Positions 1-64,000 of a stretch of 64,000 nucleotides of DNA are shown here, piece by piece. The position numbers and the translations under genes were made by a program. How positions within the stretch are numbered: the stretch's first letter is position 1; every line of letters begins with the position of its first letter. Source of the stretch: an uncultured Acidobacteriota bacterium (lineage in GTDB: Bacteria; Acidobacteriota; Vicinamibacteria; Vicinamibacterales; CAVVIG01); the NCBI GenBank assembly GCA_963731545.1, contig CAVSWN010000004.1, forward strand, positions 1-64,000, given 5' to 3'. Below the pieces are notes generated by a model that was given only the letters and a program-made list of their open reading frames with translations, did no database searches and was not told the origin of the DNA.

Positions 1-157
1 GCAGCAGCTGCCGGCTCATCGCGCCGATGCCCCCGCCACAGCAATCGGAGCGCAAGCGGGCGGTCACCCGCAAGCGCCCCTAACCCGTCACCGAGGTCAA
101 GTCGGTCGAGCGGGCTGCCCGTCATTTTACGGGACCGCCACGACCAAGGAGGGTTCC

Positions 158-746
158 GTGCGCGCTGCCATTTACGCCAGGGTCCAGTACGTTCGATCAA
201 GAACCCGAGAACCAACTCGCCGAGATTCGCCGCTACATCGACGCGCGAGGATGGACGGCGGTCGAGTACACCGATCGCGGCATCAGCGGCGCGAAGGACA
301 GACGGCCGGCGCTCGATCGCCTGCTGACCGATGCTCGCCGTCGCCGGTTCGACGTAGTCGTCGTCTGGCGGCTCGATCGCCTCGGGCGGAATCTCCGGCA
401 TCTGATCACGCTGCTCGAGGAGCTGCAGGCGCTCGGCATCGCGTTCGTGTCGCTCAACGAGGGCATCGACGCCACGACGCCGGCAGGCAAGCTCCAGATG
501 CACATCCTCGGCGCGATCGCGGAGTTCGAACGCGCACGCATCGCGGAACGGGTCAAGGCGGGCTTGCAGCGGGCCAGGGCGCAAGGGAAACGGCTCGGGA
601 GACCACGCAAGGTGCCTTCGACGATCGCGGTTCCTGGCGGCTCGGTGCGCGAGGCAGCGCGAGTCTGGGGCGTGTCGAAGTCGACGGCGGCGCGGTGGAT
701 CAACGGTGGTAATCTTCCCAGCGCGCCGCTTCGTCGGCTTTCATGA
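158..746 (+). pseudogene. Serine recombinase (resolvase/invertase family), frameshifted near nt ~188
   Basis: GTG start gives VRAAIYARV; after a 1-nt shift it continues STFDQEPENQLAEIRRYIDARGW...VVWRLDRLGRN...LNEGIDATTPAGKLQMHILGAIAEFERARIAERVKAGL (ORFs 158..712 and 447..746 in different frames); classic resolvase N-terminal catalytic Ser motif and C-terminal HTH. Confidence 0.8.
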
Positions 747-822
747 GCGCCAGGAATCAGCGCGTCATTAAACGCGAAATGGCGGCCGTCGGCTGCCAGC
801 CTCGCGTCGGGAGGGTAACGGT

Positions 823-1125
823 ATGGCTTTCAACAACGTCGGTGATTTGTGGCTCGCACCCGGTGAGTCGATGGGTCAAAGCATCAGGTTCGGTTCCTTT
901 CCTGGAGAGCCCGAGTGGGGTGGCTATGACATGGGCGCGCAGTGGATCATGGCTGCGCCCATTGGCATCAATCCCGCGACCCTGCTCGTCAAGGACCACA
1001 CGAAGCAGCACAAGCCGCGGCGCGTTCATCCCGACCCAAATCCGATCGTCGTTTATACGGTCACGATCGTGAACATCGGCAACGAGCACGCACACTTTTC
1101 ACTTCAGGGCGGCGGCAACGCATGA
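823..1125 (+). CDS. Hypothetical small protein (100 aa)
   Basis: ORF with coding-like composition; stop overlaps RBS (GGAGG) of the next ORF. Confidence 0.4.
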   Translation: MAFNNVGDLWLAPGESMGQSIRFGSFPGEPEWGGYDMGAQWIMAAPIGINPATLLVKDHTKQHKPRRVHPDPNPIVVYTVTIVNIGNEHAHFSLQGGGNA

Positions 1126-1135
1126 GGAGGTCGGC

Positions 1136-1454
1136 ATGAAACCGAGTCGGCTCGCGCAGGTGCTGACGAACCAGAAAGGGACCATCGTCGGGTTGTTGCG
1201 TCTTCCGACCGACGGGTCTCCCCCCCCAGACCGAAGGCTCCGCCAAAGAGCATGTGCAGGTGCGGTTGACGCCGTTGCCCGGCCAGGTCGTCACCGACGT
1301 TGAATTGCCCGATGAGATTGGCGCCCTCGAAACCGCAGAAGATTTTCAGCGGCTCGTCGCGGAGTTCGATTTGCCGCGGAATGCAAAGGAGCTCCGACGC
1401 AGGAAGGCCGGCAAAAAGGCGACGGCACGCAATGGAACGAAGCGCAGCCGCTAG
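1136..1454 (+). pseudogene. Hypothetical small protein interrupted by a poly-C(8) tract frameshift (1220..1227)
   Basis: GGAGG-N6-ATG at 1136; MKPSRLAQVLTNQKGTIVGLLRLPTDGSPP then frame switches exactly at CCCCCCCC to ...VQVRLTPLPGQVVTDVELPDEIGALETAEDFQRLVAEFDLPRNAKELRRRKAGKK (ORF 1254..1454). Confidence 0.4.
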
Positions 1455-1664
1455 GTGATCGTACCGTCCGAGGGCGTTACGCCACCCCGTTTCTGGATCG
1501 CACTCACGCACCAGAATTGACCGCTGATTGGATGCTGACTCGACAGAACGGCAGCTATAGCTTTCGGCCTTATTCCTTCGACCTCAACTTGGCCCGTACG
1601 ACACCGAAGGGCACTCGACGTCACTGGCCGTCGGCGCTTTTGTAGTCTCGAGGTCTCATCTTCC

Positions 1665-2433
1665 GTGGATTGTTCGCCGATCTCCGAAGACAAACTCGAA
1701 CCGACCCACCTCGCCGTCATCTCGCCGGACGAGGGAAGTGAGCGCGCCGTCGTCGTCCGCGACGATTGTGATCGGTTTTCGGGCATCGTCATTCCAGAGT
1801 ACTTCCAATCGCATTTGCAGTTCGTTGAGGAATTGATCGAACGTCGGCGGGCGGTGCTCCTCGAGGCTTGGCACACCTACCGGCGCGAACGCGGTCCGAT
1901 GTACCTGTTCGTCGACTTGTTCCGGTTCGTTCGCGCTCAGATTGAAGCGCCCGAATTGGTCGAGCAACTGGCACCGCTCGATCGTTTCGGCAACGCGCCG
2001 GACATCTTCCATAATTCGAATCAAGCCCTGCTGATGGCGATGGCTCACCGCGGAAATCTTGGTGTCGTCCGGCTGGCGCATGCGCCGAAGGATCAGAGTC
2101 GATGTGACTTCACGATCGCATCTCCTCGGCCGCCACGATCCTCGTTGAGATCAAAACAATTCTCGGCATCGGTACGATTCTCGCGAGAAACGACGGGCTC
2201 CGACTCTCGCCGGAGTACGCGGCTAAATTATCGCGAACAATTGCGGGGCATCTTGCGAAAGGACGACGGCAGGCGTCCGTTGACGGTGTCGTGATTGTGC
2301 TTGTGTGGTGCAACGAGGCGGGCCCCTTTGCGATCAAGCTGCTCCAATTCGTCGAGGACGGACGCCTAAAGGTTGAGGACGTCGACACGCCGCTCAGAGT
2401 AGTCGATGGCCGCTCCATTCTCGTGTTACCAGA
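1665..2433 (+). pseudogene. Hypothetical protein, frame change near ~2100, 3' end abutted/truncated by IS21 insertion
   Basis: ORF 1665..2294 (…IFHNSNQALLMAMAHRGNLGVVRLAHAP) continues in another frame (…ILVEIKTILGIGTILARNDGLRLSPEYAAKLSRTIAGHLAKGRRQASVDGVVIVLVWCNEAGPFAIKLLQFVEDGRLKVEDVDTPLRVVDGRSILVLPD) and reads straight into the IS21 left inverted repeat. Confidence 0.35.
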
Positions 2434-2543
2434 TCCTCGGTGGACACCCAAAACCGGCAATTAATCGACACCTCAAAACCGGCAATTAACTGAGACGGCC
2501 GAGACGTTGACGCGAGCGAGGAACGCGGTGTTCCTCGACTCGC

Positions 2544-3591
2544 ATGAGCAACGTCTTGGACCACACGAAGCAGCAACAGATTCGCGCACTGGGCCGTTTG
2601 GGCTGGACGCTGTCGCGCATCCAGCAGACGACCGGCATTCGCCGCGAAACGATCGGCGGGTATCTGAAGGCCGCCGGCATCCCGGTGCGAGGCCGCGGTC
2701 GCCCGAGCGAATCAGAATCAAAACCGGCAATTTCGCCGTCGGTGGTGTCCACCGACTCAAACCCAGTAAATCCGGCCATTCCGGCGTCGGTGTCCACCGA
2801 CTCTAAGCCAGCAAAACCGGCAATTCCGGTCGTGCCGGTGTCCACCGACCTCGTGGGCACCGACCGGCCGGGCCGTGCCCCGAGCGCGAGCGCGTGCGAG
2901 CCGTATCGCGAGCTGATCGTCGAGGCGCTCGGGCGCGGTCGCAATGCGATGGCGATCTGGCAGGACCTGGTCGACGTTCATGGCTTCACCGCCCGGTACG
3001 CGAGCGTGCGTCGATTTGTCGTGCAGCTCCGCGGGCCCGACGCACCGAAGCCCGCGTCGTCATCACGACCGCCCCTGGCGAAGAAGGGCAACTCGATTAT
3101 GGCGACGGCCCGATGGTCCGCTGGGCACTCACTGGTAAATATCGTCGCACCCGCCTGTTTGTCTTCACGCTCGCGCACTCGCGCAAAGCCGTCCGGCTGC
3201 TCACGTGGCGGTCGAGCGCACAGATCTGGTGCGAACTCCACGAACGCGCCTTCCGACGCCTCGGCGGGACCGTGAAAGTCGTCGTCCTCGATAACCTGAA
3301 AGAGGGCGTCCTCACGCCCGACATCTACGACCCCATCCACGCCACGAGGAAATCGTCGGGGTCCGTCGCATCCTTGGCGTGCTCGCCCACATCAAGAAAC
3401 ATGGTCCCGCGGTCGTCGAGGAGGCCGCGACAGCGGCCCTCGATCTCGGCGTCCCGACCGACCGCTTTATCCGCCGGTACCTCGAACGGCGGCCGCCGGT
3501 GCCGCTCACCCTGCGCCAGGTCGATCCGCTCATTCGCCAGCTCACCCTCTATCGCGATCTCATCGATCGCCGGACAGGAGACGCCTCATGA
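2544..3591 (+). pseudogene. istA: IS21 transposase IstA (HTH + DDE), at least one frameshift (~2890)
   Basis: MSNVLDHTKQQQIRALGRLGWTLSRIQQTTGIRRETIGGYLKAAG…AIWQDLVDVHGFTARYASVRRFV then in another frame …GQLDYGDGPMVRWALTGKYRRTRLFVFTLAHSRKAVRLLTW…VVLDNLKEGVL and C-terminus MLAHIKKHGPAVVEEAATAALDLG…; three in-frame internal copies of the terminal-repeat motif at 2719-2848. Confidence 0.75.
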
Positions 3592-4346
3592 ATCTCGTCG
3601 AATCGATCGGCGCTCGGAACTGCGCCTCTCCGGCATGGCCGCCGTCCTCGATACCCGCTTACGCCAAGCCCAGGCCGAGAAGATGACGCCCATCGATCTC
3701 GTGTCGGCGCTCGTCGCCGATGAACTGCGGCGGCGACAAGATCGCCTGCTCGAGCGCCGGCACAAGCTGGCCCGGTTCCGCGATCCCGATCGCTCGCTCG
3801 ATACCTTCGATTTCGATTTCAACAAGAAGATGAACCGCGCCCTCGATCTACGAGCTGGCCACCGCGCGCTTCATCGCCCAGCGAGAAGACGCGCTCTTCC
3901 TCGGTCCGCCCGGCACCGGCAAGAGCCACCTCGCACAAGCGATCGGCCGCGCCGCCATTCAACAGGGCTATCGCGTCATCTACCGCGAAGCCCACGCACT
4001 GCTCGAAGATCTCGCGGATGCCACGCTCGCCGGCACGCGGAAGGACTATCTCGCGGAGCTCGCGGCTGTGCCGCTTCTCATCATCGATGACCTCGGCATG
4101 CGGAAACTGCCGCACACGGCCGCCGAAGACTTGCTGGAGGTGATTATGCGGCGCTACGAGCGCGCGTCGTCCCTGCTGACATCGAATCGTCCCGTCGACG
4201 ATTGGGGCAAGCTGCTCGGTGACACGGCGGCGATCACGGCGTTACTCGAGCGCTTGCTCCATCATGCCCACGTGCTCAAATGTGGGCCCCGGAGCTGGCG
4301 GACCAAGGTGCAGCCGGACTTGCGCACAGAGGACAGCTCGAAGTAG
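3586..4346 (+). pseudogene. istB: IS21 helper ATPase IstB (AAA+), two or more frameshifts
   Basis: ATGA overlap with istA stop; segments …LRLSGMAAVLDTRLRQAQAEKMTPIDLVSALVADELRRRQDRLLERRHKLARFRDPDRSLDTFDFDFNKKMNRAL / FLGPPGTGKSHLAQAIGRAAIQQGYRVIYREAH (Walker A) / MPLLIIDDLGMRKLPHTAAEDLLEVIMRRYERASSLLTSNRPVDDWGKLLGD in three frames. Confidence 0.75.
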
Positions 4347-4529
4347 AACTCACGGGTCTCGGCCGTCGAGAAATGGCCGGTTTTGCCCTGTCCACTAATT
4401 GCCGGTTTTCAGCTGGTCCACCGAGGGAAAGAAGTAAGAAGCGTTGAGCACTAGACCAAGGAGGGCGATATTCACGTGGGCGATTCCTCGGAAGGCGCCG
4501 GAACTGTACTCTCCTGCTTGCGTGGCTCA

Positions 4530-4661
4530 CTTGATCGCGATGTGCGTGTCTTCCGTCATGATGAAAGAGGGCACCTGCGGGCGCTCGTCGTCGATGTCGA
4601 TCACCTGAATCGGTTTCCCGTGGAGACGCTCGGCGAGCGCCGCGATGGCCACCATTTCGGT
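4530..4661 (-). repeat. Copy 1 of a ~60-130 bp repeat family (c-repeat) carrying tandem ATCGAC hexamers and a conserved TTTCATCATG; contains a 42-codon minus-strand ORF
   Basis: 62 bp nearly identical (1 mismatch) to 13684-13745 and ~75% identical over ~110 bp to 14195-14300; all three copies in the same orientation. Confidence 0.6.
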
Positions 4662-4763
4662 CCTGCATCCTCGGTGTCACCCCGAACCGTCGCTTGACGG
4701 CGGAGGCGGATCCGAACGCGACCAGTACCCAGAAGTCCACGACGTCAGCACGGCCGCCGTGGA

Positions 4764-5063
4764 TCACGCCTCCAAGAGGAACCGGAACCCGTCGAATCGT
4801 GCCGCTGCGCCTCCGCCGTCGGTAGTGCGGACGACCTCGCCGACGCACACATGCTTGCCAGACGCCATCGATCCCACGTCGATCGGCGGCGACACGATCA
4901 CTTCGATAGGCGTTCCCAGCATTAAGTACGCTGGCCCGAAGAGCACGCCGGTCTGGCTGATGTTGACGACGCGACTCTGAAACCACAGTTGATCACCGGT
5001 TCGGCGATACGAGATCGGAATCGCCAGCGACAACCGTTCCGCGCGGGGCCTAATCGCCATCAT
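4764..5063 (-). CDS. PilZ-domain protein (c-di-GMP binding), ~100 aa
   Basis: MMAIRPRAERLSLAIPISYRRTGDQLWFQSRVVNISQTGVLFGP… matches RxxxR…(D/N)xSxGG PilZ signature; start taken at internal Met of ORF 4764..5345. Confidence 0.5.
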   Translation of the reverse strand: MMAIRPRAERLSLAIPISYRRTGDQLWFQSRVVNISQTGVLFGPAYLMLGTPIEVIVSPPIDVGSMASGKHVCVGEVVRTTDGGGAAARFDGFRFLLEA

Positions 5064-5184
5064 CGGGATCAAAGCTCGGAGGAATTGGCGCACATCATCG
5101 TCGGGATGGTGATGGATTGCAAGGGGCAGTTGAAGTGGACAGCAGCCGGGTCGATCGAAACGGCACGGGGCGGTCCCAGGCGCT

Positions 5185-5982
5185 TTAGACCGCAACGCTC
5201 CATCGCCGCAATCCATCGGCGAGCCAGAGCGCACACTCCTGAAGACGAGACCCGGAGTTCGCCCGCGAAAAGTGTGGCACTTGCACAAGGAGCGTGTCGT
5301 CGTTGCGCCACCGCGCGCGGTGCGCGGCCCATTGGTATGCACCACCAGGTCCGCCCCTTCCGAGGCTCGCCAGCACCACGAACTCCGGTGACAGAATCTC
5401 CTGGAGCAGAGTAAACGCGGTGCGTCCAGCCACCGCGATGAGGCGCGGTCTGCAGTCGGCCATCATTTGCTGCAGCACAGGACGACTGACCTCCACCAAC
5501 ACCTCTCGCTGTCGCGGCGGGAGGTCCCAGGAAGTCGTACGGTAGGGACAGCAGAAGCCGAATGTAGCGGCGGCAAATCTGGATCGAACGAGCGTCGACG
5601 AACCGAAAAAGACTCTCGCATTCTGCCAATGGCCAGATGTTTGTGGCCCCTCAAGCAGGAAGTCGTGCAGCTGCAGATCGGTATCGAGATGTGTCGGTTG
5701 TCGTGCACCACCGGGGTTGATGCCAAGAAAGAGTACCCCGGCCTCGTTGGCGTAGCGGCGCCCCAAGAGCAGACATCCACCAAGGTCAGGAATGTCCGGG
5801 CACCGCGTTCGCAATTCGGCGTAGCCGGTTTCCGTAAGCGTCCGCAGTCGCGCAAGTTGGTGCGAGACCGACTCCTCGTTCGACCTTGAGATGTCCGTGA
5901 CTGGCAGGGGTTCGCTGAAGGCGTCCTGTGGGCCCGCTGCTCGGGGCTCGGGTAAGGTCTGGGCGAGCCGCGGGCGGAGCAT
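5185..5982 (-). CDS. Uracil-DNA glycosylase superfamily-like protein
   Basis: GCLLLGRRYANEAGVLFLGINPGG… and C-terminal VQVPHFSRAN resembling UDG motif B (HPSPLN); start chosen at internal Met (MLRPRLAQTL) of ORF 5185..6186. Confidence 0.45.
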   Translation of the reverse strand: MLRPRLAQTLPEPRAAGPQDAFSEPLPVTDISRSNEESVSHQLARLRTLTETGYAELRTRCPDIPDLGGCLLLGRRYANEAGVLFLGINPGGARQPTHLDTDLQLHDFLLEGPQTSGHWQNARVFFGSSTLVRSRFAAATFGFCCPYRTTSWDLPPRQREVLVEVSRPVLQQMMADCRPRLIAVAGRTAFTLLQEILSPEFVVLASLGRGGPGGAYQWAAHRARWRNDDTLLVQVPHFSRANSGSRLQECALWLADGLRRWSVAV

Positions 5983-6467
5983 CGGCGGGCCAGTCGAACC
6001 GCTCGGTGGGGCCCCAGCGTCAGTTCGGTCAAATCGGTGCCAACGCACGGCCAGCTCGGGATCGCGCGCCCGGAAAGCCCATACGAGGGCTCGCCGCCGG
6101 CGACACTTTCGCCCTTCCGAGAATCCTGTAACGGCCTTTCGCCCCACGCTAAGTTGTTGATCCGGCCGAAGCGAAAGGTCCGCCAAACGAGCCCTTCGCC
6201 CTCAATGCGTCTGATAAGTGGCGATTATGGTGACCTCGAACGTGTACCCAATTGCTTGGCGTTTCCGCAGAAGGACGCGAAGCGTTGATCTGCGCGCAGC
6301 TAAGCGAGCCACCCACGGGCGCAACGGCGAGATGCTATCCGATTCGTCGGTCGGCTGGACGAATAGAGGCAGCTGCCAACGTCCAGCCCGGTAGACCGGT
6401 GATTCGACAGAGACGATGTGGCGTCGTGTTCGAACTGAACAAGGCTTTGATCCCACTGATCCAGTTT

Positions 6468-7070
6468 TCAGGGTTTCGGAACATGAAGCGTTGCGCTGAT
6501 CATCGCGCTGCCGCTGGCCACGTACATCAAGGCGAGCGGATGGAGCTGTGCAGGGCCGACCTGGTACACCCCGAACCAGAAATCATCATCGACCCGTCCG
6601 AGCTGAAAAGCCACGCCGAGCAGCGCCACGATGACAATGCTGGTGGGGATCGGCGTGCCCTCGAAGTACTTCACTTTTCCGGTTTTGCTGTCTGCGAGGG
6701 CAGCAGCCGTAACGTTGAAGCGCGCCAATCGGCTCACGCCGCAGACGATAAAGTACGTCAGGCAGAGCATGTCCCATCCACCTCGCAGTCCCAGTGTGAA
6801 GCCGAGGACGGCCGGAGCCACCCCGAAAGAAATGACGTCAGACAGTGAATCGAGATCAGCGCCGAGGACCGACTGCCGCTGCGCCTTCAGGCGAGCAACC
6901 CAGCCATCGAGCACGTCACAGAGCAACGCGAGGGGCAGCAAGAGAAACGCGATCCAGAGCAACCGACGGTTGGCCGCCGCGATGTAGTCGAGACAGAGGA
7001 AAATGCAGATCGCTCCGCACGTCGCATTGGCAATCGTCAACGCGTCAGCCGAGGTGTACGACCGGAGCAT
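6468..7070 (-). CDS. CDP-alcohol phosphatidyltransferase (phosphatidylserine synthase-like)
   Basis: MLRSYTSADALTIANATCGAICIF…LCDVLDGWVARLKAQRQSVLGADLDSLSDVISFGVAPAVL = D(x)2DG(x)2AR…G(x)3D(x)3D motif; multiple TM segments. Confidence 0.75.
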   Translation of the reverse strand: MLRSYTSADALTIANATCGAICIFLCLDYIAAANRRLLWIAFLLLPLALLCDVLDGWVARLKAQRQSVLGADLDSLSDVISFGVAPAVLGFTLGLRGGWDMLCLTYFIVCGVSRLARFNVTAAALADSKTGKVKYFEGTPIPTSIVIVALLGVAFQLGRVDDDFWFGVYQVGPAQLHPLALMYVASGSAMISATLHVPKP

Positions 7071-7235
7071 CGAGAAGTGCAAACGAGGTTCGGCCACAAT
7101 GGATAGGATAGTTCCAACCAGGCAGAAACGATCGGTCTCCCTTGGTCTTAGGCCCGCGGGACGCGGCATAGGGTCGGCCACGATTTGAACGTGTGGCCGC
7201 GTCGCGAGACGAGACGGCATTGATGGCCCTCGAGC

Positions 7236-7340
7236 GTGGGCGCGAAAGCCGTCGTGTTTCAGCTCGAACAGCCACTCGGGATGATCGAATGGCTCGGGAA
7301 TAGAGACGAGTGGCATCGGCCAGTACGCCATCAGGATCAG
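7236..7340 (-). pseudogene. Fragment of ATP-dependent DNA ligase (LigD-like adenylation motif I)
   Basis: Upstream, in frame with the PssA-like ORF: PMPLVSIPEPFDHPEWLFELKHDGFRAHA (KxDG ligase motif I); no remainder of ligase present. Confidence 0.35.
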
Positions 7341-7507
7341 TCGGAGCGCGGGAAGCACCTACGACGGCTTGGATTTCGGGCCGTACCAAGATCGCGCCGA
7401 CGGCGATTGAGGGCGGCACTAAATACTTCGTCGCCGGTGCGTCCTCCGGTGTAGCATCTCGGCCCATCTGGCAGCCAAGTTAATCCCGGAACAACCTAGG
7501 AATCCCC

Positions 7508-8678
7508 ATGACCAGAGCCGTGTGCTCCTTCACCGGCGACTCGTTGTTCAGGGCTGTGGTCGTGAATGTATTTGCGGCCTTCTGCTTGGCCGGATGCGTC
7601 GAAAACGCCTGGGGCCAATCCCCTGATGTCGGCGTGGGCTATTGCGATCCCAACAGTGCAGCGCAAGACGTCACGCTCCTGCTCTTCTCAGGTGAGCTGG
7701 AAGTTGGACTTCCTCTGCCGAGAAGCTTTTGCTAATGGAACCACGCAGCCCGTGACATTTACCACAACAGTGAAGGCGAATCGCTTTTTCGGACCCACAC
7801 ACGTTGTGGGGAAATCAGTAGTCCCTCCGGATCTCTCGTTGACCATATTTCATCATGTTTTGGGAGTGTTTGACACCACTCCGCTCGGGACCGACATGGT
7901 GGTGATTGAAGTGACGTCGTCGGCTTCCGGGGCCGTTGTCCTCGCACGCTGCACGTTTAATCTGACCGTGGCACTCAGCGATGTGATTCGCATTCCCGTG
8001 CGGCCGTGCTTTCTCGAAGGAACGGCGCTGAGCTTCAACCCCGATACCAACGAGTTCTTTGAGCCAGGTCAGGTCGCACCTGGCGGGTCTGTGGTGTCCC
8101 TCATCGACCACCTGAATGATCAGAGTTGGATGAAAGACGCACGCATCGCCTTTCGAGCCGTGTCATGGGGCGTTCCCGTCATCCAGGATCCTGTACGACC
8201 CTCGGGAACTGATCCGTCTGACGTCCTCGGCGCAGTTGATACCCAAGCTTTGGCTCCTCCGCGAAGCAGGAACCTGGCATTGCAAAGGTGGTCTGCGAGC
8301 AAGCATGGCAGCGCATCGATCCCGCGGCGAAGGGGACGTAGTGGTGTTCGCCCGCAAATTCACACGAGCACCAGATCTAGCCTTAGGATTCGCACCAAGA
8401 GCGGCGGAACGATCTCGTTCGAGAGGAACGCGCCAACCGGGACCACCGACACGCCGCTGTGTCAAGAGCCTCGCCAGGTGGTGGCTGACGACGTGACTCG
8501 TGTGAATTGGGTGATCCTTCTCGAACCAGACGCACCGACCCCGCCGAACAGCATCGCGCAAACGATCAATACGCTTGCGCACGAGCTCGGCCACGCGTTG
8601 CTGCTCGGCCACGGCAATGGTCTGGACGATGACGCTAACGGGGGGACTGCCGCCGACCGCCGGCTCTCGGCGTTTTGA
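7508..8678 (+). pseudogene. Secreted metzincin-type zinc metalloprotease (HExxHxxGxxH), with frame changes
   Basis: N-terminal signal-like MTRAVCSFTGDSLFRAVVVNVFAAFCLAGC (ORF 7508) then switches to ORF 7566 frame; C-terminal AHELGHALLLGHGNGLDDD; middle segment garbled (RRRGRSGVRPQ) consistent with additional indels. Confidence 0.5.
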
Positions 8679-8847
8679 TGACTATTGTGACCTCGATTGT
8701 TTGGAGGACGCGCGGACACCCTTCGTCAGTTGCGAGATGACGGAGAGTCTGATGCACGCAAGTCTCTGAACGGCTGCTTTCTCCTTCGGCCGCTTCAGAT
8801 CGAACAGGCGCGCGCCGCGGCGAAGCTCGTTCCGGGCGCCAATTTCA

Positions 8848-10288
8848 TTGCGTCAACCGTATCCCGCTGGGACGCTCGTCTCCGAACGGGTTGATTTCAA
8901 TGCCACCGGGATTCCTCCGGACGTGCTGCTTGCCAGCGTCGAGATTGCCGAAACCCCGGGTCGTGCCCTCACGGCGATTTCTCACGCGGTTGTCGGTCCG
9001 CTGCCGACCGCCGCCCACAATCGATATACGACGATCATCGATCTCGATAACAACCCCACGACCGGCTGCGACGCAGCCACTCTCAACTTACCGACAGCTT
9101 TCACGGGCGCGGAACTGGTCACCAGCGTGTTGCTGGATGCGATCGGCGGTCCACCGCAACTGAATGCCACCGTCTGGCGTTGCGTCTTCGGAATTTTCGT
9201 ACCTCTTCCCAACCTAACGATCACGTCACGGGCAAACGACGTCGAGCTCTTGCATACGGAGGGTGGACGGCTTTTCAGTCACATCAGTGTGCGACTCCCA
9301 GCGATCTCGTTTGTCCTCATGCCGACGTGCTTCGAGTCCAGGGCGTGGCTGAGCGGGTCCAGGTGGGAGGCACCTTCAGTCGAGTTCCAGACTCGCCGAA
9401 TGCGGGAGGGCTTATCTCCTTGCTGGCGCCGATCCTGCCCGGTTGTTCCGTCAGCGCCCCGGTCGTGAGCCGAGGCCGTAGCACGCGAGGACCGAGCGGA
9501 GGGGCTAGGTGCCGGCGCTAGCGTGGACGTGTTTTTCGGTGGAGATCTCGTTGGCTCGGGTGCAGTTGACAGCCTTGGTGTCGCAAACGTTGACGTCGCG
9601 ATACCGACCACCTCCCGCCTCGGCCTCCGACCGATTCTCAATGCTGGTGACTGGCACGCTGGTGCTCGCGACCTGCGAAGTCGAGGTCGTCGCGACCCAA
9701 GCGAATGGAGATACGACACCACCAAATGTCGTGCCGCATGTCACGGGAACATTGGGCAACAACGGCTGGTATACAAGCGATGTGAAGGTGAGTTGGGACA
9801 TCAGCGATCTCGAATCGGGCATCACGTCTTCTGTGGGTTGCACCGGCACGACTTTGACCGCGGACACCGCCGGCGTCACGGTGGCGTGCTCAGTGACGAA
9901 CGCGGCCGGACTATCGCGCTCGGTGCCAATCACCATCAAAATCGACAAGACGGCACCACTCATTTCGCGAATGCCAACGCCTGGCTGCTCGCTCTGGCCG
10001 CCCAACCACAAGCTGGTCACCGTGGCGACGGTCGGGGTTGCGGACCCGCTTGCCGGGTTAGCCTCATTCACTGTCACAGGGACCAGCAACGAGCCGCCGA
10101 GTTCCGGTGCGTCCAACATCGTGATTACCGGCAGCGGATTCCAGGCGCGGACCATTCAGTTGCGGGCCGAGCGGTTAGGGAAAGGCGCCGGACACATCTA
10201 CACATTGACCGCATCAGCGACGGATCTCGCCGGCAATACGACGGCGCTGTCCGCTGCGTGTATTGTCCCGCACGATCAAGGAAAGTAA
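8848..10288 (+). pseudogene. Secreted protein region with Ig-like domain(s), in at least two frames; possibly C-terminal part of the metalloprotease gene
   Basis: …IDLDNNPTTGCDAATLNLPTAFTGAELV… (ORF 8848..9468) then …NGWYTSDVKVSWDISDLESGI…LWPPNHKLVTV…GNTTALSAACIVPHDQGK (ORF 9509..10288), typical bacterial Ig-like surface domain. Confidence 0.4.
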
Positions 10289-10349
10289 TCCGATCCTTGG
10301 GCTGCCCGGCCGATGGTCGGAACCGTCATCGCTTCTGTGAGGGGAAACT

Positions 10350-19287: not shown

Positions 19288-20142
19288 CTAGGCCGGCCGA
19301 TGCGACAGCAGGAAGCTGCGAACGTGGCGCACCGCCAGCGGAATCTTCTCCGGGGTGTCTTTCCAGGGGTACATGCTCAGTTGGCCTTTTGGCGCGAGCA
19401 TCGCGCTCTCGATCGCGACGGTCAATGAATGCCCCGCGGTGTCGTCCGGCAGGACGAGTACCGGCGTCTGACAACTCTTCACGAAGTCGCGCGTCACCGT
19501 GAGCACGAAGTCAGGGTTGGTGCGGAACATTCTGGTCAGGAATCGATCCGCCATGTCAGCCGTGATCTCCGAGCGCCGCTTGACCAGCGGTTCGCCCCAA
19601 CCGGTTTTCTGACTGTCATAGAGCGCATTCGGCAGCTCCGGCCGGAACCCGACCGGCTGCGCCGGCACCGCCGCGACGACGCGATTGGGCGCCCGTTTGA
19701 TGAGGTTCCAGATGAACGGCCCGGCAATGCAGAAGCCGAGCACCATGAACTTGTCGATCCCGAGGTGATCCATCAGACCGAGATGGTCGTCGGCGTAGGA
19801 ATCCCACGGCCGGTCGATCTCGAGCGGGCCGGTGGATTGACCGGCCGAGTTGCGCAGGTCAGCGTAGATGCAGCGGAACTCTCCCTTGAACGCCTCGATC
19901 GTGTTGAAGGGATTGCCGCCGCGGATGCCCGCGATCGTCGAGCCGTTCAACCCCCCGCCCGGGATGAGCAACAGCGGGAAGCCCGAGCCTGTCTCCTCAT
20001 AGCGGATGCGGACATTCCCTTTCTGGTAGAAGCGTCCGCTTTCTGCGTTCCCGCCCTGCTGCGCGAACGCTGACGGCGTCGCGGCCATCGCCGCCGCCGC
20101 AGCGCCGGTCTTCAGAAGCTTGCGTCTGATTGGATCCACCAT
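19288..20142 (-). CDS. Alpha/beta-hydrolase fold protein with Tat signal peptide
   Basis: MVDPIRRKLLKTGAAAAAMAATPSAFAQ (twin-Arg); …FPLLLIPGGGLNGS…HLGIDKFMVLGFCIAGPFIWN. Confidence 0.75.
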   Translation of the reverse strand: MVDPIRRKLLKTGAAAAAMAATPSAFAQQGGNAESGRFYQKGNVRIRYEETGSGFPLLLIPGGGLNGSTIAGIRGGNPFNTIEAFKGEFRCIYADLRNSAGQSTGPLEIDRPWDSYADDHLGLMDHLGIDKFMVLGFCIAGPFIWNLIKRAPNRVVAAVPAQPVGFRPELPNALYDSQKTGWGEPLVKRRSEITADMADRFLTRMFRTNPDFVLTVTRDFVKSCQTPVLVLPDDTAGHSLTVAIESAMLAPKGQLSMYPWKDTPEKIPLAVRHVRSFLLSHRPA

Positions 20143-20168
20143 ACGTCCTCCTCCATGGTACCGACGCC

Positions 20169-21200
20169 TCAGATGCGCGTCCGCGCAGTGTAGCAGCCAT
20201 CGACGAACGTTCTCTTGATCGACTCCGGCGTCTCGATGGCCCGGAAAAAGCTCTCCAGGTAATCCTTCATCTCGCGTTTGTGCGTCAGCTCCAGCTCGTT
20301 CACGGAGTCGATCGCTTCAAACATGTCGGCCCTGCGCGCACGAAACGGCTCCGCGGCCGTGTTGAACTCGCCGACGGTCCGGCATGGACCTCGATACAGG
20401 CGATCGGTCACGCTGCGCTGGCGCAGGCGCAGGCGGGGATCCGGGTTGGCGTAGGGCGCATGGACCATCCCCGACATGTCGAAATCGTACGGCACCGGCA
20501 CCAACGTGCGCGTCTTGTCTTGCACGATCAGCACGTTGTGCAGCCCCCAGATTGAAAAGTCGACGTTGCCGAGCATGTACTCGAGCAGCATCATCGTCGT
20601 GAGCGCCAGCGTGGTCGAGGTCTTTGAACAGGAGCTGCGGCACCGGCACGTCGCGGCCGCTCAACCGGCGCGCCACGTCGTTCTCGTGCTCCAGAAACAT
20701 GGCGCTGTGCGTCGAGACTCCGCTTCTTCGATCTCGACTCGACGTAGCGTGGCCCGGACCAGACGAGCGCGGAACGTCGCGGGCGTCACCAGGTTGGCGA
20801 GTCTGTAGGCGAGGTATTCGCGCATCACGTACTGGTCGAACTCCCTCGCGTTCTGGCAGTGCGTGCCAAGTTTCAGCGTCGTCTGCCCTTCGAACACCGT
20901 CCCCGCCATCTGTGCCGGCGCGAACACGACCTTGATCGGTACGAAGTCGCACGTGGTGCGTTTCAGGCGGAAGTGCCCGCGCGATCCGAGCGTGACCGCG
21001 ATGTCCCTGCCGTCAATCGTCAGCACTCCGGGAAACTGCTTCGAGTTGTCCGGGTTGCGCTCCTTGTTGATCAGGTTGAACTCCGACGTCAGCGTGATGT
21101 CGAGCGGCGGGCCGTCCTCAAACAGCCGCCGCTGCCTGCGCTTCGGCCCTGCGGGCAGCCAGGACGTCGTCGTCCGGCCACGGTTCGGCGAGCTGCGCAA
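20169..21200 (-). pseudogene. CotH-like protein (atypical kinase fold) paralog, frameshifted in the middle
   Basis: Three frames: …FNLINKERNPDNSKQFPGVLTIDGRDIAVTLGSRGHFRL…/…FLEHENDVARRLSGRDVPVPQLLFKDL…/MMLLEYMLGNVDFSIWGLHNVLIVQDKTRTLVPVPYDFDMSGMV…; ~75-80% aa identity to intact copy at 27878..29005. Confidence 0.6.
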
Positions 21201-21572
21201 TCGGGTTCTTCTTTGGAGGCGAGCGTCGCAGGAGAATGCTGGGCCAGGAGCGCGTCCGTGGCCAGCAGCAGCGCAAGCAGGGCGGTCGAGAAGGGAGGCG
21301 GCGTGTTCACGGCACGCCGTAGTTTACGTCCGCTTCCGGGGCCGTGCGCGCCTCGCGGTGTCAGAGCGGCGGTCCGGCCGGCAGCGTGATGAAAGAGGCT
21401 TGTTCGATTCGCTGGGCGGATCTCTGCGCGTGGACAGATCCGGCGACAAGAAACAGGCGATGAAAGACGCGGCGATACATCGCATGCGGCCTTTGACGGC
21501 AGCGGGGTGGTGTTGGTTGAAATGTGAGAGCGGATTAGAGCGAAGACGTGCGGTCGAGTTCCAAGACAAACG

Positions 21573-21986
21573 TCAGAACGATCTGTTGAGGCGGCACCGT
21601 TCCCCATGAACTGTCGCAACGACGTCCAGTTCGGTCGGTCGCATCACCATTCGGATCCATCGCTCGCCTGTCGGTTTTTGAAACGTCTCCATCTGCAGAG
21701 CCGTGCGGCCCCTGACAACCTCGCGCTTCAGCGTGAAGGGACCGATCGACTGGCCGGCATTGATCGCACTGGTTCCCTGACCGCTCAGGTCCAGCACGAC
21801 GTCAGTCCACTCGTCATGCCCGGTCGGCTGAACCACAACATCGCCCATGGTTTCGACAATCCTGGCGTCGCCGGTGAGCAGGCACGCGCCGTCCGGCCCT
21901 CGCGGATTAGGCGGTGGCGACGCGCGGAACGTGAATACAGCAGCGGTGACGACCAGCAAGATGACGACGAACCACACGACCTTCAT
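21573..21986 (-). CDS. Membrane-anchored hypothetical protein (N-terminal TM)
   Basis: MKVVWFVVILLVVTAAVFTF…. Confidence 0.5.
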   Translation of the reverse strand: MKVVWFVVILLVVTAAVFTFRASPPPNPRGPDGACLLTGDARIVETMGDVVVQPTGHDEWTDVVLDLSGQGTSAINAGQSIGPFTLKREVVRGRTALQMETFQKPTGERWIRMVMRPTELDVVATVHGERCRLNRSF

Positions 21987-22122
21987 CGATTTAGTTGCCT
22001 CGAATCGATTCTAGCAAGATCGGGCCCATTGGACCGCGAGTGCGAGTCTCGCAACTAAGCTGTCTCGTCCGCAGCGCGGGATCTATCGTTCCCCGCGAGG
22101 GCGCAGCGCGCGTTGGATCGCT

Positions 22123-22924
22123 TCAATCGCCAGGCGAGCTGATGCCCTCACTTGGGCGTCTAGAGTCGATTTGGCTGAGGCGTTCAAGAGTCTGGATGTA
22201 CGGAGCCGCTGGTGCTCCGAAAACATTCAGTGCCTGCACGGCTCCGAGACGACTACCTGGGTCCGCATGCGTCAGGGCGGTCACAATTGTGTCACGCGCC
22301 TCGTCGAAGGAGAGTTTCCGAGATTCGGGAGTCGCTTGCGGAGTAATGCCGGTCAGGGCCTCGTGGCGAATCGACGCGTTGGTGTCGACGAGCGCATCTC
22401 GCAGAATGGCACGCATCACTGGTGTGTTGTTCGGCACGAGCCTGAACGTCTTCACGACCTCGGCTCGAATCCGAGCGGAAGGATCATGGCGATACAGGTC
22501 CACGAATAACGCGACGAGCCGCTCGGGCAGGGGGCCCTCTCTCAGAGCAGGTCGTTCCAGATTACCGACGGCGAGCAGCGCCTGGTAGCGGACGCGATCG
22601 TCAGGGTCGCTCTTCAGCAGCGCGAGACAGTCATCCTCCAGTGCGTCGCGCAGCGCCTGCGGGTCGCCTTTCCATTCCGCCGGGATGACGAGCGGTTCGG
22701 GACGCGGCGCAGGACTCGGTCCCACTAACGGTCCTGACGTCCCGGCACCACCGCGTGGCTAAGGCGCGTCCCATCAGAACGCCCAATGCGCTCATCCGCA
22801 CGTCAGCCGAGGAGTCGTGCAGCCCGGCACGTACCACCGCAATGACTTCGCCGATTGCGATGTTCATGCGTGACGATGTGATGTCGGTCAGGACTCTAAC
22901 CTTCCCGGCTATGGTCGGCGGCAA
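22123..22924 (-). CDS. HEAT-repeat protein, frame change ~22700
   Basis: DDRVRYQALLAVGNL / SARIRAEVVKTF / NASIRHEALTG repeats; upstream segment DSSADVRMSALGVLMGRAL in second frame. Confidence 0.55.
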
Positions 22925-23051
22925 TGAAGTCGCCGATGGACATCGCAGACTGCTGAGTGCCGATGAGCGCCAGGAGCAGCGTCGTCGTGGACGAGAATGT
23001 TGCCACGTGGCTGCTCCTATGACACGAGGCTAACCAGCAAACCGGCCGGTC

Positions 23052-23612
23052 TCATCGCGAATCCTGCCGATACCAGCGACTCCCAACCAACTTGTAGTGG
23101 AACGTGGTTGGCGAGGCGCTCAGCCGAGGCGTTTCGTAGGTTACTTCAAGCAGATTGCCGTTGATCTTCATGGGGTGATCAGTTGCCGTCCGAATTTCGG
23201 TGCCGCTGTCACGTTGAATCTGGTCTTGCGTCAGGATGCTGACGAGTGAGGGTTTCCCGCGGGAGCAGCGGAAGACGTAGGTGTCGGTCACGTGAAAATT
23301 GCCTGAATTGCTTCCGTACTTCGCGACGACGGCTGCGTCCTCGACCTCGTCTCCAGTCAGATCCCCGAATGCGACGTCGACAATGTCGAGATACAGAAAT
23401 CCCTGGTAGCCCTGGCGGTGCGGGTCTTCGTAGCGCCCGTCAATGACCATGGGCTGCAGCACGCGCCCGTTTGTGAAGCGGGGCTCGTTCAGCGGATAGA
23501 CGAGATTCTTGACATCGATCCCACGCGCATCACGGCAGCGCTGGACCCTCTGCGCCGTCATCGAGGCCATCGACGCCGACGCGACCGCGGCGCACAACAG
23601 CAATCCTTTCAC
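23052..23612 (-). CDS. Putative lipoprotein/secreted hypothetical protein
   Basis: VKGLLLCAAVASASMASMTAQ… signal/lipobox-like start inside ORF 23052..23933. Confidence 0.45.
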   Translation of the reverse strand: MKGLLLCAAVASASMASMTAQRVQRCRDARGIDVKNLVYPLNEPRFTNGRVLQPMVIDGRYEDPHRQGYQGFLYLDIVDVAFGDLTGDEVEDAAVVAKYGSNSGNFHVTDTYVFRCSRGKPSLVSILTQDQIQRDSGTEIRTATDHPMKINGNLLEVTYETPRLSASPTTFHYKLVGSRWYRQDSR

Positions 23613-23696
23613 TAAGTTGATCGTACCATTGCGCTCGGAGGGCCGGTAGCCCGGAAGAGGAGCGTGTAACGCGCAGTTCCGTGCAGAAGAGACCAG

Positions 23697-24252
23697 ATGA
23701 GAAGGTTCATCATCACCGGCGCGCCGGGTGCAGGGAAGACAGCGATCATCCGTCAGTTGGAACTCGACGGGTTCAGCGTCGTCGAAGAGGCCGCTACTGA
23801 CGTCATCGCTGCCGCGCAAGCTCAGGGAACGGTTCAACCCTGGACGGATCCCTCGTTCATTGATGCCATCGCTCATCTGCAAAGGGACCGTCAGATTCGA
23901 GCGTCGTATCAACCGGATGAGGTTCAGTTTCACGACCGTTGCGCTGTGTGCACCGCGGCGTTGGCAGTCTACCTCGGCTACCCGTTTTCACCGTTTCTTA
24001 AAGGCGAACTGGAGCGCATCAAGAAAGAAGCGATCTACCAAAACCGAGTCTTCTTCATTCGCAATCTTGGCTTCATCACGCCTACCGAAGCGCGGCGAAT
24101 CAGCTTTGAGGAAGCGGCTGCGGTTCGAGAAAATCCACGAAGAGACCTACCGAGACTTCGGATTCGAACTGGTCTCGGTCGAGCCAGGAAGCGTGGCGGA
24201 ACGGGTCAGCATGATCAAGGCGGCAATTGGCAGTGCTAAAGTGCCGCGCTGA
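23697..24252 (+). CDS. P-loop AAA-family ATPase (small predicted ATPase), frame change ~24110
   Basis: MRRFIITGAPGAGKTAIIRQLE… Walker A; C-terminus continues in ORF 23728..24252 frame (…RFEKIHEETYRDFGFELVSVEPGSVAERVSMIKAAIG). Confidence 0.6.
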
Positions 24253-24313
24253 TGAGATCGGGCGTCATCACGTCGCGCTAGTCGGCGGCGAAGGCTCGCC
24301 GAGCTTTTGGACT

Positions 24314-24793
24314 CTACCGATAGGCCTGCACGACGGTCACTTCTCCATTCCCAAGGTAGACCCCGCACCCAAACTCCCTCGTGGCCGGGTGCGTCATGGT
24401 CTGATAGTGCTCGCCGGTGGGCCCTTGCGCCCACATCGTGGCGAGGCCCTGTCGAATCACGGCGCGAACCGACCCGTAGATCCTCAACGACCACCACGGA
24501 ATTTCGTTCTCAAAGCGCACGTAACCACCGCTGAAATTGGTCGAGTTGGCGTAGGCGTGCGCATTGTGCCGGCTGCCGTCGAACTCGGCAGCCGTCGCGG
24601 CGTAGTCGTCGAGCGACGAGGATTGTTGCAGTGCGGCCCGGTTCAGCGTCGCTCGGTACCTGTTGATTTCGCTGAGACAGAACTGGAGATTGGCTGCGGC
24701 AGCACCCGATCCAGGCTCGAGTGGCGCGTAGGCGCACGCGGCCGCAAGGATCGTGGCGAGACCGACTAAGACGCCGGCCGCAAGTCTCACCAC
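24314..24793 (-). CDS. CAP/SCP/PR-1 domain secreted protein
   Basis: Signal peptide MVRLAAGVLVGLATILAAAC; …HYQTMTHPATREFGCGVYLGNGEVTVVQAY. Confidence 0.7.
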   Translation of the reverse strand: MVRLAAGVLVGLATILAAACAYAPLEPGSGAAAANLQFCLSEINRYRATLNRAALQQSSSLDDYAATAAEFDGSRHNAHAYANSTNFSGGYVRFENEIPWWSLRIYGSVRAVIRQGLATMWAQGPTGEHYQTMTHPATREFGCGVYLGNGEVTVVQAYR

Positions 24794-25160
24794 GCGTGTT
24801 GGGCGAATCGTCGCGTCAATTTCGGGGAAGAGTGTACTGCCGAGGCTGATCGAATCGAAAAAGTTTCAGAAACAACTGTCGAGGTTAGGCGACGACCTGC
24901 CGCCGATCGGTCGTGCGTCAGCCAGGCAGGCGAGTCGCAGCCACCGATCGTCGTCGCGCCGCCGCGACTAGTTTGTAAGTCTCGTCGATGAACGTCTGCG
25001 TGCGCGCGAGCTCTTTCGCCAATCGCCTGAAACGGTCCAGCAATTCGCGCAGCCGCTTGACGTTGACCTCGTTTCTCACACCGCTCTTGAGTGCGACATT
25101 CGTACCACTGTCGTCGTTGCCGTGATCCGGTATCGCGATTGCTTTGCGCGGAGGCTGACA

Positions 25161-26475
25161 TGGCCAACGACGAACACGACAAAGCACAACAGGCACTGCG
25201 CGCAGTGACGCGCCGCCGGTTTCTTCGGAAGTCGCGGCGGCGACCGGTGTCGTGGCCTTTGGCGACCTGGCCTCGCTCGGTCCAGCGCTCGCGCAAGGGC
25301 TTCCGGCACCCGACTCGTCAGGGATCGATCACATCATCGTGTTGATGATGGAAAACCGATCCTTCGATCACATGATGGGCTGGGTAGACGGCGCCGACGG
25401 TCGACAGAAAGGACTGACATACCTGGATTCGGCGGGCCAGCCACACAAAACATTCCGACTGGCGCCCGATTTCCAGGGCTGCGGCCACCCGGATCCGGAT
25501 CATTCGTACGAAGGTGGACGCATCGAATACAACAGCGGCGCGTGCGACGGCTGGTTGAGAGCCGGGGACAACGATGCGTTCTCGATCGGGTACTACTCGA
25601 AAAAGGACCTCGCCTTCTATGCCGCGGCGACGACGCAATGGACGGTGTGCGACCGCTACTTCTCGGCCATCATGGCCGGGACGTTCGCCAATCGGATCTA
25701 CCAGCACGCCGCGCAAACCGATCGGTTGGCCAATACGTTCGAGCTGAGCACTCTGCCGACGATCTGGGATCAGCTGGCGAATGCCGGACTCGACGGACGG
25801 TACTACTTCAGCGACGTCCCGTTTCTTGGCCTCTGGGGCAGCAAATACGCGTCGATCGGTCGTCCGTTCAGCGCGTTCCTGGCAGACGCTGCAGCTGGCA
25901 CCCTGCCGCACGTGGCGTTCGTCGAGCCGCGTTTCCTTGGTGAAGAGCTCGGACTGTCGAACGACGACCATCCCTTCGCGGACGTCCGGAACGGGCAGGC
26001 GTTCATGAATCTGGTGTATGCCGCCGTCACGCGAAGTCCGGCGTGGCCGAACACCGTGTTCATCATCAACTACGACGAGTGGGGCGGCTTTTTCGACCAC
26101 GTTCCTCCGACGGCGGCCCCTATCCCGCCAGCGGATCAGATCGCCGGCAATCAAGACGGGCTTCGCGGATTCCGGACACCGTGCCTCGTTGTCTCGCCGT
26201 TTGCCAGGCGGGAACATGTGTCCGGCCTCGAGCTCGATCACACGTCGGTTCTCAGGATGATCGAGTGGCGATGGGGATTGCCTCCGCTCACCGTCCGCGA
26301 TGCGACGGCGAACAACCTGGCCGAGATTCTTCGCTTCCCGGCGACGGACTTTCGTGCGAAGCAATTCAAGGTTCCCGCAGGTCCATTCGGGAATCTGTGC
26401 GTGCCTCCATTGCCGCACGACGAAGAATGGCAGCCGCTGTTGGATATGGCCGCCGGCTCCGGTTGGCTATTGTAA
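25161..26475 (+). CDS. Phosphoesterase family protein (phospholipase C/acid phosphatase type) with Tat signal; frame change ~25240
   Basis: MANDEHDKAQQALRAVTRRRFLRKS (Tat motif, ORF 25091 frame) then …IDHIIVLMMENRSFDHMMGW…INYDEWGGFFDHVPP. Confidence 0.8.
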
Positions 26476-26534
26476 GTAGTGTCCGCCTTCAGGCGGACCT
26501 CGAAAAGTCCGGCTGAAGCCGGACACTACATCGC
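26471..26534. repeat. Inverted pair of REP-like elements (GTAG + palindrome)
   Basis: GTAGTGTCCGCCTTCAGGCGGAC … GTCCGGCTGAAGCCGGACACTAC between convergent genes. Confidence 0.6.
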
Positions 26535-27291
26535 CAGGTCCGCGACGACGGGGAAGTGATCGGACGCGGCGGCGGCCTCGGCGTCGGTGACCACGTCGCA
26601 CGAGATCACCCGATCGGCAAAGCCGCGCGGCACGAACACGTAGTCCAGCCGCACATGCGGATCCCAGGTCGGCATCGTCAGTCCCGGCTTGCCGGGATGT
26701 TTGGTTCGGTACGAATCGACATACCCCGCGTCCAGAACCGTCTGAATCGTCCGCCAGCGGATCTGTCCGCCGCTGCCCCAGACGAACGGCCGAAGCCGGA
26801 GCGGCAGGCGGTTGGTGTCGAGCAGCTCGCCGGGCGCGAGCGTATTGAAGTCTCCGGCGAGCACGTGAAACCCGTCCTGATGGCGCTTCACGCTGCGCAG
26901 AAGCGCCCGCAGCTCGTACACGCGCCGCTGTTCGGTCCACGCCGCATGAACCGCGCTCAGGTGCACGCCGAAAATGCGGATCCGTTCCCCGGCCGGCACC
27001 ACCTCGATGAACGCGTGTCGCGAGACGAACGGCCGGCGCCATGTGGCCTGAGCGACAGGCTGCCGGCTGAGGAAGCCAAGCGACTGCCGGCGAGACGTCC
27101 CCCAACCGGCCATCTCCGTCAACGACGCGAGGCGCTCCACCGTCGCCCGATCCGTCGCTTCCTGCAAGCACGACGACGTCGGGCTCGCAGGCTTTGATGA
27201 CGCGCGCGATGCGCTCGACGCGTGCGCGGCCGCCGCGCTGGATGTTGTACGTGAGAAGCCGGAAGCTCACGCCTCGTCCGGTTTGCTGCAC
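26526..27291 (-). CDS. Endonuclease/exonuclease/phosphatase (EEP) family protein; frame change ~27160
   Basis: N-term …FRLLTYNIQRGGRARVERIARVIKACEPDVVVL (ORF 26467..27291) + …IFGVHLSAVH…LAGDFNTLAPGE…SDHFPVVADLAM (ORF 26526..27167). Confidence 0.7.
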
Positions 27292-27737
27292 AGGACGAGA
27301 TACGGCTGATCGAGCAGATCGCCGCGAAACTGGATGACGATCTCGCGCGAGGCCTGAATGTTGACGGGGCGCTGCACCATGGCCATCAGTCGCTCGCGCA
27401 GCGGAACCAGATCCGGCGCGATGTCGGGATCGTCTTCGCTGACGGGCCGCGAGTGGACGCCAGGCACGAAGAATCCGGTCAGCTTGAACAGGCCGATCGC
27501 TTTCTCACCGACCAGCGTGACGTCCAGGTCGCTCGTTCCGGGACCCTCGGAGTCGAATGGCGCGTGGTCTTTCCAGCGGTACCCCGTGACCGCGCTGCCG
27601 CGAAGCACAACGGTTGTGCCCGCGGGAATCTCGTCGACCAGCGTCCGGCAGAATGCTTCGTAGCTGTCGGCGCGGCCGCGAAAGGCGAGCCGAATCACAT
27701 TCTCGCGTTTTGCCTCATCGGTTAAGCCGCCTTGCAC
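27267..27737 (-). CDS. Hypothetical protein with possible minimal nucleotidyltransferase-like GS…DxD motif, overlapping the EEP gene start
   Basis: …VVLRGSAVTGYRWKDHAPFDSEGPGTSDLDVTLVGE…; GTG start; 25-nt overlap with downstream EEP gene. Confidence 0.35.
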   Translation of the reverse strand: MQGGLTDEAKRENVIRLAFRGRADSYEAFCRTLVDEIPAGTTVVLRGSAVTGYRWKDHAPFDSEGPGTSDLDVTLVGEKAIGLFKLTGFFVPGVHSRPVSEDDPDIAPDLVPLRERLMAMVQRPVNIQASREIVIQFRGDLLDQPYLVLCSKPDEA

Positions 27738-27877
27738 ACGTCTGTGTCTGGTCCATATCCTGCAGTTCGAACTGAGCAAGAAAACAGCCAGAGGATTTCT
27801 GCTGAGCTGTTCTAACTCGTTGACGTGCTGGTGGTAGGATGACGCCAAAATCCAGGCGCTTCACCCAGGAGCCACCT

Positions 27878-29005
27878 ATGACGCGCCGTCTTTCCGCTGC
27901 CGCGCTGCTCGCCATCGTCCTGGCTGCACCGGCGGTGCTCGCGCAGAACCCTCCGGCCGCGGCGCCGGCCGCGAAGAACCCGATGCTGAAGCTGGTCGAA
28001 CCCTGGCCAGAAGACGACGTGATCGCGACGCGAAAGAGCGAAGCCGAGGCGCGGAAGCTGTTTCAGGACGGCCCTCTGCTCGAGTTCACGCTGACGACCG
28101 ACTTCAAGCTGCTCAACAAGGAGCGGAACCCGAACAACTCGAAGCAGTTCCCCGGAGTGCTGACCGTGGACGGCAAGGAGATCCCGGTCACGCTCGGGTC
28201 GCGCGGCCACTCGCGGCTGAATCCGCGCACGTGCGAATTCGTGCCGATCAAGGTCGTGTTCCCGGCGGACAAGATCGCCGCCACGATTTTCGAAGGGCAG
28301 ACGTCGCTGAAGCTCGGCACGCACTGCCAGAGCGACAGAGAGTACGACCAGTTCGTGATGCGCGAGTACCTCACCTACAAGCTCGCGAACCTCGTGACGC
28401 CGATCTCCTTCCGCGCCCGGCTGGCGCGCGGCACCTACGTCGACGTCAAATCGCAGAAACCGATCTCGACGCACAGCGCCCTGTTCCTCGAGCACGAGAA
28501 CGACGTGGCGCGGCGGCTGGGCGGCCGCGACGTCGGCGTGCCGCAGCGGCTGTTCAAGGACCTCGATCCGGGCGCGCTGACGACGATGATGCTGTTCGAG
28601 TACATGCTCGGCAACACCGACTACTCGATCTGGTCGCTGCACAACGTCGTGATCGTCCAGGACAAGAAGCGCACGCTCATCCCGGTGCCGTACGATTTCG
28701 ACCTGTCCGGCATGGTCCATCCGCCATACGCGCAGCCGGATCCGCGGCTGCTGTTGAAGAGCGTGACCGACCGCCTGTACCGCGGCCCGTGCCGGACGGT
28801 GGAGGAGTTCGACGCGAGCGCGCAGGCGTTCCGCGCGCGCAAGGCCGACATGTTCGCGGCGATCGAGTCGTTGAAGGACCTGAACGGCGCCCACAAGGGC
28901 GAAATGAAGGACTACCTGGAAGGCTTCTTCCGGACCATCCAGACGCCGGAATCGATCAAGAAAACATTCGTCGACGGCTGCAAAACGACCCGCGCCCGCG
29001 TCTAG
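27878..29005 (+). CDS. CotH-like protein (intact paralog) with signal peptide
   Basis: MTRRLSAAALLAIVLAAPAVLAQ…; …MLFEYMLGNTDYSIWSLHNVVIVQDKKRTLIPVPYDFDLSGMV matches CotH LGNWD…HNYY…IPWDLDLSFG pattern. Confidence 0.65.
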   Translation: MTRRLSAAALLAIVLAAPAVLAQNPPAAAPAAKNPMLKLVEPWPEDDVIATRKSEAEARKLFQDGPLLEFTLTTDFKLLNKERNPNNSKQFPGVLTVDGKEIPVTLGSRGHSRLNPRTCEFVPIKVVFPADKIAATIFEGQTSLKLGTHCQSDREYDQFVMREYLTYKLANLVTPISFRARLARGTYVDVKSQKPISTHSALFLEHENDVARRLGGRDVGVPQRLFKDLDPGALTTMMLFEYMLGNTDYSIWSLHNVVIVQDKKRTLIPVPYDFDLSGMVHPPYAQPDPRLLLKSVTDRLYRGPCRTVEEFDASAQAFRARKADMFAAIESLKDLNGAHKGEMKDYLEGFFRTIQTPESIKKTFVDGCKTTRARV

Positions 29006-29034
29006 CGCGTTCTCCATTTCGAGGTAGAGCTTCC

Positions 29035-29120
29035 CTGGCGCAATCGTCGTACGTGGGGTCCGGCTTTAGCCGGACCTAGCCTGCCGATCGCGCTCGCTGA
29101 AGGTCCGCCTGAAGGCGGAC
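29035..29120. repeat. Pair of REP-like hairpins
   Basis: GGTCCGGCTTTAGCCGGACC … GGTCCGCCTGAAGGCGGAC, same palindromes as 26471-26534. Confidence 0.5.
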
Positions 29121-29282
29121 GCCACGGACGTATCACCGATCCAAAAGCGCATAAGCGACAGGTCCAACCCGGCACGAGATTCGCTGTCAGAGCGCCCCGT
29201 ACGGTGAGATCCGTGCAACGGCGCGGATTTGACCGCGTCTCGATTTCAGATCTGCCATTGCGATTGCAGGTTTGGGTTGGCT

Positions 29283-29849
29283 ATGAAGCGAATACTCGTG
29301 GGTGTGCTTGCGCTGGTCTCGGCGGGCGCGACGCTCGGGGCTGAGACGCCGCAGCAGACGTTTGCCAAGGCGTGGGAAGGCCGCACCGTCACGGTCAAGG
29401 CAACCCTCTACAGCTTGATCTACAACGAGCGCGGCAAACTCGGCACCACCCGAAGCGGGCTGCGCGAAGGTCTTGTCGTCGCCACGCCGTCGCAAGGCGC
29501 GTACTTCCAGTTCGACGGACGCCAGGGCCGCCCCGAGGTCATGCAGCGGAAGCTGGACCGCTTCGTCGTCGCGGTCAACACCGCCTACCAGCCCGATGCG
29601 CTCGATGTCCGGTCGTACCGGAAACTCGAAGCGGTCGCGATCAACCGCTACGATCCGGGAGTGGAACTGGTCGTGAGCGGCGTGCGCGTCGGCGTCGATC
29701 AGGTGACGTTCGAGTTCGCCGCGGCGATCGGCGACGAGGCCGTCACCGCGGTCAAAGTCAAGTGGCCGGTGCCGCTCTCGAAGGTCTTCACCGAACGCCC
29801 GCTCGTCCTGGAAGCGCTCGAGCAGTTCGTCGAATTCAAGCAGCCCTAG
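29283..29849 (+). CDS. Secreted hypothetical protein
   Basis: MKRILVGVLALVSAGATLGAETPQQ signal peptide. Confidence 0.55.
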   Translation: MKRILVGVLALVSAGATLGAETPQQTFAKAWEGRTVTVKATLYSLIYNERGKLGTTRSGLREGLVVATPSQGAYFQFDGRQGRPEVMQRKLDRFVVAVNTAYQPDALDVRSYRKLEAVAINRYDPGVELVVSGVRVGVDQVTFEFAAAIGDEAVTAVKVKWPVPLSKVFTERPLVLEALEQFVEFKQP

Positions 29850-29997
29850 AGCGCAGATCATCGATCAAGGACAGTTCGTGACCGTCGGCGTCGGGCGAAA
29901 CACGGGCCGCGGATGAAGCTTCGGTCACGAGGCGAGCTCGACCATTCGTTCCAGCCGCGCCTGTGTGCAGGCACGTGTCTTGATGTTGTTCACGACA

Positions 29998-30240
29998 TGA
30001 CTGAGAAGAGCACAGCTACGGTCGAGATGTCTCTGGAAGCGTTGAGCGAAGCGCTACCCGCGCCGCCGACGATTTGCGCGCGGTGGTACCGGCGATCGAT
30101 CAAGCCCGTGCGGAAATCGGATCGCGGAACACTTCGATGTCGCGCACGGTCGTCCGCGACGCGGAGCGCGTCATCGATCATCTGCGCCAGGCGGACGAAT
30201 GCCTGCGCGACGTGGTGAAGGATCTCGCCGAGCGCGAATA
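29998..30240 (+). CDS. Small hypothetical protein, apparent frame change
   Basis: MTEKSTATVEMSLEALSEALP then …DDLRAVVPAIDQARAEIGSRNTSMSRTVVRDAERVIDHLRQADECLRDVVKDLAERE in another frame. Confidence 0.25.
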
Positions 30241-30255
30241 GCCCGGGCGGCGGAA

Positions 30256-31143
30256 TTACTTCGTCGGCTGCAGAAGCTCGCGAATGCCGCCGAGCGCGCC
30301 CATGATGCCGCTCGTCTCGTACGGCAGAAACACCAGCTTCTGCGCGTTGTTCGCGATCTGGCCGAGCGACTCGAGGTATTTCTGGGCGATCAGGTATTGC
30401 GCGGGGCTGTCCCTCGCGCCCAGCGCCTCCGCGACAACCTGGATCGCCTGCGCTTCGGCTTGCGCCACGCGCAGCCGCGCCTGCGCCTGGCCCTCGGCGG
30501 CCAGGATGGCGGCTTCCTTCGAGCCCTCGGCGTTGACGATGGCCGCCTGCTTCTGGCCCTCGGCCCGCAGAATCGCCGACGACTTTTCGCCCTCGGCGGT
30601 GGTGACAACGGCGCGCCGCGTGCGCTCCGCCGTCATCTGCTTCTCCATCGTCAGGCGAATCTCTTCGGGCGGCGTGATGTTCTTGAGCTCGATGCGCATC
30701 ACCTTGACGCCCCACTGCTGCGTCGCGGTATCGAGCGCCGCGCGCAGCTGCGAGTTCGTCGTGTCGCGCGAGGCGAGCGTGTGATCGAGATCGAGCTGAC
30801 CGATGACATTGCGGAGCGCCGACAGCGTCAACTGCTCGAGACCCCAGCGGAGGTTCTGCACCTCGTAGGTGGCCCGCACTGGATCGGCGATCAGGTAATA
30901 GATGACCGCGTCCACCTCCATCGTCACGTTATCGCGCGTGATGACGGGCTGCGGTTCGATCTTCGTGATCTGCTCGCGCAGGTCGATCGTGTCGCGGACC
31001 GAATCGAGGAACGGCACGATGGTGTTGAGGCCGGCTTCCGCCGTGCGGTGGTAGCGGCCGAGGCGCTCGATGATCTTCACCTGCTTCTGCGGGACGATCT
31101 TGATCGTCCGCATCAACACGATCAGCAGCACCAGCGCGATGCC
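30256..31143 (-). CDS. SPFH/band-7 (stomatin-like) protein
   Basis: MNSIVFFGIALVLLIVLMRTIKIVPQKQVKIIERLGRYHRTAEAGLNTIVPFLD…EAEGQKQAAI…; ATGA overlap with NfeD stop. Confidence 0.85.
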   Translation of the reverse strand, partial: GIALVLLIVLMRTIKIVPQKQVKIIERLGRYHRTAEAGLNTIVPFLDSVRDTIDLREQITKIEPQPVITRDNVTMEVDAVIYYLIADPVRATYEVQNLRWGLEQLTLSALRNVIGQLDLDHTLASRDTTNSQLRAALDTATQQWGVKVMRIELKNITPPEEIRLTMEKQMTAERTRRAVVTTAEGEKSSAILRAEGQKQAAIVNAEGSKEAAILAAEGQAQARLRVAQAEAQAIQVVAEALGARDSPAQYLIAQKYLESLGQIANNAQKLVFLPYETSGIMGALGGIRELLQPTK

Positions 31144-31611
31144 GAAAAAGACGATGCTGTTCATGAGCGAGTGACCTCCAGCACGATGCCGTCCGCGCCG
31201 ACGACGCGGACTTTGACCCCGGCCGCGATGACCTCGGTGCTGCGCGCCGCCCAGTCTTCGCCGGACGACGGTCACGCGGCCGGTGCCGATGGTCGGATCG
31301 ATGTCGTGGGTGACGAGTCCCTGGCGGCCGATCAGCGGATCGGTGCGGGACGGCACGCCTTTGCCACCGAGAAGGCCGACCAGCGTGGAGCGCAGCATCA
31401 CGAGGGAGACGATCATGACGACGGCGAAGGTGCCGATCTGGATCGGGACGCCGAAGCCGAAGTACGCGGAGGCCGCCGCGGCGATCGCGCCGGCGCTGAT
31501 GAACGCCGACCCGAAATGCGGAACCGACAACTCGATGACGGCGGCCACGAAGGCCACCGCCAGCCACGCGAGCATCGTGAACTCTCGCACCCAGTCGGCG
31601 ATGAAGTTCAT
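31140..31611 (-). CDS. NfeD-family membrane protein (stomatin operon partner); frame change ~31250
   Basis: MNFIADWVREFTMLAWLAVAFVAAVIELSVPHFG…LIGRQGLVTHDIDPTIGTGRVTVV then other frame GEDWAARSTEVIAAGVKVRVVGADGIVLEVTRS*. Confidence 0.7.
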
Positions 31612-32063
31612 AGGCGGAACAGCGGACGGCCGTTGGCAAAGCCCGGCCACGGAATCCCGATGAGCATCAGTGCGGCCGCGAGGCCGAAGCAGATCAACAG
31701 CCGCCTGCGCTGCGCGTCGGCCTGCGACGCCTTGCGCGCGAGGGCCCGGCCGATGTGCGCCAGGATCACGGCGCCGAACATCGACGTGATGTGCTCCACG
31801 GCCCAGAAGCGCAGGTTCGAATCCCGCATGGCCGCGCCGAAATTCTTCATCGCTTCGGCCGTGAACGGGCTCAGCGCGAAGTAGAGCAGGAGTCCCAGCA
31901 GCATCTGCAGATCGAGGGTCGCCATGGCGGCGAGACTCCAGCGATCGGCTGACCCGCGGTCGGCCGGGAGTCGAATCCGCAGCGCGGCGAGCAGCGTGCC
32001 GACGGCCGCCACCAACGCAATCCAGCGAAGCCAGGAATGTATCAGGAGGACGCCGCTATACAT
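31608..32063 (-). CDS. Small polytopic membrane protein, first gene of membrane-NfeD-SPFH operon
   Basis: 4 predicted TM segments; stop overlaps NfeD ATG (ATGA). Confidence 0.5.
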   Translation of the reverse strand: MYSGVLLIHSWLRWIALVAAVGTLLAALRIRLPADRGSADRWSLAAMATLDLQMLLGLLLYFALSPFTAEAMKNFGAAMRDSNLRFWAVEHITSMFGAVILAHIGRALARKASQADAQRRRLLICFGLAAALMLIGIPWPGFANGRPLFRL

Positions 32064-32093
32064 GCGCTAGACGTTAACACGGCAGCAGGTGGA

Positions 32094-32150
32094 GGGCGGG
32101 AAGGGCGGGAAGGGCAGGAAGGGCGGGAAGGGCAGGAAGGGCAGGAAGGG
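32094..32150. repeat. 9-bp tandem repeat (GGGC[G/A]GGAA) x6 plus partial unit, in promoter region of the NfeD-SPFH operon
   Basis: gggcgggaa gggcgggaa gggcaggaa gggcgggaa gggcaggaa gggcaggaa ggg; 30-90 bp upstream of start at 32063. Confidence 0.85.
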
Positions 32151-32168
32151 AAAAAGGTGCTTACTCGA

Positions 32169-32858
32169 TCACGGTTCGCGGTTTCGCGTCTCGCGGAGGA
32201 GCGCCTGGGCCTTGGCCATTTTCTGGCGGGCGCGCTCGAGGGCGGCTTCGGCGCGCTTGATCTCCGCATCGTGTTTCCGCTGCGCGGCTTCGGCCTTGCG
32301 CCGCGCGTCTTCTTCCTTCTTTGCGGCCTTCTTGGCGGCGGCGGTCGACGCCGCCGACGGCGCAGGGATCGCTTTCAGCTTGAGTCCGCCAAGCGCCTCG
32401 AATCCCGATGGCTGCAGCGGACGTGTCAGCCTTCCCGGCGCTTCGGCCGGCGTGGGTGCGAGCGAGAGCGCTTCGAACGTGCGCATCAGCGCGTCCGGGC
32501 TCGGCTTCGAGCCGGCGGCATCGGCGAGCCGAACGGCCTCGGCAGCGGCGGCGGCCACCGCGCGGCGATGCGCATCGCTCGCCGCCCGAACGTCGGCCTT
32601 GCGTCCTTCGAGCGCGGCGACCTGCGCCTTGCGAAGGCTCGCGCCGGTGTCGAGCAGCGCGTCGAACACACGACGCGCGCGCCAGTACACCTGGTTCACG
32701 GCCCACGGCACGACGGTGGGTTTGGCGAGACGCTTCACGCGCTGCGCGTCGGCGCCGCTCAGCGTTTTGGCGAGCGCGGTGCGCGCTTCGACGAAGGCTT
32801 CCAACGGTTGCTGATACAGGTCGTCAATTTTCGAGTCGAGCCGCAGACATCTCAACAT
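32169..32858 (-). CDS. Hypothetical coiled-coil protein
   Basis: MLRCLRLDSKIDDLYQQPLEAFVEARTALAKTL…; Ala/Lys/Glu-rich C-terminus. Confidence 0.45.
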   Translation of the reverse strand: MLRCLRLDSKIDDLYQQPLEAFVEARTALAKTLSGADAQRVKRLAKPTVVPWAVNQVYWRARRVFDALLDTGASLRKAQVAALEGRKADVRAASDAHRRAVAAAAAEAVRLADAAGSKPSPDALMRTFEALSLAPTPAEAPGRLTRPLQPSGFEALGGLKLKAIPAPSAASTAAAKKAAKKEEDARRKAEAAQRKHDAEIKRAEAALERARQKMAKAQALLRETRNREP

Positions 32859-32934
32859 TATGCTCGCCTTCAGCAGCGGCGGCAATGGCGACGTGCACCT
32901 TTATTGCTGAACGCCAATCGAATGGAGGAGGTCA

Positions 32935-33433
32935 CTGTGTATTTGAAATCACTCATCACTGCGAGCGCCGTCGCTGCCTTGACAGCGATCGGCCCGGCGA
33001 GTGTGTTTGCTCAGCCGCCGGCAACGACCACGCGCAGCCGCCGGCGACGACCACGGCGCAGCCGCCGGCACCGCGACAGCACACCGGCCAGCACAACACG
33101 CCGGCTCCGACCACGCGGCCGCGACCACGACTGAGCCGCCCGCGAGCACAACCGCTGGACCGACGACAACCTCGCCCGGCGCGACCACGACCGCTCCGGC
33201 CGCAGCGCCTGTCGTGACGCAGCCTCCGGCGGCAACACCCGCGCCGGAACCGACGACCGTTCCGCCGACCGCACCGTCGCTCCGGAGCCGGCGCCGGTAG
33301 GCACGAGCGGTTCAGAGGCCCCGCGGCCCACGACGCTGCCTGACACGGCGAGCTCGCTGCCGTTGATGCTGCTCAGCGCGTTCGGCGCGTTTTCGGGCGC
33401 CGGCGTGGTGCGTTCGCTGCGGCGCCGACTGTA
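32935..33433 (+). CDS. Small secreted Thr/Pro/Ala-rich protein with C-terminal sorting-signal-like tail (LPDTAS-hydrophobic-RRRL); repeats cause frame changes
   Basis: MEEVTVYLKSLITASAVAALTAIGPASVFAQPPATTT… (QPPATTT DNA repeats) … PTTLPDTASSLPLMLLSAFGAFSGAGVVRSLRRRL*. Confidence 0.45.
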
Positions 33434-33517
33434 GAGAACCAGGGGCGGACACACGGGTCCGCCCCTACGGTTCAGACGGTCAGGTGCTGTCGGCCCTCGC
33501 CTATGAGACGCGAGGTC

Positions 33518-33934
33518 TTACGGATGTGACACGGTAATCGTGTAGGTCTGCGCGGCCGTCAACGTTCCGGGATCAAACACAGCAATACAGTACTTGCCGG
33601 ACACGATCTGCCCGCCGATCGCCTGCGAGTTGAGGATGACGAAATTGTTCTGCTGAAGAACGGTTCCCGTGCAGGTGCCGTCGTTGTTCGCGACCAGCCA
33701 GGCCATTCCCGCGAGAATATTCGAGTTCGGCGCCCACGCGGTGAGCTTCACCTGGAGCTCGCCGGTTTTCCCGGTCGAGAATTGGTGGCGGTTGACCCCC
33801 TGCTGCACCAATGTTCCGCTGAACGTCTCGGTCTGATTGTTCGATGGCGTCGTGATGCCGCCGCACCCGAGCGCGAACAAGGCAGTCAGTCCACACGCGA
33901 CGACGAGGGCGCGTCGAGTCACCATAGATCCTTT
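33518..33934 (-). CDS. Lipoprotein (lipobox LFALGC), lower-GC gene
   Basis: MKGSMVTRRALVVACGLTALFALGCGGITTPSNNQ…. Confidence 0.6.
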   Translation of the reverse strand, partial: KGSMVTRRALVVACGLTALFALGCGGITTPSNNQTETFSGTLVQQGVNRHQFSTGKTGELQVKLTAWAPNSNILAGMAWLVANNDGTCTGTVLQQNNFVILNSQAIGGQIVSGKYCIAVFDPGTLTAAQTYTITVSHP

Positions 33935-33985
33935 CATGTGGCGACTCGATTGTACTCCGAGCCGGTATAAGATCCGCACATCCCC

Positions 33986-34624
33986 GTGCGCCGCTCTCTC
34001 TGGATCGCGATTCCTGCCGGCCTTGTCGCGTTTGCGCTCGCGTTCACTCTCGTGCCGCCGAGCGGTCCGCGATCGATGCGGCAGTTCAATCCGAGCCGGC
34101 TCGCCGATCTCGAGCTGCGGATGTGGAAGGCGTACTACGCCAAGGAGCGCGCGCAGCTGTTTGGTCTGCTGGTGACGATGCTGCACGAGCAGTATCGGTA
34201 TTCATGGGCGACGGCGACGCGCGAAGCGTTTCATCTCGCTCGCGCGGCCGCCACGTTCGGCGACTTGAAAGGCGACTACGAGCAGGTGCTGCCGGATCTC
34301 GAAGCCGGGTACACGACGGCGAAGTCGTGGCTCGGCGCCGGCTTCGATCCGAAGGCTGTCGCGCGGGCGGAGTTGGCGTGGTGGGTCGCGCGCCGCGTGC
34401 CGGGGCAGAACAGCGCGGAGCAGGTCGGACGCCTCATCGCCGAGGAGTACGCGCTCTTGTACGAAACATCCGTCGAGCGCGTGGCGGAGGCGGCGCTCCT
34501 GCGCGCCACGGCGGCGAAGCTCCGGGATGAACAGGCTTCGCAGCCGGACTGGGCCCGCATCGGGCAGTTGCTGGACGCCTCGTACCGCGAGCTGCTGGCC
34601 GCGCTGGCAGTCGAGAATGTCTAG
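33986..34624 (+). CDS. Hypothetical membrane-anchored protein
   Basis: GTG start, N-terminal TM (RRSLWIAIPAGLVAFALAFTLV). Confidence 0.5.
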   Translation: MRRSLWIAIPAGLVAFALAFTLVPPSGPRSMRQFNPSRLADLELRMWKAYYAKERAQLFGLLVTMLHEQYRYSWATATREAFHLARAAATFGDLKGDYEQVLPDLEAGYTTAKSWLGAGFDPKAVARAELAWWVARRVPGQNSAEQVGRLIAEEYALLYETSVERVAEAALLRATAAKLRDEQASQPDWARIGQLLDASYRELLAALAVENV

Positions 34625-35870
34625 CGCCACAGCGGTCGCGACGCCGCTCACCTTCCGCGACGTGTTGCGCATCGATGTCATCCGGCGCATCTGGTACGCG
34701 CAGTTGGTCAGCCTGTTCGGAGATTTCCTCGCGCTGTTCGCCGTTATCGCCGTCGTGTCGTTCCGCATGCACGGCACACCGTCACAGCTCACCGGCGTGC
34801 AGATCGCCTACATGCTGCCGATAGTGTTCGTCGGCCCGATCGCCGGCGTGTTCGTGGATCGCTGGCCGCTCAAGCCGACGCTGATCGCGAGCGATCTCCT
34901 GCGCGCGGTGCTGGCAGTGCTGCTGATCGTGTCCTCCCAGTTGTGGCACGTGTATCTCGTCCTGGCCGCGGTGAGCTGCGTGTCGGCGTTCTTCGCTCCG
35001 GCGCAGACGGTGGCCATCCGCACGCACGTGCCCCCGAACGGGCTGGTGTCGTCCAACGCGCTGATGCAGATGGCCTTCATGGGCAGCCGCATCGTCGGAC
35101 CGGTGGCGGCCGGCGCCATCGTCGCCGCATTCGGTCCGGCGATCTGCTACGCCGTCGACGTGGCGAGCTTCATGGCATCGGCGGCGCTGATTGGATCCGT
35201 GGCCATCGCGCGCGCCGTGCTCGGCGCCGGGCGATCGGAGTCGTCGAGCAACCGCATCCACGCGCTGTGGCTGGACATGCGCAAGGGCGTGCGATTTCAT
35301 CGTCCATCACGCCGCGCTGCTGTTCGTGGTGCTGGCCATGGCGGCGGGACTGTTCACGATCGGCTGCTTCGCGCCGCTGATCTCGATTTACGTCCGCGAC
35401 ACGCTGCACGGCGATTCGGGCTCTTCGGCATCGTCAGCGGCGCGGTCGGCTTCGGGATGATTCTCGGAACCCAGGTGGTGCGAAAGCTCACCACGCGTCT
35501 CTCGCACGAGACGCTCGTGCTGTCGGGTCTCGCCGGCATCGGCGCCGGCGTGTTCATCCTTGGCGCGGTGCCGCTCGCGGCCGCGACGTTGACCGCCACG
35601 TTCACGATCGGGTTCGCGTTCAGAGCGATCATGGTGCCGGCCCAGACGCTGACGCAGCGCGAGACGCCGCCGGACATGCTGGGACGCGTCTCGAGCACGC
35701 AGATCTCGGTCCTGTTTCTCGCCCAGATTCTCGGGCTGGTGCTGTCAGGCACCCTGGCCGATCTCTTCGGCGTGCGCGATCGTGTTTTTTCTGTGCGCCG
35801 GGCTGTCGCTGGCACTGGTCGGCGCCGGCAGACTCTTCCTGCGATCGGGATTCGAGTTCGCGGGCCTGAA
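34617..35870 (+). CDS. MFS transporter, with frame changes (~35290)
   Basis: MSSATAVATPLTFRDVLRIDVIRRIWYAQLVSLFGDFLALFAVIAVV… 12-TM-like pattern continuing in second frame (…LFVVLAMAAGLFTIGCFAPLISIYVRDTL…). Confidence 0.6.
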
Positions 35871-35930
35871 AGGCCCGCGCTACACCAGCGTGAGGGCAGT
35901 TCGTAGGGCGGCCCTTTCAGCGGCCGCCGA
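35858..35930. repeat. Inverted REP pair
   Basis: GCGGGCCTGAAAGGCCCGCGCTACACC … GTAGGGCGGCCCTTTCAGCGGCCGCC. Confidence 0.6.
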
Positions 35931-37250
35931 TCCTCAGCGATGCTGTAGAGGAACTGGTAGCTGCGCAGATAGATCTCGTTGTCGACGAGGGCCGGCGACG
36001 CATCGAACCCGTCATCCAGCTTGTTCTTCGCCAGCACCTCGAACGCCGGACCGTGCTTGATGACGAGCGTCATGCCTTCGCGCCCGGGGAAGTACACGCG
36101 GCCCTGGGCGCCGACCGGCGAGGCGAACACGTTCGGCACGCCGTCGAGGCGCTGCAGCTGATAGTGCGGCGTCCCGCTCTTCGCATCGAACGCGGAGAGG
36201 ATGCCGGAATTGGTTTTCAGGAAATAGAGAATGCCGTCGTAAAGCAGCGGCGAGGGCACGTACAGGCGTGTCGCGATCGAGCGTCCACGCTTCGGCGCTT
36301 GGATGCTGACAGGTCGCCCTTCGCGTCGGCCAACCGGATCGCGCGCAGCCGATTGCCCCGGAAGCCGCTCATCAGGAACACCATGCCGTCCGCCGCCACC
36401 GGCGACGGAATCGGATTCATCGTCAGACCCGGGCCTTCCCAGACGATCTGGCCGGTTCTCGACGTCGTAGCTCCGCACCTTGCTCATCGCCGGCGCGATC
36501 ACCTGCGCGCGGCCGCCGTGCTCGACGACCAGCGGCGTGGCCCAGGTGTCGATCTCTTCGCGGTTGGCGCGCCACAGCTTCCTTGCCGGTCGCGCGCGTC
36601 GAGCGCCACGATGAACGACTGCCCCTGATGGTCCCAGACGATGACGAGGCGATCGCGGTAGAGGACAGGCGTGCTGCCCTCGCCGAACTGGTTGCGCATC
36701 TTCTTGTCGCCGAGGTCCTTCTGCCAGAGCGGCTTGCCGTCCATGTCGTAGACGTACATGCCCTGGGACTCGAACCACGCGTAGACGCGCTGGCCGTCGG
36801 TGATCGCCGAGCTCGACGCGTACGTGCCGTTCTCGCCGTGCGCGGCTTCGTGCGGCAGTTCTTCGCGCGCCGTCCGCTCCCAGACCGTCTTGCCGGTCCG
36901 CCGATCGATGGCGAGCACGACGAAGCGGTAGCGGTCGCGCGGCCGCAGCCCGCCGCGCGGCTCGTGCGCGGCGGCGCCGGTGACGCCGACCGGGACCGCC
37001 GACAGGACGAACACGCGGTCGTTCCAGACGACAGGCGACGCCGAGCCGCGGCCGGGCATCTCCACCTTCCAGCGAATGTTCTTGGTCTCGCTCCACTCGA
37101 GCGGAGGGTTGGCGGTTCTCGACACGCCCGTGGCATAGGGCCCGCGCCACTGGGGCCAGAACCGTTCGTTCGGGTTCGATTGCGCCGCCGTCGCGCCTGC
37201 GGCGCTCTGGCGTGCCAAGGCTGCGGGCACCGCGGCGGTCACAACGCGCG
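35890..37250 (-). pseudogene. PQQ-like beta-propeller repeat protein (BamB-like), paralog 1; several frame changes
   Basis: …WPQWRGPYATGVSRTANPPLEWSETKNIRWKVEMPGRGSASPVVWNDRVFVLS… (ORF 36499..37242) and C-terminal …LYVPSPLLYDGILYFLKTNSGILSAFDAKSGT…VDNEIYLRSYQFLYSI within ORF 35354..37648. Confidence 0.55.
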
Positions 37251-37318
37251 ATCAGCGCCGCGAGCGGCAATCGTCCGATCATCGCGCGAGTGTACGTATG
37301 GGCTTTTACCTGTGGAAA

Positions 37319-38476
37319 CGATGAATGGTCCTTTCGATTTTCAGCTGCGCACCCGCATGGTGTTCGGCGACGGCGCGCTGGCTCGGCTGGGGGATCTCGC
37401 GCGTGAGTTGGCGTTTTCGCGCACGCTCGTCGTCGCGGATCGCGGCCTCGTCGCGGCGGGGCACGTCGACCGTGCGATCGCGATCCTGGACGGACGCGTC
37501 GATCGCGACGTGCCGCTTTCACGAGTTTGGCGCCAATCCGGACGCGCGAATGGTCGAGGCCGGACGGCGCGTACGCCGCCGAGGGAGCGATTGATTCCAT
37601 CGTCGCGCTCGGCGGCGGCAGCTCGCTCGATTGCGCCAAGGGCATCAATTTCGTGCTTCACCAACGGCGGCACGATGCGCGACTACCGCGGGTTCGGCAA
37701 GGCGGCGCGGCCGATGCTGCCGTCGATCGGCGTCCCGACGACGGCGGGGACGGGCAGCGAGGCGCAGAGCTACGCGCTGATTTCGGATGCGGAGACGCAC
37801 GAGAAGATGGCGTGCGGCGATCCGAAGGCCGCGTTCCGGATCGCGATTCTCGATCCCGCCTTGACCGTGTCGCAGCCGCGGGAGGTGACCGCCGTCGCCG
37901 GCTACGACGCGATCTCGCACGCGGTCGAGTCGTACGTCACGACGCGGCGGACGCCGATGTCGAGCCTGTTCGCGCGCGAGGCGTGGACGCTGCTCGAGGG
38001 CCACTACGAGCACGTGCTGCGCGAGTCCACGCGACCTGGCGGCGCGCGGCGCCATGCTGCTGGGCGCGCACCAGGCCGGCGTCGCGATCGAGCAGTCGAT
38101 GCTCGGCGCCACGCACGCCTGCGCCAATCCGCTGACCGCGCGTCACGGGACGACGCACGGCGTGGCGATTGCCGTGATGCTGCCGCACGTCGTGCGCTGG
38201 AACGCCGGCCACGTCGGCGACTCGCTACGCGGACTTGCTGCGGACAGCCCGACGGATCCGCGGATGACGCAGTCGACGCGGCCAATCGCCTGGCCCATCG
38301 CCTCGAAGTGCTCGCGCGGGCCGGCGGCCTGCCGGCGACGCTGCAGCGACCTGGGCGTCCCGCGGGACGGATTGTCGGCCCTGGCCGCGGATGCTGCGAC
38401 GCAGTGGACCGGGACGTTCAATCCGCGGCCGTTCGATGCCGCCGCCGCGCTCGCGCTGTACGAGCGCGCGTTTTGA
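37319..38476 (+). CDS. Iron-containing alcohol dehydrogenase family protein; multiple frame changes
   Basis: MNGPFDFQLRTRMVFGDGALARLGDLARELAFSRTLVVADRGL… / IDSIVALGGGSSLDCAKGINFVL / …GVPTTAGTGSEAQSYALISDAETHEKMACGDPK… / …GTTHGVAIAVMLPHVVRWNAGHV…. Confidence 0.65.
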
Positions 38477-41400
38477 GGACCGGCGCTTCCGGCAGGTGAC
38501 GGCTCAGATAGTCGGCCACAACCTGCACGTGCGGCGGCTGAAGCAGCGTGAGGTGCTCGCCCGGCACGTCGTAGATCCTCAGCTCGCGCTTGATCAGGTG
38601 TCCCCACCCGAATGTGCCGCCGCGCCGGCTCGTGTCCGCTGAGGCTTTCGTGCGGAAAAGGATCGCGGACCCGTCGTACGGCGTTGGCCGATACCTGCGG
38701 ACGGCGAGGTCCTGAGCGATTCGCACATTTGACGTCTGCACGCGAATCCGTTCTCCGGACCGTTCGCGACGCCGGTACGCGCGGTCGCAGCCGAGCCCGT
38801 TCGCGCCACGCTCTGATGATCTCGAGAACGAGCCCGGGCCTGTCGATCCATTTCTGGGCGAGCAAACGACGCGTGTGCTTCAGCGAAGTTCTCTCAATGG
38901 CGAGCCATCTGTATTTGAGCGATTCGAGTGGCGGTAGCCGTTTGGGACGTCCAAGCGCCGGCGAGTCGAAGAGCGCCAGCACGGCGACTTCCTCTCCCTC
39001 CGCGCGCAGCCGGCCCGCGACTTCCACGGCGATGCTGCCGCCGAGGCTCCAGCCGGCCAGACAGTACGGGCCGGACGGTTGCAGGCGCCGGATTTCGCCG
39101 GCGTAGTGCGCCGCCATGTCCTCGATGCGAACGTGCGCCGGCTGGCGTCCGTCGACGCCGAGCGCCTGGAGTCCGTAGAGCGGCTGGTCGCTGCCCAGCG
39201 CCGCGCTCAGATCGCGGAACCCGAGCACGCCGCCCCCCAGTCCGTGCACGCAAAAGAGCGGCGCCTTCGATCCGAAGGGCTGAATGGACACCAGCGACGT
39301 GTCGTCGGGCGCACAGCGCGACCGGATCGCAGCCGCCAGCTGTTCGACGGTCGGCGCCTGGAACAAGGCCGACGCCGGCAGCCTTGCGCCGAAACGTATG
39401 GCGATGTGATCGAAGACGCGAATGGCGGCCAGCGAATCGCCGCCCAGATCGAAGAAGTTGTCCATGGCGCCGATCGAGGGGATCCCGAGCAGTTCCTCCC
39501 AGATCGCTGCCAGTTCGCGCTCGGTCTCGTCGCGCGGCGCGACGAAGCCGCGCGCGTCCCGAAACGGCTGGCGGCGACGGGAGCGCGCGCCGGTCCACTT
39601 TGCCGTTCGGGCTCAAAGGCAATGCGTCGAGCATCACGAATGCAGCGGGGATCAGCTCCTGCGGCAGCGTCGACTGCGCGAAGGCGCGCAAGGCGGCCGC
39701 CGACACCGGTGCGTCGTCGCGACAGACGACGTACGCGGTCAGGAGTTGGTCGCGACCCGATGTCGCGCGCACCGCGACGAGACATCGCTCGACGGCCGGG
39801 TGCGCGAGCAGCGCCGCTTCGATCTCCGCCGGCTCGATTCGGAAGTCCTCGAATCTTCACCTGATGATCGAGGCGGCCGAGAAAATCGATATTGCCGTCA
39901 GGCAGGTATCGCGCCAGGTCGCCGCTCTTGTACATGCGCGCCCCGGGCCGATCGACAAACGGATCGGGCACGAACGCGCGCGCTGTCAGGTCCGGCCGCT
40001 TCCAGTAGCCGCGGCCCACCGGCACGCCAGCGATGTGCAATTCCCCCGGAACGCCCGACCGGCACCGGCGTGCAATCGCGCGATCGAGGATGTGCATGCG
40101 CGCGTTGGCGATGGGCCGGCCAATCGGAACCGTCTCGGGAGTGGCGCCGCGCTCGCACCGCCATGACGTGACCTCAACCGCCGTCTCGGTCGGTCCGTAC
40201 AGGTTGAAGAGATCCGCGCCCAGACGATCGAAGAACTTGGCTTGAACCTCCGGCCGGAGCGCCTCGCCGCTGGTGATGACGTAGCGCAGGCTCGTGCACT
40301 GCGTGACATCGGGCTCGTCGAGGAACACATCGAGCATCGGCGGCACGAAGTGGATGGTCGTGATGTGCTCGCTGCGAATCAGCCGCGACAGGTAGGCGTT
40401 GTCCTTGTGCCCTCCGGCCGCGCCAGCACCAGCCGCGCACCCGCAATCAACGGCCAGAAGAGCTCCCAGACCGACACGTCGAAGCTGACCGGTGTTTTCT
40501 GGAGCACGCTGTCCGACGTGCCGAAGCTGAAACGCCTCCTGGCCCCAGAGGAGCCGGTTCGCCACCGCACGATGCGGGTTCATCGCGCCCTTCGGCTGAC
40601 CCGTCGAACCAGACGTGTAGATGACGTAGGCGAGGTGCTCGACCGACATCTCGACGTCGAGATTCTCGTCGCGACACATCGCCCGCACCTCGGGCGCATC
40701 CACGCACACGACACGAGCCTCGGACCGCGGGAGACGCGCAACGAGGTGTCGCTGGGTGAGGACGACCGGCGGTTCGGCGTCGCCGATCATGAACGACAGG
40801 CGCGCGGGCGGGTAGGCCGGATCGAGAGGCACATACGCGCCACCCGCCTTCAGAATGGCGATCAAGCCGACCATCAAGTCGAGCGAACGGTCGATGCACA
40901 CCCCAACCAGGACGTCCGGTCCGACGCCCAACTCGCGCAGTTCCGATGCGAGCCCGTTCGCACGCTGATTGAGCTCGCGATATGTGAGGTGGCTGCCTTC
41001 GCAGGTAACCGCCACGGCATCTGGCGTGCGCGCGACCTGCTGCTCGAAGAACTGATGCACCAGCAGCTGCGGGTAGTCGACCGCGGTGTCGTTCCACTCG
41101 ATCAGCAGTCGCCGGCGCTCGGCCTCCGACAGCGTCGCCGCGGTCGAGTACCGAGGCGATGGGCGCGTCCGGCATCTCGATGGCCTGCTCGAGTAGACGC
41201 TGGAAGCGTGGAAGCACGTCAGGCGCACGCTCTGGAGCAAAGGCGGCGGGTCGATAGTGCAACCGTACGCTGAGCCCCATCCTCATGCGGTTTGACGTAC
41301 AGGAGCAGATCGAGCTGCGGCATCTGCGCGGCGACATCGAGCGGAGCAAACGTCACACCGCCGCCGGTCTCCCGCGCGTACGCGTGATCGACGAAATCGA

Positions 41401-44214
41401 ACATCACGTTGAACAGCGGCGTTCGGTCGTGGCCCTTCGGCACCCCCATCGCGTCAACGAGCAGCGGAAACGGAAGCGACTGATGCGCGTACCCACGCAG
41501 CGATGCGTCACGCACGCGATTGAGCAGCTCGGCGAACGTCGGATCGCCGGACAGGTCGGTGCGGAGAACCACGGCATTGACGAAGCACCCGATGAGATGC
41601 TCGAAGCTCCGGCCGGCTGCGGCCGGCGACGGGAACGCCGATGACGATGTCGTCCTCGTCCGTCAGACGGCTCAGTAGCAGTTGAAAGACGCTCGCCAGC
41701 GTCATGAAGAGGCTGACGTGCCGGTTCCGGCTGAAGCTCCGGAGACGTTCGGCGAACTGCCGCGAGAAGACGATCGATTCGGTGAGCTGCCGCACGCTGC
41801 TTGCCGCCGGCGCGCCATGAGCCGCAGGCAACGGCAGACGATCCGGTGCTCCAGCCAGTTGCGACTTCCAGAATGCGATCGACGGCGCCACGGCGTCGGC
41901 CGTGAACGCGTGCCGTTCCCACTCGGCAAAATCCGCGAACTGACACGGGAGCTCGCCGAGTGACGGCGCACGGCCGCGCACGAAGGCGTCGTAACCCGCA
42001 ACCAGCTCGCTCGCCAGGACCCGACGCGACCAGGCATCGGCCACGATGTGATGCATGTCGATCTGGAGCAGATGCTCGTCGCGTCCAACAGCGCATCAAC
42101 GACGCGCGGATGAGCGGTCCCTGCGCGAGGTCGAACGGCCGATCCGAGTCCGCTCGAGCAACGATGTCGAGGGAGAGGGCCAGCGTCGGCGCAACCTTCT
42201 GGATTGGGTGGCCGTCCGGTGCCGGGAACGTCGTTCGCAGGATCTCGTGCCGACGCACGATCTCGTTGAGACTCCGTTCGAGCGCCGGGACGTCAAGCGG
42301 ACCGTCGAGGCGCAGCGACATCGACACGTTGTAGGCCGGGTTCTGCGGATCCAGCTGGCTCAGAATCCAGATGCTGTGTTGGGTGTGCGAGAGCGCGGCG
42401 CCGTCCGGCGCGCGTCGAAGCGGGACGTCTGGGCGCGCCGTGCGGCAGCGGTCCACAGTCGACGAGAGTTGCGTCGCCATCTCCGCCACGGTGGGCGCGT
42501 CGAGAAAGCGAAGCATCGATATTTCGGCACCGGTCGTTTGCTCCAGCCGCGACAGGATCTGCGTCGCGAGAATCGAGTCTCCGCCCAGCGCAAAAAAGTT
42601 GTCGTGAACGCCGACCGACGCGACTCCGAGCACCTGCGCCCAGAGACCGCATAGCAGCTCCTCGACAGCGTTTCGTGGCGGTTCGGCGGCGACGGGCTCC
42701 GTCGCTTCGGCGCTGCTCGCGATCCCAAGCCTTGCTGCCAGGCCGATACGCTGTGGCTTGCCGGTCGGGCCTGTCGGAATGCCGTCGACGAACTCGATTC
42801 GGCGCGGAACCTTGAAATCGGCGAGATGACCCGACGCGAACTCGCGCAGCTGCTCCGCCGCGACGGACGCGTGCTCATGAACGACGACGGCCGCAGCGAC
42901 CTCCTCTCCCAGCCGGGCATCGGGCACGGCAAAGACGATCGCGCTCGCGACCGCTGGGTGTTGCGTCAGGACCTCCTCGACCTCGCGTGGCGAGACCTTC
43001 TCGCCGCCGCGATTGATGATCTCCTTGGTTCGGCCGCTGAGGAACACGTAGCCGTCGGCGTCGATCCAGCCTCGATCTCCTGTGGTTAGCCAGCCGTCGC
43101 CGACGACGTTCGGCCCCCGGATGATGATGTCGCCCTCGCGTCCCGCGTCGAGCTGGTTGCCGAGATCGTCCAGCACGGCGACGTCGGAGCCCGCGGCGAT
43201 CCCGACCGATCCTGGCTTTCGCGCGCGCGGTGGCAGGGGATTGCTGGCGATTTGGTGTGCGGCTTCCGTCATCCCGTAGGCTTCGATGACCGGAACGCCA
43301 AATGATGGATTCGAGCTCGGACATCAACGATGTCGGCAGCGCGGCCGAACTCGGAGCGCACGAATCGCAATCGGGATCGCGTCACGCTCGCTCGGTGGTG
43401 CGACGCGCGCGCCACGATCGCCGCGATGCATCGTCGGCACGGCCGTGTACCAGGTCGGCGCGAACTCGTCGCATCCAGTCGAAGAACTTCGGCGCAAGAA
43501 AGCCGGGTGCGCACACCACGCTGGCGCCGGCGGCGATAGACGAGATGAGCGCCCCGGCCAGACCGTGAATGTGAAACAGCGGCATCACGTTCAGGCAGCG
43601 ATCGCTCGGCGTGAAGATCCGAACGCATCCGCAGTGTTCCGCGCCGAGTGCCACAGGTTCGCATGCGTGAGCGCCACGGCCTTCGCGTTCCCCGTCGTTC
43701 CCGATGTATTCAAGACGAGCGCGACGTTGTTTGCGCTCGCGAGAGCCGGCCGCCGGGCGGAAGCGATGGCGGCCGGGATGTGGACTGAAAAGAGGCCGGC
43801 CGGTTCATCCGCGATCGGTGACAGGTCGATCACCGGAATTCCGAGAGCGCTCGCAACCGCGCGCGCAGGCGATGGCACCGTCGCCTGCACGATGAGGGCT
43901 CTCACCGACAGGCCGTGGAACACGGCGTGGAATTCGTCAGCGCGATACGACGGGTTCAGCGGAACGCAGGCGGCAGCCGCCGACACCGCCAGGAATGCCG
44001 TGGCCATGTCCGGGCCGTTGGCAAGGACGATCGCCACACGGTCGTCCTCGCCGATGCCATGTTCGTTCAGGAGAGCGGCGGTTTCGGAAACATGGCGCCA
44101 CAGCCGCGCGTAAGACATTGGCGGCCGACCGGGCGCAAGCAGAGCGATCGCGTCCGGTTGAGCAGCGGCCTGGTCTTCCAATAGGTGATAAACGCACGTG
44201 CGGCCACGAAGCAT
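38418..44214 (-). CDS. Bimodular non-ribosomal peptide synthetase: A(starter, acyl-CoA synthetase/FAAL-like)-T-C-A-T-TE; many frame changes
   Basis: N-term LVLNTSGTTGNAKAVALTH…GEKVSPREVEEVL; PCP FFALGGDSILATQILSRL; C-domain MHHIVADAWS (HHxxxD); A2 LTYRELNQRANGLASEL…YTSGSTGQPKG…; PCP FFDLGGDSLAAIRVF; TE LFCVHGLGGG…GWSLGGSIAVEVA. Confidence 0.8.
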
Positions 44215-44219
44215 CGGAC

Positions 44220-44897
44220 CTACACGACCACCGCACCCGTCAGAATGAGCTCATCCATAACCAGAGTCCACCAGCCCTCAATTCTTATATCAGCGGCATC
44301 GAGCGCTGCGGTGAACACGCCTGCACCAGATTGCAATCGAATTTCAGGAAAGTCCACGAAGCGCTGGAGGCCTGGCGAGAGCGCCTTGATGACCGATTCC
44401 TTCGCGCTGAACATCAGCGCGAGTGGCGGCGCCCACGAGGGGAGTGCGGGCGACTGTACGTCGCCGTCGCGTGCATGGGCGAGCAAATGGTGGGCGTCAA
44501 CCGGGAGGCTTTCTGCGCCGGAGCGGTCCAGCAGGTCGATGCCCAGCGCTTTCCACGTCGTGCACGGCGCGGCGACCGCCGCACACGCGCCGGTTGTGTG
44601 TGAGATGGATCCCGTCATGCCCCTCGGCCACAGCGGGTTGCGCCACGCACCGACAGGAATCGGTGCCGGCGCGACGCCAAGCTCGGCCAGCGCCTGCCGG
44701 GCGCACCACCGGCCGGCCGCGAACTCGTCGCGGCGTCGCGGCACGGCTCGCTGAACGTGCGCCTCTTCCTCGGGGAACAGCGGCTGGCTGCCGTCGATCA
44801 CGGCGACACCGACGCCTGAGGAAGGACCGAACCACTCGCGCATGCGGCCGGCCACGCGTTCGAGCAATTCCAGTTCCGTGAATTCCGCGCTTCGCAA
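44220..44897 (-). CDS. 4'-phosphopantetheinyl transferase (Sfp/EntD type)
   Basis: …EAHVQRAVPRRRDEFAAGRWCARQALAELG…GSISHTTGACAAVAA…LGIDLLD…FSAKESVIKAL. Confidence 0.75.
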   Translation of the reverse strand: MRSAEFTELELLERVAGRMREWFGPSSGVGVAVIDGSQPLFPEEEAHVQRAVPRRRDEFAAGRWCARQALAELGVAPAPIPVGAWRNPLWPRGMTGSISHTTGACAAVAAPCTTWKALGIDLLDRSGAESLPVDAHHLLAHARDGDVQSPALPSWAPPLALMFSAKESVIKALSPGLQRFVDFPEIRLQSGAGVFTAALDAADIRIEGWWTLVMDELILTGAVVV

Positions 44898-44913
44898 GAC
44901 TATGATGGAGATT

Positions 44914-46253
44914 TTAATGGAGTCGACGATGGAGCGAAGAGTTCGTCTCGCAATCGGTACTGGCGCTGGGAATCGGCGGAGCTCCGGTGGCGGCGGATTG
45001 GCCGAGCTGGCGCGGCCCGAACGGTTCGGGCATCACCGACGATGCGAACGTGCCGGATCGGTGGAGCGCCGCTGAGAACCTCGTGTGGAAGGCGCCGCTC
45101 GCCGGCCTCGGCGTGTCGTCGCCCATCGTCGTCCGGCGATCGTGTGTTCGTGACCTCGCAGGTCGGCTCCGGCGTTCGGCGTCCCGGCAATCACCCGCGG
45201 CTCGCGCAGGGTTCGGCCGCGGCGTCGGCGGGAGAGCGCCCGCTGCCCGTGTCGGCCGAGGATCGCACGATGTTCGTCGTCGAGGCGTTTCAGCGGAGCG
45301 ACGGCCGGCGGCTCTGGCAGTACCGCGCCGAAGCGGTGGGCCCGCTGCCCGGCGTGCACGACAAACACAACCTCGCGAGTCCAAGCCCCGTCACCGATGG
45401 GCAGATGGTTTATGCGTGGTTCGGCACCGGGCAGGTCGTCGCGCTCGACATGAACGGCAAGCTGGTGTGGGAACGGAATCTGGGCAAGGAAAATTCACCG
45501 TTCGACATCAACTGGGGCCACAGCAGCTCGCCGACGCTGTTTCAGGATTCGCTGCTTCTCCTCTGCGATCATCAGCCGGCGGCGTACCTGCTCGCGGTCG
45601 ACAAGCGCACCGGCAAGGATCGCTGGAAGACCGATCGCGGCCGCGGACGGATGTCGTACACGACGCCGTTCGTCGTCAACGCGCCCTCAGGTCCCGAGCT
45701 GATCGTCAACTCGAGCGAGCGTGTTGACGCGTACGATCCGCGGAACGGCGCTTTCCTCTGGCACGTGGGCGGCAGCAACCAGTTTCCGATTCCCGCGCCG
45801 ACGTTCCACGACGGCGTCGTCTACATGAGCCGCGGCTACCGCAGCGGCCCGTTCATGGCCCTTCGTCCGGGCGGTCGCGGCGACATCTCCTCGTCGCACG
45901 TCGTCTGGCAGGTCAACACCGGCGCGCCCTACATCTCGTCTCTGGTGTACGACGCGGGCCTGGTGTTCATGGCCAACGACGTCGGGGCGTTGATGGCGTT
46001 CGATGCGGCGACCGGCGCGAAGGTGTGGCAGGAGCGCGTGGACGGGATTTTCTCGGCGTCGCCCGTGGCAGCCGGCGGGAAGATCTATTTCGTGAGCGAG
46101 ACCGGCGAAACGATCGTCGTGCGATCCGGGAAGCAGCCCGCCGTCATCGCGAAGAACGACATCGGTGAACGGCTGATCGCGTCGCCGGCCGTGTCGAAGG
46201 GCCAGATCTTCCTGCGCAGCGACGGGCAGTTGTTCTGCGTGGGGAAGCGCTGA
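44914..46253 (+). CDS. PQQ-like beta-propeller repeat protein, paralog 2; frame change ~45120
   Basis: …AADWPSWRGPNGSGITDDANVPDRWSAAENLVWKAPLAG… then ORF 45042..46253 frame …SPVTDGQMVYAWFGTGQVVALDMNGKLVWERNLG…. Confidence 0.65.
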
Positions 46254-46255
46254 TG

Positions 46256-46378
46256 TCGCGGCCCTGAAAGGGCCGCGCTACGACTGCGCCGGCCATGACC
46301 ACCGCGACCGAGCACGTGTGGGTGTAGCGCGACCCTTTCAGGGTCGCGTCTGGTGTAGCGCGACCCTTTAGGGTCGCG
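46256..46378. repeat. Cluster of three REP elements
   Basis: GTCGCGGCCCTGAAAGGGCCGCGCTACGACTGCGCC; GGTGTAGCGCGACCCTTTCAGGGTCGCG; TGGTGTAGCGCGACCCTTTAGGGTCGCG. Confidence 0.8.
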
Positions 46379-46880
46379 TTCGAACCAGCAGCGCCGCGAA
46401 CCCGGGCAGATACGCGACGATCCAGCTCACGAAGTGGGTCGCGTAGTCCCATCCGCGCGGGTCGAACGGAAACCAGATCCCCGAGATCGCGTAGAACCCC
46501 AGGCCTGATCCCGCCGCCGCGAGCACGCTGCGCACGAGGACGGCGCGAATGCTGTCGCGCTGCTCGAGCACGCGGCCGGTCAGGAGACCGAGGCCGACCC
46601 ACAACGCCACGAAGAGCACGAAGAGCGCCGAGTAGCCGATGAGCGGCTGCAGCAGGTAGAAGCCGCCGGTGGCTGCCAGGCCGATCGCGGCGCCGCCGGC
46701 CGCACCGGCGAGCGGCTTGCGCGCGGGCAGGCCGAGGCACAGGCCCACGGTGACGAACAGGATCGCGCCGTGCGCGAACCAATAGATCGGAATGCCGTGC
46801 GGCAGCACGTTGGCCCAGAGGTAGTCGCCGATCGTGCTGACCACGGCCGTGACGAGCGCGCCGATCAGCGCCGCTGTCAC
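46368..46880 (-). CDS. Polytopic membrane protein (hypothetical)
   Basis: 170-aa ORF, 4-5 hydrophobic helices. Confidence 0.45.
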   Translation of the reverse strand: MTAALIGALVTAVVSTIGDYLWANVLPHGIPIYWFAHGAILFVTVGLCLGLPARKPLAGAAGGAAIGLAATGGFYLLQPLIGYSALFVLFVALWVGLGLLTGRVLEQRDSIRAVLVRSVLAAAGSGLGFYAISGIWFPFDPRGWDYATHFVSWIVAYLPGFAALLVRTRP

Positions 46881-46937
46881 GCCGTCACCAAGTGTTCTTT
46901 TTCGTGTCTTCGTGTTTTCGTGGTTGCATTTTCGTCG

Positions 46938-48284
46938 TCAATCCGGCAATTCCTCGCGCTTCGGCTCGGGCAGCCAGTAGCTCGCCACGAGACCCAGCAC
47001 GTAGGCGGCCGTTCCGACAATCGCAGACGCGTACGCGAGCTTCGTCGGCAGGGTCGCGCCAGGCATGAGATCGGTCAACTGCGTCGTGAGCAGCGCGGCG
47101 GACGTGCCGAACATCCGTCCGCCGACGTTGGCGGCGAAGCTTTCTCCGGTCCCCCGGAGATGCGTGGGATAGACGCGCGGCAGGTAGTTCCCCCAGAAAC
47201 TGAACTGGCCGATCGTCGTGATTCCGTAGAAGAAGATCCCCAACTCGAGCATCGTCAGGCTGCTCGTGCCGGCCACGGCGAAGACGAACGGAACGATGAG
47301 CAGCCCAGGCACTTGAAAGAGCCGAACGAGCGTGCGGCGGCTTGCAATCCGAATCGCGAGAAACGCCATCAGGATGCGGCCGGTCAGCCCGCCGAACTCC
47401 TGGAACGACTGCACGGCGCTGACCGTCTGCTCGACCGCGGCGCGCGGCAGCCCGCGCAACTCCTCGAGGCCGGGCACGATGCGCGGCGCCTGCTGGATCG
47501 CGCCGAACGCCGCCGCGTACGCGGCGGCCATCATGATGGTCGTGACGATCGTCGTCGTGCGAAATTCCGGACGGAACAGCTCGCCGAAGCTCGGGCGCCT
47601 GAGCGTGCCCGCTCGCTTCTGCTCCATCCAGGTGGGCGATTCGGGCAGAAACGGCCGGACGAGGATGAGCGGGATCGCCGGGATCAGGCCGGACATCAGC
47701 GTGTATCGCCAGGCCTCGTGTCCACCGCGCACCTGCGGGCAGCAGATGGCCGTAGGTGACGGCGAGGTAGTAGCCGGCCGTGGCCATGATGCCGCCGATC
47801 GATCCCAGGGTCTGCGTGTAGCCGACGATCGCCTCGCGCTGTTTCGGGTTGGGGAACAGCTCCGAGAGCCAGGCGACGGCGGCCACGAACTCCACGCAGA
47901 CGCCGACGAAGGTGCAGCAGCGCCAGAAGAGCAGCCATCCGACCGAGGTCGCCAGCCCGCGCCATGAACGCGGACACCGCGTAGAGCAGGATGCTCCACA
48001 CGAGGACCGCGCGGCGGCCGAAGCAGATCGGTGAGATAGCCGCCGAGGAGCCCGAAGATGCCGCCGGCCACGGCGGGCACGTAGAAGAGGATGCCGACCC
48101 ACTCGTTGACCGCGGGACTGTTCGGCGGCACGCCCAGCAACTCGGCGAGGGCCGGCCGGGCGATGAGCGGCAGCATGAGCAGCTCGTACGAGTCGAACGC
48201 GAAGCCGATCGCGGCGATGACGACGATCACCCATTGGATGGGCGTCAGGCGCGGCGCGGCCGCGTCGGCGTGGGCGGGCGTCAT
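46938..48284 (-). CDS. MFS transporter, frame changes
   Basis: ORFs 46938..48284 and 46885..48234 alternate coding-like hydrophobic segments (…IQWVIVVIAAIGFAFDSYELLMLPLIARPAL… / …VGWLLFWRCCTFVGVCVEFVAAVAWLSELFPNPKQRE…). Confidence 0.55.
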   Translation of the reverse strand: MTPAHADAAAPRLTPIQWVIVVIAAIGFAFDSYELLMLPLIARPALAELLGVPPNSPAVNEWVGILFYVPAVAGGIFGLLGGYLTDLLRPPRGPRVEHPALRGVRVHGAGWRPRSDGCSSGAAAPSSASAWSSWPPSPGSRSCSPTRNSARRSSATRRPWDRSAASWPRPATTSPSPTAICCPQVRGGHEAWRYTLMSGLIPAIPLILVRPFLPESPTWMEQKRAGTLRRPSFGELFRPEFRTTTIVTTIMMAAAYAAAFGAIQQAPRIVPGLEELRGLPRAAVEQTVSAVQSFQEFGGLTGRILMAFLAIRIASRRTLVRLFQVPGLLIVPFVFAVAGTSSLTMLELGIFFYGITTIGQFSFWGNYLPRVYPTHLRGTGESFAANVGGRMFGTSAALLTTQLTDLMPGATLPTKLAYASAIVGTAAYVLGLVASYWLPEPKREELPD

Positions 48285-51200
48285 GGCGTCACCGTCGACA
48301 GCCCCGCGGCCTTCATTCGCGCGTTGAACGCGACGAGGTCAACGGTCTTGAGCGTCGACCAGCGCGTCATCGCGCGCGTGGCGGCGGCGCGCGCGTTCGC
48401 GATCGCCGTCATCTGCACGGTGGTCGGTTTCACGTCCGCGCCCTGCAGGATGTTCATGACGCCGGCCAGCGTCGCGCTCGCACCGGTCAGCGTGTCGGGT
48501 GGGGCGGGCGGGGCGCCGGCACCGCGGCCTCTGCCTCCTCGCGCCAAAGGCGCCGCCGTCGGCGAACGGGGCGCCTTCGATCGCGTTGATCTTCGCTTCG
48601 AGATCCGCGAGCACCTGGACTGCGCCACCGGTGACGCGCGGCTTCAGATTGGCCAGCTGATCGCGAACCTTCTGCGCCTCACGCGCCGCAGCCTGCGCGT
48701 TCAGCGCGCCGTAGTACATCGCTTTCGACTGCGTGTAGATCTGCTGCATCGTCAGCGGCGGCGTCTTCACGCGCGGGTCCTGCTTCACGGTCATCGGCTG
48801 CGAGTAGCGTCTTGCCGTTGACCGTGAGCTTGACCGTGTACTGCCCCGGGTTCACCCACGGCGTCGTCGGCGACGGGACCGTGTTGTAGCCGATGGCGGC
48901 GATCGGCAGCGTCGGGACCGCCGCATGCGGCCGCCGCCATCGAGCGGCTGATAGTGCAAATCCCACGTGAAGCGATGCATGCCCGCCGCTGCCGACAGCG
49001 CGCTCAGCGGACGGAACCAGTACAGCGGAACGTTGATCGTCGCCGGGTTCGGTTTGAACACTTCGTCGGTGCTCGAGTAGCGGCGCACGAGCTTGCCGTC
49101 GCTGCCGGAGATCTCGAGCGTGACCGGACCGGTCGCCGCGGACTTCAGGTAGTAGTTGATGATCGCGCCCTCGGGCGGATTCGGCGCCGTCGGCTCGTCG
49201 GGCGGCAGCGGCGTGTCGGTGTTCATGTTCCAGCGCACGCGATACGCGGTCTGCGGCTTGAAGAGATACGCGTCCGCTCGGCTAGGCCGTCGCGTTCCGT
49301 CGTCGGACAGCTCCGCGATCTGCCGCAGCGGCGTGATGTCGTCGAGAATCCAGATGCCGCGCCCGTGCGTGCCGACGACGAGGTCGTCGTCTTTGATGAT
49401 CAGATCGCGGACCGAGGACGCGCGCCATGTTCAGTCGCAGCGACTGCCAGTGGTCGCCATCGTCGAACGACACGTAGACCTGCGTCTCCGATCCGGCGAA
49501 GAGCAGACCCTTCCGCTTCGGATCCTCGCGGACGACGCTGACGGGCGCGCCGCCAGGGATGCCGTTGACGATCTCCTTCCACGTCTTGCCGCCGTCGTGC
49601 GTCCGGTAGATGTGCGGGTTCATGTCGTCGAGCCGCAGCGTGTTCACCGCTGCGTAGGCCGTCAGCGGATCGAAGCGGCCCGGATCGACGATGAACACCT
49701 TCATGAAGTCGGTGACCTGCGGCGGCGTGACGTTGGTCCAGTGCAGGCCGCCGTCGGCGGTCGTGTAGATCACGCCATCGTCGGTGCCGATCCAGATGCG
49801 GTTGATGTCGCGATACGACGGCCCGATCGTGTAGATCACCTGCGCGCCGATGGTGCCGCGCTCTTTGCGCGTCACGCGCGGGATGTACGTGCCGACGCTC
49901 TTCGGCACGTCCCATTTTTCGCGCGTCAGGTCCGGGCTGATCTGCTTCCAGTTGATGCCGCCGTCGATGCGTCTTCCACAGCACGTTGTTGCCGTAGAAG
50001 AGCGCGCGCGGATCGACCGTCGAGAAGACGACCGGCTGCGTGCGCACGGTGCGATAGGCGGGCCTGCCTGCCGTGGCGACGCCGCAGCGCCCGCGTCCGC
50101 TTCGAACGGGGCCGACATCCGACACCTGACCCGTGCGCCGGTCGTATCGCGTGACCTTGCCGCCATAGACGAGATCGGGATCGAGCGGATCGGGCGCGGC
50201 GTAGCCGTACTCTTCGACGCCGACCGGATGCCAGTCGCGGAAGGTGATCTGGCCGTCGTTGCCGCGGCTCGCGACGCACACCGATCCGCTGTCCTGCTGT
50301 CCGCCGCACACGCGATACGGAAACGCGTTGTCGGCCATCACGTGATAGAGCGCCGCGGTCGGCTGCGTGTACCACGAGCTCCAGGTCTGGCCGCCGTTCA
50401 GCGTGACGACCGCGCCCTGATCGATCACCAGCAGCATGATGTTCGGATCGTTCGGGTTCCACCAGATGTTCTGGTTGTCGTCGCCGCCGGGCGCGCCCTT
50501 GAACGGCACGAACGTCCTGTCCGCCGTCCGTGGACTTGAAGCTGACGATGTCGGTGACGATCAGCGTGTCGGGATCCTTCGGGTGCACGTGCGGCACGAC
50601 TTCGTTGATCCGGGCGGTCGGGCGCGTGTCGGTGGTGATGCGCGTCCAGGTCTCGCCCGCATCGTCCGAGCGATAGATGCCGGTTCCGTCGCCGGCCGCT
50701 TCGAGCGTCGCGAAGACGCCGCCGCGGATTGCTCGGCGAGACGCCGATCTCGGCGTTGATGATGCCGGGCGGCAACCCTTGCGTCAGCGGCTTCCACGTC
50801 GTGCCGCCGTCGGTCGACTTGAAGATGCCGCCGTTGGTGCCGTTCCACGCCGCGTTCTCCCACGGACCCTGCCGCTGCTCCCACAGCGTGGCGTAGACGA
50901 TGTCGGGGTTCGACGGATCGATGTCGACGTCCTTGCCGCCGGTGTCGACGTTCTTGAAGAGGACGCGCTGGAAGCTCTGGCCGCCGTCGGTCGAGCGGAA
51001 GATGCCGCGCTCCTCGTTCGGGCCGTACGGATGGCCGAGCGCGGCGACGAACAGGCGATTCGGGTTCCGCGGATCGATGGCGAGCTTGGGAATCTGCTGC
51101 GCGTCGCGCAGGCCGAGATGCGTCCACGTCGCGCCGGCGTCGGTGGACTTGTAGATGCCGTCGCCGACCGAGAGATCGGGGCGCGGCAGTCCTTCGCCGG

Positions 51201-51544
51201 TGCCGACGTAGAGGATGTTCGGATCGGAGGGCGCGACCGCGACCCAGCCGATCGATCCGGTCGGCTGGTCGTCGAAGATCGGCTTCCACGTGCGGCCGGC
51301 GTCGGTGGTCTTCCAGACGCCGCCGTTGCACATGCCGATGTAGAAGGTGTACGGATGGCTCGGATGTCCCGCCGCCGCCTTGGTCCGGCCGGCGCGGAAG
51401 GGCCCGATGTTGCGCCAGCGCATCTCGGCGAAGAGGCGTCGGGCTGATCTGCGGTGTCTGCTGCGCGGGGAGGGAGATCGAGAACACCCCGCCGAGCAAC
51501 AGCATGAGGAGAAAGGCAAGAAGGGCGCGATGAATTCGCTTCAC
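48281..51544 (-). CDS. Large secreted BNR/Asp-box repeat protein (sortilin/glycosyl-hydrolase-like beta-propellers); many frame changes
   Basis: Signal MKRIHRALLAFLLMLLLGGVFS; Asp-box repeats WKTTDAGRTW, FRSTDGGQSF, FKSTDGGTTW, YRTHDGGKTW, YTTADGGLHW, VTLNGGQTW spread over ORFs 50425..51519, 49400..50509, 49282..50166, 48852..49238, 48281..48794. Confidence 0.6.
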
Positions 51545-51589
51545 GTCGTCACCTTTGGCGTTTTATGAAGCGTCTAGCTTATCGCGAAG

Positions 51590-51749
51590 GGGTTCCGCAG
51601 GGCTAAAGCCCTGCGCCACGTTCTACTGGTGTTGTGTTCGAGGTGGTGCCCAGTACTAGGCCGCTTAGGCGGACCCATACAGCGCATCGTCGAGTGCTAG
51701 TCGCGTTCGCCTGTCAGAAGTAGCCAGGGCTTGAGCCCTGCGAACGCGG
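51590..51749. repeat. REP elements flanking RAYT gene (left side)
   Basis: GCAGGGCTAAAGCCCTGCGCCACGTTCTAC … GTAGCCAGGGCTTGAGCCCTGCG. Confidence 0.7.
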
Positions 51750-51799
51750 AGACTGCGGCGTGGCTTCAGCTGCGATCGCACGGTCGAGCGCTAAGGCGC

Positions 51800-52290
51800 T
51801 TCATGGCCACGCTCGTCTTCGCCGCCCTGGCCGTCTCCGCCACGCTGACGTCGGTTTCCAACGTATTCAGTGACCTTCTGCACATTCGAGCGCGCGATCG
51901 CGATTCACGACCGCGGCCGTCGTGGATCCAGCGAGATCGCAGTTGCTGCAAAGTGCCGATGCCTTTCGGTTTGGAATTCCTGCGTACACTTTCATGCCCG
52001 ATCACGTCCACATACTCGCTCTCGGAGAGTCGCTCGACTCCGATCTCGAGCGTTCGTCGGCGAATGAAGCAGAAGACCGGATTTGAGTTCAAGCAGGCGC
52101 GTCGCGCGCCGCTGTGGCAGGAAGGCTACTACGATCGCATTCTGCGGAACGACGAGCAGACGATCGTCGTGTCGCGAGGTACATCCTGGACAATCCAGTG
52201 CGAGCTGGGCTGGCGGAAGACGTTCGACAGCTATCCATTCTCGGGCTCGAACAGATACACGCATGGAAGAACTGGCGGATGCGCTCCAAT
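51800..52290 (+). pseudogene. REP-associated tyrosine transposase (RAYT, IS200/IS605 TnpA-like), frameshifted
   Basis: …FRFGIPAYTFMPDHVHILALGES (HxH motif) / …KQKTGFEFKQARRAPLWQEGYYDRILRNDEQ (catalytic Y region) / …VSRYILDNPVRAGLAEDVRQ in three frames. Confidence 0.65.
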
Positions 52291-52326
52291 CGCAGGGCTG
52301 AAGCCCTGCGCCACGCTCTACTGCGG
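52291..52326. repeat. REP element (right flank of RAYT)
   Basis: CGCAGGGCTGAAGCCCTGCGCCACGCTCTAC. Confidence 0.7.
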
Positions 52327-52449
52327 TGCGAGAGCCGCGGTCGAGGGCGTTATACTACGCGATCATGTCTGCGGGTCCTTCTACCACGCTCCATCGCATC
52401 GGTATCGTCTGCGGCTGTCACGGCTTCTCGGGAGGCGCTCGACGCCTGG

Positions 52450-53487
52450 GTGCGCGAAGTCGTCGACTGGCATTTCGATCCGGGAACGGGATGTCCGTTC
52501 TGGCTCGACTTCGCCGCGAAGGCCGGCTGGGATCCGCGGCGCGACGTGAAAACGTTTGCCGACCTCAACAAGTTCGGCGCGTTTCAGGACGAGTGGCTGC
52601 GTGGCGGGCCGGTTCAGCGCTGGATTCCCAAGGGCCTCGCGGGCAAGCCGGTGTTCGTTTTCGAAACCGGCGGGACGACCGGCGTGCCGAAGACGCGCGT
52701 GGCCTTCGAGGATTTCCGAACCGACTACGAACTGTTCAGCGAGACGCTGCCGGACGAGTTCTTCCCCAAGGGATCGAACTGGCTGATGCTCGGACCGTCG
52801 GGACCACGGCGTCTGCGGCTCGCGGTCGAGCACCTCGCGCAGTATCGCGGCGGCATCTGTTTTTGCGTCGATCTCGATCCGCGCTGGGTCATCAGGCTGA
52901 TCCAGAAAGGCTGGGGCGATCACCTGCAGGCGTACAAGGACCACGTGATCGACCAGGCGATCACGATTCTCGGGGCAGGACACGACATCCACTGCCTGTT
53001 TGCGACGCCGAAGCTGCTCGAATCGCTGGCGCTCCGGCTCGAGGCGAATGGCAAGACGATTCGCAAGGCCGGGATTACGGGAATTTTTTCGGGCGGCACC
53101 GAGTTTACGCCCCAATGGAACCGTTTCGCGCACGAAGAGCTCCTCGACGGCGCGTACATGACGCCCACCTACGGCAACACGCTGATGGGTCTGGCCGCGA
53201 GCGCGCCGAGCGGTCCGCACAACGACTACAAGATCACCTACTACGCGCCGCAGCCGCGCGCGGTGATTGAAGTCGTCGATCTCGACCACCCGGACCGCAT
53301 CGTCGAGTACGGCCAGACCGGACGCGTGAAGTTGACGACGCTGACGAAAGAGTTCTTCATGCCGGGCTTCCTCGAGCGCGACGAAGGCGAGCGCGAGCCG
53401 CCGTACGAAAAGTTCCCGTGGGATGGCATCAGCGGTGTGCGGCCGTTCCGCGCATTTGCGGCAACGACCACAGTGGGCGTGTACTAG
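52450..53487 (+). CDS. Adenylate-forming enzyme of the PaaK / F390-synthetase / LuxE (acyl-protein synthetase) / CapK superfamily; start uncertain
   Basis: …KPVFVFETGGTTGVPKTRVAFEDF… (AMP-binding core motif), ~346+ aa. Confidence 0.55.
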   Translation: MREVVDWHFDPGTGCPFWLDFAAKAGWDPRRDVKTFADLNKFGAFQDEWLRGGPVQRWIPKGLAGKPVFVFETGGTTGVPKTRVAFEDFRTDYELFSETLPDEFFPKGSNWLMLGPSGPRRLRLAVEHLAQYRGGICFCVDLDPRWVIRLIQKGWGDHLQAYKDHVIDQAITILGAGHDIHCLFATPKLLESLALRLEANGKTIRKAGITGIFSGGTEFTPQWNRFAHEELLDGAYMTPTYGNTLMGLAASAPSGPHNDYKITYYAPQPRAVIEVVDLDHPDRIVEYGQTGRVKLTTLTKEFFMPGFLERDEGEREPPYEKFPWDGISGVRPFRAFAATTTVGVY

Positions 53488-53558
53488 AACAAATGCAACC
53501 ACGAAGACACGAAAACACGAAGAAGAACGATAAGGTTCGGTTTGCGGCTTTAGAACAC

Positions 53559-54987
53559 ATGATTCATCTTCCTGTTCTACGCTGGGGTCAGTCCTACACC
53601 TCGCTCGAGGTCGACGAGGTCGTGCACTTTGCGACCGGGGAGCCGATCGCGAAGGTCAGCCGCGCCAACGGCGGCCTGATTCAGCGCGACAAGCGCAAGG
53701 CCTGGCGTGCGCGGGACGTGCTTCGTGAGATTCCCATCGACGAGTTGATCGCGCGAGTCGGCCAGGCGGGCGAGCTGTACACGAACGGCACGCTGCCGAT
53801 GGGCGACGGCACGCAGACGCCGGACGAGTTCGTGCGCGCGCAATCGGCGTCCACGGGCCTTCCCGAGCGCATGTGCCGCGCGAACATGAAGAAGAACGCG
53901 TTCGTGCTGACCGAGATGCGTTCGATTCTCACGTCGCTGACCCGCGGCCTCTCGTTCGACGTGCTGTCCCAGGGGCTACGGCGAGGAGCGCGGCGTGCCG
54001 ATCAGCTTTCAGCCGCAGAGTCCGGTCGTCGGCCTGGTGCTGCCGTCGAATTCGCCGGGCGTGCACACGCTCTGGCTGCCGGTGATCCCGCTGCAGGTCG
54101 GCCTCGTCCTCAAGCCCGGGCCGCAGGAACCGTGGACGCCGTATCGGATGGCCGAGGCGTTTTTTGCCGCCGGCATTCCGCGCGAGGCGATCTCGATCTA
54201 TCCGGGCCTTGGCGACGTCGGCGCCGCGGTGCTCGAAAGCTGCGGCCGAAGCATGATTTTCGGCGGCACCGCCACCGTGGATCGGTATCGAGGCAATCCC
54301 GCCGTGCAGGCGCACGGCCCCGGATTCTCGAAAATTCTGCTCGGCGACGATCAGGTCGATCGGTGGGAACAGTATCTCGACGTGATGGTCGACAGCGTGT
54401 TCCTCAACAGCGGACGCGGCTGCATCAACTGCTCCGGCATCTGGGCGAGCCGGCACACCCGCGAGATCGCCAACGCGATCGCGGAACGGTTTGCCTCCGT
54501 GCAGCCGCTGCCGCCCGAAGATCCCGAGGCCAGCCTGGCGGCCTTCACGGTTCCCGGCGTCGCGGACGCGATCTCGGCGGAGATCGAGAACGATCTGGAG
54601 ACGCCTGGCGTCACCGACGTGACGGCCACGCTGAGGAGCGGTCCGCGGCTGATCAAGACCGGCCGGGCCGACTATCTGCTGCCGACGGTGATTCATTGCG
54701 AGTCGCCGCGCGTCGGCGATTGCCACCAAGGAGTACATGTTTCCCGTTCGTGACGGTCGTGCAGTGCCCGGAATCCGACGATGCTCGGCGCGATCGGGCC
54801 GACGCTGGTGGGCAGCGCGATCACCTGCAACCCGGCGTTCCGCCGCGGGCTGATGGACGCCGTGCACATCGACCGGCTGAACCTGGGGCCCGTGCCGACC
54901 ACGCAGTTGAACTGGCGGCAGCCGCACGAGGGCAACCTGATCGATTTCCTGTTCCGGGCGCGCGCCTTTCAGACGGCGGACTTATGA
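53559..54987 (+). CDS. Aldehyde-dehydrogenase-superfamily protein (LuxC-type acyl-CoA reductase-like); frame changes ~53990 and ~54740
   Basis: MIHLPVLRWGQSYTSLEVDEVVHFATGEPIAKV… / …PVVGLVLPSNSPGVHTLWLPVIPLQVGLVLKPGPQEPWT… NSGRGCINCSG (catalytic Cys motif) / …MLGAIGPTLVGSAITCNPAFRRGLMDAVHIDRLNLG. Confidence 0.55.
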
Positions 54988-56344
54988 AGATCCTGTCCAT
55001 TACCGCCGGCGCCGCGGGGATGTATTGCGGCAGTTGCTCGCGCGACAACGCGCTCGCGGTCGAACTGATCGCGCGCGGCCACGACGTCACGCTGCTGCCG
55101 CTCTACACGCCGACCAATCCCGACGAAACCAACGTCAGCCGCGATCGCGTGCTGTTTGGCGGCATCAGCATCTACCTGCAGCAGCACATGCGCGCTGTTC
55201 CGCAAGACGCCGCGATTCCTGGATCGGCTGTGGGATTCGCCGGCGGTGATCCGATCGTTGGCCAGCCGCTCGATCTCGACCGACCCGAAGCTGCTGGGCG
55301 ACCTCACCGTGTCGATGCTGGAAGGGGACCGCGGCGTGCTGCGCAAGGAGTTCGACAAGCTGCGGGCCTGGCTCGCCGACGAGCCCGTGCCCGACCTGGT
55401 GAACATTTCGAACTCGCTCCTCATCAGCCTGGCGCGGCCGCTGCGCGACGCGCTGAAGCGGCCGATCTGCTGCACGCTGCAGGGCGAGGACCTGTTCCTC
55501 GACGATCTCATCGAGCCGTATCGAGGCAAGGCGATCGAGTTGATTCGGCGGCAGGTCGTGGACGTCGATCGGTTCATCGCGGTCAGCGACTACTACGTCG
55601 CGCCGATGGCGCGGCTGCTCAACGTCGCGCCGGAGCGCATCGACGTGGTGCCGCTCGGGATCAACCTCGACGGCTACAAGGTCAGGCAGGCTGCCGACGA
55701 CGACGTTTCGCGTCGGATATTTCGCGCGCATCGCGCCCGAAAAAGGTCTGCACGTGCTGGCCGAGGCCTATCCGATCTTCCGCCGGCGCACGGGCAACGC
55801 GCCGGTGCGGTTCGATGCGGCCGGGTACATCTCGCGCGCGCACGAGGGGTATCTCGCAACCATCAAGAGCGGTCTGGAGAAGGCGGGCGTCGCGAGCGAC
55901 TTCACGTATCACGGGGCAGTGGATCGCGCGGGCAAGCTGGCGTTCCTGCAGACGCTCGACGTGCTGTCGGTGCCGACGCCGTACGACGAGCCGAAGGGCG
56001 TGTTCCTGCTCGAGGCGCTGGCCAGCGGCGTGCCGGTGGTGCAGCCGCGGCGCGGGGCGTTTCCGGAGATCGTCGAGAAGACCGGCGGCGGGCTGCTGGT
56101 CACTCCGGATGATCCCCAGGCGCTCGCCGACGCGCTGTACAAGCTGTGGAACGATCGCGCGCTGGCGCGCGCCCTCGGCGAGCGCGGAGCGGTCGGCGTC
56201 CGGCTGCACTACAGCATTCAGCAATCGACCGATCGGCTGCTCGAGGTGTACGAATCGCTGCATGGATCGCCACGAAGCGACGCAAAGGCACGACAAGGTC
56301 TCAAGTCCTGGTTTCGTGACTTCGTGTTCTCGTGGCTGACCTGA
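54984..56344 (+). CDS. GT4-family glycosyltransferase; ATGA-coupled to upstream ALDH-like gene; frame changes ~55190, ~55720
   Basis: MKILSITAGAAGMYCGSCSRDNALAVELIARGHDVTLLPLYTP… / …GYFARIAPEKGLHVLAEAY…EPKGVFLLEALASGVPVVQPRRGAFPEIVE…GLLVTPDDPQALADAL. Confidence 0.7.
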
Positions 56345-57008
56345 TGCTCGAAGTTGCATCTCTCAAAACAGTACCCAACCCCGCGCGGACCGCTGACAGT
56401 GCTGTCCGACGTGTCGTTCACGCTCGCGCCGGGCGACGTGGCGGCGGTGACAGGGCCGTCGGGCAGCGGCAAGAGCTCGCTGCTGTACATCCTGGGCGCG
56501 CTCGAGCCGCCCTCGTCTGGAACCGTGACGATCGACGGCGCCAATCCCTTCGCGCTCAGCGCGACCGAGATCGCCGCGTTTCGAAACCGATCGATCGGAT
56601 TCGTCTTTCAGGATCACTGTCTCCTGCCGCAGCTCACGCTGCTCGAGAACGTGCTGATTCCGACGCTGGTCCCGGGGCCGGACGGCGACGAACGCGCGCG
56701 CGCCATGCAGCTGGTCGATCGCGTCGGGCTCGCCGATCGCATCGACCATCGGCCGGGTGAGCTGTCGGGCGGCGAGCGGCAGCGCGTCGCCATCGCACGC
56801 GCGCTCGTGCGGAACCCGAAGCTGGTGTTGTGCGACGAGCCCACCGGCAACCTGGATCGCGGCGCCGCCGACGGCGTCGCCGCGCTGCTGCTCGACCTCG
56901 CCGCCCGCGAACGCACGACGCTGATCATCGTCACCCACAGCGCGTCGACTGGCCGAGCGATGCCCGATTCGATTCGAGATCGTAGAGTGCCAGTTGCGGC
57001 GTGCGTGA
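56344..57008 (+). CDS. ABC transporter ATP-binding protein (LolD/MacB/FtsE-type); frame changes near start and ~56960
   Basis: …TGPSGSGKSSLLYILGALE… LSGGERQRVAIARAL…LVLCDEPTGNLD; C-terminus in other frame …THSASLAERCPIRFEIVECQLRRA*. Confidence 0.75.
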
Positions 57009-57125
57009 AACCACGCGAGGTCACGGTGGAAGAACCGAGGTCACTGTCATCGAGGATCGCAACCAGATCGGAACCGTGTCCTCGTTCGTGCTCGTGTCAC
57101 CGTGGTAGTGCATTTGTAACGGACA

Positions 57126-58103
57126 ATGCGGACGCGCCTACTCGTTCGCCGGAGCCTGCGCTACTACTGGCGCACGAATCTTGCCGTCGTGATCGGCGTC
57201 GCGACCGCCGTCGCCGTGCTGGCGGGCGCGTTGCTCGTCGGCGATTCGGTGCGGGGAAGCCTGCGCGACCTCGTGCTCCAGCGTCTGGGCCGCACCGATC
57301 GCGTCGTGCTCTCGTCGGGATTCTTTCGCGAAGCGCTCGCCGCCGACCTTCAGTCGGATCCGGGATTTCAGCAGACCGGCAGCACCGTGGCTCCGCTGAT
57401 CGCGATCCCAGGCACAGTCACCGATCAGGAAACGGGCCGCCGCGTCTCGCGCGTGCAGGTCTACGGCGTGGACGATCGGTTCTGGCAATTCCACGGCGTG
57501 ACTGGCGTGCGCGGTCCCGGTGGCCGCGAGGCGCTGCTCAGCCGTGCGCTCGCCGCCGACATCGGCGCCGTGCCGGACCACGCGGTGCTGGTGCGCGTCG
57601 AGCGGCCGTCGGCGATTCCCGTCGAGTCGCTGCACGGGCGGAAAGAGGATCTCGGCCGCACGCTGCGCCTGACGGTGCGCGCCGTCGTGGACGCGGAGCA
57701 GATGGGCGATTTCACGCTGCAGGCGCAGCAGGGCGACGTGCGCGCGGTGTTCGTGCCGCTTCGACGGTTGCAGGACGACCTCGACGTCGCCGGCCGGGCC
57801 AACGCGTTGCTGGTGGCCGGCGCTGCGCCTCTCGATGATCTGATCCGGCGGCGATTCGCGCTCGAAGACGTCGGGTTGTCGATCCGCGGTGCAGACGAAG
57901 TGATCGTTGAAGGCGCCGCCGGGCTGCTCGATGCGCCGCGCGCGCGCGCGGTCGAGGAGGCCGCGACGGCGACGGGCCTGACGTCGCACACCGTGCTGAC
58001 CTACCTGGCGAACACGATGAAGAGCGGCGATCGCGAGGTGCCGTATTCGCTGGTCAGCGCGCTGGATTTGAGCGCGATCCTGCCCGACGGACCGCGATCC
58101 TGA
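57126..58103 (+). CDS. FtsX/MacB-like ABC permease, segment 1 (stop codon contributed by partial REP)
   Basis: MRTRLLVRRSLRYYWRTNLAVVIGVATAVAVLAGALLVG… N-terminal TM + periplasmic domain. Confidence 0.5.
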   Translation: MRTRLLVRRSLRYYWRTNLAVVIGVATAVAVLAGALLVGDSVRGSLRDLVLQRLGRTDRVVLSSGFFREALAADLQSDPGFQQTGSTVAPLIAIPGTVTDQETGRRVSRVQVYGVDDRFWQFHGVTGVRGPGGREALLSRALAADIGAVPDHAVLVRVERPSAIPVESLHGRKEDLGRTLRLTVRAVVDAEQMGDFTLQAQQGDVRAVFVPLRRLQDDLDVAGRANALLVAGAAPLDDLIRRRFALEDVGLSIRGADEVIVEGAAGLLDAPRARAVEEAATATGLTSHTVLTYLANTMKSGDREVPYSLVSALDLSAILPDGPRS

Positions 58104-58104
58104 A

Positions 58105-59100
58105 ATGGTCGCGCTACAACAGCCTGGCGCTCCGTCGATCGTCGTCAATGATTGGACGGCGCAACGACTCGGCGTTCGCGTCGGCGATCCGGTTTCACTC
58201 GACTACTACGTGTGGGAAGAACCGGGCCGGCTGGCGACGCAGTCTGCGGAATTTCGCGTCGCGGCGATCGTGCCGATTGCCGGGCTCGCGGCCGATCGGG
58301 ATCTCGCGCCCGTGTATCCCGGAATCACGGACGCCAGGACGCTGTCCAACTGGGATCCGCCGTTTCCCGTCGATCTTCGCCGGATGGGCCGCGACGATGA
58401 GGATTACTGGGACAAGTACCGCACGACGCCGAAGGCGTTCATTCCGCTCGAGGTCGGCCAGCGGCTCTGGGCGTCGCGGTTTGGCGATCGCACGTCGATG
58501 CGCCTGGCGCCGCGCGACGGCGAGCTGACAGCCGAGACGCGCGATCGCTACGCGGCAGCGCTCCGCGCGCGTCTCAACCCGGCCGAGCTCGGGCTGATGG
58601 TGCGGTCGGTGCGCGACGAGAGCCTCCGTGCGTCGCGAGGCGCCACCGATTTCGGCGAGTACTTCTCGTACTTCAGCACCTTTCTGGTGGCGTCGGCGTT
58701 GCTTCTGGCGGTGTTGTTCTTTCGCCTGACTGTCGAGCAGCGCGCTCGCGAAACCGGACTGCTGCGCGCCGTCGGTGTGCCTCCCGCCCGCGTGCGGCGA
58801 ATGTTTCTCGCGGAAGGTCTCGTGCTGGGTGGCGTCGGCGCCGTTATCGGTGTCGCCGGTGCGGTCGCATACGGCGCGCTGATGATGTACGGGCTGCGCA
58901 CGTGGTGGTCCGGCGCGGTCGGGACGACGGCGCTGCGGCTGCATGTCGCGCCGGCGTCGCTCGCGGCGGGCGCGGCGGGCGCGCTCGTGGCGGCGATGAT
59001 TTGCATCTGGTGGACGCTGCGCAGATTGTCGCGGGTATCGGAGCGAAGTCTGCTGGCGGGGAACGTGTCAGTAGCGCGGCCCTTTCAGGGCCGCGATCGC
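58105..59100 (+). CDS. FtsX/MacB-like ABC permease, segment 2 (first FtsX 4-TM domain)
   Basis: …PSIVVNDWTAQRLGVRVGDPVSL… FSYFSTFLVASALLLAVLFFRLTVEQRARETGLLRAVGVPPARVRRMFLAEGLVLGGVGAVIGV; reads into REP pair at 59068-59128. Confidence 0.5.
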
Positions 59101-59128
59101 GGGCCTAAAAGGCCCGCGCTACAACTGC
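59068..59128. repeat. Inverted REP pair located between permease segments 2 and 3
   Basis: GTCAGTAGCGCGGCCCTTTCAGGGCCGCG … GCGGGCCTAAAAGGCCCGCGCTACAACTGCC. Confidence 0.75.
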
Positions 59129-59147
59129 CCGGCCGTCGGCGGCGAGC

Positions 59148-60494
59148 GTGTGTGCCCTCATCGCGCTCGCGCTCGTCGCCGCGGGCACGTTCGCCGGACT
59201 CGATCGCACCGCGGCGTTCTTCGGGTCGGGCAGCTTGCTGCTCATCGCGTGCCTGTGCTTCGTCGCGTCCAGACTCCGCCGGCCACCGCGCTCGGCGCTC
59301 GAAGGGCATGGCTGGCGGCCGATCTCCCGCATCGGCGTCCGCAACGCGGCGAATCGGCCGGGCCGCAGCGTGCTCGCCATTGGCGTCATCGCGTCGGCGA
59401 CGTTCCTGCTCGTCGCGGTCGGCGCGTTCCGCCGCGAAGGGCCGATCGCGCACGATCGCCACTCGGGCACGGGCGGCTACGGCGTCCTCGTCGATCTGCT
59501 GCTGCCGCTCGTCGCCGATCCGAACAGCCGCGACGGCCGCGAGGCCCTCGGACTCGAACCCGGCGAGTCGCTGCACATCGAACCGTTTCGCGTGCTCCCA
59601 GGAGACGATGCGAGCTGCCTGAATCTGTACGAGGCGACAAACCCGCGGGTGCTGGGCGTCAGCAAGGCGTTCGTCGACGCCGGGCGCTTCGCGTTTCAGT
59701 CGTCGCTGGCGTCGACCGACGCCGAGCGCGCCAACCCGTGGCTCCTTCTCAATCGGGATCTCGGCGCCGGCGTCGTGCCGGCGATTGCCGACGCCAACTC
59801 GATGACCTACGTGCTCCACAAGAAGCTCGGTGACGAGCTGCAGGTGGCGGGAGCGGGTCAGCCAGTCCGGGTGCGGCTCGTCGCCGCCCTCGCCGACAGC
59901 ATCTTCCAACGCGAGTTGCTGATCGCGGACGCACACTTCGTCCGCCAGTTTCCGGAGGAGGAAGGGTTTCGGTTTCTGCTGATCGACGGTCCGACGGCTC
60001 CGTCCCCGGCGCGGGGACGGAGCGTCGCGATCGAGCAGGGCGCCGCCGATCTCGGCGCGGACGCCGCGGGCACGTCGGCCCGCCTCGCCGAGTTTCATAC
60101 CGTCGAGAACACCTACCTCGCGACCTTCCAGGCGCTCGGCGGTCTGGGCCTGCTCGTCGGCACGCTGGGGCTCACCGCCGTCGTGCTGCGCAACGTGCTC
60201 GAGCGGCGGCGCGAACTGGCGCTGCTCGGCGCCGTCGGGTATGGGCGCTCCTCGATGTTCACCATCGTCATCTCGGAGAATCTGCTGCTGCTGGCCTGGG
60301 GTCTGGCAATCGGGACCGCGTGTGCCCTCGTGGCGATTGCGCCGGCTGCGCTCGAGCGCGGCGGCCGGCTTCCCGTCACGACCACGGTGGGCCTGTTGTT
60401 GTTTGCGGTGTTTCTCGCGGGCCTGTTATCGTCTGTAGTGGCAACGCGCGCGGCGCTGGGCACGCCGCTGCTTGAAGCGCTGCGATCGGAGTGA
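59148..60494 (+). CDS. FtsX/MacB-like ABC permease, segment 3 (second FtsX domain)
   Basis: GTG start; …[73 protein letters not shown]…. Confidence 0.55.
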
Positions 60495-60498
60495 ACGA

Positions 60499-61818
60499 AT
60501 GATATCGACTCTTGGTATGTGCGCCCGTCATACGTCTCTCGTCGTTTTCATCCTTACCTTCTGCGGTATTGCTGTCTCCACGGTGTCCGCCGAAAACTGG
60601 CCGCAGTGGCGCGGCCCCTCGGCCAACGGCTTGAGCGGCGAGAAAGGCTTGCCGGTCCGCTGGTCGAAAACCGAAAACGTGACGTGGAAGATCGACATGC
60701 CGGCCTGGTCGGGATCGACGCCGATCATCTGGGGCGACCGCATTTTCCTGAACGTGGCCCACGATCTGAAGCAGCGCGAGGGCGACAACCTCTTCCTGTG
60801 GTCCATCGATCGCACCAAGGGCACCGTGCTGTGGAAGCGCCCGCTGAGCGGCGGGAATCACCAGGAGCGGAAGCAGAACATGTCGTCGCCGTCGCCGGTC
60901 ACCGACGGCAAGCGCGTCTGGGTCATGACCGGCACCGGGATCCTGAAAGCCTTCGACTTCGACGGCAAAGAGCTGTGGAGCCGCGACATTCAGAAGGACT
61001 ACGGCCGCTTCGGGTTGAACTGGGGCTACGGGTCGTCGCCGCTGCTCGTCGGCGACGCGTTGTACGTGCAGGTGCTGCACGGCATGAAAACCGACGATCC
61101 GTCGTACGTGCTGCGCATCGACGCCGCGACCGGCAAGACGCTGTGGCGCATGGAGCGGCCGACGCAGGCGCGCTTCGAGTCGCCGGACTCGTACACCACG
61201 CCGGCGTTGCTCAAGTACGGCGCGACGTCCGAGATTGTCGTCACCGGCGGCGACGCGGTCACCGGCCACGATCCCGCGACCGGCAAGGAACTGTGGCGCT
61301 TCAACGGGCTCAATCCGTACAACGACGGGAGCTATCGCATCGTGGCGTCGCCGGTCGTGCACGGCGACTTGATCGTCGTCCCCTCGCGCGAGCGCCCGAT
61401 GGTGGTCGTCAAGAGCGGCGGGCGCGGCGACATCAGCAAGTCGCATGTCCTCTGGTCGTTCGACAACGGACCCGACGTGCCCACGCCGGTCACCGACGGC
61501 ACCTACGTGTACGTCGTCAACGACCGCGGCATCATGTGGTGCCTCGACTTGAAGACGGGAAAAGAGATCTACGGCCGCCAGCGTCTGCGTTCGGCGACGT
61601 ACAGCGGTTCGCCGGTCCTGGCGGATGGGAAGATCTACGTCACGAACGAAGATGGCGTCACGGTCGTCGTGAAAGCGGGCCCGAAATTCGAGGTGCTCGC
61701 GGAAAACGATTTCGACGACTACACGCTCAGCTCGCCCGCGGTGTCGGAGGGGCAGATCTTCATTCGCACCGCGACGCAGCTGTACTGCCTCGGGAAGAGA
61801 ACCGCAGCGGCGCGGTGA
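60499..61818 (+). CDS. PQQ-like beta-propeller repeat protein, paralog 3 (intact, signal peptide)
   Basis: [84 protein letters not shown]…. Confidence 0.8.
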
Positions 61819-64000
61819 TCCTGCCTGCGGCCCTCGTCAGCGACCCTGATCGCGTCGCGAGGCTCGATCGCGAAGCCAAGCTCCTCGCATCGTTGAATCA
61901 TCCGCGCATCGCCGCGATCTACAGCCTCGAACACTTCGGCGATCAGCGCGCGCTCGTCATGGAACTGGTCGAGGGCGACACGCTGGACGCGCGCCTGCTC
62001 CCCGGACGCGGACTCGAACTCGAGGAAACGCTCGAGATCGCTGGGAGATTGCGGAAGGGCTCGAGGCCGCGCACGCCAAGGGCATCATCCATCGGGATCT
62101 CAAGCCGGCGAACATCAAGGTTGATCCGACGGGGAAGGTCAAGCTGCTCGATTTCGGGCTGGCCAAGGCCTTCAGTCTCGACAGCGGCGCGCTCGGTGGC
62201 AATCCTTCGTTTTCACCGACGATGGCGCCGGCGGCGACGGCGTCGGGTTTGATTCTGGGGACTGCGGCGTACATGAGCCCGGAACAGGCGCGCGGGCGTC
62301 CCGTCGATGCGCGAACTGATATCTGGGCCTTTGGGTGCGTACTCTACGAGACGCTCACGGGCCGCAAGCTGTTTCCGGGCGACACGATTACCGATGTCCT
62401 CGCGGCTGTCGTCCGCGCCGAGCCCGATTGGACGGCGCTTCCGGCGAACACGCCGGCGTCGATTCATCGCCTGTTGCGGCGCTGCCTGCAGAAGGATCCC
62501 AACCAGCGGCTGCATCACATCGGCGACGTGCGCCTCGAGCTGAAGGAAGTGGACGTCGAGCCGCCCACGATCGTCCGCAAGGCCGTCGCCGACGTTCCAT
62601 CCGTTCCAGTTGTTCCCGTTGTGCCAGTCGCTCCACGCGCGAGCGGCTGGCTGCGGATTGTGCCCTGGGCGCTCGTCGCGGTTCTGTCTGCAGTCGTCGT
62701 GGCGTTGGCGGTGACGGCTCTTCGAACCGCGCCACCGGCGAAGCAAGGCGTGGCGCGACTGGAGTTGCAGCCGCCGCCGGGCGTCGAGCTGTTCACGACG
62801 GCCGGCCGAACGCTGACGATTTCGCCGGACGGGACACGCATCGCGTTCATCGGCGTCAGGAACAGCGTGCGGTCGATCTACACGCGCCAGCTCGACCAGT
62901 TCGATGCGGAACCGCTCCGCGGAACCGAAGGCGCGTTCTCCTGCTTCTTCTCGCCGGACGGCACGTCGCTCGGGTTCGTGACGAATTCCGAGGTGAAACG
63001 CATCTCGCTGGCCGACGGCCTGGTCGTGCCGCTCGCGTCCGGTGTGCACCCGCAGGCCGGCGGCGCCTGGGGAACGGATGATCAGATTACTTACGTCCAC
63101 GACAACTCGCTGTGGCAGGCGCCTCAGGGAGGAGGGCCGCCGAAGAAGATACTCACGCTCGACGCAAAACAAGCTGGCGGCAAGACGATCATGTCGGTCA
63201 CCGACGTGCCTTCCAGCCCCGTCATCCTCTTCACCGTGCGCGTCAGCGGGGATTACCACATCGAATCGTTCGATCGCGCAACGGGCGCGCAGAAGACGCT
63301 CGTCGAACACGGTTCCAGCCCGCTGATCGCCGGCGACACGCTGATCTTCTTTCGCGGCACGCAACTGCTGGCGGCGTCGCTCCAGCCGGGAGGCACGGCG
63401 CTCAATGCGGCGCCGGTCCTGATCCAGGACGACGTGACGACCAACTCGGAGGTCTGGGCGCTGGCGGCCGTCTCGAGCTCAGGTTCCATGGTGTATGTGA
63501 CAACAGGGAAGGCGAACCACATCGTCGTGGTGTCGCGGCGCGGCGCGGAAGACGTGGAAATTGAAACACCCGGTGGGGCGCTGCTGCCGCGTGTCAGCCC
63601 GGACGGACGGCGCGTCGCGTTGGCCATCGCCGGGACCATCTGGGTGTCGGATCTCGCTCGGAAGACGTTCGCTCCGGTCACGCGCGACACGCGAGCGCTC
63701 TTTCCGTCCTGGACCCCAGACGGACGGCGCATCTTTTTCAATGGCTCGGACGGTGTGCGCTCGGTCGATCCGAACGCCGGCGGCGCCGGGACGTTGGTCT
63801 ACAAGACGAGCGGCGCCGATTTTCCGAATTCCATTTCGCCCGATGCGCGCACGCTGGCCATCAGCCGCTTCAGTTCGGATACGTCGACGGACGTCTACTA
63901 CGTCGACCTGCAGGACAGCAACCCCACGGCGCGTGTGGCGATTCAGAGTCCGGCCTATGACGCCGGCGCCCAGTTCTCGCCCGATGGCCGCTGGATCGTG
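61806..64000 (+). pseudogene. Ser/Thr protein kinase lacking N-lobe start (no Gly-loop/VAIK), frame change ~62040, followed by TM segment and TolB-like PD40 beta-propeller; continues past window end
   Basis: …[38 protein letters not shown]… / …[30 protein letters not shown]…[10 protein letters not shown]…[15 protein letters not shown] / [25 protein letters not shown] / PD40 repeats [49 protein letters not shown]. Confidence 0.7.

Follow-up and report, generated by a model that had tools for sequence, protein, structure and literature searches.

Two divergently transcribed, inverted paralogs of a CotH-like gene flank a variable region in a Vicinamibacterales genome

RESULTS

Two inverted CotH-like genes and the segment between them

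We analyzed a window of 64,000 nucleotides (the whole stretch of DNA considered here) from the Vicinamibacterales (Acidobacteriota) genome of a soil bacterium. It carries two inverted paralogs of a CotH-like gene, copy A and copy B, separated by ∼6.5 kb that encode mostly secreted proteins (Table 1). The initial annotation had described such an inverted pair around largely exported proteins, and our analysis agrees with it on both points. For copy B the minus strand and the stop at 20169 were borne out, whereas the upstream end moved from 21200 to a candidate GTG at 21310. The open reading frame of copy A spans 27839-29005 on the plus strand; its start is probably at 27878, in line with the length of the homologs, and the product has a Sec-type signal peptide (…AVLA/Q).

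Table 1. Features of the locus, from the left flank to the right flank
Feature	Coordinates	Strand	Basis or remark
Alpha/beta hydrolase, left flank	19288..20142	-	Pfam Abhydrolase_1
Copy B, CotH-like	20169..21310	-	five single-base insertions as written; ortholog intact in L012
Small protein, 137 aa, N-terminal hydrophobic helix	21573..21986	-	ORF translation
HEAT-repeat protein	22123..22725	-	Pfam HEAT_2, E 1e-11
Putative exported protein	23052..23612	-	candidate GTG 23612, then hydrophobic stretch LLLCAAVASASMA
AAA_28 P-loop NTPase	23697..24252	+	Pfam AAA_28
CAP/SCP-domain protein, lipoprotein-like signal	24314..24793	-	Pfam CAP
Phospholipase-C/acid-phosphatase-type phosphoesterase	25160..26475	+	PF04185, E 4e-67
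EEP (endonuclease/exonuclease/phosphatase) protein	26526..27270	-	Pfam Exo_endo_phos
NT-like small protein (162 aa in L012)	27267..27848	-	GS...DLD motif by eye
Copy A, CotH-like, intact, 375 aa	27878..29005	+	ORF, homolog lengths
Conserved hypothetical exported protein, right flank	29229..29849	+	synteny in L001, L012, P0004 contig

The hydrolase on the left flank adjoins copy B also in two related loci, L001 and L012, with 93-96% protein identity and no frameshift relative to either. Its N-terminus, as read by eye from the translation, contains RRKLLK, a twin-arginine-like candidate signal. The right flank is followed by Band_7/NfeD genes on the minus strand.

The HEAT-repeat, P-loop ATPase, CAP, phosphoesterase and EEP proteins named in the initial annotation were all recovered by Pfam, and the phosphoesterase also gave partial TIGR03396/TIGR03397 matches in NCBIfam. 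Of the proposed Tat-secreted phosphoesterase the enzyme was confirmed, whereas the Tat signal (ATG 25160, TRRRFLRKS) is in a different frame from the catalytic ORF (from 25252). The label of a nucleotidyltransferase-like protein could not be upheld: the NT-like protein, which shares 89% protein identity with its L012 counterpart, had no Pfam or NCBIfam match and offers only a GS...DxD motif seen by eye. This motif is reminiscent of minimal nucleotidyltransferases. No family match was found for the small protein (Pfam, NCBIfam) or the putative exported protein (Pfam). The HEAT-repeat gene may extend upstream in another frame (22631-22924). In the AAA_28 gene, profile positions 1-151 match in one frame and 130-164 in the next, so that the final ∼35 positions fall in the +1 frame and place a frameshift near 24110. 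The EEP gene carries a +1 insertion at 27167, which splits ...DVVVL|QEATD...; its L012 counterpart is intact (248 aa) and overlaps the NT-like gene by 4 nt.

The interval between the copies is longest in the window (6.5 kb), intermediate in L012 (3.4 kb) and shortest in L001 (1.2 kb). In L012, a DnaJ gene and a gene for a 232-aa protein replace the membrane protein, HEAT, AAA_28 and phosphoesterase genes. Both the small (membrane) protein gene and the HEAT-repeat gene are missing from L001 as well, and the phosphoesterase gene is present only in the window. The CAP gene is found in L012 at 81% nucleotide identity, and L001 keeps only a 73-nt remnant of it.

Similarity and age of the two copies

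The two copies share 78.2% nucleotide identity over 1,114 aligned nt and 72% protein identity, a similarity far beyond chance. This speaks against the alternative named in the initial annotation, i.e. ancient paralogs without similarity at the nucleotide level. The inverted repeat consists of five gapless blocks (I1-I5, 73-87% identity) that pair 20164-21211 with 27973-29010, ∼1.05 kb in all. The dS between the copies is 0.5-0.6, and in a neighbour-joining tree the copy B genes of the window, L001 and L012 form a separate clade on a long branch, which does not group as sister to copy A. Between the window and L001, the orthologs of either copy share 94-95% identity, indicating that the duplication is older than the split of these genomes and that gene conversion has been absent since. 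Judged from these comparisons, the duplication is old and the two copies evolve without homogenisation.

Relationship to the CotH kinases

The CotH signature proposed for the intact copy was confirmed in its motif residues and fold, but the Pfam score fell short: copy A scored 16.5-16.6 bits (E 0.006) against CotH (PF08757), below the gathering cut-off of 23.8 bits, and the fragments of copy B had no Pfam CotH match. The local match aligns profile positions 166-217 with copy A residues 227-280, which hold the catalytic motifs. Nine relatives that are 41-60% identical to copy A exceed the cut-off (28-31.6 bits), and CotH was the only consistent Pfam match in all 20 close family members that we searched. 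The family has a CotH-type atypical protein-kinase fold; by far the closest structure is CotH, a proven protein kinase. In 83 sequences, down to about 40% identity, K145, E163, D248, H255, N256, D273, D275 and three cysteines (C119, C150 and C305) are invariant, and a fourth, C368, is nearly so. Both the Asp pair and the Lys/Glu pair of the catalytic set are thus present, and they would correspond residue by residue to those of B. subtilis CotH. The catalytic residues of that enzyme, D228 and D251, are 23 residues apart (PMC7821199), compared to 25 residues between D248 and D273 of copy A.

Profile comparisons did not recover this relationship. With hhalign, the family alignment against a 25-sequence Bacillus CotH alignment gave a non-significant match (probability 1.8%, E 0.028, 95 N-lobe columns), a comparison with one CotH sequence was not significant either, and sequence-profile searches of the PDB with 20- and 49-sequence family alignments did not retrieve CotH (5JD9). 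The NCBIfam search assigned no name to the CotH-like proteins of the locus. The family comprises 3,540 clusters at the 50% identity level, with a uniform annotation as hypothetical, and a precomputed Pfam CotH domain is present in only 9 of the 240 matches listed. Its members are common in Acidobacteriota and occur also in Planctomycetota and Gammaproteobacteria. The gene neighbourhoods of distant members showed no shared operon partner. A Ser/Thr kinase with PD40 repeats recurs beside the family gene in two loci (L013 and L014).

Frameshifts in copy B and the orientation of the interval

Five single-base insertions (near 20609, 20718, 20747, 21133 and 21223) distribute copy B, as written, over three frames, and the initial annotation had regarded it as pseudogenised. 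Copy B could indeed be a genuine and very recent pseudogene that became dispensable after the duplication and acquired five real insertions, with the EEP, AAA_28 and phosphoesterase genes also decaying in an eroding accessory region. The five frameshifts lie within about 620 nt, and whereas copy B has 4-5 insertions, the adjoining hydrolase gene and copy A have none; this clustering is what relaxed selection on a dead gene would give, and under uniform random error it has a probability of about 0.02. Moreover, the frames of three or more other interval genes are disrupted, the frameshift in the phosphoesterase gene being of the -1/+2 type and not +1; L001 has a +1 of its own in copy B, different from those of the window, and its interval, reduced to 1.2 kb with remnants of CAP and EEP, indicates that real erosion occurs at the locus. 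However, all five insertions are specific to the window, none being common to L001 or L012, and the copy B ortholog of L012 (779-1777, minus strand) is intact. Once the insertions are removed, copy B reads as one complete ORF free of stops, in which a signal peptide and every family-invariant residue are present, and its dN/dS is 0.25-0.28 in all three pairs, with no excess in the comparisons that involve the window. Thus, the frame is disrupted, but the marks of relaxed selection (dN/dS ∼1, stops, mixed indels, shared lesions) are absent. On the window branch there are ∼6 substitutions, too few for a branch dN/dS, and 4-5 insertions, which would be an implausible mutation spectrum.

The polarity of the indels argues in the same direction. 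In three-way alignments, the polarised 1-2 nt indels were 11 insertions and no deletions in the window, 10 and none in L001, and none of either kind in L012 (21 insertions versus 0 deletions, sign test p = 1e-6), whereas mutation in bacteria is biased toward deletions. Lesions of this kind affect a PQQ-propeller gene (35938-36797), which has five window-specific and nine L001-specific insertions and is stop-free with a dN/dS of 0.09-0.21 when these are removed, and likewise the NfeD gene of the window. L001 is a Nanopore-only MAG that was polished once with Medaka, and together with the insertion-only pattern in selected genes of the window this points to consensus errors. Hence a long-read consensus with single-base insertion errors is the most likely source of the frameshifts in copy B and in the EEP, AAA_28, NfeD and PQQ-propeller genes, and both copies are most likely functional genes; we consider true decay of copy B unlikely, although it deserves to be taken seriously. 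A systematic basecalling-motif error, suggested by the A[G]CGT context common to three insertions in copy B, was rejected, as the counts of ACGTGG and AGCGTGG in the window match those of related loci. A GC3 frame plot across the window was too noisy to locate frameshifts.

The initial annotation had also suggested that the inverted paralogs serve as recombination substrates, so that the 6.5-kb interval flips between two orientations. A ∼1.05-kb inverted repeat does border the segment, and the interval is evolutionarily unstable. On the other hand, at 78% identity the longest exact match between the copies is 23 nt, a length no greater than the minimal processing segment for RecA, and no recombinase or invertase domain was found in any interval ORF (Pfam, NCBIfam). 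The window, L001 and L012 are collinear, the CAP, EEP and NT-like genes keeping their order and strand relative to both flanks, so the related genomes do not show the predicted polymorphism; the copies also bear no trace of gene conversion. A metagenome scan for further copy B orthologs returned nothing closer than 69% identity. Border repeats are therefore present, without recombination-grade similarity, a recombinase or both orientations, and we regard flipping as very improbable. Nor does the content amount to a coherent secreted-effector island: it differs among close relatives, which is the variable presence expected of a mobile island, but the tRNA scan of the window found no target, no integrase or transposase domain lies between 20 and 29 kb, and PADLOC gave no defence-system match. 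By comparison of the three loci, the intervening DNA changes by gain and loss of gene blocks and not by inversion.

DISCUSSION

Taken together, our data favor, with some confidence, a reading in which two old, divergently transcribed paralogs of a Sec-exported CotH-like kinase flank a variable region, both genes being functional, the frameshifts being long-read errors and the segment not flipping. Each protein would probably fold as a two-lobed kinase, in which K145 and E163 may hold ATP, D248 of the GNTD motif may act as the catalytic base, and N256 and D273 (YDFD) may bind metal, with two putative disulfides stabilising the protein outside the cytoplasm. While the fold, the residue conservation and the signal peptide are results of our analysis, kinase activity, a substrate and the disulfides are what these features would predict. 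A kinase located in the periplasm or outside the cell would have to be supplied with ATP, and this counts against the kinase reading.

The CotH-like fold might instead belong to a pseudokinase, an adhesin or binding protein, or a small-molecule or glycan kinase like Fam20B. An adhesin or binding role has been proposed for the fungal CotH invasins; the signal peptide and the four conserved cysteines indicate an extracytoplasmic site, where ATP is scarce, and no conserved substrate gene adjoins the family members. Against this, every aligned sequence keeps all residues of the catalytic set (Lys, Glu, Asp, Asn, Asp), which argues for retained phosphotransfer, and the closest structure is that of a proven protein kinase. 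We thus hold a role other than that of a protein kinase to be rather unlikely and prefer the kinase reading. A bolder extension of it, which we think quite doubtful, is that the family consists of Sec-exported, disulfide-stabilised CotH/Fam20-like kinases whose substrates would be extracytoplasmic proteins or glycans of Gram-negative soil bacteria, with the two paralogs marking a hypervariable cassette of secreted hydrolases (CAP, phosphoesterase, EEP) that would be substrates or partners.

The locus itself is fairly ordinary, and neither the inverted arrangement nor the supposed island points to a new mechanism. The useful point is a large, mostly unannotated family whose members have the CotH kinase fold, an unbroken set of catalytic residues and a signal for export; if active, they would be extracytoplasmic kinases in non-sporulating bacteria and a worthwhile biochemical target. 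In addition, frameshifts that cluster in a long-read MAG can give a gene the look of a pseudogene, and a simple way to expose such false cases is to test for insertion-only polarity together with a low dN/dS.

Among known systems, inversions between rrn operons or IS copies likewise involve two ∼1-kb inverted homologous sequences around a segment of a few kb, but the documented examples rely on near-identical repeats or on a site-specific recombinase, unlike the diverged, recombinase-free and collinear locus described here, and the inverted arrangement is without a demonstrated mechanical role. HipA/CtkA/PI4K-type atypical kinases match clearly more poorly than CotH and are cytoplasmic toxins or lipid kinases, and no HipB-type partner is encoded at the locus. 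Fam20C and Fam20B, which are eukaryotic Golgi enzymes, give a much weaker structural match than CotH, and no sequence similarity to them was found. The Bacillus CotH spore-coat kinase (PF08757; PDB 5JD9/5JDA) differs from the present family, whose members carry a Sec signal peptide and four conserved cysteines and come from non-sporulating hosts; no CotB/CotG-like substrate genes lie near the locus. Yet at 15% identity, copy A and Bacillus CotH have in common the layout N-x-D ... H-N ... P-[WY]-D-[YF]-D.

Two inverted CotH-like paralogs in a conserved layout

A repeat finder resolved copy A and its inverted paralog, copy B, into five gapless inverted blocks of 73-87% identity, and the overall identity of the two copies is 78.2% across 1,114 nt (72% as protein). 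Thus the paralog pair is real, and the initial annotation, which had reported two such inverted copies, placed them essentially correctly. The start of copy A was put at 27878 because its homologs are ~375 aa long. The nearest public relatives of the window are Vicinamibacterales/Acidobacteriota MAGs, and base-by-base comparison was limited to the two loci that were close enough: L001 (the same locus as L002; MAG MFD06229.bin.2.32, ~94.7% DNA identity to the window) and L012 (an ENA metagenome scaffold of 12.2 kb with 88-94% identity to the window). Both have the same layout as the window: copy B (-) lies next to an alpha/beta hydrolase and is separated by a variable interval from copy A (+), after which come a conserved hypothetical gene, Band_7 and NfeD. 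Of these, the hypothetical gene (29229-29849) is reduced to a 46-aa ORF in L001, where ~400 nt (window 29422-29821) are missing; these are present in L012.

Features of the window and of related CotH-like loci
Feature	Sequence	Position	Strand	Remark
Copy A	window	ORF 27839-29005	+	intact
Copy B	window	20169 to ~21310	-	divided among three reading frames
Putative degraded IS21-family element	window	2894-4090		one ORF with fragments of rve (integrase core) and IstB_IS21
Direct repeats, 57-72 nt, 91-96% identity	window	4535-4635, 13672-13743, 14209-14309		apparently at 5' ends of minus-strand ORFs; no Pfam match in those tested (4276-4986, 13742-14230)
Bacterial eRF1-like release-factor homolog	window	12381-13526	-	Pfam baeRF_family10, E 4e-27
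Hanks-type kinase and CotH-like gene	L013	10001-13869
Hanks-type kinase and CotH-like gene	L014	996-5166
Hanks-type kinase and CotH-like gene	L004	3864-6551

Origin of the frameshifts in copy B

Copy B of the window carries five +1 insertions (near 20609, 20718, 20747, 21133 and 21223), none of which is common to L001 or L012. The L001 copy B has one +1, different from those of the window, and in the L012 copy B one frame stays open over the whole kinase domain. On the window-specific branch, arithmetic from pairwise distances gives ~6 substitutions against 4-5 insertions in copy B, which as a mutation spectrum is not credible. Across 7.5 kb aligned three ways (window, L001 and L012), the polarised 1-2 nt indels comprised 11 insertions and no deletions in the window, 10 and none in L001, and neither kind in L012 (21:0 overall; sign test p = 1e-6). 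The L001 MAG is Nanopore-only, with one round of Medaka polishing (PMC12313526).

The decisive control for an artefact is a PQQ-propeller gene (35938-36797) with five window-specific and nine L001-specific insertions. When these were deleted, both sequences were stop-free with a dN/dS of 0.09-0.21; a gene so riddled and yet so constrained is therefore not truly dead. We consider it most likely, with fair assurance, that the frameshifts in copy B are likewise consensus insertion errors. The main rival, that copy B was inactivated for real and very recently, draws its best argument from the clustering of the insertions in this gene (P about 0.02), but we regard it as rather unlikely: repaired copy B is stop-free with a dN/dS of 0.25-0.28 in every pair (copy A, 0.15-0.19; hydrolase, 0.10-0.21), the same behaviour as that of the PQQ-propeller gene. 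Thus the frame of copy B is indeed broken as written, whereas its earlier designation as a pseudogene is of doubtful biological reality, given the insertion-only pattern, the low dN/dS and the open frame in L012.

The wider PQQ/beta-propeller region (35938-38477; L001 15961-18547; L012 11378-12237) has ~45 single-base indels relative to L001. Polarised against L012, all are lineage-specific insertions and the protein is intact once they are removed, an outcome that suggests a local failure of the long-read consensus in both MAGs rather than a pseudogene. At 31265, a +1 that neither L001 nor L012 has abolishes the C-terminus of NfeD and makes a single 464-aa ORF (30256-31650, -) of NfeD and Band_7. 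A PQQ_2 propeller gene has two +1 differences from L001 at its 5' end (44957 and 45131), and its ORF (45042-46253) has 403 aa in the window compared to 440 aa in L001. At 49573-51328 (-), a 49-nt repeat occurs six times with ~160-nt spacing and encodes BNR/Asp-box (Sortilin-Vps10-like) blades; coding there seems split among several overlapping frames, and further consensus frameshifts are possible.

Gene flux between the copies

Pfam matches in the interval (HEAT_2, AAA_28, CAP, Phosphoesterase PF04185 and Exo_endo_phos) confirmed most of the gene identities first proposed; the 'NTase-like' protein has a GS...DLD motif as the sole basis of its name, and no HMM match. The EEP (endonuclease/exonuclease/phosphatase) gene has a +1 at 27167 that L012 lacks, and the C-terminus of the window's AAA_28 gene is in a different frame. 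The phosphoesterase Tat signal (MANDEHDKAQQALRAVTRRRFLRKS), read from 25160, is not in the reading frame of the enzyme; this shift (25160-25260) is of the -1/+2 type, in contrast to the +1 insertions elsewhere.

The interval measures 6.5 kb in the window, 3.4 kb in L012 and 1.2 kb in L001. In L012 it holds DnaJ, a 232-aa gene, CAP, EEP and the NT-like gene, and lacks the phosphoesterase, HEAT and AAA_28 genes; in L001 it holds an unrelated 204-aa lipoprotein-like gene and remnants of CAP (73 nt) and EEP (151 nt). More distant relatives have a single CotH-like copy, and the interval genes are absent within 10 kb. A scan of the window found no tRNA, the interval contained no integrase or recombinase, and there was no defence-system match. 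With these results and such variable content, the proposed secreted-effector island is unsupported, and the interval is a small region of gene flux rather than a defined mobile island. Another indel-type difference is a 5.7-kb segment (38477-44214) absent from L001, where its flanks abut at 18547-18589.

The suggestion that the segment might invert was not borne out either. In the window, L001 and L012 alike, CAP, EEP and the NT-like gene lie in the same order and on the same strand with respect to the two flanks, and the longest exact match between the two arms is 23 nt. In the family tree copy B forms a separate long branch, not sister to copy A, and identity to the respective L001 ortholog is 94-95% for each copy, compared to only 78% between the paralogs. 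Therefore the paralogs have exchanged no sequence since before the genomes diverged, and nothing supports recombination between them.

Kinship to CotH

At the sequence level, the link of the copy A family to CotH is marginal. Pfam CotH was the sole family matched by all 20 close homologs (best E 2e-6), with a mixed outcome at its 23.8-bit cut-off: nine members, 41-60% identical to copy A, exceed it at 28-31.6 bits, whereas copy A itself, at 16.5 bits, is outside Pfam CotH by the curated threshold. Profile searches of PDB sequences did not retrieve CotH, and hhalign of the family against a Bacillus CotH alignment (the 5JD9 sequence and its homologs) was not significant (probability 1.8%, E 0.028). 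At the structure level the link is clear. Among 83 sequences K145, E163, D248 (GNTD), H255-N256 and D273/D275 (YDFD) are invariant; three cysteines are invariant too, and a fourth is nearly so. This conservation points the same way. The N-terminus of copy A is a typical Sec signal peptide. The relatives above the cut-off, the structural link, the conserved residues and the signal peptide together bear out the initial annotation of copy A as CotH-like and secreted.

The family comprises 3,540 representatives at 50% identity (E ≤ 1e-3; 1,377 at E ≤ 1e-30), and annotation is nearly absent among them. Beside the CotH-like gene of other Vicinamibacterales contigs lies a ~900-aa Hanks-type Ser/Thr kinase with PD40/Tricorn propeller domains, assigned by Pfam in L013 and L014 and, in L004, from a kinase-like N-terminus by eye only. 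In L013 there is a 4-nt overlap between the two genes, and a functional link between the two kinds of kinase is possible; the window lacks this pairing. In L014 an intact IS21 pair adjoins the CotH-like gene. In a Planctomycetota MAG (L010 8694-11963), a 720-aa ORF that, read by eye, looks like polyphosphate kinase 1 comes 3 nt after a CotH-like homolog (35% identity).

We conclude that copy A belongs to the CotH-like kinase clade as a remote, exported member with predicted kinase activity. The novelty is modest: a known kind of kinase gains a new member family that is mostly unannotated. In B. subtilis CotH the proven catalytic residues D228 and D251 are spaced 23 residues apart (PMC7821199), and the corresponding Asp pair in the copy A family is 25 residues apart.

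What the first reader, a model, noticed from the sequence alone, without database searches (positions are those of the whole stretch)
26471..59128. REP (GTAG + palindrome) repeat family at at least eight sites, with a decayed REP-flanked RAYT transposase
Units such as GTAGCGCGACCCTTTCAGGGTCGCG and GTAGTGTCCGCCTTCAGGCGGAC, and their reverse complements ending …GCGCTAC, occur singly, as inverted pairs or in triplets at ~26471, 29035, 35858, 46256, 51590, 52291, 58092 and 59068, mostly at convergent gene ends. A RAYT-type tyrosine transposase gene (HxH motif FMPDHVHIL; Y region LWQEGYYDRILRNDEQ) sits at 51800-52290 flanked by REPs of the GCAGGGCTNAAGCCCTGC subtype, but is broken across three frames. 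The system that generated the REPs therefore appears to be decaying in situ.
Basis: seen in the sequence. Interest (0 to 1): 0.55.

Follow-up and report, generated by a model that had tools for sequence, protein, structure and literature searches.

The report
REP repeats with broken RAYT gene
This stretch of a soil Acidobacteriota-like genome carries three families of short hairpin repeats (REPs) and a frame-broken copy of the transposase that serves only one of them; this is a known kind of system, with the less common feature that some repeats sit in frame inside a transporter gene.

Summary
About 17 GT[AG]G-tagged GC-rich hairpins lie at the eight stated sites (13 perfect-stem hits against 0.9 expected by chance). 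A RAYT homologue lies at 51856-52301, split over all three reading frames.

1. The repeats form three REP classes. Related sequences show a separate cognate RAYT clade for each class. The remnant belongs to class III (GTGG-CGCAGGGC...), which in this window occurs only at the RAYT locus. It did not generate the class I and II REPs that make up most of the list.
2. Nearly every gene in the window carries private single-base insertions (about 1.4 per kb), which look like assembly noise. A broken frame alone therefore proves little. The RAYT has seven indel events in 441 nt, three of them deletions, which is significantly denser and different in kind. Real but recent decay is likely (about 0.7) and not proven.
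3. Only three of the eight sites lie between convergent genes. Two sites lie inside a 1,120-aa FtsX-type permease gene, where orthologues in other assemblies translate REPs in frame at the same two linkers. One such REPIN is 94% conserved against about 70% for the flanking coding DNA.

All these features have published precedents, so this is a new member of a known kind.

The parts
26476..26529 (.). Class II REP doublet (REPIN). It consists of GTAGTGTCCGCCTTCAGGCGGAC (+, 26476-98) and its inverted partner (-, 26507-29). It lies between the convergent phosphoesterase (+) and Exo_endo_phos (-) genes.
   Evidence: Searches identify the units. The doublet folds as one long hairpin of -23.2 kcal/mol, z -9.8. 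The TAG of the (-) unit's GTAG is the stop codon of the minus-strand gene, and the TAA of the plus-strand gene abuts the other GTAG.
29053..29125 (.). Class II REP pair with GTGG tags, at 29053-76 (+) and 29103-25 (-). It lies between two co-directional ORFs.
   Evidence: 2-3 mismatches to the class II master; ORF map.
35859..35928 (.). Class I REP (35859-83, -) plus a degenerate GTAGGGCGGCCC-type unit (35903-28, +). They lie at the convergent ends of an MFS_3 gene (+) and a PQQ_2-like gene (-). The first unit is inside the C-terminal tail of the MFS ORF, and the GTAG of the second supplies that ORF's TAG stop.
   Evidence: (D4).
46257..46378 (.). Class I REP triplet at 46257-81 (-), 46324-48 (+) and 46355-78 (+). 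It lies between the convergent PQQ (+) and 172-aa (-) genes. The TAA stop of the minus-strand gene lies in the loop of the third unit.
51596..51619 (-). Class III REP (GTGGCGCAGGGCTTTAGCCCTGCG) upstream of the RAYT remnant, next to the start of the BNR/sortilin-like gene.
   Evidence: The orthologous loci L001 and L003 carry tandem arrays of the same unit here.
51720..51745 (+). Degenerate class III REP (GTAG-CCAGGGCTTGAGCCCTGCG; one base is missing from the 5' arm). It is the inner upstream flank of the RAYT remnant.
   Evidence: The fold is weak: -6.1 kcal/mol, z -1.3.
51856..52301 (+). RAYT (REP-associated tyrosine transposase) pseudogene. The frame segments are 51864-93 (f0), 51898-52050 (f1), 52050-64 (f0), 52064-52171 (f2), 52174-218 (f1), 52220-61 (f2) and 52263-301 (f0). 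The canonical ATG is replaced by TTC. The HUH motif (HVH) and the Tyr region are intact.
52291..52314 (-). Class III REP overlapping the RAYT 3' end. The codons for SQG and the TGA stop lie in its stem and loop. This arrangement is conserved in the intact orthologues.
   Evidence: The fold is -10.4 kcal/mol, z -3.6.
57126..60494 (+). FtsX-type double permease gene of about 1,120 aa. It is a single ORF of 1,124-1,136 aa in the orthologues. Here it reads as three ORFs because of two frame changes, each next to an internal REP.
58093..58117 (-). Degenerate class I REP inside the permease gene, in linker 1. It reads DRDPEMVALQ in the downstream frame. The orthologous intact REPs are translated in L001 (DRGPERTALQ) and L104 (DRGPERAALQ).
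   Evidence: The fold is weak, z -1.5.
59071..59122 (.). Class I REPIN (+ unit, AT spacer, - unit) inside the permease gene, in linker 2. It reads VARPFQGRDRGPKRPAL. The same REPIN sits in frame in L104 with 49/52 nt identical. Other REP classes occupy the same site in L001, L003 and further orthologues.
   Evidence: (I17). The fold is -25.7 kcal/mol, z -6.3.

Best explanation
The window comes from an Acidobacteriota-type genome that holds three separate REP/RAYT systems.

How a unit works (established knowledge of RAYT/TnpA-REP, not tested here). Each REP is a GT[AG]G tag followed by an 8-9 bp GC-rich stem and a 3-5 nt loop. On single-stranded DNA the hairpin plus tag is the recognition and cleavage substrate of a cognate HUH/Y1 transposase (RAYT). 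Inverted doublets (REPINs) are the unit that gets copied.

Position of the units (read from the sequence). They sit tightly against gene 3' ends and often supply the stop codon itself. There they probably act as mRNA 3' hairpins, which is an inference.

The RAYT at 51856-52301. It is the class III transposase in its usual 'REPtron' layout: a (+) REP upstream, and a (-) REP downstream overlapping its stop codon. In this lineage it carries seven frame-shifting indel events and has lost its ATG. Its flanking REP arrays have shrunk to one copy on each side. No dispersed class III REP remains in 64 kb. This fits a class III system that was recently inactivated. Classes I and II look healthy, with perfect stems close to the master sequence. 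They presumably depend on their own RAYTs elsewhere in the genome, which is an inference.

The two class I elements at 58.1 and 59.1 kb. They are old, in-frame passengers in two hypervariable linkers of an FtsX-type permease, and orthologues translate them. The two frame changes beside them, like the roughly 17 other private +1 insertions in neighbouring genes, are most likely assembly errors.
For: REP identity:
- The units are far above chance.
- All 15 class I palindromes that did not match the search pattern, found within the loci fetched from other genomes, carry GT[AG]G at the 5' side and nothing conserved at the 3' side.
- In 106 of 109 class I units retrieved with a pattern that does not force pairing, both variable stem positions are complementary, in four combinations.
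- Intact units form stable hairpins. No Rfam family matches.

One RAYT per REP class:
- The intact orthologues in L001 and L003 are flanked by 5-9 tandem class III REPs on each side, (+) upstream and (-) downstream, with the stop codon in the REP loop. L105 and L107 show the same class.
- The L070 RAYT (111.7 bits) is flanked by class I REPs.
- The L106 RAYT (100.3 bits) is flanked by class II REPs.
- In 788 kb of class-I-bearing Acidobacteriota MAG sequence there are 125 class I, 16 class II and 0 class III units.

Decay of the RAYT:
- Lesions are -1, +1, -1, -1, +2, +1, +1 and ATG>TTC within 441 nt.
- The background in orthologue-checked genes is 17 events in 12.1 kb, all of them +1 insertions private to the window.
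- The Poisson probability of at least 7 events is 4e-6, and the Fisher test on the deletion/insertion spectrum gives p = 0.017.
- L003, which has an intact RAYT, carries dispersed class III doublets in the GT4-ABC spacer and in the permease, where the window has none.

Intragenic REPs:
- The permease is a single ORF with in-frame REPs at the same two linkers in L001, L003 and L104.
- REP-encoded peptides occur in at least 9 of 54 orthologues.
- The REPIN is 94% identical between the window and L104, against 57-77% in the flanks; the binomial probability is 2e-5.
Against: - The RAYT lesions are all indels. There is no in-frame stop. The catalytic motifs are intact. dN/dS against orthologues is 0.15-0.18, compared with 0.125 between intact copies. 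This is what sequencing error would produce, and it is indel-rich for natural decay.
- The locus is flanked by tandem REP arrays in relatives. Such a context can raise assembly error and collapse arrays.
- No independent assembly of the same species was found to check the indels.
- The presence of RAYT-I and RAYT-II in this genome is not shown.
- The absence of dispersed class III REPs is judged from 64 kb only.
- Both permease frame changes lie right next to REPs. This is unlikely for random noise (about 0.3%), so genuine disruption by REP turnover cannot be excluded.
Confidence: 0.7

Rival explanations
1. The RAYT is intact in the organism. Its broken frames and the collapsed flanking REP arrays would then be artefacts of an error-prone, probably long-read, assembly, like the +1 insertions seen in nearly every neighbouring gene.
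For: - Private +1 insertions occur at about 1.4 per kb in the Aldedh, GT4, MFS, PQQ, BNR, ABC and NRPS genes.
- Another public assembly of a relative (L109) shows the same noise at about 10 per kb.
- The RAYT has only indels, no premature stop in the corrected frame, near-normal dN/dS and intact HUH and Tyr motifs. The corrected protein passes the family cut-off.
- Many class-I-REP genomes found are long-contig MAGs.
Against: - The density is 11-fold above background, with a Poisson probability of 4e-6.
- Three of the seven events are deletions, against 0 of 17 in the background (p = 0.017).
- The start codon has changed by two substitutions.
- The inner upstream REP has lost a stem base.
Confidence: 0.22
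2. A single REP family was generated by this RAYT, and the whole REP system of the genome is now decaying in place.
For: All classes share the GT[AG]G tag and similar stem architecture. Classes I and III share the GTRG-CGC start. A few class I units are degenerate (35903-28 and 58093-117).
Against: - Each class has its own RAYT clade, only 38-48% identical to the remnant.
- Class III is absent from 788 kb of class-I-rich genomes.
- Most class I and II units in the window are perfect and at or near the master sequence.
Confidence: 0.05
3. The palindromes are ordinary rho-independent terminators or chance GC-rich hairpins, not a mobile repeat family.
For: Several sit at gene 3' ends between convergent genes.
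Against: - No T-run follows the stems.
- Identical 24-25-nt units recur within the window and in many other genomes.
- A strict 5' tag is present.
- The units flank RAYT genes.
- Some lie inside ORFs.
Confidence: 0.01

Closest known systems
REP/RAYT 'REPtrons' and REPINs of Pseudomonas, E. coli and Stenotrophomonas (Bertels & Rainey 2011, PMC3116915; Di Nocera et al. 2013, PMC3733652)
   Same: - A GT[AG]G-tagged GC-rich hairpin of 20-25 nt.
- Singlets, inverted doublets and clusters near gene 3' ends.
- A RAYT flanked by its own REP class in inverted orientation, with the flank overlapping the gene end.
- Several REP classes, each with a class-specific RAYT, in one genome.
   Different: - The host phylum is Acidobacteriota; its REP/RAYT systems are not covered in the papers read.
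- Relatives carry unusually long tandem REP arrays (5-9 units) on both sides of the RAYT.
- The copy in the window is frame-broken.
Frameshifted RAYT with REPIN decay in Neisseria gonorrhoeae; RAYT-less E. coli strains (Bertels & Rainey, bioRxiv 10.1101/2021.07.10.451892)
   Same: An inactivated RAYT at its conserved locus, together with a reduced or decaying cognate REP population.
   Different: Here the decay of the cognate population is inferred from one 64-kb window and two related loci, not from a genome-wide census. An assembly-error explanation also remains open.
Intragenic GTAG REPs (Di Nocera 2013) and Rickettsia palindromic elements inserted in frame in ORFs (cited in PMC3733652)
   Same: REP singlets and dimers encoding about 8-20 residues, inserted in frame in ORFs that encode recognisable proteins.
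   Different: - The host gene is an FtsX-type permease rather than a replication or repair gene.
- The same two linkers carry REPs of different classes in different lineages.
- One REPIN is demonstrably orthologous and is better conserved than the surrounding coding DNA.
IS200/IS605 TnpA (Y1 HUH transposase)
   Same: The HUH motif plus single-Tyr fold family (Pfam PF01797).
   Different: The score on the IS200 equivalog model is far below cut-off (25.9 against 55), while the REP_Tyr_transpos model passes. The element has no IS ends and no tnpB.

Membership tests
REP (GTAG-tagged repetitive extragenic palindrome) | Short (20-40 nt) GC-rich imperfect palindrome forming a stable hairpin | tested here: met
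   The stems are 7-9 bp and the loops 3-5 nt. Folding as DNA gives z -3.6 to -9.8 for intact units. Stem covariation holds in 106 of 109 units.
REP (GTAG-tagged repetitive extragenic palindrome) | Conserved GT[AG]G tetranucleotide at one (5') end | tested here: met
   All window units carry GTAG or GTGG next to the stem. All 15 class I palindromes that did not match the search pattern, found within loci fetched from other genomes, carry GT[AG]G.
REP (GTAG-tagged repetitive extragenic palindrome) | Many dispersed copies per genome | tested here: inconclusive
   The 64-kb window holds 15-17 units at 8 sites. The source genome itself could not be surveyed.
REP (GTAG-tagged repetitive extragenic palindrome) | Predominantly extragenic, close to ORF 3' ends | tested here: met
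   Six of eight sites are extragenic or overlap gene ends, and four stop codons lie within REPs. Two sites are intragenic, which is a documented minority situation (PMC3733652).
REP (GTAG-tagged repetitive extragenic palindrome) | A cognate RAYT flanked by the same REP class | tested here: met
   Class III: the window remnant, L001, L003, L105 and L107. Class I: L070. Class II: L106.
RAYT (NCBIfam NF047646 REP_Tyr_transpos; Pfam PF01797) | Profile score above the curated cut-off | tested here: met
   The frame-corrected conceptual translation scores 90.7 bits against a cut-off of 80. No single uncorrected ORF reaches it. A rougher first correction gave 74.4 bits.
RAYT (NCBIfam NF047646 REP_Tyr_transpos; Pfam PF01797) | HUH motif and catalytic tyrosine | tested here: met
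   PDHVHIL and WQEGYYDR are present and align with the orthologues. That these residues are catalytic is taken from family knowledge.
RAYT (NCBIfam NF047646 REP_Tyr_transpos; Pfam PF01797) | Uninterrupted ORF encoding a functional enzyme | tested here: not met
   Seven frame changes, and the ATG is replaced by TTC. It is therefore filed as a pseudogene of the family, subject to the assembly-error caveat.
RAYT (NCBIfam NF047646 REP_Tyr_transpos; Pfam PF01797) | Single copy, vertically inherited at a conserved locus | tested here: inconclusive
   The window, L001/L111 and L003 share the same neighbourhood (MFS ... RAYT ... 352-aa gene). The RAYT is absent from that spot in L110, L113 and L116. 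Copy number in the genome is unknown.
REPIN (inverted REP doublet) | Two REPs in inverted orientation with a short spacer, able to form a larger hairpin | tested here: met
   26476-26529 folds as one long hairpin. 59071-59122 is a tag-outward doublet with a 2-nt spacer.
Rho-independent terminator | GC-rich hairpin followed by a T-run | tested here: not met
   No T-run follows any unit (sequences).
In-frame intragenic palindromic insert (RPE-like / intragenic REP) | The insert keeps the host ORF open and is translated | tested here: inconclusive
   This is met in the orthologues L001, L003 and L104, which have single ORFs. In the window the ORF changes frame once beside each insert, probably through +1 assembly errors.

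The most novel reading that the evidence does not exclude
The class I REPIN embedded in linker 2 of the FtsX-type permease may be more than a tolerated passenger. It is orthologous between lineages whose permeases are only about 62% identical: it has the same 2-nt spacer and the same unusual TAAAA loop. It is 94% conserved with a compensatory stem change, while the flanking coding DNA is about 70% identical. Other lineages carry different REP classes at exactly the same two linkers. This could mean that intragenic REPINs are kept by selection at the nucleic-acid level, for example RAYT-dependent maintenance or gene conversion, or a structural role in the mRNA or DNA. It could also mean that pre-existing REPs act as preferred targets for class replacement. 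Either would make such genes natural recorders of REPIN turnover.
Probability: 0.25. Interest if true: 0.5.

Novelty: new member of a known kind. Interest (0 to 1): 0.3.

Why it matters
- It extends well-characterised REP/RAYT biology (class-specific transposases, REPtron layout, RAYT loss with shrinkage of its repeat population, in-frame intragenic REPs) to uncultured soil Acidobacteriota.
- It gives a clean three-class example in which cognate pairs can be read directly from flanks.
- The orthologous in-frame REPIN that outlasts its coding context is a useful data point for the debate on how REPINs persist.
- It is a warning for annotation: this window, and at least one related public assembly, contain about 1-10 spurious single-base insertions per kb. 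Calls of 'pseudogene' or 'decay' from such sequence need a background control.

Tried and rejected
- Exact-product look-ups of window ORFs, meant to find the source contig, found nothing. The look-up for P0124 also failed.
- An exact metagenome search spanning the +2 indel, allowing 0-2 extra bases, found nothing. The RAYT indels could therefore not be checked independently.
- None of the 100 class-I loci from the capped genome scan overlaps the window.
- Rfam gave no match.
- My first hand-made frame correction scored below the family cut-off (74.4 bits). A codon-level correction with two separate -1 deletions scores 90.7 bits.
- I considered the GTAG located 8 nt outside class III stems as the tag. 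I rejected it because relatives conserve GTGG next to the stem and not that GTAG.
- I considered programmed +1 frameshifting at TCC-TGA-A inside the 58.1-kb REP. I rejected it because the codon context offers no re-pairing and identical +1 events are scattered through unrelated genes.
- I considered genuine genome-wide pseudogenisation. I rejected it because all 17 background events are +1 insertions private to the window.

Full report
**1. Observation**

Reading the eight stated sites shows GC-rich hairpins with a GT[AG]G tag at every one. A tag-plus-hairpin finder returns 20 hits in the window, against 6.2 +/- 2.3 in 100 dinucleotide-preserving shuffles. Hits with a perfect stem of at least 7 bp number 13 against 0.9 +/- 0.9. 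The units fall into three sequence classes:

- Class I, GTAG-CGCG[GA][GC]CC-loop-complement: 35859-83, 35903-28 (degenerate), 46257-81, 46324-48, 46355-78, 58093-117 (degenerate), 59071-95 and 59098-122.
- Class II, GT[AG]G-N-GTCCGSC-loop-complement: 26476-98, 26507-29, 29053-76 and 29103-25.
- Class III, GT[GA]G-CGCAGGGC-loop-complement: 51596-619, 51720-45 (degenerate) and 52291-314.

Searching each master sequence with up to three mismatches finds 5, 4 and 2 copies, with none expected by chance. Intact units fold as stable hairpins. The 26.5-kb doublet folds as one long REPIN hairpin. No T-run follows any stem, and no Rfam family matches.

**2. The tag and the stem are real features of a family**

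Almost all hits were in Acidobacteriota MAGs. Within those 788 kb, the 15 class I palindromes that did not match the search pattern all carry GT[AG]G on the 5' side and show nothing conserved on the 3' side. The pattern did not force pairing at two stem positions, yet 106 of 109 units are complementary at both, in four different combinations.

**3. The RAYT remnant**

The closest database proteins are intact 147-aa RAYTs at 68-72% identity. tblastn and a three-way DNA alignment with two intact orthologues give the following path:

| Segment | Frame |
|---|---|
| 51864-93 | 0 |
| 51898-52050 | 1 |
| 52050-64 | 0 |
| 52064-52171 | 2 |
| 52174-218 | 1 |
| 52220-61 | 2 |
| 52263-301 | 0 |

The indel events are -1, +1, -1, -1, +2, +1 and +1, and the canonical ATG is replaced by TTC. 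The codon-level corrected translation scores 90.7 bits on NCBIfam REP_Tyr_transpos (cut-off 80) and only 25.9 bits on the IS200 model. The HUH and Tyr motifs are intact.

**4. Layout and cognate REP class**

In the syntenic loci L001 (NCBI metagenome contig) and L003 (JGI), the intact RAYT is flanked by tandem arrays of class III REPs. There are 5-9 (+) copies upstream and 5-6 (-) copies downstream. The codons for the last residues (SQG) and the stop codon lie inside the first downstream REP. The window keeps the same arrangement but with a single copy on each side. The inner upstream copy has lost one stem base. More distant RAYTs at 53-56% identity (L105, L107) are also flanked by class III.

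The other two classes have their own transposases. An intact 166-aa RAYT in L070 is only 38-40% identical to the remnant and is flanked by class I REPs. The RAYT of L106 (P0112) is 48% identical and is flanked by class II REPs. Class III is absent from the 788 kb of class-I-bearing MAG sequence, which holds 125 class I and 16 class II units.

The remnant is therefore the class III enzyme.

**5. Is the decay real?**

tblastn of the L001 proteins against the window showed frame breaks in most neighbouring genes. DNA alignments place them precisely. There are 17 events in 12.1 kb of the Aldedh, GT4, ABC, PQQ, MFS, BNR and permease genes. Every one that could be placed precisely is a single-base insertion, mostly outside homopolymers. 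In the stretch also aligned with L109 (hyp352 and Aldedh), the insertions are private to the window. L109, a relative from another public assembly, shows the same kind of private +1 insertions at about 10 per kb. This pattern looks like assembly noise and not biology.

Against that background the RAYT should carry about 0.6 events, but it has seven (Poisson P = 4e-6). Three of these are deletions, against none among the 17 background events (Fisher p = 0.017).

On the other side of the argument:
- The corrected gene has no premature stop.
- dN/dS against orthologues is 0.15-0.18, compared with 0.125 between the intact copies.
- The locus is a repeat-rich place where assemblies err.

I could not find an independent assembly of the same species. 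My reading is a genuine but recent pseudogene, with a probability of about 0.7.

The repeat population points the same way, though the sample is small. L003 has class III doublets in the GT4-ABC spacer and inside the permease gene, while the window has no class III unit away from the RAYT. This matches the published picture of RAYT loss followed by REPIN decay (bioRxiv 10.1101/2021.07.10.451892).

**6. Gene context**

Only three sites (26.5, 35.9 and 46.3 kb) lie between convergent genes. One site (29.1 kb) lies between co-directional ORFs, and two flank the RAYT. REPs abut or overlap coding ends:
- The RAYT TGA lies in a REP loop.
- The TAA of the 172-aa gene lies in the loop of 46355-78.
- The TAG stops of the MFS_3 and Exo_endo_phos genes are the TAG of a GTAG tag.

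**7. The two intragenic sites**

The units at 58.1 and 59.1 kb lie inside a gene. The region 57126-60494 is a single FtsX-type double permease of 1,124-1,136 aa in L001 and L003. In the window it reads as three ORFs, with one frame change next to each REP.

The orthologues carry REPs at the same two hypervariable linkers, in frame and translated:
- L001 reads DRGPERTALQ at linker 1 and carries a class II pair at linker 2.
- L003 carries a class III-like doublet at linker 2.
- Among 54 database orthologues, at least nine show REP-encoded peptides in these linkers.

L104 has the same linker 2 REPIN as the window. It shares the 2-nt AT spacer and the TAAAA loop, matches at 49 of 52 nt, and shows one compensatory stem change. 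Flanking coding DNA is 57-77% identical, giving a binomial probability of 2e-5.

Intragenic, in-frame GTAG REPs and dimers encoding 20-30 residues have been described before (PMC3733652), so this is not new in kind. The orthologous conservation and the class turnover at one site are still worth noting.

**8. Verdict**

The finding is a new member of a known kind. Taxonomic placement in Acidobacteriota (Vicinamibacterales-like) is inferred from the names attached to the best permease and REP hits.

Noticed in passing
window 44900-57000 (for example 44954, 45132, 47734, 47960, 48024, 50517, 50717, 51438, 53968, 54715, 54740, 54779, 55192, 56278, 56948); the NRPS gene at 38.5-44.2 kb is also affected: Private single-base insertions break or transiently shift the frame of almost every conserved gene, at about 1.4 per kb. 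All are +1 and most lie outside homopolymers. They look like assembly error and affect any pseudogene call in this window.
   Followed up: yes
L109 (ENA ERZ1370068 contig), region aligned to window 52437-54987: A related public assembly carries about 24 private +1 insertions in 2.5 kb, the same type of noise at higher density.
   Followed up: partly
window 46894-46931(-), 53491-53528(+), 56312-56336(-): Three copies of an intergenic motif made of three (T)TCGTG / CACGAA repeats with an 8-nt period. Each lies in a short spacer just upstream of a gene start (MFS, Aldedh, ABC ATPase). The first two form a 38-nt pair that is 92% complementary. Function is unknown; it may be a regulator binding array.
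   Followed up: partly
window 59997-60023: A perfect 12-bp-stem palindrome (GCTCCGTCCCCGGCGCGGGGACGGAGC) sits in a 21-nt in-frame insertion in the permease gene relative to L001 and L003. It has no GT[AG]G tag.
   Followed up: no
window 48339-52437 compared with L001, L003, L110, L113 and L116: The spacer between the MFS gene and the 352-aa AMP-binding-like gene is a rearrangement hot spot. Its content varies: nothing (L116), SSF+DUF3311 (L110, L113), RAYT+REPs+SSF+DUF3311 (L001, L003), or BNR/sortilin-like genes plus the RAYT remnant without SSF/DUF3311 (window).
   Followed up: partly
window 52368-52436: An insertion of about 70 nt, absent from L001 and L003, lies right after the conserved TATACT...ATG start region of the 352-aa gene. 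It contains a short direct repeat (GTCTGCGG) and moves or changes the start of that gene.
   Followed up: no
window 20164-21211 and 27973-29010: An inverted duplication of about 1 kb, 73-87% identical across its aligned segments, forms two divergent paralogues of a 394-aa protein with no Pfam match. The register shifts of +6, +1, +2 and +1 between segments suggest the left copy is frame-broken.
   Followed up: no
window 33441-33468: A separate 10-bp-stem palindrome (AGGGGCGGAC...GTCCGCCCCT) lies between convergent ORFs, with GTAG/CTAC-like flanks. It may be a fourth REP-like type or a terminator. There is one copy only.
   Followed up: no
window 32084-32155; 2450-2487, 2719-2849, 4372-4409: A 9-nt tandem repeat (AGGGCGGGA, about 8 units) and, in the lower-GC left part of the window, 45-nt tandem units and scattered AAAACCGGCAATT motifs. 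No REPs of the three classes occur left of 26 kb.
   Followed up: no

What the first reader, a model, noticed from the sequence alone, without database searches (positions are those of the whole stretch)
37319..44897. Compact NRPS locus (A-T-C-A-T-TE + Sfp-type PPTase + Fe-alcohol dehydrogenase) bracketed by inverted PQQ-propeller paralogs
The minus strand encodes an ~5.8 kb bimodular NRPS with an N-terminal acyl-CoA-synthetase/FAAL-like starter A domain, suggesting an N-acylated di- or amino-acid product. A dedicated PPTase lies immediately upstream and a convergent Fe-ADH overlaps the TE end. The locus is flanked by an MFS transporter and by two divergent PQQ-like beta-propeller paralogs in inverted orientation (35890-37250 minus, 44914-46253 plus). 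The product is unknown; a small lipopeptide or N-acyl amino acid with reductive tailoring is plausible. Every gene in the locus shows frame changes, so functionality is uncertain.
Basis: partly seen in the sequence, partly recalled or inferred. Interest (0 to 1): 0.7.

Follow-up and report, generated by a model that had tools for sequence, protein, structure and literature searches.

The report
Small NRPS with oxalate-type starter
A two-module peptide-synthetase gene and its activating enzyme sit in a soil Acidobacteria genome. Their many frame breaks are most likely sequencing errors. The starter domain resembles oxalyl-CoA synthetase rather than a fatty-acid loader, so the predicted product is an N-oxalyl-serine-like molecule, not a lipopeptide.

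Summary
The described genes are there. The minus strand carries a PPTase (44220-44897) and then an A-T-C-A-T-TE NRPS (about 38493-44214). A convergent Fe-ADH, two PQQ_2-type propeller paralogs and an MFS_3 transporter flank them.

The interpretation needs four corrections.

1. The roughly 16 frameshifts in the NRPS are not specific to the locus. The whole window has about five to ten times more frame switches than clean loci. No stop codon remains after correction, and two related contigs (L084, L145) carry intact orthologs. Assembly indel error is therefore much more likely than gene decay.

2. The starter A domain is not FAAL-like. Its best solved relatives are oxalate-CoA ligases (AtAAE3, E=6e-98), and the oxalate-specific pocket residues Ser289 and His319 are conserved. 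Module 2 carries a serine-type specificity code (DVWHISLVEK).

3. The Fe-ADH and both propellers are conserved core-genome flanks. Close relatives have PQQ_A, Fe-ADH, PPTase and PQQ_B with exactly the NRPS ORF missing.

4. The PPTase persists in relatives that lack the NRPS.

The predicted product, N-oxalyl-L-serine or a derivative, is an inference and has not been shown. Overall this is a moderately interesting, accessory, minimal NRPS with an unusual starter.

The parts
44220..44897 (-). Sfp/EntD-type 4'-phosphopantetheinyl transferase, 225 aa, no frameshift. Its stop codon lies 5 nt before the NRPS start.
   Evidence: Pfam 4PPT_N 6e-27 and ACPS 3e-9. NCBIfam best matches are PptT, Npt and EntD, all below cut-off. 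Colinear with orthologs in L145, L151 and L107 at 62-65% identity, with the GIDL[LV]DR and FSxKE motifs conserved.
38493..44214 (-). Bimodular NRPS A1-T1-C-A2-T2-TE, about 1,890-1,905 aa after correction. In this assembly it is broken by about 16 indels.
   Evidence: Pfam on fragments. Frameshift-aware alignments to L001 (42% identity) and to the intact ortholog L084:11137-16737 (66.2% over 1851 aa, 16 frameshifts, 0 stops).
42757..44214 (-). A1, the starter adenylation domain, of the oxalyl-CoA-synthetase (AAE3/Pcs60) type.
   Evidence: PDB phmmer: 5ie0 6e-98, 6qjz 9e-95, 8aff 2e-84, then MatB 4e-50. Pocket residues are I/H/S/S/G/M/H/K against AtAAE3 V215 H216 C288 S289 A313 M314 H319 K500.
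42470..42700 (-). T1 carrier domain (GGDS motif at about 42585).
   Evidence: Pfam PP-binding 1e-17; coordinate mapping.
41106..42399 (-). Condensation domain, active-site motif HHIVADA at about 42053.
   Evidence: Pfam Condensation; mapping; sequence.
39580..41048 (-). A2 adenylation domain with specificity code DVWHISLVEK (serine-like).
   Evidence: Pfam AMP-binding 1.5e-74. Four of the five best PDB matches for the pocket region are domains I recall as Ser-activating: Txo1 and Txo2 (6oyf, 6p1j), FscH (6ea3) and EntF (5ja1).
39325..39516 (-). T2 carrier domain (FFDLGGDS).
   Evidence: Pfam PP-binding; mapping.
38493..39264 (-). Type I thioesterase domain (GWSLGG at about 39054, GEH near the C-terminus). 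The stop codon is not seen where the ortholog ends.
   Evidence: Pfam Thioesterase 6.5e-27; full-length TE in the ortholog; PDB TE hits; stop search.
37321..38476 (+). Group III iron-containing alcohol dehydrogenase. This is a conserved FLANK, not part of the cluster. It reconstructs to 383 aa with at least 5 frame changes.
   Evidence: 8zrl 7e-54, 3owo, FucO. It is present next to PQQ_A and PQQ_B in relatives that lack the NRPS.
35941..37289 (-). PQQ_2/BamB-like beta-propeller paralog A. Conserved FLANK.
44960..46261 (+). PQQ_2/BamB-like beta-propeller paralog B. Conserved FLANK, with 70-91% identical orthologs in 80 metagenome loci.
34527..35906 (+). MFS_3 (EntS-like) transporter, frame-shifted. 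It is absent from all 80 relatives' loci. It is a possible exporter, but the association is not shown.
   Evidence: Pfam MFS_3 1.6e-21; no tblastn hit in L083-L162; absent at the corresponding place in L107.

Best explanation
The locus is a minimal, accessory nonribosomal peptide synthetase operon in a soil Acidobacteriota genome. It consists of an Sfp/EntD-type PPTase followed 5 nt later by one roughly 1,900-aa NRPS with the domain order A1-T1-C-A2-T2-TE.

Shown:
- the domain order and intact catalytic motifs;
- that A1 belongs to the oxalyl-CoA synthetase (AAE3/Pcs60) clade of ANL enzymes and keeps its oxalate-pocket residues;
- that A2 has a serine-type pocket;
- that the NRPS ORF alone is a presence/absence polymorphism among close relatives, while Fe-ADH, the PPTase and both propeller genes stay in place;
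- that the frameshifts are a window-wide property of the assembly.

Inferred mechanism: the PPTase primes T1 and T2. A1 adenylates oxalate, or a similarly tiny carboxylate, and loads it on T1. A2 loads L-serine on T2. C forms the amide bond. TE releases N-oxalyl-L-serine, either by hydrolysis or possibly with oligomerisation. The gene is most likely intact in the organism, and the roughly 16 indels are errors of a poorly polished long-read assembly.
For: - Architecture: Pfam on the fragments and full-length frameshift-aware alignments.
- Motifs kept: TSGTTG, GMTEA, GWLTTGD, GGDS, HHIVADA, SGSTGQPKG, FDVSVWE, NLYGPTE, NGKVDR, FFDLGGDS, GWSLGG and GEH.
- Starter identity: AtAAE3 5ie0 at E=6e-98, LsOCS 6qjz at 9e-95 and Pcs60 8aff at 2e-84, against MatB at 4e-50.
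- Oxalate pocket: PMC8905533 states that the AtAAE3 pocket is V215, H216, C288, S289, A313, M314, H319 and K500, with S289 and H319 conserved only in oxalyl-CoA synthetases. The window has I, H, S, S, G, M, H, K, and the orthologs L084 and L145 agree. The same residues hold in about 100 carrier-fused homologs.
- Serine module: the code is DVWHISLVEK, and the pocket region is closest to Txo1/Txo2, FscH and EntF.
- Accessory status: in L151, window 37312-38469 and 44219-44852 are contiguous, so the missing segment is exactly the NRPS. L083 is the same. About a dozen further loci carry the propeller pair, with or without the Fe-ADH, and no NRPS within the fetched flanks.
- Frameshifts as artefact: same-strand frame switches run at 1.26 per kb across the window (NRPS 1.74; other parts 0.83-1.68), against 0.05-0.41 in 13 comparison loci from other assemblies. 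No stop remains in about 1,890 corrected codons. Intact orthologous ORFs exist in L084 (1866 aa) and L145 (978 aa to the contig end). dN/dS is 0.25-0.28. The exact frame-shifted 622-aa product is in NCBI/ENA on a 304,829-nt contig, so the errors are in the deposit.
Against: - No experiment supports oxalate, serine or the product.
- Three of the eight pocket positions differ from AtAAE3 (V215I, C288S, A313G).
- This lineage lacks a 14-residue loop between motifs A6 and A7.
- No oxalate-forming gene and no MbtH-like gene lie nearby.
- The inserted bases are mostly not in homopolymers, so the error model is unidentified. I could not see reads or coverage.
- The TE stop codon is missing where the ortholog ends.
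- The PPTase lacks the canonical GxDxE glutamate (GIDLLD), although this is conserved in its orthologs.
Confidence: 0.6

Rival explanations
1. The cluster is a true pseudogene. The indels are real mutations and the NRPS is dead in this organism.
For: At least 16 frame-disrupting indels lie in 5.7 kb. The NRPS is dispensable, since close relatives lack it. The extra bases are mostly outside homopolymers. The expected stop codon is missing.
Against: The same indel density is found across the whole 64 kb, including conserved core genes such as PQQ_A, MFS, Fe-ADH and an FtsX permease. No nonsense codon remains after frame correction. All catalytic motifs are intact. Another long-read ENA contig (L082) shows the same artefact level.
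Confidence: 0.12
2. This is the first reader's model: a FAAL or acyl-CoA-synthetase starter loads a fatty acid, giving an N-acyl amino acid or small lipopeptide that the Fe-ADH then reduces.
For: A1 is an ANL-type (acyl-CoA-synthetase-like) rather than a canonical amino-acid A domain. The best NCBIfam name is 'FadD7 family fatty acid-CoA ligase', but at 371 bits it is below the 650-bit cut-off. The Fe-ADH abuts the TE end.
Against: The AAE3 oxalate-CoA ligases score about twice as high as any fatty-acid ligase, and no FAAL is among the top 60 chains. There is no FAAL-type insertion; the domain is shorter than AAE3. The tiny polar pocket (Ser, His, Met) is conserved. Release is by TE, so there is no aldehyde to reduce. 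The Fe-ADH is a core flank present without the NRPS and absent from all 82 NRPS-related loci.
Confidence: 0.05
3. The architecture is the same, but the starter acid is another very small carboxylate (glyoxylate, malonate, glycolate, oxamate or pyruvate) rather than oxalate.
For: Three of the eight pocket residues differ from plant AAE3, and the A6-A7 loop is shortened. LsOCS itself shows side activity on glyoxylate and malonate (PMC8905533). Malonyl-CoA synthetase is the next closest solved family.
Against: Ser289 and His319, described as conserved only among oxalyl-CoA synthetases, are conserved here and in about 100 homologs. The score gap to MatB is about 155 bits.
Confidence: 0.25
4. The system follows enterobactin-like iterative logic. 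The TE oligomerises acyl-serine units through the serine hydroxyl into a macrolactone, for example a tris(oxamate) trilactone, which would act as a metal chelator exported by the MFS_3 pump.
For: C-A(Ser)-T-TE preceded by an ANL-type loader and carrier has the same domain logic as EntE/EntB/EntF. The PPTase is EntD-like. An EntS-type MFS_3 gene unique to this lineage lies 2.6 kb away.
Against: The TE is not specifically EntF-like; the best hits are 7crn, AB3403 and Pks13. No receptor, TonB or esterase genes were seen. MFS_3 is separated from the operon by two core genes. Nothing here tests iteration.
Confidence: 0.08

Closest known systems
Oxalyl-CoA synthetases AtAAE3 (PDB 5IE0/5IE2/5IE3), LsOCS (6QJZ) and yeast Pcs60 (8AFF)
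   Same: A1 aligns end to end (residues 10-489 to 8-504, E=6e-98). It keeps H216, S289, M314, H319 and K500 of the oxalate pocket and all ANL core motifs.
   Different: A1 is fused to a carrier domain and a condensation domain, so the acceptor is a phosphopantetheine arm rather than CoA. It carries V215I, C288S and A313G and lacks a 14-residue loop between A6 and A7. The substrate is untested.
Enterobactin synthetase EntE/EntB(ArCP)/EntF with EntD
   Same: An ANL loader with carrier is followed by C-A(Ser)-T-TE. The serine code is close to my recollection of the EntF code, DVWHFSLVDK. The PPTase is EntD-type.
   Different: The loader is not a dihydroxybenzoate-AMP ligase. There are no DHB biosynthesis genes. 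The loader, carrier and elongation module are fused in one protein. There is no evidence for iterative trilactone formation.
Two-gene A-T plus C-A-T-TE NRPS of Chloroflexia MAGs (L001, L007), and AAE3-like A-T starters in about 25 loci from many phyla
   Same: They have the same starter clade (40-54% identity) with the same pocket. L001 and L007 have the same overall domain string.
   Different: Only 42% identical overall. The proteins are split in two, there is no adjacent PPTase, and the genomic context is unrelated. None is characterised.
CoA-ligase-type (CAL) loading domains of NRPS/PKS assembly lines, e.g. fatty-acid, aryl-acid or DHCHC loaders (from general knowledge)
   Same: An acyl-CoA-synthetase-like domain primes a carrier protein at the start of an assembly line.
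   Different: The known examples I am aware of load fatty, aromatic or alicyclic acids. A loader from the oxalate clade with a C2-dicarboxylate pocket was not found in the literature searches.
Plant beta-ODAP pathway (AAE3/OCS plus the BAHD acyltransferase BOS)
   Same: It forms an N-oxalyl amino acid from activated oxalate.
   Different: It works through a free oxalyl-CoA intermediate and a BAHD acyltransferase, and the acceptor is L-2,3-diaminopropionate. Here the chemistry would be thiotemplated and the acceptor is predicted to be serine.

Membership tests
Modular (type I) NRPS | Adenylation, carrier, condensation and thioesterase domains in colinear order | tested here: met
   Pfam domain order A-T-C-A-T-TE on fragments and in the intact ortholog; full-length alignment.
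Modular (type I) NRPS | Catalytic motifs: carrier GGxS, C-domain HHxxxD, TE GxSxG plus His, A-domain A3/A5/A10 | tested here: met
   GGDS occurs twice. HHIVADA, GWSLGG/GEH, TSGTTG/SGSTGQPKG, GMTEA/YGPTE and GKxQR/GKVDR are also present.
Modular (type I) NRPS | One uninterrupted reading frame | tested here: not met
   There are 16 frameshifts in this assembly. Orthologs in L084 and L145 are uninterrupted, and the excess of frame switches is window-wide.
Fatty acyl-AMP ligase (FAAL) starter | Closest relatives are FAALs, and the FAAL-specific insertion in the N-terminal domain is present | tested here: not met
   No FAAL is among the 60 best PDB chains. The top hits are oxalate-CoA ligases. There is no insertion relative to AAE3, and the domain is 14 residues shorter.
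Oxalyl-CoA synthetase (AAE3/Pcs60/OCS) clade | Full-length sequence similarity clearly above other ANL families | tested here: met
   332 bits to 5ie0 against 175 bits to MatB and 156 bits to FadD13.
Oxalyl-CoA synthetase (AAE3/Pcs60/OCS) clade | Oxalate-contacting Ser289 and His319, plus Lys500 | tested here: met
   All three are conserved in the window, L084 and L145 and in about 100 homologs. The residue definitions come from PMC8905533.
Oxalyl-CoA synthetase (AAE3/Pcs60/OCS) clade | Remaining pocket residues V215, H216, C288, A313, M314 | tested here: inconclusive
   H216 and M314 are identical. The substitutions V215I, C288S and A313G are conservative. Position 288 lies at a frameshift site and is read as Ser only after correction.
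Oxalyl-CoA synthetase (AAE3/Pcs60/OCS) clade | Oxalate-dependent adenylation with transfer to CoA | not testable with these tools
   This needs an enzyme assay. Fusion to a carrier domain implies a pantetheine acceptor, not CoA.
Serine-activating NRPS A domain | Stachelhaus code close to DVWHLSLIDK or DVWHFSLVDK (reference codes recalled from memory) | tested here: met
   The code DVWHISLVEK was read by motif register and from alignments to EntF, Txo1/2 and FscH. L084 has DVCHISLVEK.
Sfp/EntD-type PPTase | 4PPT_N plus ACPS domains and the (F/W)(S/T)xKE motif | tested here: met
   Pfam. FSAKES is conserved in 3 of 4 orthologs and reads FSVKEA in L107.
Sfp/EntD-type PPTase | Mg-binding GxDxE motif | tested here: inconclusive
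   The motif reads GIDLLD or GIDLVD in all four orthologs. The acidic residue is shifted by one position.
Biosynthetic gene cluster that includes the Fe-ADH and the PQQ propellers | Accessory genes co-occur with the core NRPS across genomes | tested here: not met
   The flanking genes are present in relatives without the NRPS (L151, L083, L093, L095, L097 and others). They are absent from all 82 loci found through the NRPS.
Enterobactin-type iterative synthetase | Aryl-acid (DHB) loader and an iterative trimerising TE | tested here: not met
   The loader is of the oxalate-ligase type, and the TE is not specifically EntF-like. Iteration itself cannot be tested here.

The most novel reading that the evidence does not exclude
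Oxalyl-CoA-synthetase-derived A-T didomains would form a widespread family of NRPS initiation modules found in many phyla: Acidobacteriota, Chloroflexota, Binatia, Gemmatimonadota, Cyanobacteria, Betaproteobacteria and Thioploca. They would install an N-terminal oxalyl (oxamate) cap. In this locus the minimal version would make N-oxalyl-L-serine, a thiotemplated N-oxalyl amino acid that could act as a 2-oxoglutarate mimic or metal chelator. I found no NRPS-made oxalyl peptide in the searchable literature.
Probability: 0.35. Interest if true: 0.65.

Novelty: new variant of a known kind. Interest (0 to 1): 0.42.

Why it matters
If the starter really loads oxalate, NRPS initiation chemistry would extend to a C2 dicarboxylate. 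A large uncharacterised group of A-T starters in soil and cyanobacterial genomes would then point to 'oxalyl-capped' peptides. N-oxalyl amino acids are classic 2-oxoglutarate analogues, so such products could be antimetabolites or chelators. On the practical side, the case shows that frame-broken biosynthetic genes in long-read MAGs should not be read as dead clusters. It also shows that neighbours of an NRPS should be tested against NRPS-less relatives before being called tailoring genes. As it stands, the locus is an ordinary small accessory NRPS with one unusual, testable feature.

Tried and rejected
- GTDB genome scan with an NRPS fragment: it found neither the source nor a close ortholog. 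The best hit was 53%, and the neighbourhoods were unrelated.
- ENA contigs of P0004 and P0009: these are other noisy long-read contigs with different contexts.
- Rfam and tRNA scans of the window: no hits.
- DNA inverted repeats around the locus: only two short, weak matches, so there is no mobile-element signature.
- MbtH-like motif search in six frames: none found.
- Literature searches for oxalyl or oxalate with NRPS, loading module, carrier protein or condensation domain: no relevant paper. The fusadapamide paper mentions only plant ODAP.
- NCBIfam: it gave no family above cut-off for A1.
- First frameshift map with the distant guide L001: it produced 19 events, including one spurious double shift at 40172/40155. 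It also suggested that a 14-aa gap in A1 might be an error. The closer guide L084 reduced the count to 16 and showed that the short loop is a lineage trait.
- Hypothesis that the Fe-ADH or the propellers belong to the cluster: rejected by synteny.
- Hypothesis of recent foreign origin: not supported by composition. GC is 0.66-0.69 inside and outside the locus.

Full report
**What is in the sequence**

The window is GC-rich (0.60-0.69) with no tRNA or Rfam hit. No single 5.8-kb ORF exists on the minus strand between 38.1 and 44.9 kb.

Pfam on the ORF fragments gives the following, in order:
- 4PPT_N+ACPS at 44220-44897;
- the N-terminal half of AMP-binding at 43591-44214;
- the end of AMP-binding, then AMP-binding_C, PP-binding and the start of Condensation at 41404-43272;
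- a complete AMP-binding at 39207-41240;
- AMP-binding_C at 38894-39772;
- PP-binding and Thioesterase at 38143-39465.

On the plus strand, Fe-ADH domains are split over two frames. I wrote a frameshift-tolerant protein-to-DNA aligner that combines BLOSUM62, a codon-usage term and penalties for 1- or 2-nt skips. With it I aligned the minus strand 38000-44400 to intact relatives.

Against the Chloroflexia pair L001 (A-T 604 aa plus C-A-T-TE 1329 aa; Pfam), the alignment is end to end at 42% identity. Against the much closer intact ORF L084:11137-16737 (1866 aa, A-T-C-A-T-TE by Pfam), it is end to end at 66.2% identity over 1851 residues. That alignment has 16 frameshift events and no stop codon in the corrected frame. 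The claimed domain order is therefore correct.

The PPTase stop (44220-44222) lies 5 nt before the NRPS ATG (44214), which fits an operon. The Fe-ADH reconstructs by hand to 383 aa (37321-38476). It is a generic group III alcohol dehydrogenase; the best PDB matches are methanol dehydrogenase, ADH2 and FucO.

**Are the frameshifts decay or error?**

I segmented the window with a six-frame codon-usage Viterbi model and counted places where coding continues on the same strand in another frame.

| Sequence | Frame switches per kb coding |
|---|---|
| Whole window | 1.26 |
| Window 1-30 kb | 0.83 |
| Window 30-38.4 kb | 1.68 |
| NRPS | 1.74 |
| Window 44.3-64 kb | 1.57 |
| 13 comparison loci from other assemblies | 0.05-0.41 |
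| L081 (long-read ENA contig) | 0.54 |
| L082 (long-read ENA contig) | 1.16 |

Homology-guided alignments confirm indels in unrelated conserved genes: 8 in PQQ_A, 2 in PQQ_B, an FtsX permease split at about 59.1-59.6 kb, and the MFS at 46.9-48.3 kb split in several pieces.

Four further points bear on the question.
- All NRPS catalytic motifs survive.
- Thirteen of the 16 events are single extra bases, and these mostly lie outside homopolymers.
- Orthologous ORFs on other metagenome contigs are intact: L084 is full length, and L145 runs 978 aa to the contig end.
- dN/dS between the window and these orthologs is 0.25-0.28, similar to the PPTase (0.24) and somewhat above PQQ_B (0.14).

The exact frame-shifted 622-aa product of 41404-43272 is present in NCBI/ENA on a 304,829-nt contig. 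The indels are therefore in the deposited assembly. I conclude, with about 80% confidence, that they are assembly errors. I could not inspect reads.

**What the modules are**

The starter A1 is not FAAL-like. Its best solved relatives are oxalate-CoA ligases: AtAAE3 5ie0 (E=6e-98, 332 bits, aligned over residues 10-489), Lathyrus OCS 6qjz (9e-95) and yeast Pcs60 8aff (2e-84). Malonyl-CoA synthetase follows at 4e-50 and fatty-acid or aryl ligases at 1e-44 or weaker. No FAAL is in the top 60.

PMC8905533 states that the AtAAE3 oxalate pocket is formed by V215, H216, C288, S289, A313, M314, H319 and K500. It also states that S289 and H319 are conserved only among oxalyl-CoA synthetases. In the window these positions read I, H, S, S, G, M, H, K. 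Position 288 sits on a frameshift and reads Ser after correction, which matches the orthologs. L084 has V/H/S/S/G/M/H/K and L145 has A/H/S/S/G/M/H/K.

Among about 110 carrier-fused homologs from the protein search, the motifs are as follows:
- FH-IH-G in 88;
- RFxRS followed by SS in 74 and by CS in 22;
- Y-GM-TE..H in 102 of 111.

This lineage lacks a 14-residue loop between A6 and A7. Because L084 and L145 share the gap, it is a trait of the lineage and not an error.

The C domain has the motif HHIVADA. Read by motif register, A2 gives the code DVWHISLVEK (L084: DVCHISLVEK). Its pocket segment is most similar to Txo1 and Txo2 (6oyf, 6p1j), FscH (6ea3) and EntF (5ja1). That these domains activate serine, and that EntF's code is DVWHFSLVDK, is from my own knowledge. 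The TE is an ordinary type I thioesterase with GWSLGG and GEH. No MbtH-like gene is in the window.

**What belongs to the locus**

The source is an Acidobacteriota genome. The intact third propeller paralog (60472-61818) has hundreds of soil-metagenome homologs at 76-89% identity, and the named ones come from Acidobacteria MAGs.

A metagenome scan with PQQ_B returned 80 loci from close relatives at 70-91% identity. Protein and DNA synteny show the following.
- In L151, window 36904-37168 (PQQ_A), 37312-38469 (Fe-ADH), 44219-44852 (PPTase) and 44960-45615 (PQQ_B) are contiguous. The missing segment, 38470-44218, is exactly the NRPS ORF.
- L083 shows the same Fe-ADH-to-PPTase junction.
- About a dozen longer loci have PQQ_A(-)/Fe-ADH(+)/PQQ_B(+), or PQQ_A(-)/PQQ_B(+), with no NRPS within the fetched flanks.
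- L107 keeps the PPTase but lacks MFS_3, Fe-ADH and the NRPS.
- L145 has NRPS, PPTase and PQQ_B arranged as in the window, at 75% DNA identity over 41331-45724.
- L084 carries the orthologous NRPS on the other side of PQQ_B, directly downstream of an MFS and a 172-aa ORF. The window homologs of those two genes lie at 46371-48284. L084 has no adjacent PPTase.

None of the 82 loci retrieved through the NRPS itself has a Fe-ADH, PQQ propeller, MFS_3 or PPTase homolog beside it. The only exception is one distant Fe-ADH in L049.

The two propellers are 36% identical in protein, share no DNA-level repeat, and have a third paralog 14 kb away. The 'bracket' and the Fe-ADH are therefore conserved core-genome context. 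The variable unit is the NRPS gene alone, and the PPTase is retained even where the NRPS is absent. GC content gives no sign of foreign origin. The MFS_3 gene (34527-35906) is found in none of the relatives' loci. It might be a lineage-specific exporter, but two core genes separate it from the operon.

**Mechanism**

The following steps are inferred. The PPTase converts T1 and T2 to the holo form. A1 adenylates oxalate, or a similarly small acid, and thioesterifies it on T1. A2 loads L-serine on T2. The C domain acylates the serine amine. The TE releases N-oxalyl-L-serine.

My confidence by step is: architecture and accessory status about 0.9, frameshifts as artefact about 0.8, serine about 0.7, oxalate about 0.4.

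They are listed with their evidence under the rival explanations.

**Comparison with known systems and novelty**

The system works like a CoA-ligase-primed NRPS and shares the EntE/EntB/EntF domain logic. It meets the tested domain and motif criteria of a type I NRPS, except for the interrupted reading frame in this assembly. It fails the FAAL test and the test for 'cluster includes Fe-ADH and propellers'.

A1 meets the sequence and pocket criteria of the oxalyl-CoA synthetase clade, but its activity cannot be tested here. Six full-text literature searches found no NRPS with an oxalate-type loader and no NRPS-made N-oxalyl peptide. The searchable library is incomplete.

About 25 of the GTDB loci, from many phyla, carry the same starter clade ahead of varied NRPS modules. 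Any novelty therefore belongs to a family and not to this locus alone.

I rate the finding as a new variant of a known kind with moderate interest.

Noticed in passing
window 1-64000: The whole window has about 1.3 same-strand frame switches per kb of coding sequence, against 0.05-0.41 in 13 comparison loci. Most events examined are single extra bases outside homopolymers. The deposited 304,829-nt contig is therefore a poorly polished, probably long-read, assembly, and its called proteins are unreliable.
   Followed up: yes
window 38470-44218 compared with L151, L083, L145 and L084: Only the NRPS ORF is present or absent among close relatives. In L084 the orthologous gene (66% amino-acid identity) lies on the opposite side of PQQ_B. 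It is much more diverged than the flanking genes (84-96%). This suggests repeated gain, loss or relocation.
   Followed up: partly
window 60472-61818 (+): A third, frame-intact PQQ_2/BamB-like propeller paralog is present. Homologs at 76-89% identity are very abundant in soil metagenomes, and the named ones come from Acidobacteria MAGs.
   Followed up: partly
window 34527-35906 (+): An EntS-like MFS_3 transporter gene is absent from all 80 relatives' loci and is precisely missing in L107. It is a second lineage-specific insertion next to the conserved PQQ_A/Fe-ADH pair.
   Followed up: partly
window 56354-60494 (+): An ABC ATPase is followed by a large permease with two FtsX domains, split over two frames near 59.1-59.6 kb. 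It resembles the duplicated orphan permeases common in Acidobacteria; that comparison is from my own knowledge.
   Followed up: no
window 2894-4090 (+): One ORF has both an integrase core (rve) and an IstB-like ATPase match. It is probably an IS21-family element whose two genes are merged by an indel.
   Followed up: no
window 12381-13526 (-): The ORF matches bacterial archaeo-eukaryotic release-factor-like families (baeRF family 10, family 2 and eRF1 domain 3).
   Followed up: no
window 52114-53487 (+): A weak AMP-binding match (E=9e-5) suggests a second ANL-type gene about 8 kb from the locus. L084 ORFs at 18709-19941 have homologs here at 42-50% identity.
   Followed up: no
L084 1043-9779: In the relative that carries the intact NRPS, the upstream neighbours are an aldehyde dehydrogenase, a TPP-dependent enzyme, an Fe-ADH paralog, an FAD-binding oxidoreductase and a GntR/FCD regulator. 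This could be a small-carboxylate pathway. I did not test whether the TPP enzyme is an oxalyl-CoA decarboxylase.
   Followed up: no
window about 43100 (A1); L084 and L145 orthologs: The A1 domains of this Acidobacteria lineage lack the 14-residue loop between motifs A6 and A7. That loop is present in AAE3 and in the Chloroflexia homolog L001.
   Followed up: partly
window 44220-44897 (-); L145, L151 and L107 orthologs: The PPTase has GIDL[LV]D where Sfp-type enzymes have GxDxE. The variant is conserved in all four orthologs, including genomes without the NRPS.
   Followed up: partly

Follow-up and report, generated by a model that had tools for sequence, protein, structure and literature searches.

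The adenylating enzyme and the aldehyde dehydrogenase (ALDH)-like protein that are encoded side by side in an uncultured member of the Acidobacteriota belong to the little-studied EhpF/EhpG family, not to the Lux family, and most likely convert a carboxylic acid into the aldehyde at the expense of ATP and NAD(P)H. The homology of both proteins to EhpF and EhpG, the pattern of their active-site residues and the conserved linkage of their genes were observed directly. The full explanation, in which an EhpF/EhpG-type two-protein carboxylate reductase is complemented by an iron-containing alcohol dehydrogenase (Fe-ADH), a GT4 glycosyltransferase and an exporter, is considered rather probable.

Gene arrangement and reading frames

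The genes discussed here are located within the analysed stretch of 64,000 nucleotides (the window) as follows:

52365..53487, + strand: EhpF-like truncated ANL adenylating enzyme, ~373 aa (phmmer against PDB, BLASTP against Pantoea EhpF)
53559..54987, + strand: EhpG-like ALDH-superfamily protein, ~475 aa, putatively an acyl-thioester reductase (tblastn, Pfam Aldedh, BLASTP)
54984..56344, + strand: GT4 glycosyltransferase, ~440 aa, with MYCGSC and EX7E (Pfam, tblastn)
56344..57008, + strand: LolD/YbbA/MacB-type ABC ATPase, ~221 aa (Pfam ABC_tran, NCBIfam, tblastn, junctions read directly)
57126..60494, + strand: duplicated FtsX/MacB-type permease, a single gene, ~1,120-1,145 aa (Pfam, tblastn, NCBIfam)
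37330..38473, + strand: associated Fe-ADH (tblastn, recurrence near the pair)
46941..48284, - strand: MFS transporter accompanying the pair, metabolite/aromatic-acid:H+ symporter type, frameshifted (tblastn, Pfam, NCBIfam)
46380..46880, - strand: associated small polytopic membrane protein, ~167 aa (tblastn)

The first five genes lie on the plus strand in the order given by the original prediction, and both motifs named there were found, within FETGGTTGVPK in the adenylating enzyme and as NSGRGCINCSG in the ALDH-like protein. Direct reading also bore out the two stop-to-start overlaps, TTATGA between the ALDH-like gene and the GT4 gene (54984-54987, with the ATG at 54984 and the TGA at 54985-54987) and TGATG between the GT4 and ABC ATPase genes (56342-56346). 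Both overlaps recur in the loci L006, L013 and L025, and in the lineage of the window the ALDH-like gene and the GT4 gene are translationally coupled. The start of the first gene has to be revised, since the previously assumed GTG at 52450 falls within the gene; the true start is probably the ATG at 52365, and the equivalent ATG in locus L012 opens a reading in one frame (MSAGPSTTSIAS...).

None of the five genes (0/5) forms a single open reading frame in the window. Alignment to the intact orthologues of L006 and L012 revealed one to three frameshifts in each gene and about ten over the 8.1 kb: an apparent 1-nt insertion near 52388 in the adenylating gene, three frameshifts in the ALDH-like gene (~53971 and a compensating pair at 54715-54790) and two each in the genes of the GT4 (~55190 and ~55690), the ABC ATPase (~56362 and ~56950) and the permease (~58064-58123 and ~59115-59133). 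According to tblastn the intact 474-475-aa ALDH orthologues are split over frames 3/1/3/1 of the window and the GT4 proteins of L006 and L001 over frames 3/1/2, and the 1,145-aa permease orthologue of L006 matches in frames 3/1/3.

This number of frame changes might be taken to indicate a decaying set of pseudogenes in the source organism, which is nevertheless very improbable. Unrelated neighbouring genes (MFS, BNR, PQQ, Fe-ADH) are broken by the same kind of frameshift, and gap openings amount to ~1.2% in the alignment to the 93%-identical L012, so that the frameshifts most likely represent assembly indels rather than decay. Indel density was equal in every neighbouring gene examined, premature stops derived from substitutions are absent, amino-acid identity to the orthologues is 83-97%, counted here as exceeding the 93% DNA identity, and the closest publicly available genome (an MFD MAG) is fragmented likewise but at other places. 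The adenylating protein shares 97% identity with that of L012 at a DNA identity of 93%, which indicates purifying selection. Should the frameshifts indeed stem from the assembly, the organism itself probably carries an intact operon.

Family assignment of the gene pair

Based on a phmmer search against the PDB the product of the first gene matches EhpF (3HGU/3L2K) over its full length (E=6e-40), and BLASTP comparison with the Pantoea proteins revealed identities of 30% to EhpF (E=4e-43) and, for the second gene product, of 27% to EhpG (E=2e-31). The adenylating protein has just a faint AMP-binding match in Pfam; its ALDH-like partner matches Aldedh with 43-55 bits and finds its best PDB matches among ordinary ALDHs. 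No Pfam or NCBIfam model assigns the pair to LuxE, LuxC, PaaK or CapK, and the LuxE, PaaK and CapK models gave no match at E<=1. The placement of the first gene in the PaaK/CapK/F390 group thus received no support.

Membership in LuxE/LuxC, the identity that had been proposed for the pair, was likewise unsupported. LuxE was not matched by any family member tested and LuxC not by the window-type ALDH-like protein; in the wider family 5/31 members gave LuxC matches, all of them below the threshold, and EhpG itself has a faint one. The adenylating protein does not have the Cys motif near the C-terminus by which LuxE is defined (TRxxKGCxLS); its family shares an invariant terminal GVY, and none of its Cys residues is conserved.

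A search with the ALDH-like protein against 72,556 plasmids matched only 19 records, and an EhpF-like gene was located immediately upstream of the ALDH gene in five of the six records inspected. Such plasmid-borne pairs occur in the Pantoea ehp cluster, in phenazine clusters of Burkholderia and E. coli, in S. goshikiensis and in the haloarchaeon Halalkalicoccus, where the pair adjoins a solute symporter, an IclR regulator and an SDR. Some EhpF-like domains are furthermore fused to other enzymes, namely to a class-III aminotransferase (several Streptomyces) or to a Zn-ADH; these fusion partners are enzymes acting on aldehydes.

Active site and predicted reaction

Asn164, Cys288 and Glu391 are invariant among 31 members of the ALDH-like family, in all of which the general-base Glu of the ELGGK motif is deleted and replaced by GPG. 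Loss of the water-activating Glu has been described as the distinguishing mark of ALDHs that are non-hydrolysing or reductive (PMC12041015). The loss of this Glu together with the retention of the Cys and the Asn fits the reduction of a thioester rather than its hydrolysis. The predicted structure of the ALDH-like protein (pLDDT 45.6) was too poor for an inspection of the pocket.

The truncated ANL enzyme would accordingly, as we infer, activate a carboxylic acid with ATP to the acyl-adenylate, from which the catalytic Cys of the ALDH-like partner would receive the acyl group. This partner, devoid of the water-activating Glu, would then reduce the thioester by means of NAD(P)H and release the aldehyde without hydrolysis. 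Since the adenylating protein lacks a conserved Cys, it is unlikely to form an acyl-enzyme in the manner of LuxE, and the absence of an equivalent to the Cys364 motif of LuxE suggests a direct transfer from the acyl-AMP to the ALDH Cys. The core of the original prediction, in which the acyl group activated by an adenylating enzyme goes to an ALDH-like Cys enzyme for conversion to the aldehyde, is upheld.

Distribution of the pair and its association with an Fe-ADH

The pair is widespread and strongly conserved in the Acidobacteriota and Planctomycetota. Both genes are adjacent in 66 of the 72 assessable loci of the two phyla; the ALDH gene directly follows the adenylating gene in 44/50 acidobacterial and 22/22 planctomycete loci and is located elsewhere within the same locus in the remaining six acidobacterial ones. 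The adenylating proteins share 66-97% identity across these loci and 66-77% between the phyla. Universal across the loci is the pair alone; the full five-gene arrangement is restricted to some of the Acidobacteriota.

In 13 of 17 Planctomycetota loci an Fe-ADH gene directly follows the ALDH gene (gap of 14-207 nt), and its orthologue lies at a distance of 2-6 kb in L001, L015, L017, L025 and L044. In the Vicinamibacterales, including the window, the Fe-ADH likewise recurs near the pair. The window Fe-ADH, which has a frameshift near 38020, shares 46-55% identity with those of L001, L008 and L086 (tblastn); an NRPS insertion specific to the window has pushed it 14 kb upstream of the pair. The recurrence after the planctomycete pairs and the presence of the window orthologue point to a route from acid via aldehyde to alcohol, in which the Fe-ADH likely catalyses the third step, reducing the aldehyde to the primary alcohol. 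The distance of 14 kb in the window itself counts against this scheme.

The associated Fe-ADH is similar to dehydrogenases of C1-C4 alcohols and of diols, and relatives of the pair that are characterised or annotated by context belong to aromatic-acid pathways. These two clues conflict with each other, and neither points to the fatty-acid substrate originally suggested. As the putative substrate a small polar acid ranks slightly ahead of an aromatic one, and a long-chain fatty acid comes last.

In the Vicinamibacterales clade of the window the pair is accompanied by the MFS gene, which is conserved upstream of the pair in L001, L004, L005, L006 and 13 scanned loci. The L006 protein splits over four frames in the window (tblastn). 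The transporter, of a carboxylate type, matches MFS_1 and Sugar_tr in Pfam. The MFS gene is always paired with the gene for the small membrane protein, which is hydrophobic throughout, shares 75% identity with p168 of L006 (tblastn) and has no match in Pfam or NCBIfam.

Glycosyltransferase and ABC/FtsX genes

The GT4 protein was recognised by Glyco_transf_4, Glycos_transf_1 and Glyco_trans_1_4 (Pfam) and carries a conserved N-terminal MYCGSC besides EX7E; its PDB matches cover only the generic sugar-donor domain. The ABC ATPase matches ABC_tran with 122 bits, and its L006 orthologue matches LolD (238 bits) as well as YbbA, FtsE, MacB and DevA in NCBIfam. In the three frame fragments of the permease MacB_PCD and two FtsX domains (Pfam) were detected; NCBIfam gave weak matches to ADOP, DevC and LolCE for the permease.

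The linkage to a GT4 and an ABC/FtsX exporter described previously recurs in the Acidobacteriota in several gene orders, and in this phylum only, with GT4 in 20, ABC in 30 and FtsX in 28 of 45 loci. The absence of all three genes at 14/14 Planctomycetota loci and at the Thermoanaerobaculia and Bryobacterales loci means that they may constitute an independent envelope or exopolysaccharide unit which shares no pathway with the pair. This would agree with the entirely generic database annotation of the GT4 and with the GT4-ABC genes staying joined at a distance of 3-8 kb from the pair in L016, L021, L022, L039 and L042. Such independence seems nonetheless somewhat unlikely, given that four arrangements of these genes with the pair occur among the acidobacterial classes, the linkage being kept through at least four gene orders in Vicinamibacteria, Blastocatellia and 'Marinacidobacterales', that stop-to-start overlaps join the GT4 gene to the ALDH gene and the ABC gene to the GT4 gene, and that ABC-FtsX directly follow the ALDH gene where the GT4 is missing (L028-L038, L040, L050). 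The arrangements varying between lineages suggest a functional link of GT4, ABC and FtsX with the pair in the Acidobacteriota.

Alternative pathways

Detoxification would be a different purpose for the same enzymes: the MFS protein would import an aromatic or xenobiotic acid, the pair and the Fe-ADH would reduce it to aldehyde and alcohol, and the GT4 and ABC/FtsX proteins would glycosylate and expel the product. Every relative with an informative context belongs to a chorismate- or aromatic-acid pathway, the haloarchaeal pair has the neighbours described above, and the best model for the MFS protein is the aromatic acid:H+ symporter family (TIGR00895, E=4e-26). However, its score of 92 bits is far below the cut-off of 418 bits, the type of Fe-ADH speaks for small aliphatic substrates, no aromatic catabolic genes are linked, and the cross-phylum identity of the adenylating protein is unusual for a detoxification enzyme with variable substrates, which makes this purpose unlikely. 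It is still less probable that a LuxE/LuxC-type reductase forms a long-chain fatty aldehyde or alcohol which the GT4 converts to an alkyl glycolipid for export by a DevBCA/MacB-like ABC system. The architecture would fit, as in the LuxE/LuxC reductase of luminous bacteria (PDB 7XC6) LuxE is likewise an ATP-dependent ANL protein without C-terminal subdomain and LuxC an ALDH-type Cys acyl carrier reducing to the aldehyde with NADPH; the faint LuxC matches and those of ATPase and permease to DevA, DevC, LolD and YbbA point in the same direction, and lipids or glycolipids are frequent cargo of type VII ABC systems. Apart from the missing profile matches and LuxE Cys motif, the ALDH-like protein retains the Asn and the NAD-binding Glu (Glu399 equivalent), both of which LuxC has lost, it is closest in the PDB to ordinary ALDHs, and neither a luciferase nor a LuxD-like thioesterase gene is linked; the short-chain type of the Fe-ADH is a further argument against it.

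Operation in the oxidative direction, in which the Fe-ADH and the ALDH-like protein act as oxidases of an alcohol or aldehyde in the sense of dehydrogenation, AMP accepts the Cys-thioester and the reversed adenylating enzyme gains ATP from AMP and PPi, is hardly to be expected. The missing hydrolytic Glu would suit any chemistry conserving the thioester, Fe-ADHs of the DhaT, FucO and Mdh type are often catabolic, and by our own estimate the overall reaction is near equilibrium under standard conditions. At cellular ATP/AMP, PPi and NAD(P)H ratios, however, the reductive direction is by the same kind of estimate favoured by ~20 kJ/mol, and the linked GT4 is biosynthetic. The sole member with pathway evidence is reductive and leads from a carboxylate to the hydroxymethyl group that griseoluteic acid bears. 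EhpF and EhpG have reportedly been proposed to reduce phenazine-1,6-dicarboxylate via the adenylate to the 6-formyl compound. To our knowledge, neither an enzyme of the window clade nor EhpG has been reconstituted in vitro.

Comparison with known systems

Full-length homology links the window pair to EhpF/EhpG, encoded in the phenazine cluster for D-alanylgriseoluteic acid in Pantoea agglomerans Eh1087, and the two systems agree in size, in gene order, in the truncated ANL protein without the usual C-terminal domain and in the ALDH residues kept and lost. In contrast to the plasmid-borne secondary-metabolite genes of the Ehp system, the window clade is chromosomal and conserved over two phyla, has no phz genes nearby, and is associated with Fe-ADH, MFS, GT4 and MacB-type ABC proteins instead of a methyltransferase, an SDR and a D-Ala ligase. 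The substrate of the window pair is almost certainly other than phenazine-1,6-dicarboxylate.

Carboxylic acid reductases (A-PCP-R) and fungal Lys2 also reduce a free carboxylate via the acyl-adenylate to the aldehyde with ATP and NADPH, but the window pair has neither a carrier domain nor a requirement for a phosphopantetheinyl transferase, and its reductase is an ALDH-fold protein rather than an SDR-type R domain. The ATPase resembles LolD, YbbA and DevA, and the permease, with FtsX and a MacB-type periplasmic domain, those of MacB, LolCDE, YbbAP and DevBCA (heterocyst glycolipid export), from which it differs in being a single duplicated protein; the conserved neighbours showed no partner of the membrane-fusion or TolC type.

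The succession of an activated acid, a non-hydrolysing ALDH and an Fe-ADH leading to an alcohol is shared with acyl-CoA synthetase and AdhE, and the ALDH as well as the Fe-ADH of the window system find a match in the AdhE-like chain 9LDL. Unlike the fused AdhE, however, the window system consists of three separate proteins, its ALDH stems from another subfamily, and activation would proceed by adenylation without CoA. The two-protein reductase may thus dispense with both CoA and a carrier protein, and the whole module would be a CoA-free counterpart of acyl-CoA synthetase plus AdhE, whose product or a derivative thereof is, in the Vicinamibacteria-type lineage of the window, most likely glycosylated and then expelled to the envelope or the medium.

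Gene order and reading frames of the operon

The five genes of the original prediction were borne out by Pfam analysis, which recovered them in the expected order on the plus strand between 52.3 and 60.5 kb:

52365-53487 (+), adenylating enzyme (gene 1)
53559-54987 (+), ALDH-superfamily protein (gene 2)
54984-56344 (+), GT4 glycosyltransferase
56344-57008 (+), ABC ATPase
57126-60494 (+), FtsX/MacB permease

Also present as predicted were the motifs FETGGTTGVPK in the adenylating enzyme and NSGRGCINCSG in the ALDH-superfamily protein, together with the overlaps of the ALDH stop with the GT4 start (TTATGA, 54984-54987) and of the GT4 stop with the ABC ATPase start (TGATG, 56342-56346).

Each of the five genes is split over more than one ORF in the window. 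The GC3 frame plot shifts frame within the operon genes and intact orthologues align to them in two to four frames, corresponding to approximately 10 frameshifts in 8.1 kb; a 1-nt insertion near 52388 masks the probable true start of gene 1 (ATG 52365). Unrelated neighbours, namely an MFS transporter, a BNR-repeat protein, PQQ-like propellers and an iron alcohol dehydrogenase (Fe-ADH), are likewise frameshifted. The nearest public genome, an Acidobacteriota MAG of the MFD series (locus L012), is 93% identical at the DNA level with about 1.2% gap openings, and the gene 1 proteins are 97% identical. Since purifying selection is combined with indels everywhere, the frameshifts point to assembly indels rather than gene decay. 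The window looks like an unpolished long-read assembly, so that any ORF-based annotation of it would be fragmented. The MFD MAGs are long-read assemblies.

Frame breaks occur in essentially all genes examined at 46380-61818 and 35933-38473, at roughly one per 0.5-0.8 kb (four frames in the MFS transporter gene, five in the BNR protein gene, two each in a PQQ propeller gene and the Fe-ADH gene), and the amino-acid identity to orthologues remains high.

The adenylating enzyme

Gene 1 (371-373 aa) aligned end to end with EhpF (PDB 3HGU/3L2K; residues 16-362 of 371, E=6e-40, phmmer against PDB sequences) and shares 30% identity with the Pantoea EhpF (BLASTP, E=4e-43). Its product has the size of EhpF-type enzymes (about 360-375 aa without the ANL C-terminal subdomain) and their P-loop (S/T)GGTTGxPK. 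The Pfam AMP-binding match is sub-threshold and stops at profile position 371 of 384, and AMP-binding_C gave no Pfam match. The elements GGTTG.PK, DPRWV, GGT, YG.T and ERD are invariant between the gene 1 family and EhpF. The C-terminus reads ...RAFAATTTVGVY with a GVY tail that is invariant across the family, in which no Cys is invariant, and the EhpG-like ALDH gene follows directly downstream (window junction 53487 to 53559). Judged by its sequence, gene 1 encodes a truncated ANL enzyme of the EhpF type, predicted to adenylate a carboxylate.

The LuxE-like assignment of the original prediction was not upheld, as no LuxE, PaaK or CapK model matched gene 1 and the sub-threshold AMP-binding hit stood alone. 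LuxE (PF04443) gave no match at E<=1 for the window protein, its orthologue at locus L006, EhpF, a Burkholderia homologue or four distant members. LuxE carries the acyl group on Cys364 of its C-terminal motif TRxxKGCxLS (PMC9157457). Gene 1 has no conserved Cys and ends in GVY, and thus this acyl-accepting motif is missing. For PaaK/CapK/F390, NCBIfam returned only DVU_1553-family and fatty-acid ligase models (E 0.002-0.11), and "PaaK-like" occurs solely as an automatic JGI name. A carboxylic acid reductase of the A-PCP-R type was rejected, as neither PP-binding nor NAD_binding_4 matched the gene 1 or gene 2 protein.

The ALDH-like protein and its active site

Gene 2 encodes a divergent member of the Aldedh family (Pfam) with 27% identity to EhpG over approximately 90% of the length (BLASTP, E=2e-31). 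The proposed LuxC relationship found no backing in the HMM (PF05893), which did not match the window fragments or the L006 protein. Sub-threshold LuxC matches occurred in 5/31 family members (best E 3.8e-4), and EhpG itself scored 18.5 bits against this HMM at a cut-off of 21. In a PDB profile search with the EhpG-like alignment the top ranks were generic ALDHs only and LuxC fell outside the best 60. An AlphaFold2 model of the ALDH-like protein reached a pLDDT of 45.6, derived from a 25-sequence alignment at least 83% identical throughout, and was left unused for fold searches.

To examine the active site, 31 EhpG-like sequences were aligned, drawn from Acidobacteriota, Planctomycetota, Proteobacteria, Actinomycetota and Archaea. 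The oxyanion N164, the catalytic C288, the NAD-ribose E391 and the C-terminal H455 are invariant in all 31, and the general-base Glu segment ELGGK of hydrolytic ALDHs is deleted, with an invariant G-P-G in its place. According to a review (PMC12041015), ALDHs without the general-base Glu cannot hydrolyse the thioester, and its loss is the mark of the CoA-acylating and the reductive branches. The LuxC pattern, in which only the catalytic Cys is kept and the Asn and both Glu are lost, does not apply, since Asn164 and Glu391 are invariant here and only the Glu268-equivalent is lost. Taken together, the active-site pattern and the missing LuxE motif suggest that the pair works like LuxE/LuxC but outside that family. 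The mechanism class originally proposed, an adenylating enzyme with an ALDH-like aldehyde maker, thus stands, whereas membership in the Lux families is contradicted by HMMs and motifs. The acyl group would probably pass straight from AMP to the ALDH Cys.

Relationship to EhpF/EhpG and other known systems

The ehpF gene belongs to the D-alanylgriseoluteic acid phenazine cluster of Pantoea agglomerans, with ehpG ("aldehyde dehydrogenase family protein") immediately downstream. Bera et al. are said to have described EhpF in 2010 as an ANL enzyme without the C-terminal domain, and reportedly put forward a reduction of phenazine-1,6-dicarboxylate by EhpF and EhpG that runs through an adenylate and gives the 6-formyl compound.

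A tblastn search with the ALDH against 72,556 plasmids (E<1e-10) yielded only 19 records, the ehp plasmids among them, and an EhpF-like gene (about 360 aa) lies immediately upstream of the ALDH gene in five of the six plasmid records inspected. The EhpG-like subfamily is narrow by this sequence measure. The EhpF-like/EhpG-like couple was found in phenazine clusters of Pantoea, Burkholderia ubonensis and E. coli, beside DAHP synthase and PabB in Streptomyces goshikiensis, and beside a solute symporter and an SDR in the haloarchaeon Halalkalicoccus. The 366-aa protein following the ALDH in Streptomyces NBC_01426 is not EhpF-like.

Judged from these comparisons the pair is an EhpF/EhpG family member in a new setting, non-phenazine and chromosomal, with new partners. 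It shares its logic with LuxE/LuxC but not the family, as gene 1 lacks the LuxE Cys motif. The ALDH and the Fe-ADH of the system share a match to 9LDL, an AdhE-like chain, and "CoA-free AdhE" may serve as a useful analogy for the pair with its Fe-ADH. A literature search for two-component carboxylate reductases or for EhpF/EhpG outside phenazines returned nothing relevant.

Distribution and linkage to GT4, ABC ATPase and FtsX permease

Each protein of the pair has at least 8,000 matches in the protein database, the best 120 all being at least 81-83% identical, and the whole family comprises 290 clusters at 50% identity (E<1e-30). Among at least 594 relatives in species-representative genomes, the best 80 belong to Acidobacteriota (Vicinamibacteria, Thermoanaerobaculia, Bryobacterales, Blastocatellia) and Planctomycetota (Pirellulales, Planctomycetaceae) at 66-97% identity. 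The ALDH gene lies directly 3' of the adenylating gene in 66/72 assessable loci of both phyla, that is in all 22 of Planctomycetota and in 44 of the 50 of Acidobacteriota, the other six having it elsewhere in the locus.

The downstream genes were scored in loci with at least 6 kb downstream in the case of GT4. In Acidobacteriota the GT4 gene was present in 20/45 loci, the ABC ATPase in 30/45 and the FtsX permease in 28/45. The corresponding counts in Planctomycetota were 1/14, 0/14 and 0/14, and the single GT4 score probably reflects a match over part of the protein; among full-length candidates the best is 36% identical. Four gene orders were observed in Acidobacteriota (aden, adenylating gene; aden2, its second copy): aden-ALDH-GT4-ABC-FtsX, aden-(DUF4399)-ALDH-ABC-FtsX, GT4-aden-ALDH-ABC-FtsX and aden2-GT4-aden-ALDH...ABC-FtsX. 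As the linkage outlasts these rearrangements, it argues for a functional tie of GT4, ABC ATPase and FtsX permease to the pair in Acidobacteriota; since they are missing outside this phylum, they are an add-on and not the core. Conservation across both phyla holds for the pair, and the link to GT4/ABC/FtsX for part of the Acidobacteriota but not for Planctomycetota.

In two loci (L079:4166-6638 and L091:1017-3473), from a Blastocatellia MAG and another acidobacterial MAG, the aden2 paralogue (63% identical) directly precedes GT4 ahead of a normal pair; two carboxylates, or a dicarboxylate, could be activated there. One Vicinamibacterales subgroup (L028, L029, L031, L032, L035, L040, L050) has a DUF4399 gene between the adenylating and ALDH genes, at about 11040-11640 in each locus; the signal of the encoded protein (…LVACGG) resembles that of a lipoprotein. 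This subgroup lacks GT4, keeps ABC-FtsX and has DUF6526 and pterin-4a-carbinolamine dehydratase genes upstream. In the comparison of L043-L090 with L012-L042, the adenylating proteins of Acidobacteriota and Planctomycetota are 66-77% and the ALDHs 57-69% identical. This is high for proteins shared across phyla and suggests either that the module of two or three genes was transferred horizontally or that it is under unusually strong constraint.

With regard to the GT4 itself, Pfam detected the Glyco_transf_4 N-domain and the Glycos_transf_1 C-domain (window fragments and L006), consistent with the GT-B fold type. The EX7E motif is intact in the alignment (EPKGVFLLE) and the N-terminus carries an unusual conserved MYCGSC. 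PDB matches (SPS-like, MshA, PimA) span the donor domain only and are uninformative on the acceptor. The ABC ATPase matched ABC_tran (Pfam) and, in NCBIfam, LolD (238 bits) as well as YbbA, MacB and DevA, and the permease has MacB_PCD and two FtsX domains (Pfam), as in type VII (MacB/FtsX) transporters. The neighbour families that are conserved over the 80 loci include no membrane-fusion (HlyD/DevB) or outer-membrane partner.

The iron alcohol dehydrogenase and the predicted pathway

An Fe-ADH gene lies 14-207 nt 3' of the ALDH gene on the same strand in 13/17 assessable Planctomycetota loci. In Vicinamibacterales, orthologues with 47-70% identity lie 2-6 kb from the pair (L001, L015, L017, L025, L044, L008). 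The window has one as well:

37330-38473, Fe-ADH orthologue

A 5.7-kb NRPS insertion that is missing from L012 has displaced this gene from the pair.

The tight operons of pair and Fe-ADH (L045, L052-L054, L059, L062, L068, L069, L071, L074, L077, L086, L090) were observed alongside conserved upstream genes for proteins of approximately 184 aa and 236 aa in Planctomycetota. No family match was found for these two proteins or for p168, a small membrane protein beside the MFS transporter of the window.

Two rare fusions join an EhpF-like domain to another enzyme. In P0223 (824 aa), represented by several RefSeq WP_ entries from Streptomyces, this is a class-III aminotransferase, and in P0269 (725 aa) a Zn-dependent alcohol dehydrogenase. 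Because the fused partners each act on aldehydes, these proteins independently support an aldehyde product, and they are candidate single-protein catalysts for acid-to-amine and acid-to-alcohol conversion, respectively, if an EhpG partner is nearby. Based on the Fe-ADH linkage and these fusions, the pathway is best read as acid to acyl-AMP, acyl-S-Cys, aldehyde and finally alcohol.

Substrate class and direction of the pathway

The substrate clues conflict with one another. Relatives with informative context suggest an aromatic acid, and the neighbouring MFS transporter (46941-48284, minus strand) resembles aromatic-acid/metabolite:H+ symporters, but with a score well under the family cut-off. 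Short-chain compounds are suggested by the type of Fe-ADH: the nearest solved enzymes are Zymomonas ADH2, methanol dehydrogenases, 1,3-propanediol oxidoreductase and FucO, which together with 9LDL hint weakly at a substrate that is small and polar, and not at a C14 fatty acid. The LolD/YbbA/DevA/DevC matches of the transporter suggest a lipidic or amphiphilic cargo. We tentatively place a small (hydroxy)acid ahead of the other classes; an aromatic acid appears rather unlikely, a substrate of some other class a little more so, and a fatty acid the least probable. The fatty-acid substrate of the original prediction is accordingly unsupported, the Fe-ADH type giving a weak hint at a small polar one.

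The module could also be thought to run in reverse, oxidising its substrate and yielding ATP. This mode is disfavoured, since the reductive direction is known in griseoluteic acid synthesis and our rough estimate of cellular free energies counts against oxidation. Retaining the reductive direction, the pair and Fe-ADH in Acidobacteriota and Planctomycetota might constitute a widespread acid-to-alcohol route in which both CoA and a carrier protein are dispensable, comparable to a "split, adenylate-driven AdhE", with the alcohol being glycosylated by GT4 and exported by the MacB-type transporter in Vicinamibacteria. We regard this complete scheme as improbable but worth stating. The overall outcome is a well-supported hypothesis and not a new principle.

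Other features of the window

Further features identified in the window are the following:

2894-4087 (+), IS21-like element with integrase and IstB signals in a single read-through ORF
12384-13526 (-), bacterial eRF1-like gene (baeRF family 10)
14345-15619 (-), second, unrelated GT4 glycosyltransferase
34626-35938, segment missing from L012, with an MFS_3 "secretion effector" transporter at 34.5-35.9 kb
35933-37230 (-), 44955-46250 (+) and 60526-61800 (+), PQQ_2/BamB-like beta-propeller paralogues
38466-44214, segment missing from the 93%-identical L012, with an NRPS fragment (-) at 39.2-43.3 kb (AMP-binding, AMP-binding_C, PP-binding and Condensation domains)
51596-52323, insertion of about 695 bp directly upstream of the adenylating gene, missing from L012 and L006

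The NRPS and MFS_3 segments look like a small strain-specific NRPS island. The propellers, which flank the operon in both phyla, number up to five per 10 kb in some related loci; their flanking position may reflect only the abundance of the family. The insertion at 51596-52323 is bounded by a 33-bp direct repeat. Its three REP-like hairpins (GCAGGGCTNAAGCCCTGC) have no further copies in the window, and it also contains a degraded IS200-like Y1 transposase of the RAYT type, in which a PDHVH motif is present. Only its hand-stitched translation matched Pfam Y1_Tnp (28.3 bits), and the unstitched ORFs gave nothing in PHROGs and Pfam. An Rfam scan of the whole window returned no family match and no riboswitch clue, and at 51.4-62 kb no promoter or terminator signal exceeded the level expected from shuffled sequence.

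Significance

EhpF/EhpG-type reductases, so far characterised in one phenazine pathway only, would rank as the simplest ATP-dependent carboxylate reductases known, consisting of two small soluble proteins, and are attractive for biocatalysis as they would require neither a phosphopantetheine carrier nor CoA. The pair represents a strongly conserved and very widespread chromosomal module in phyla that are abundant in soil and water and poorly cultured. Its recurring association with an Fe-ADH and, within Acidobacteriota, also with GT4 and a MacB-type exporter leads to a concrete hypothesis for a metabolite. If the complete scheme is true, secreted or envelope glycosides, or glycolipids, of a class not yet described would be made in a phylum that is among the most abundant in soil.
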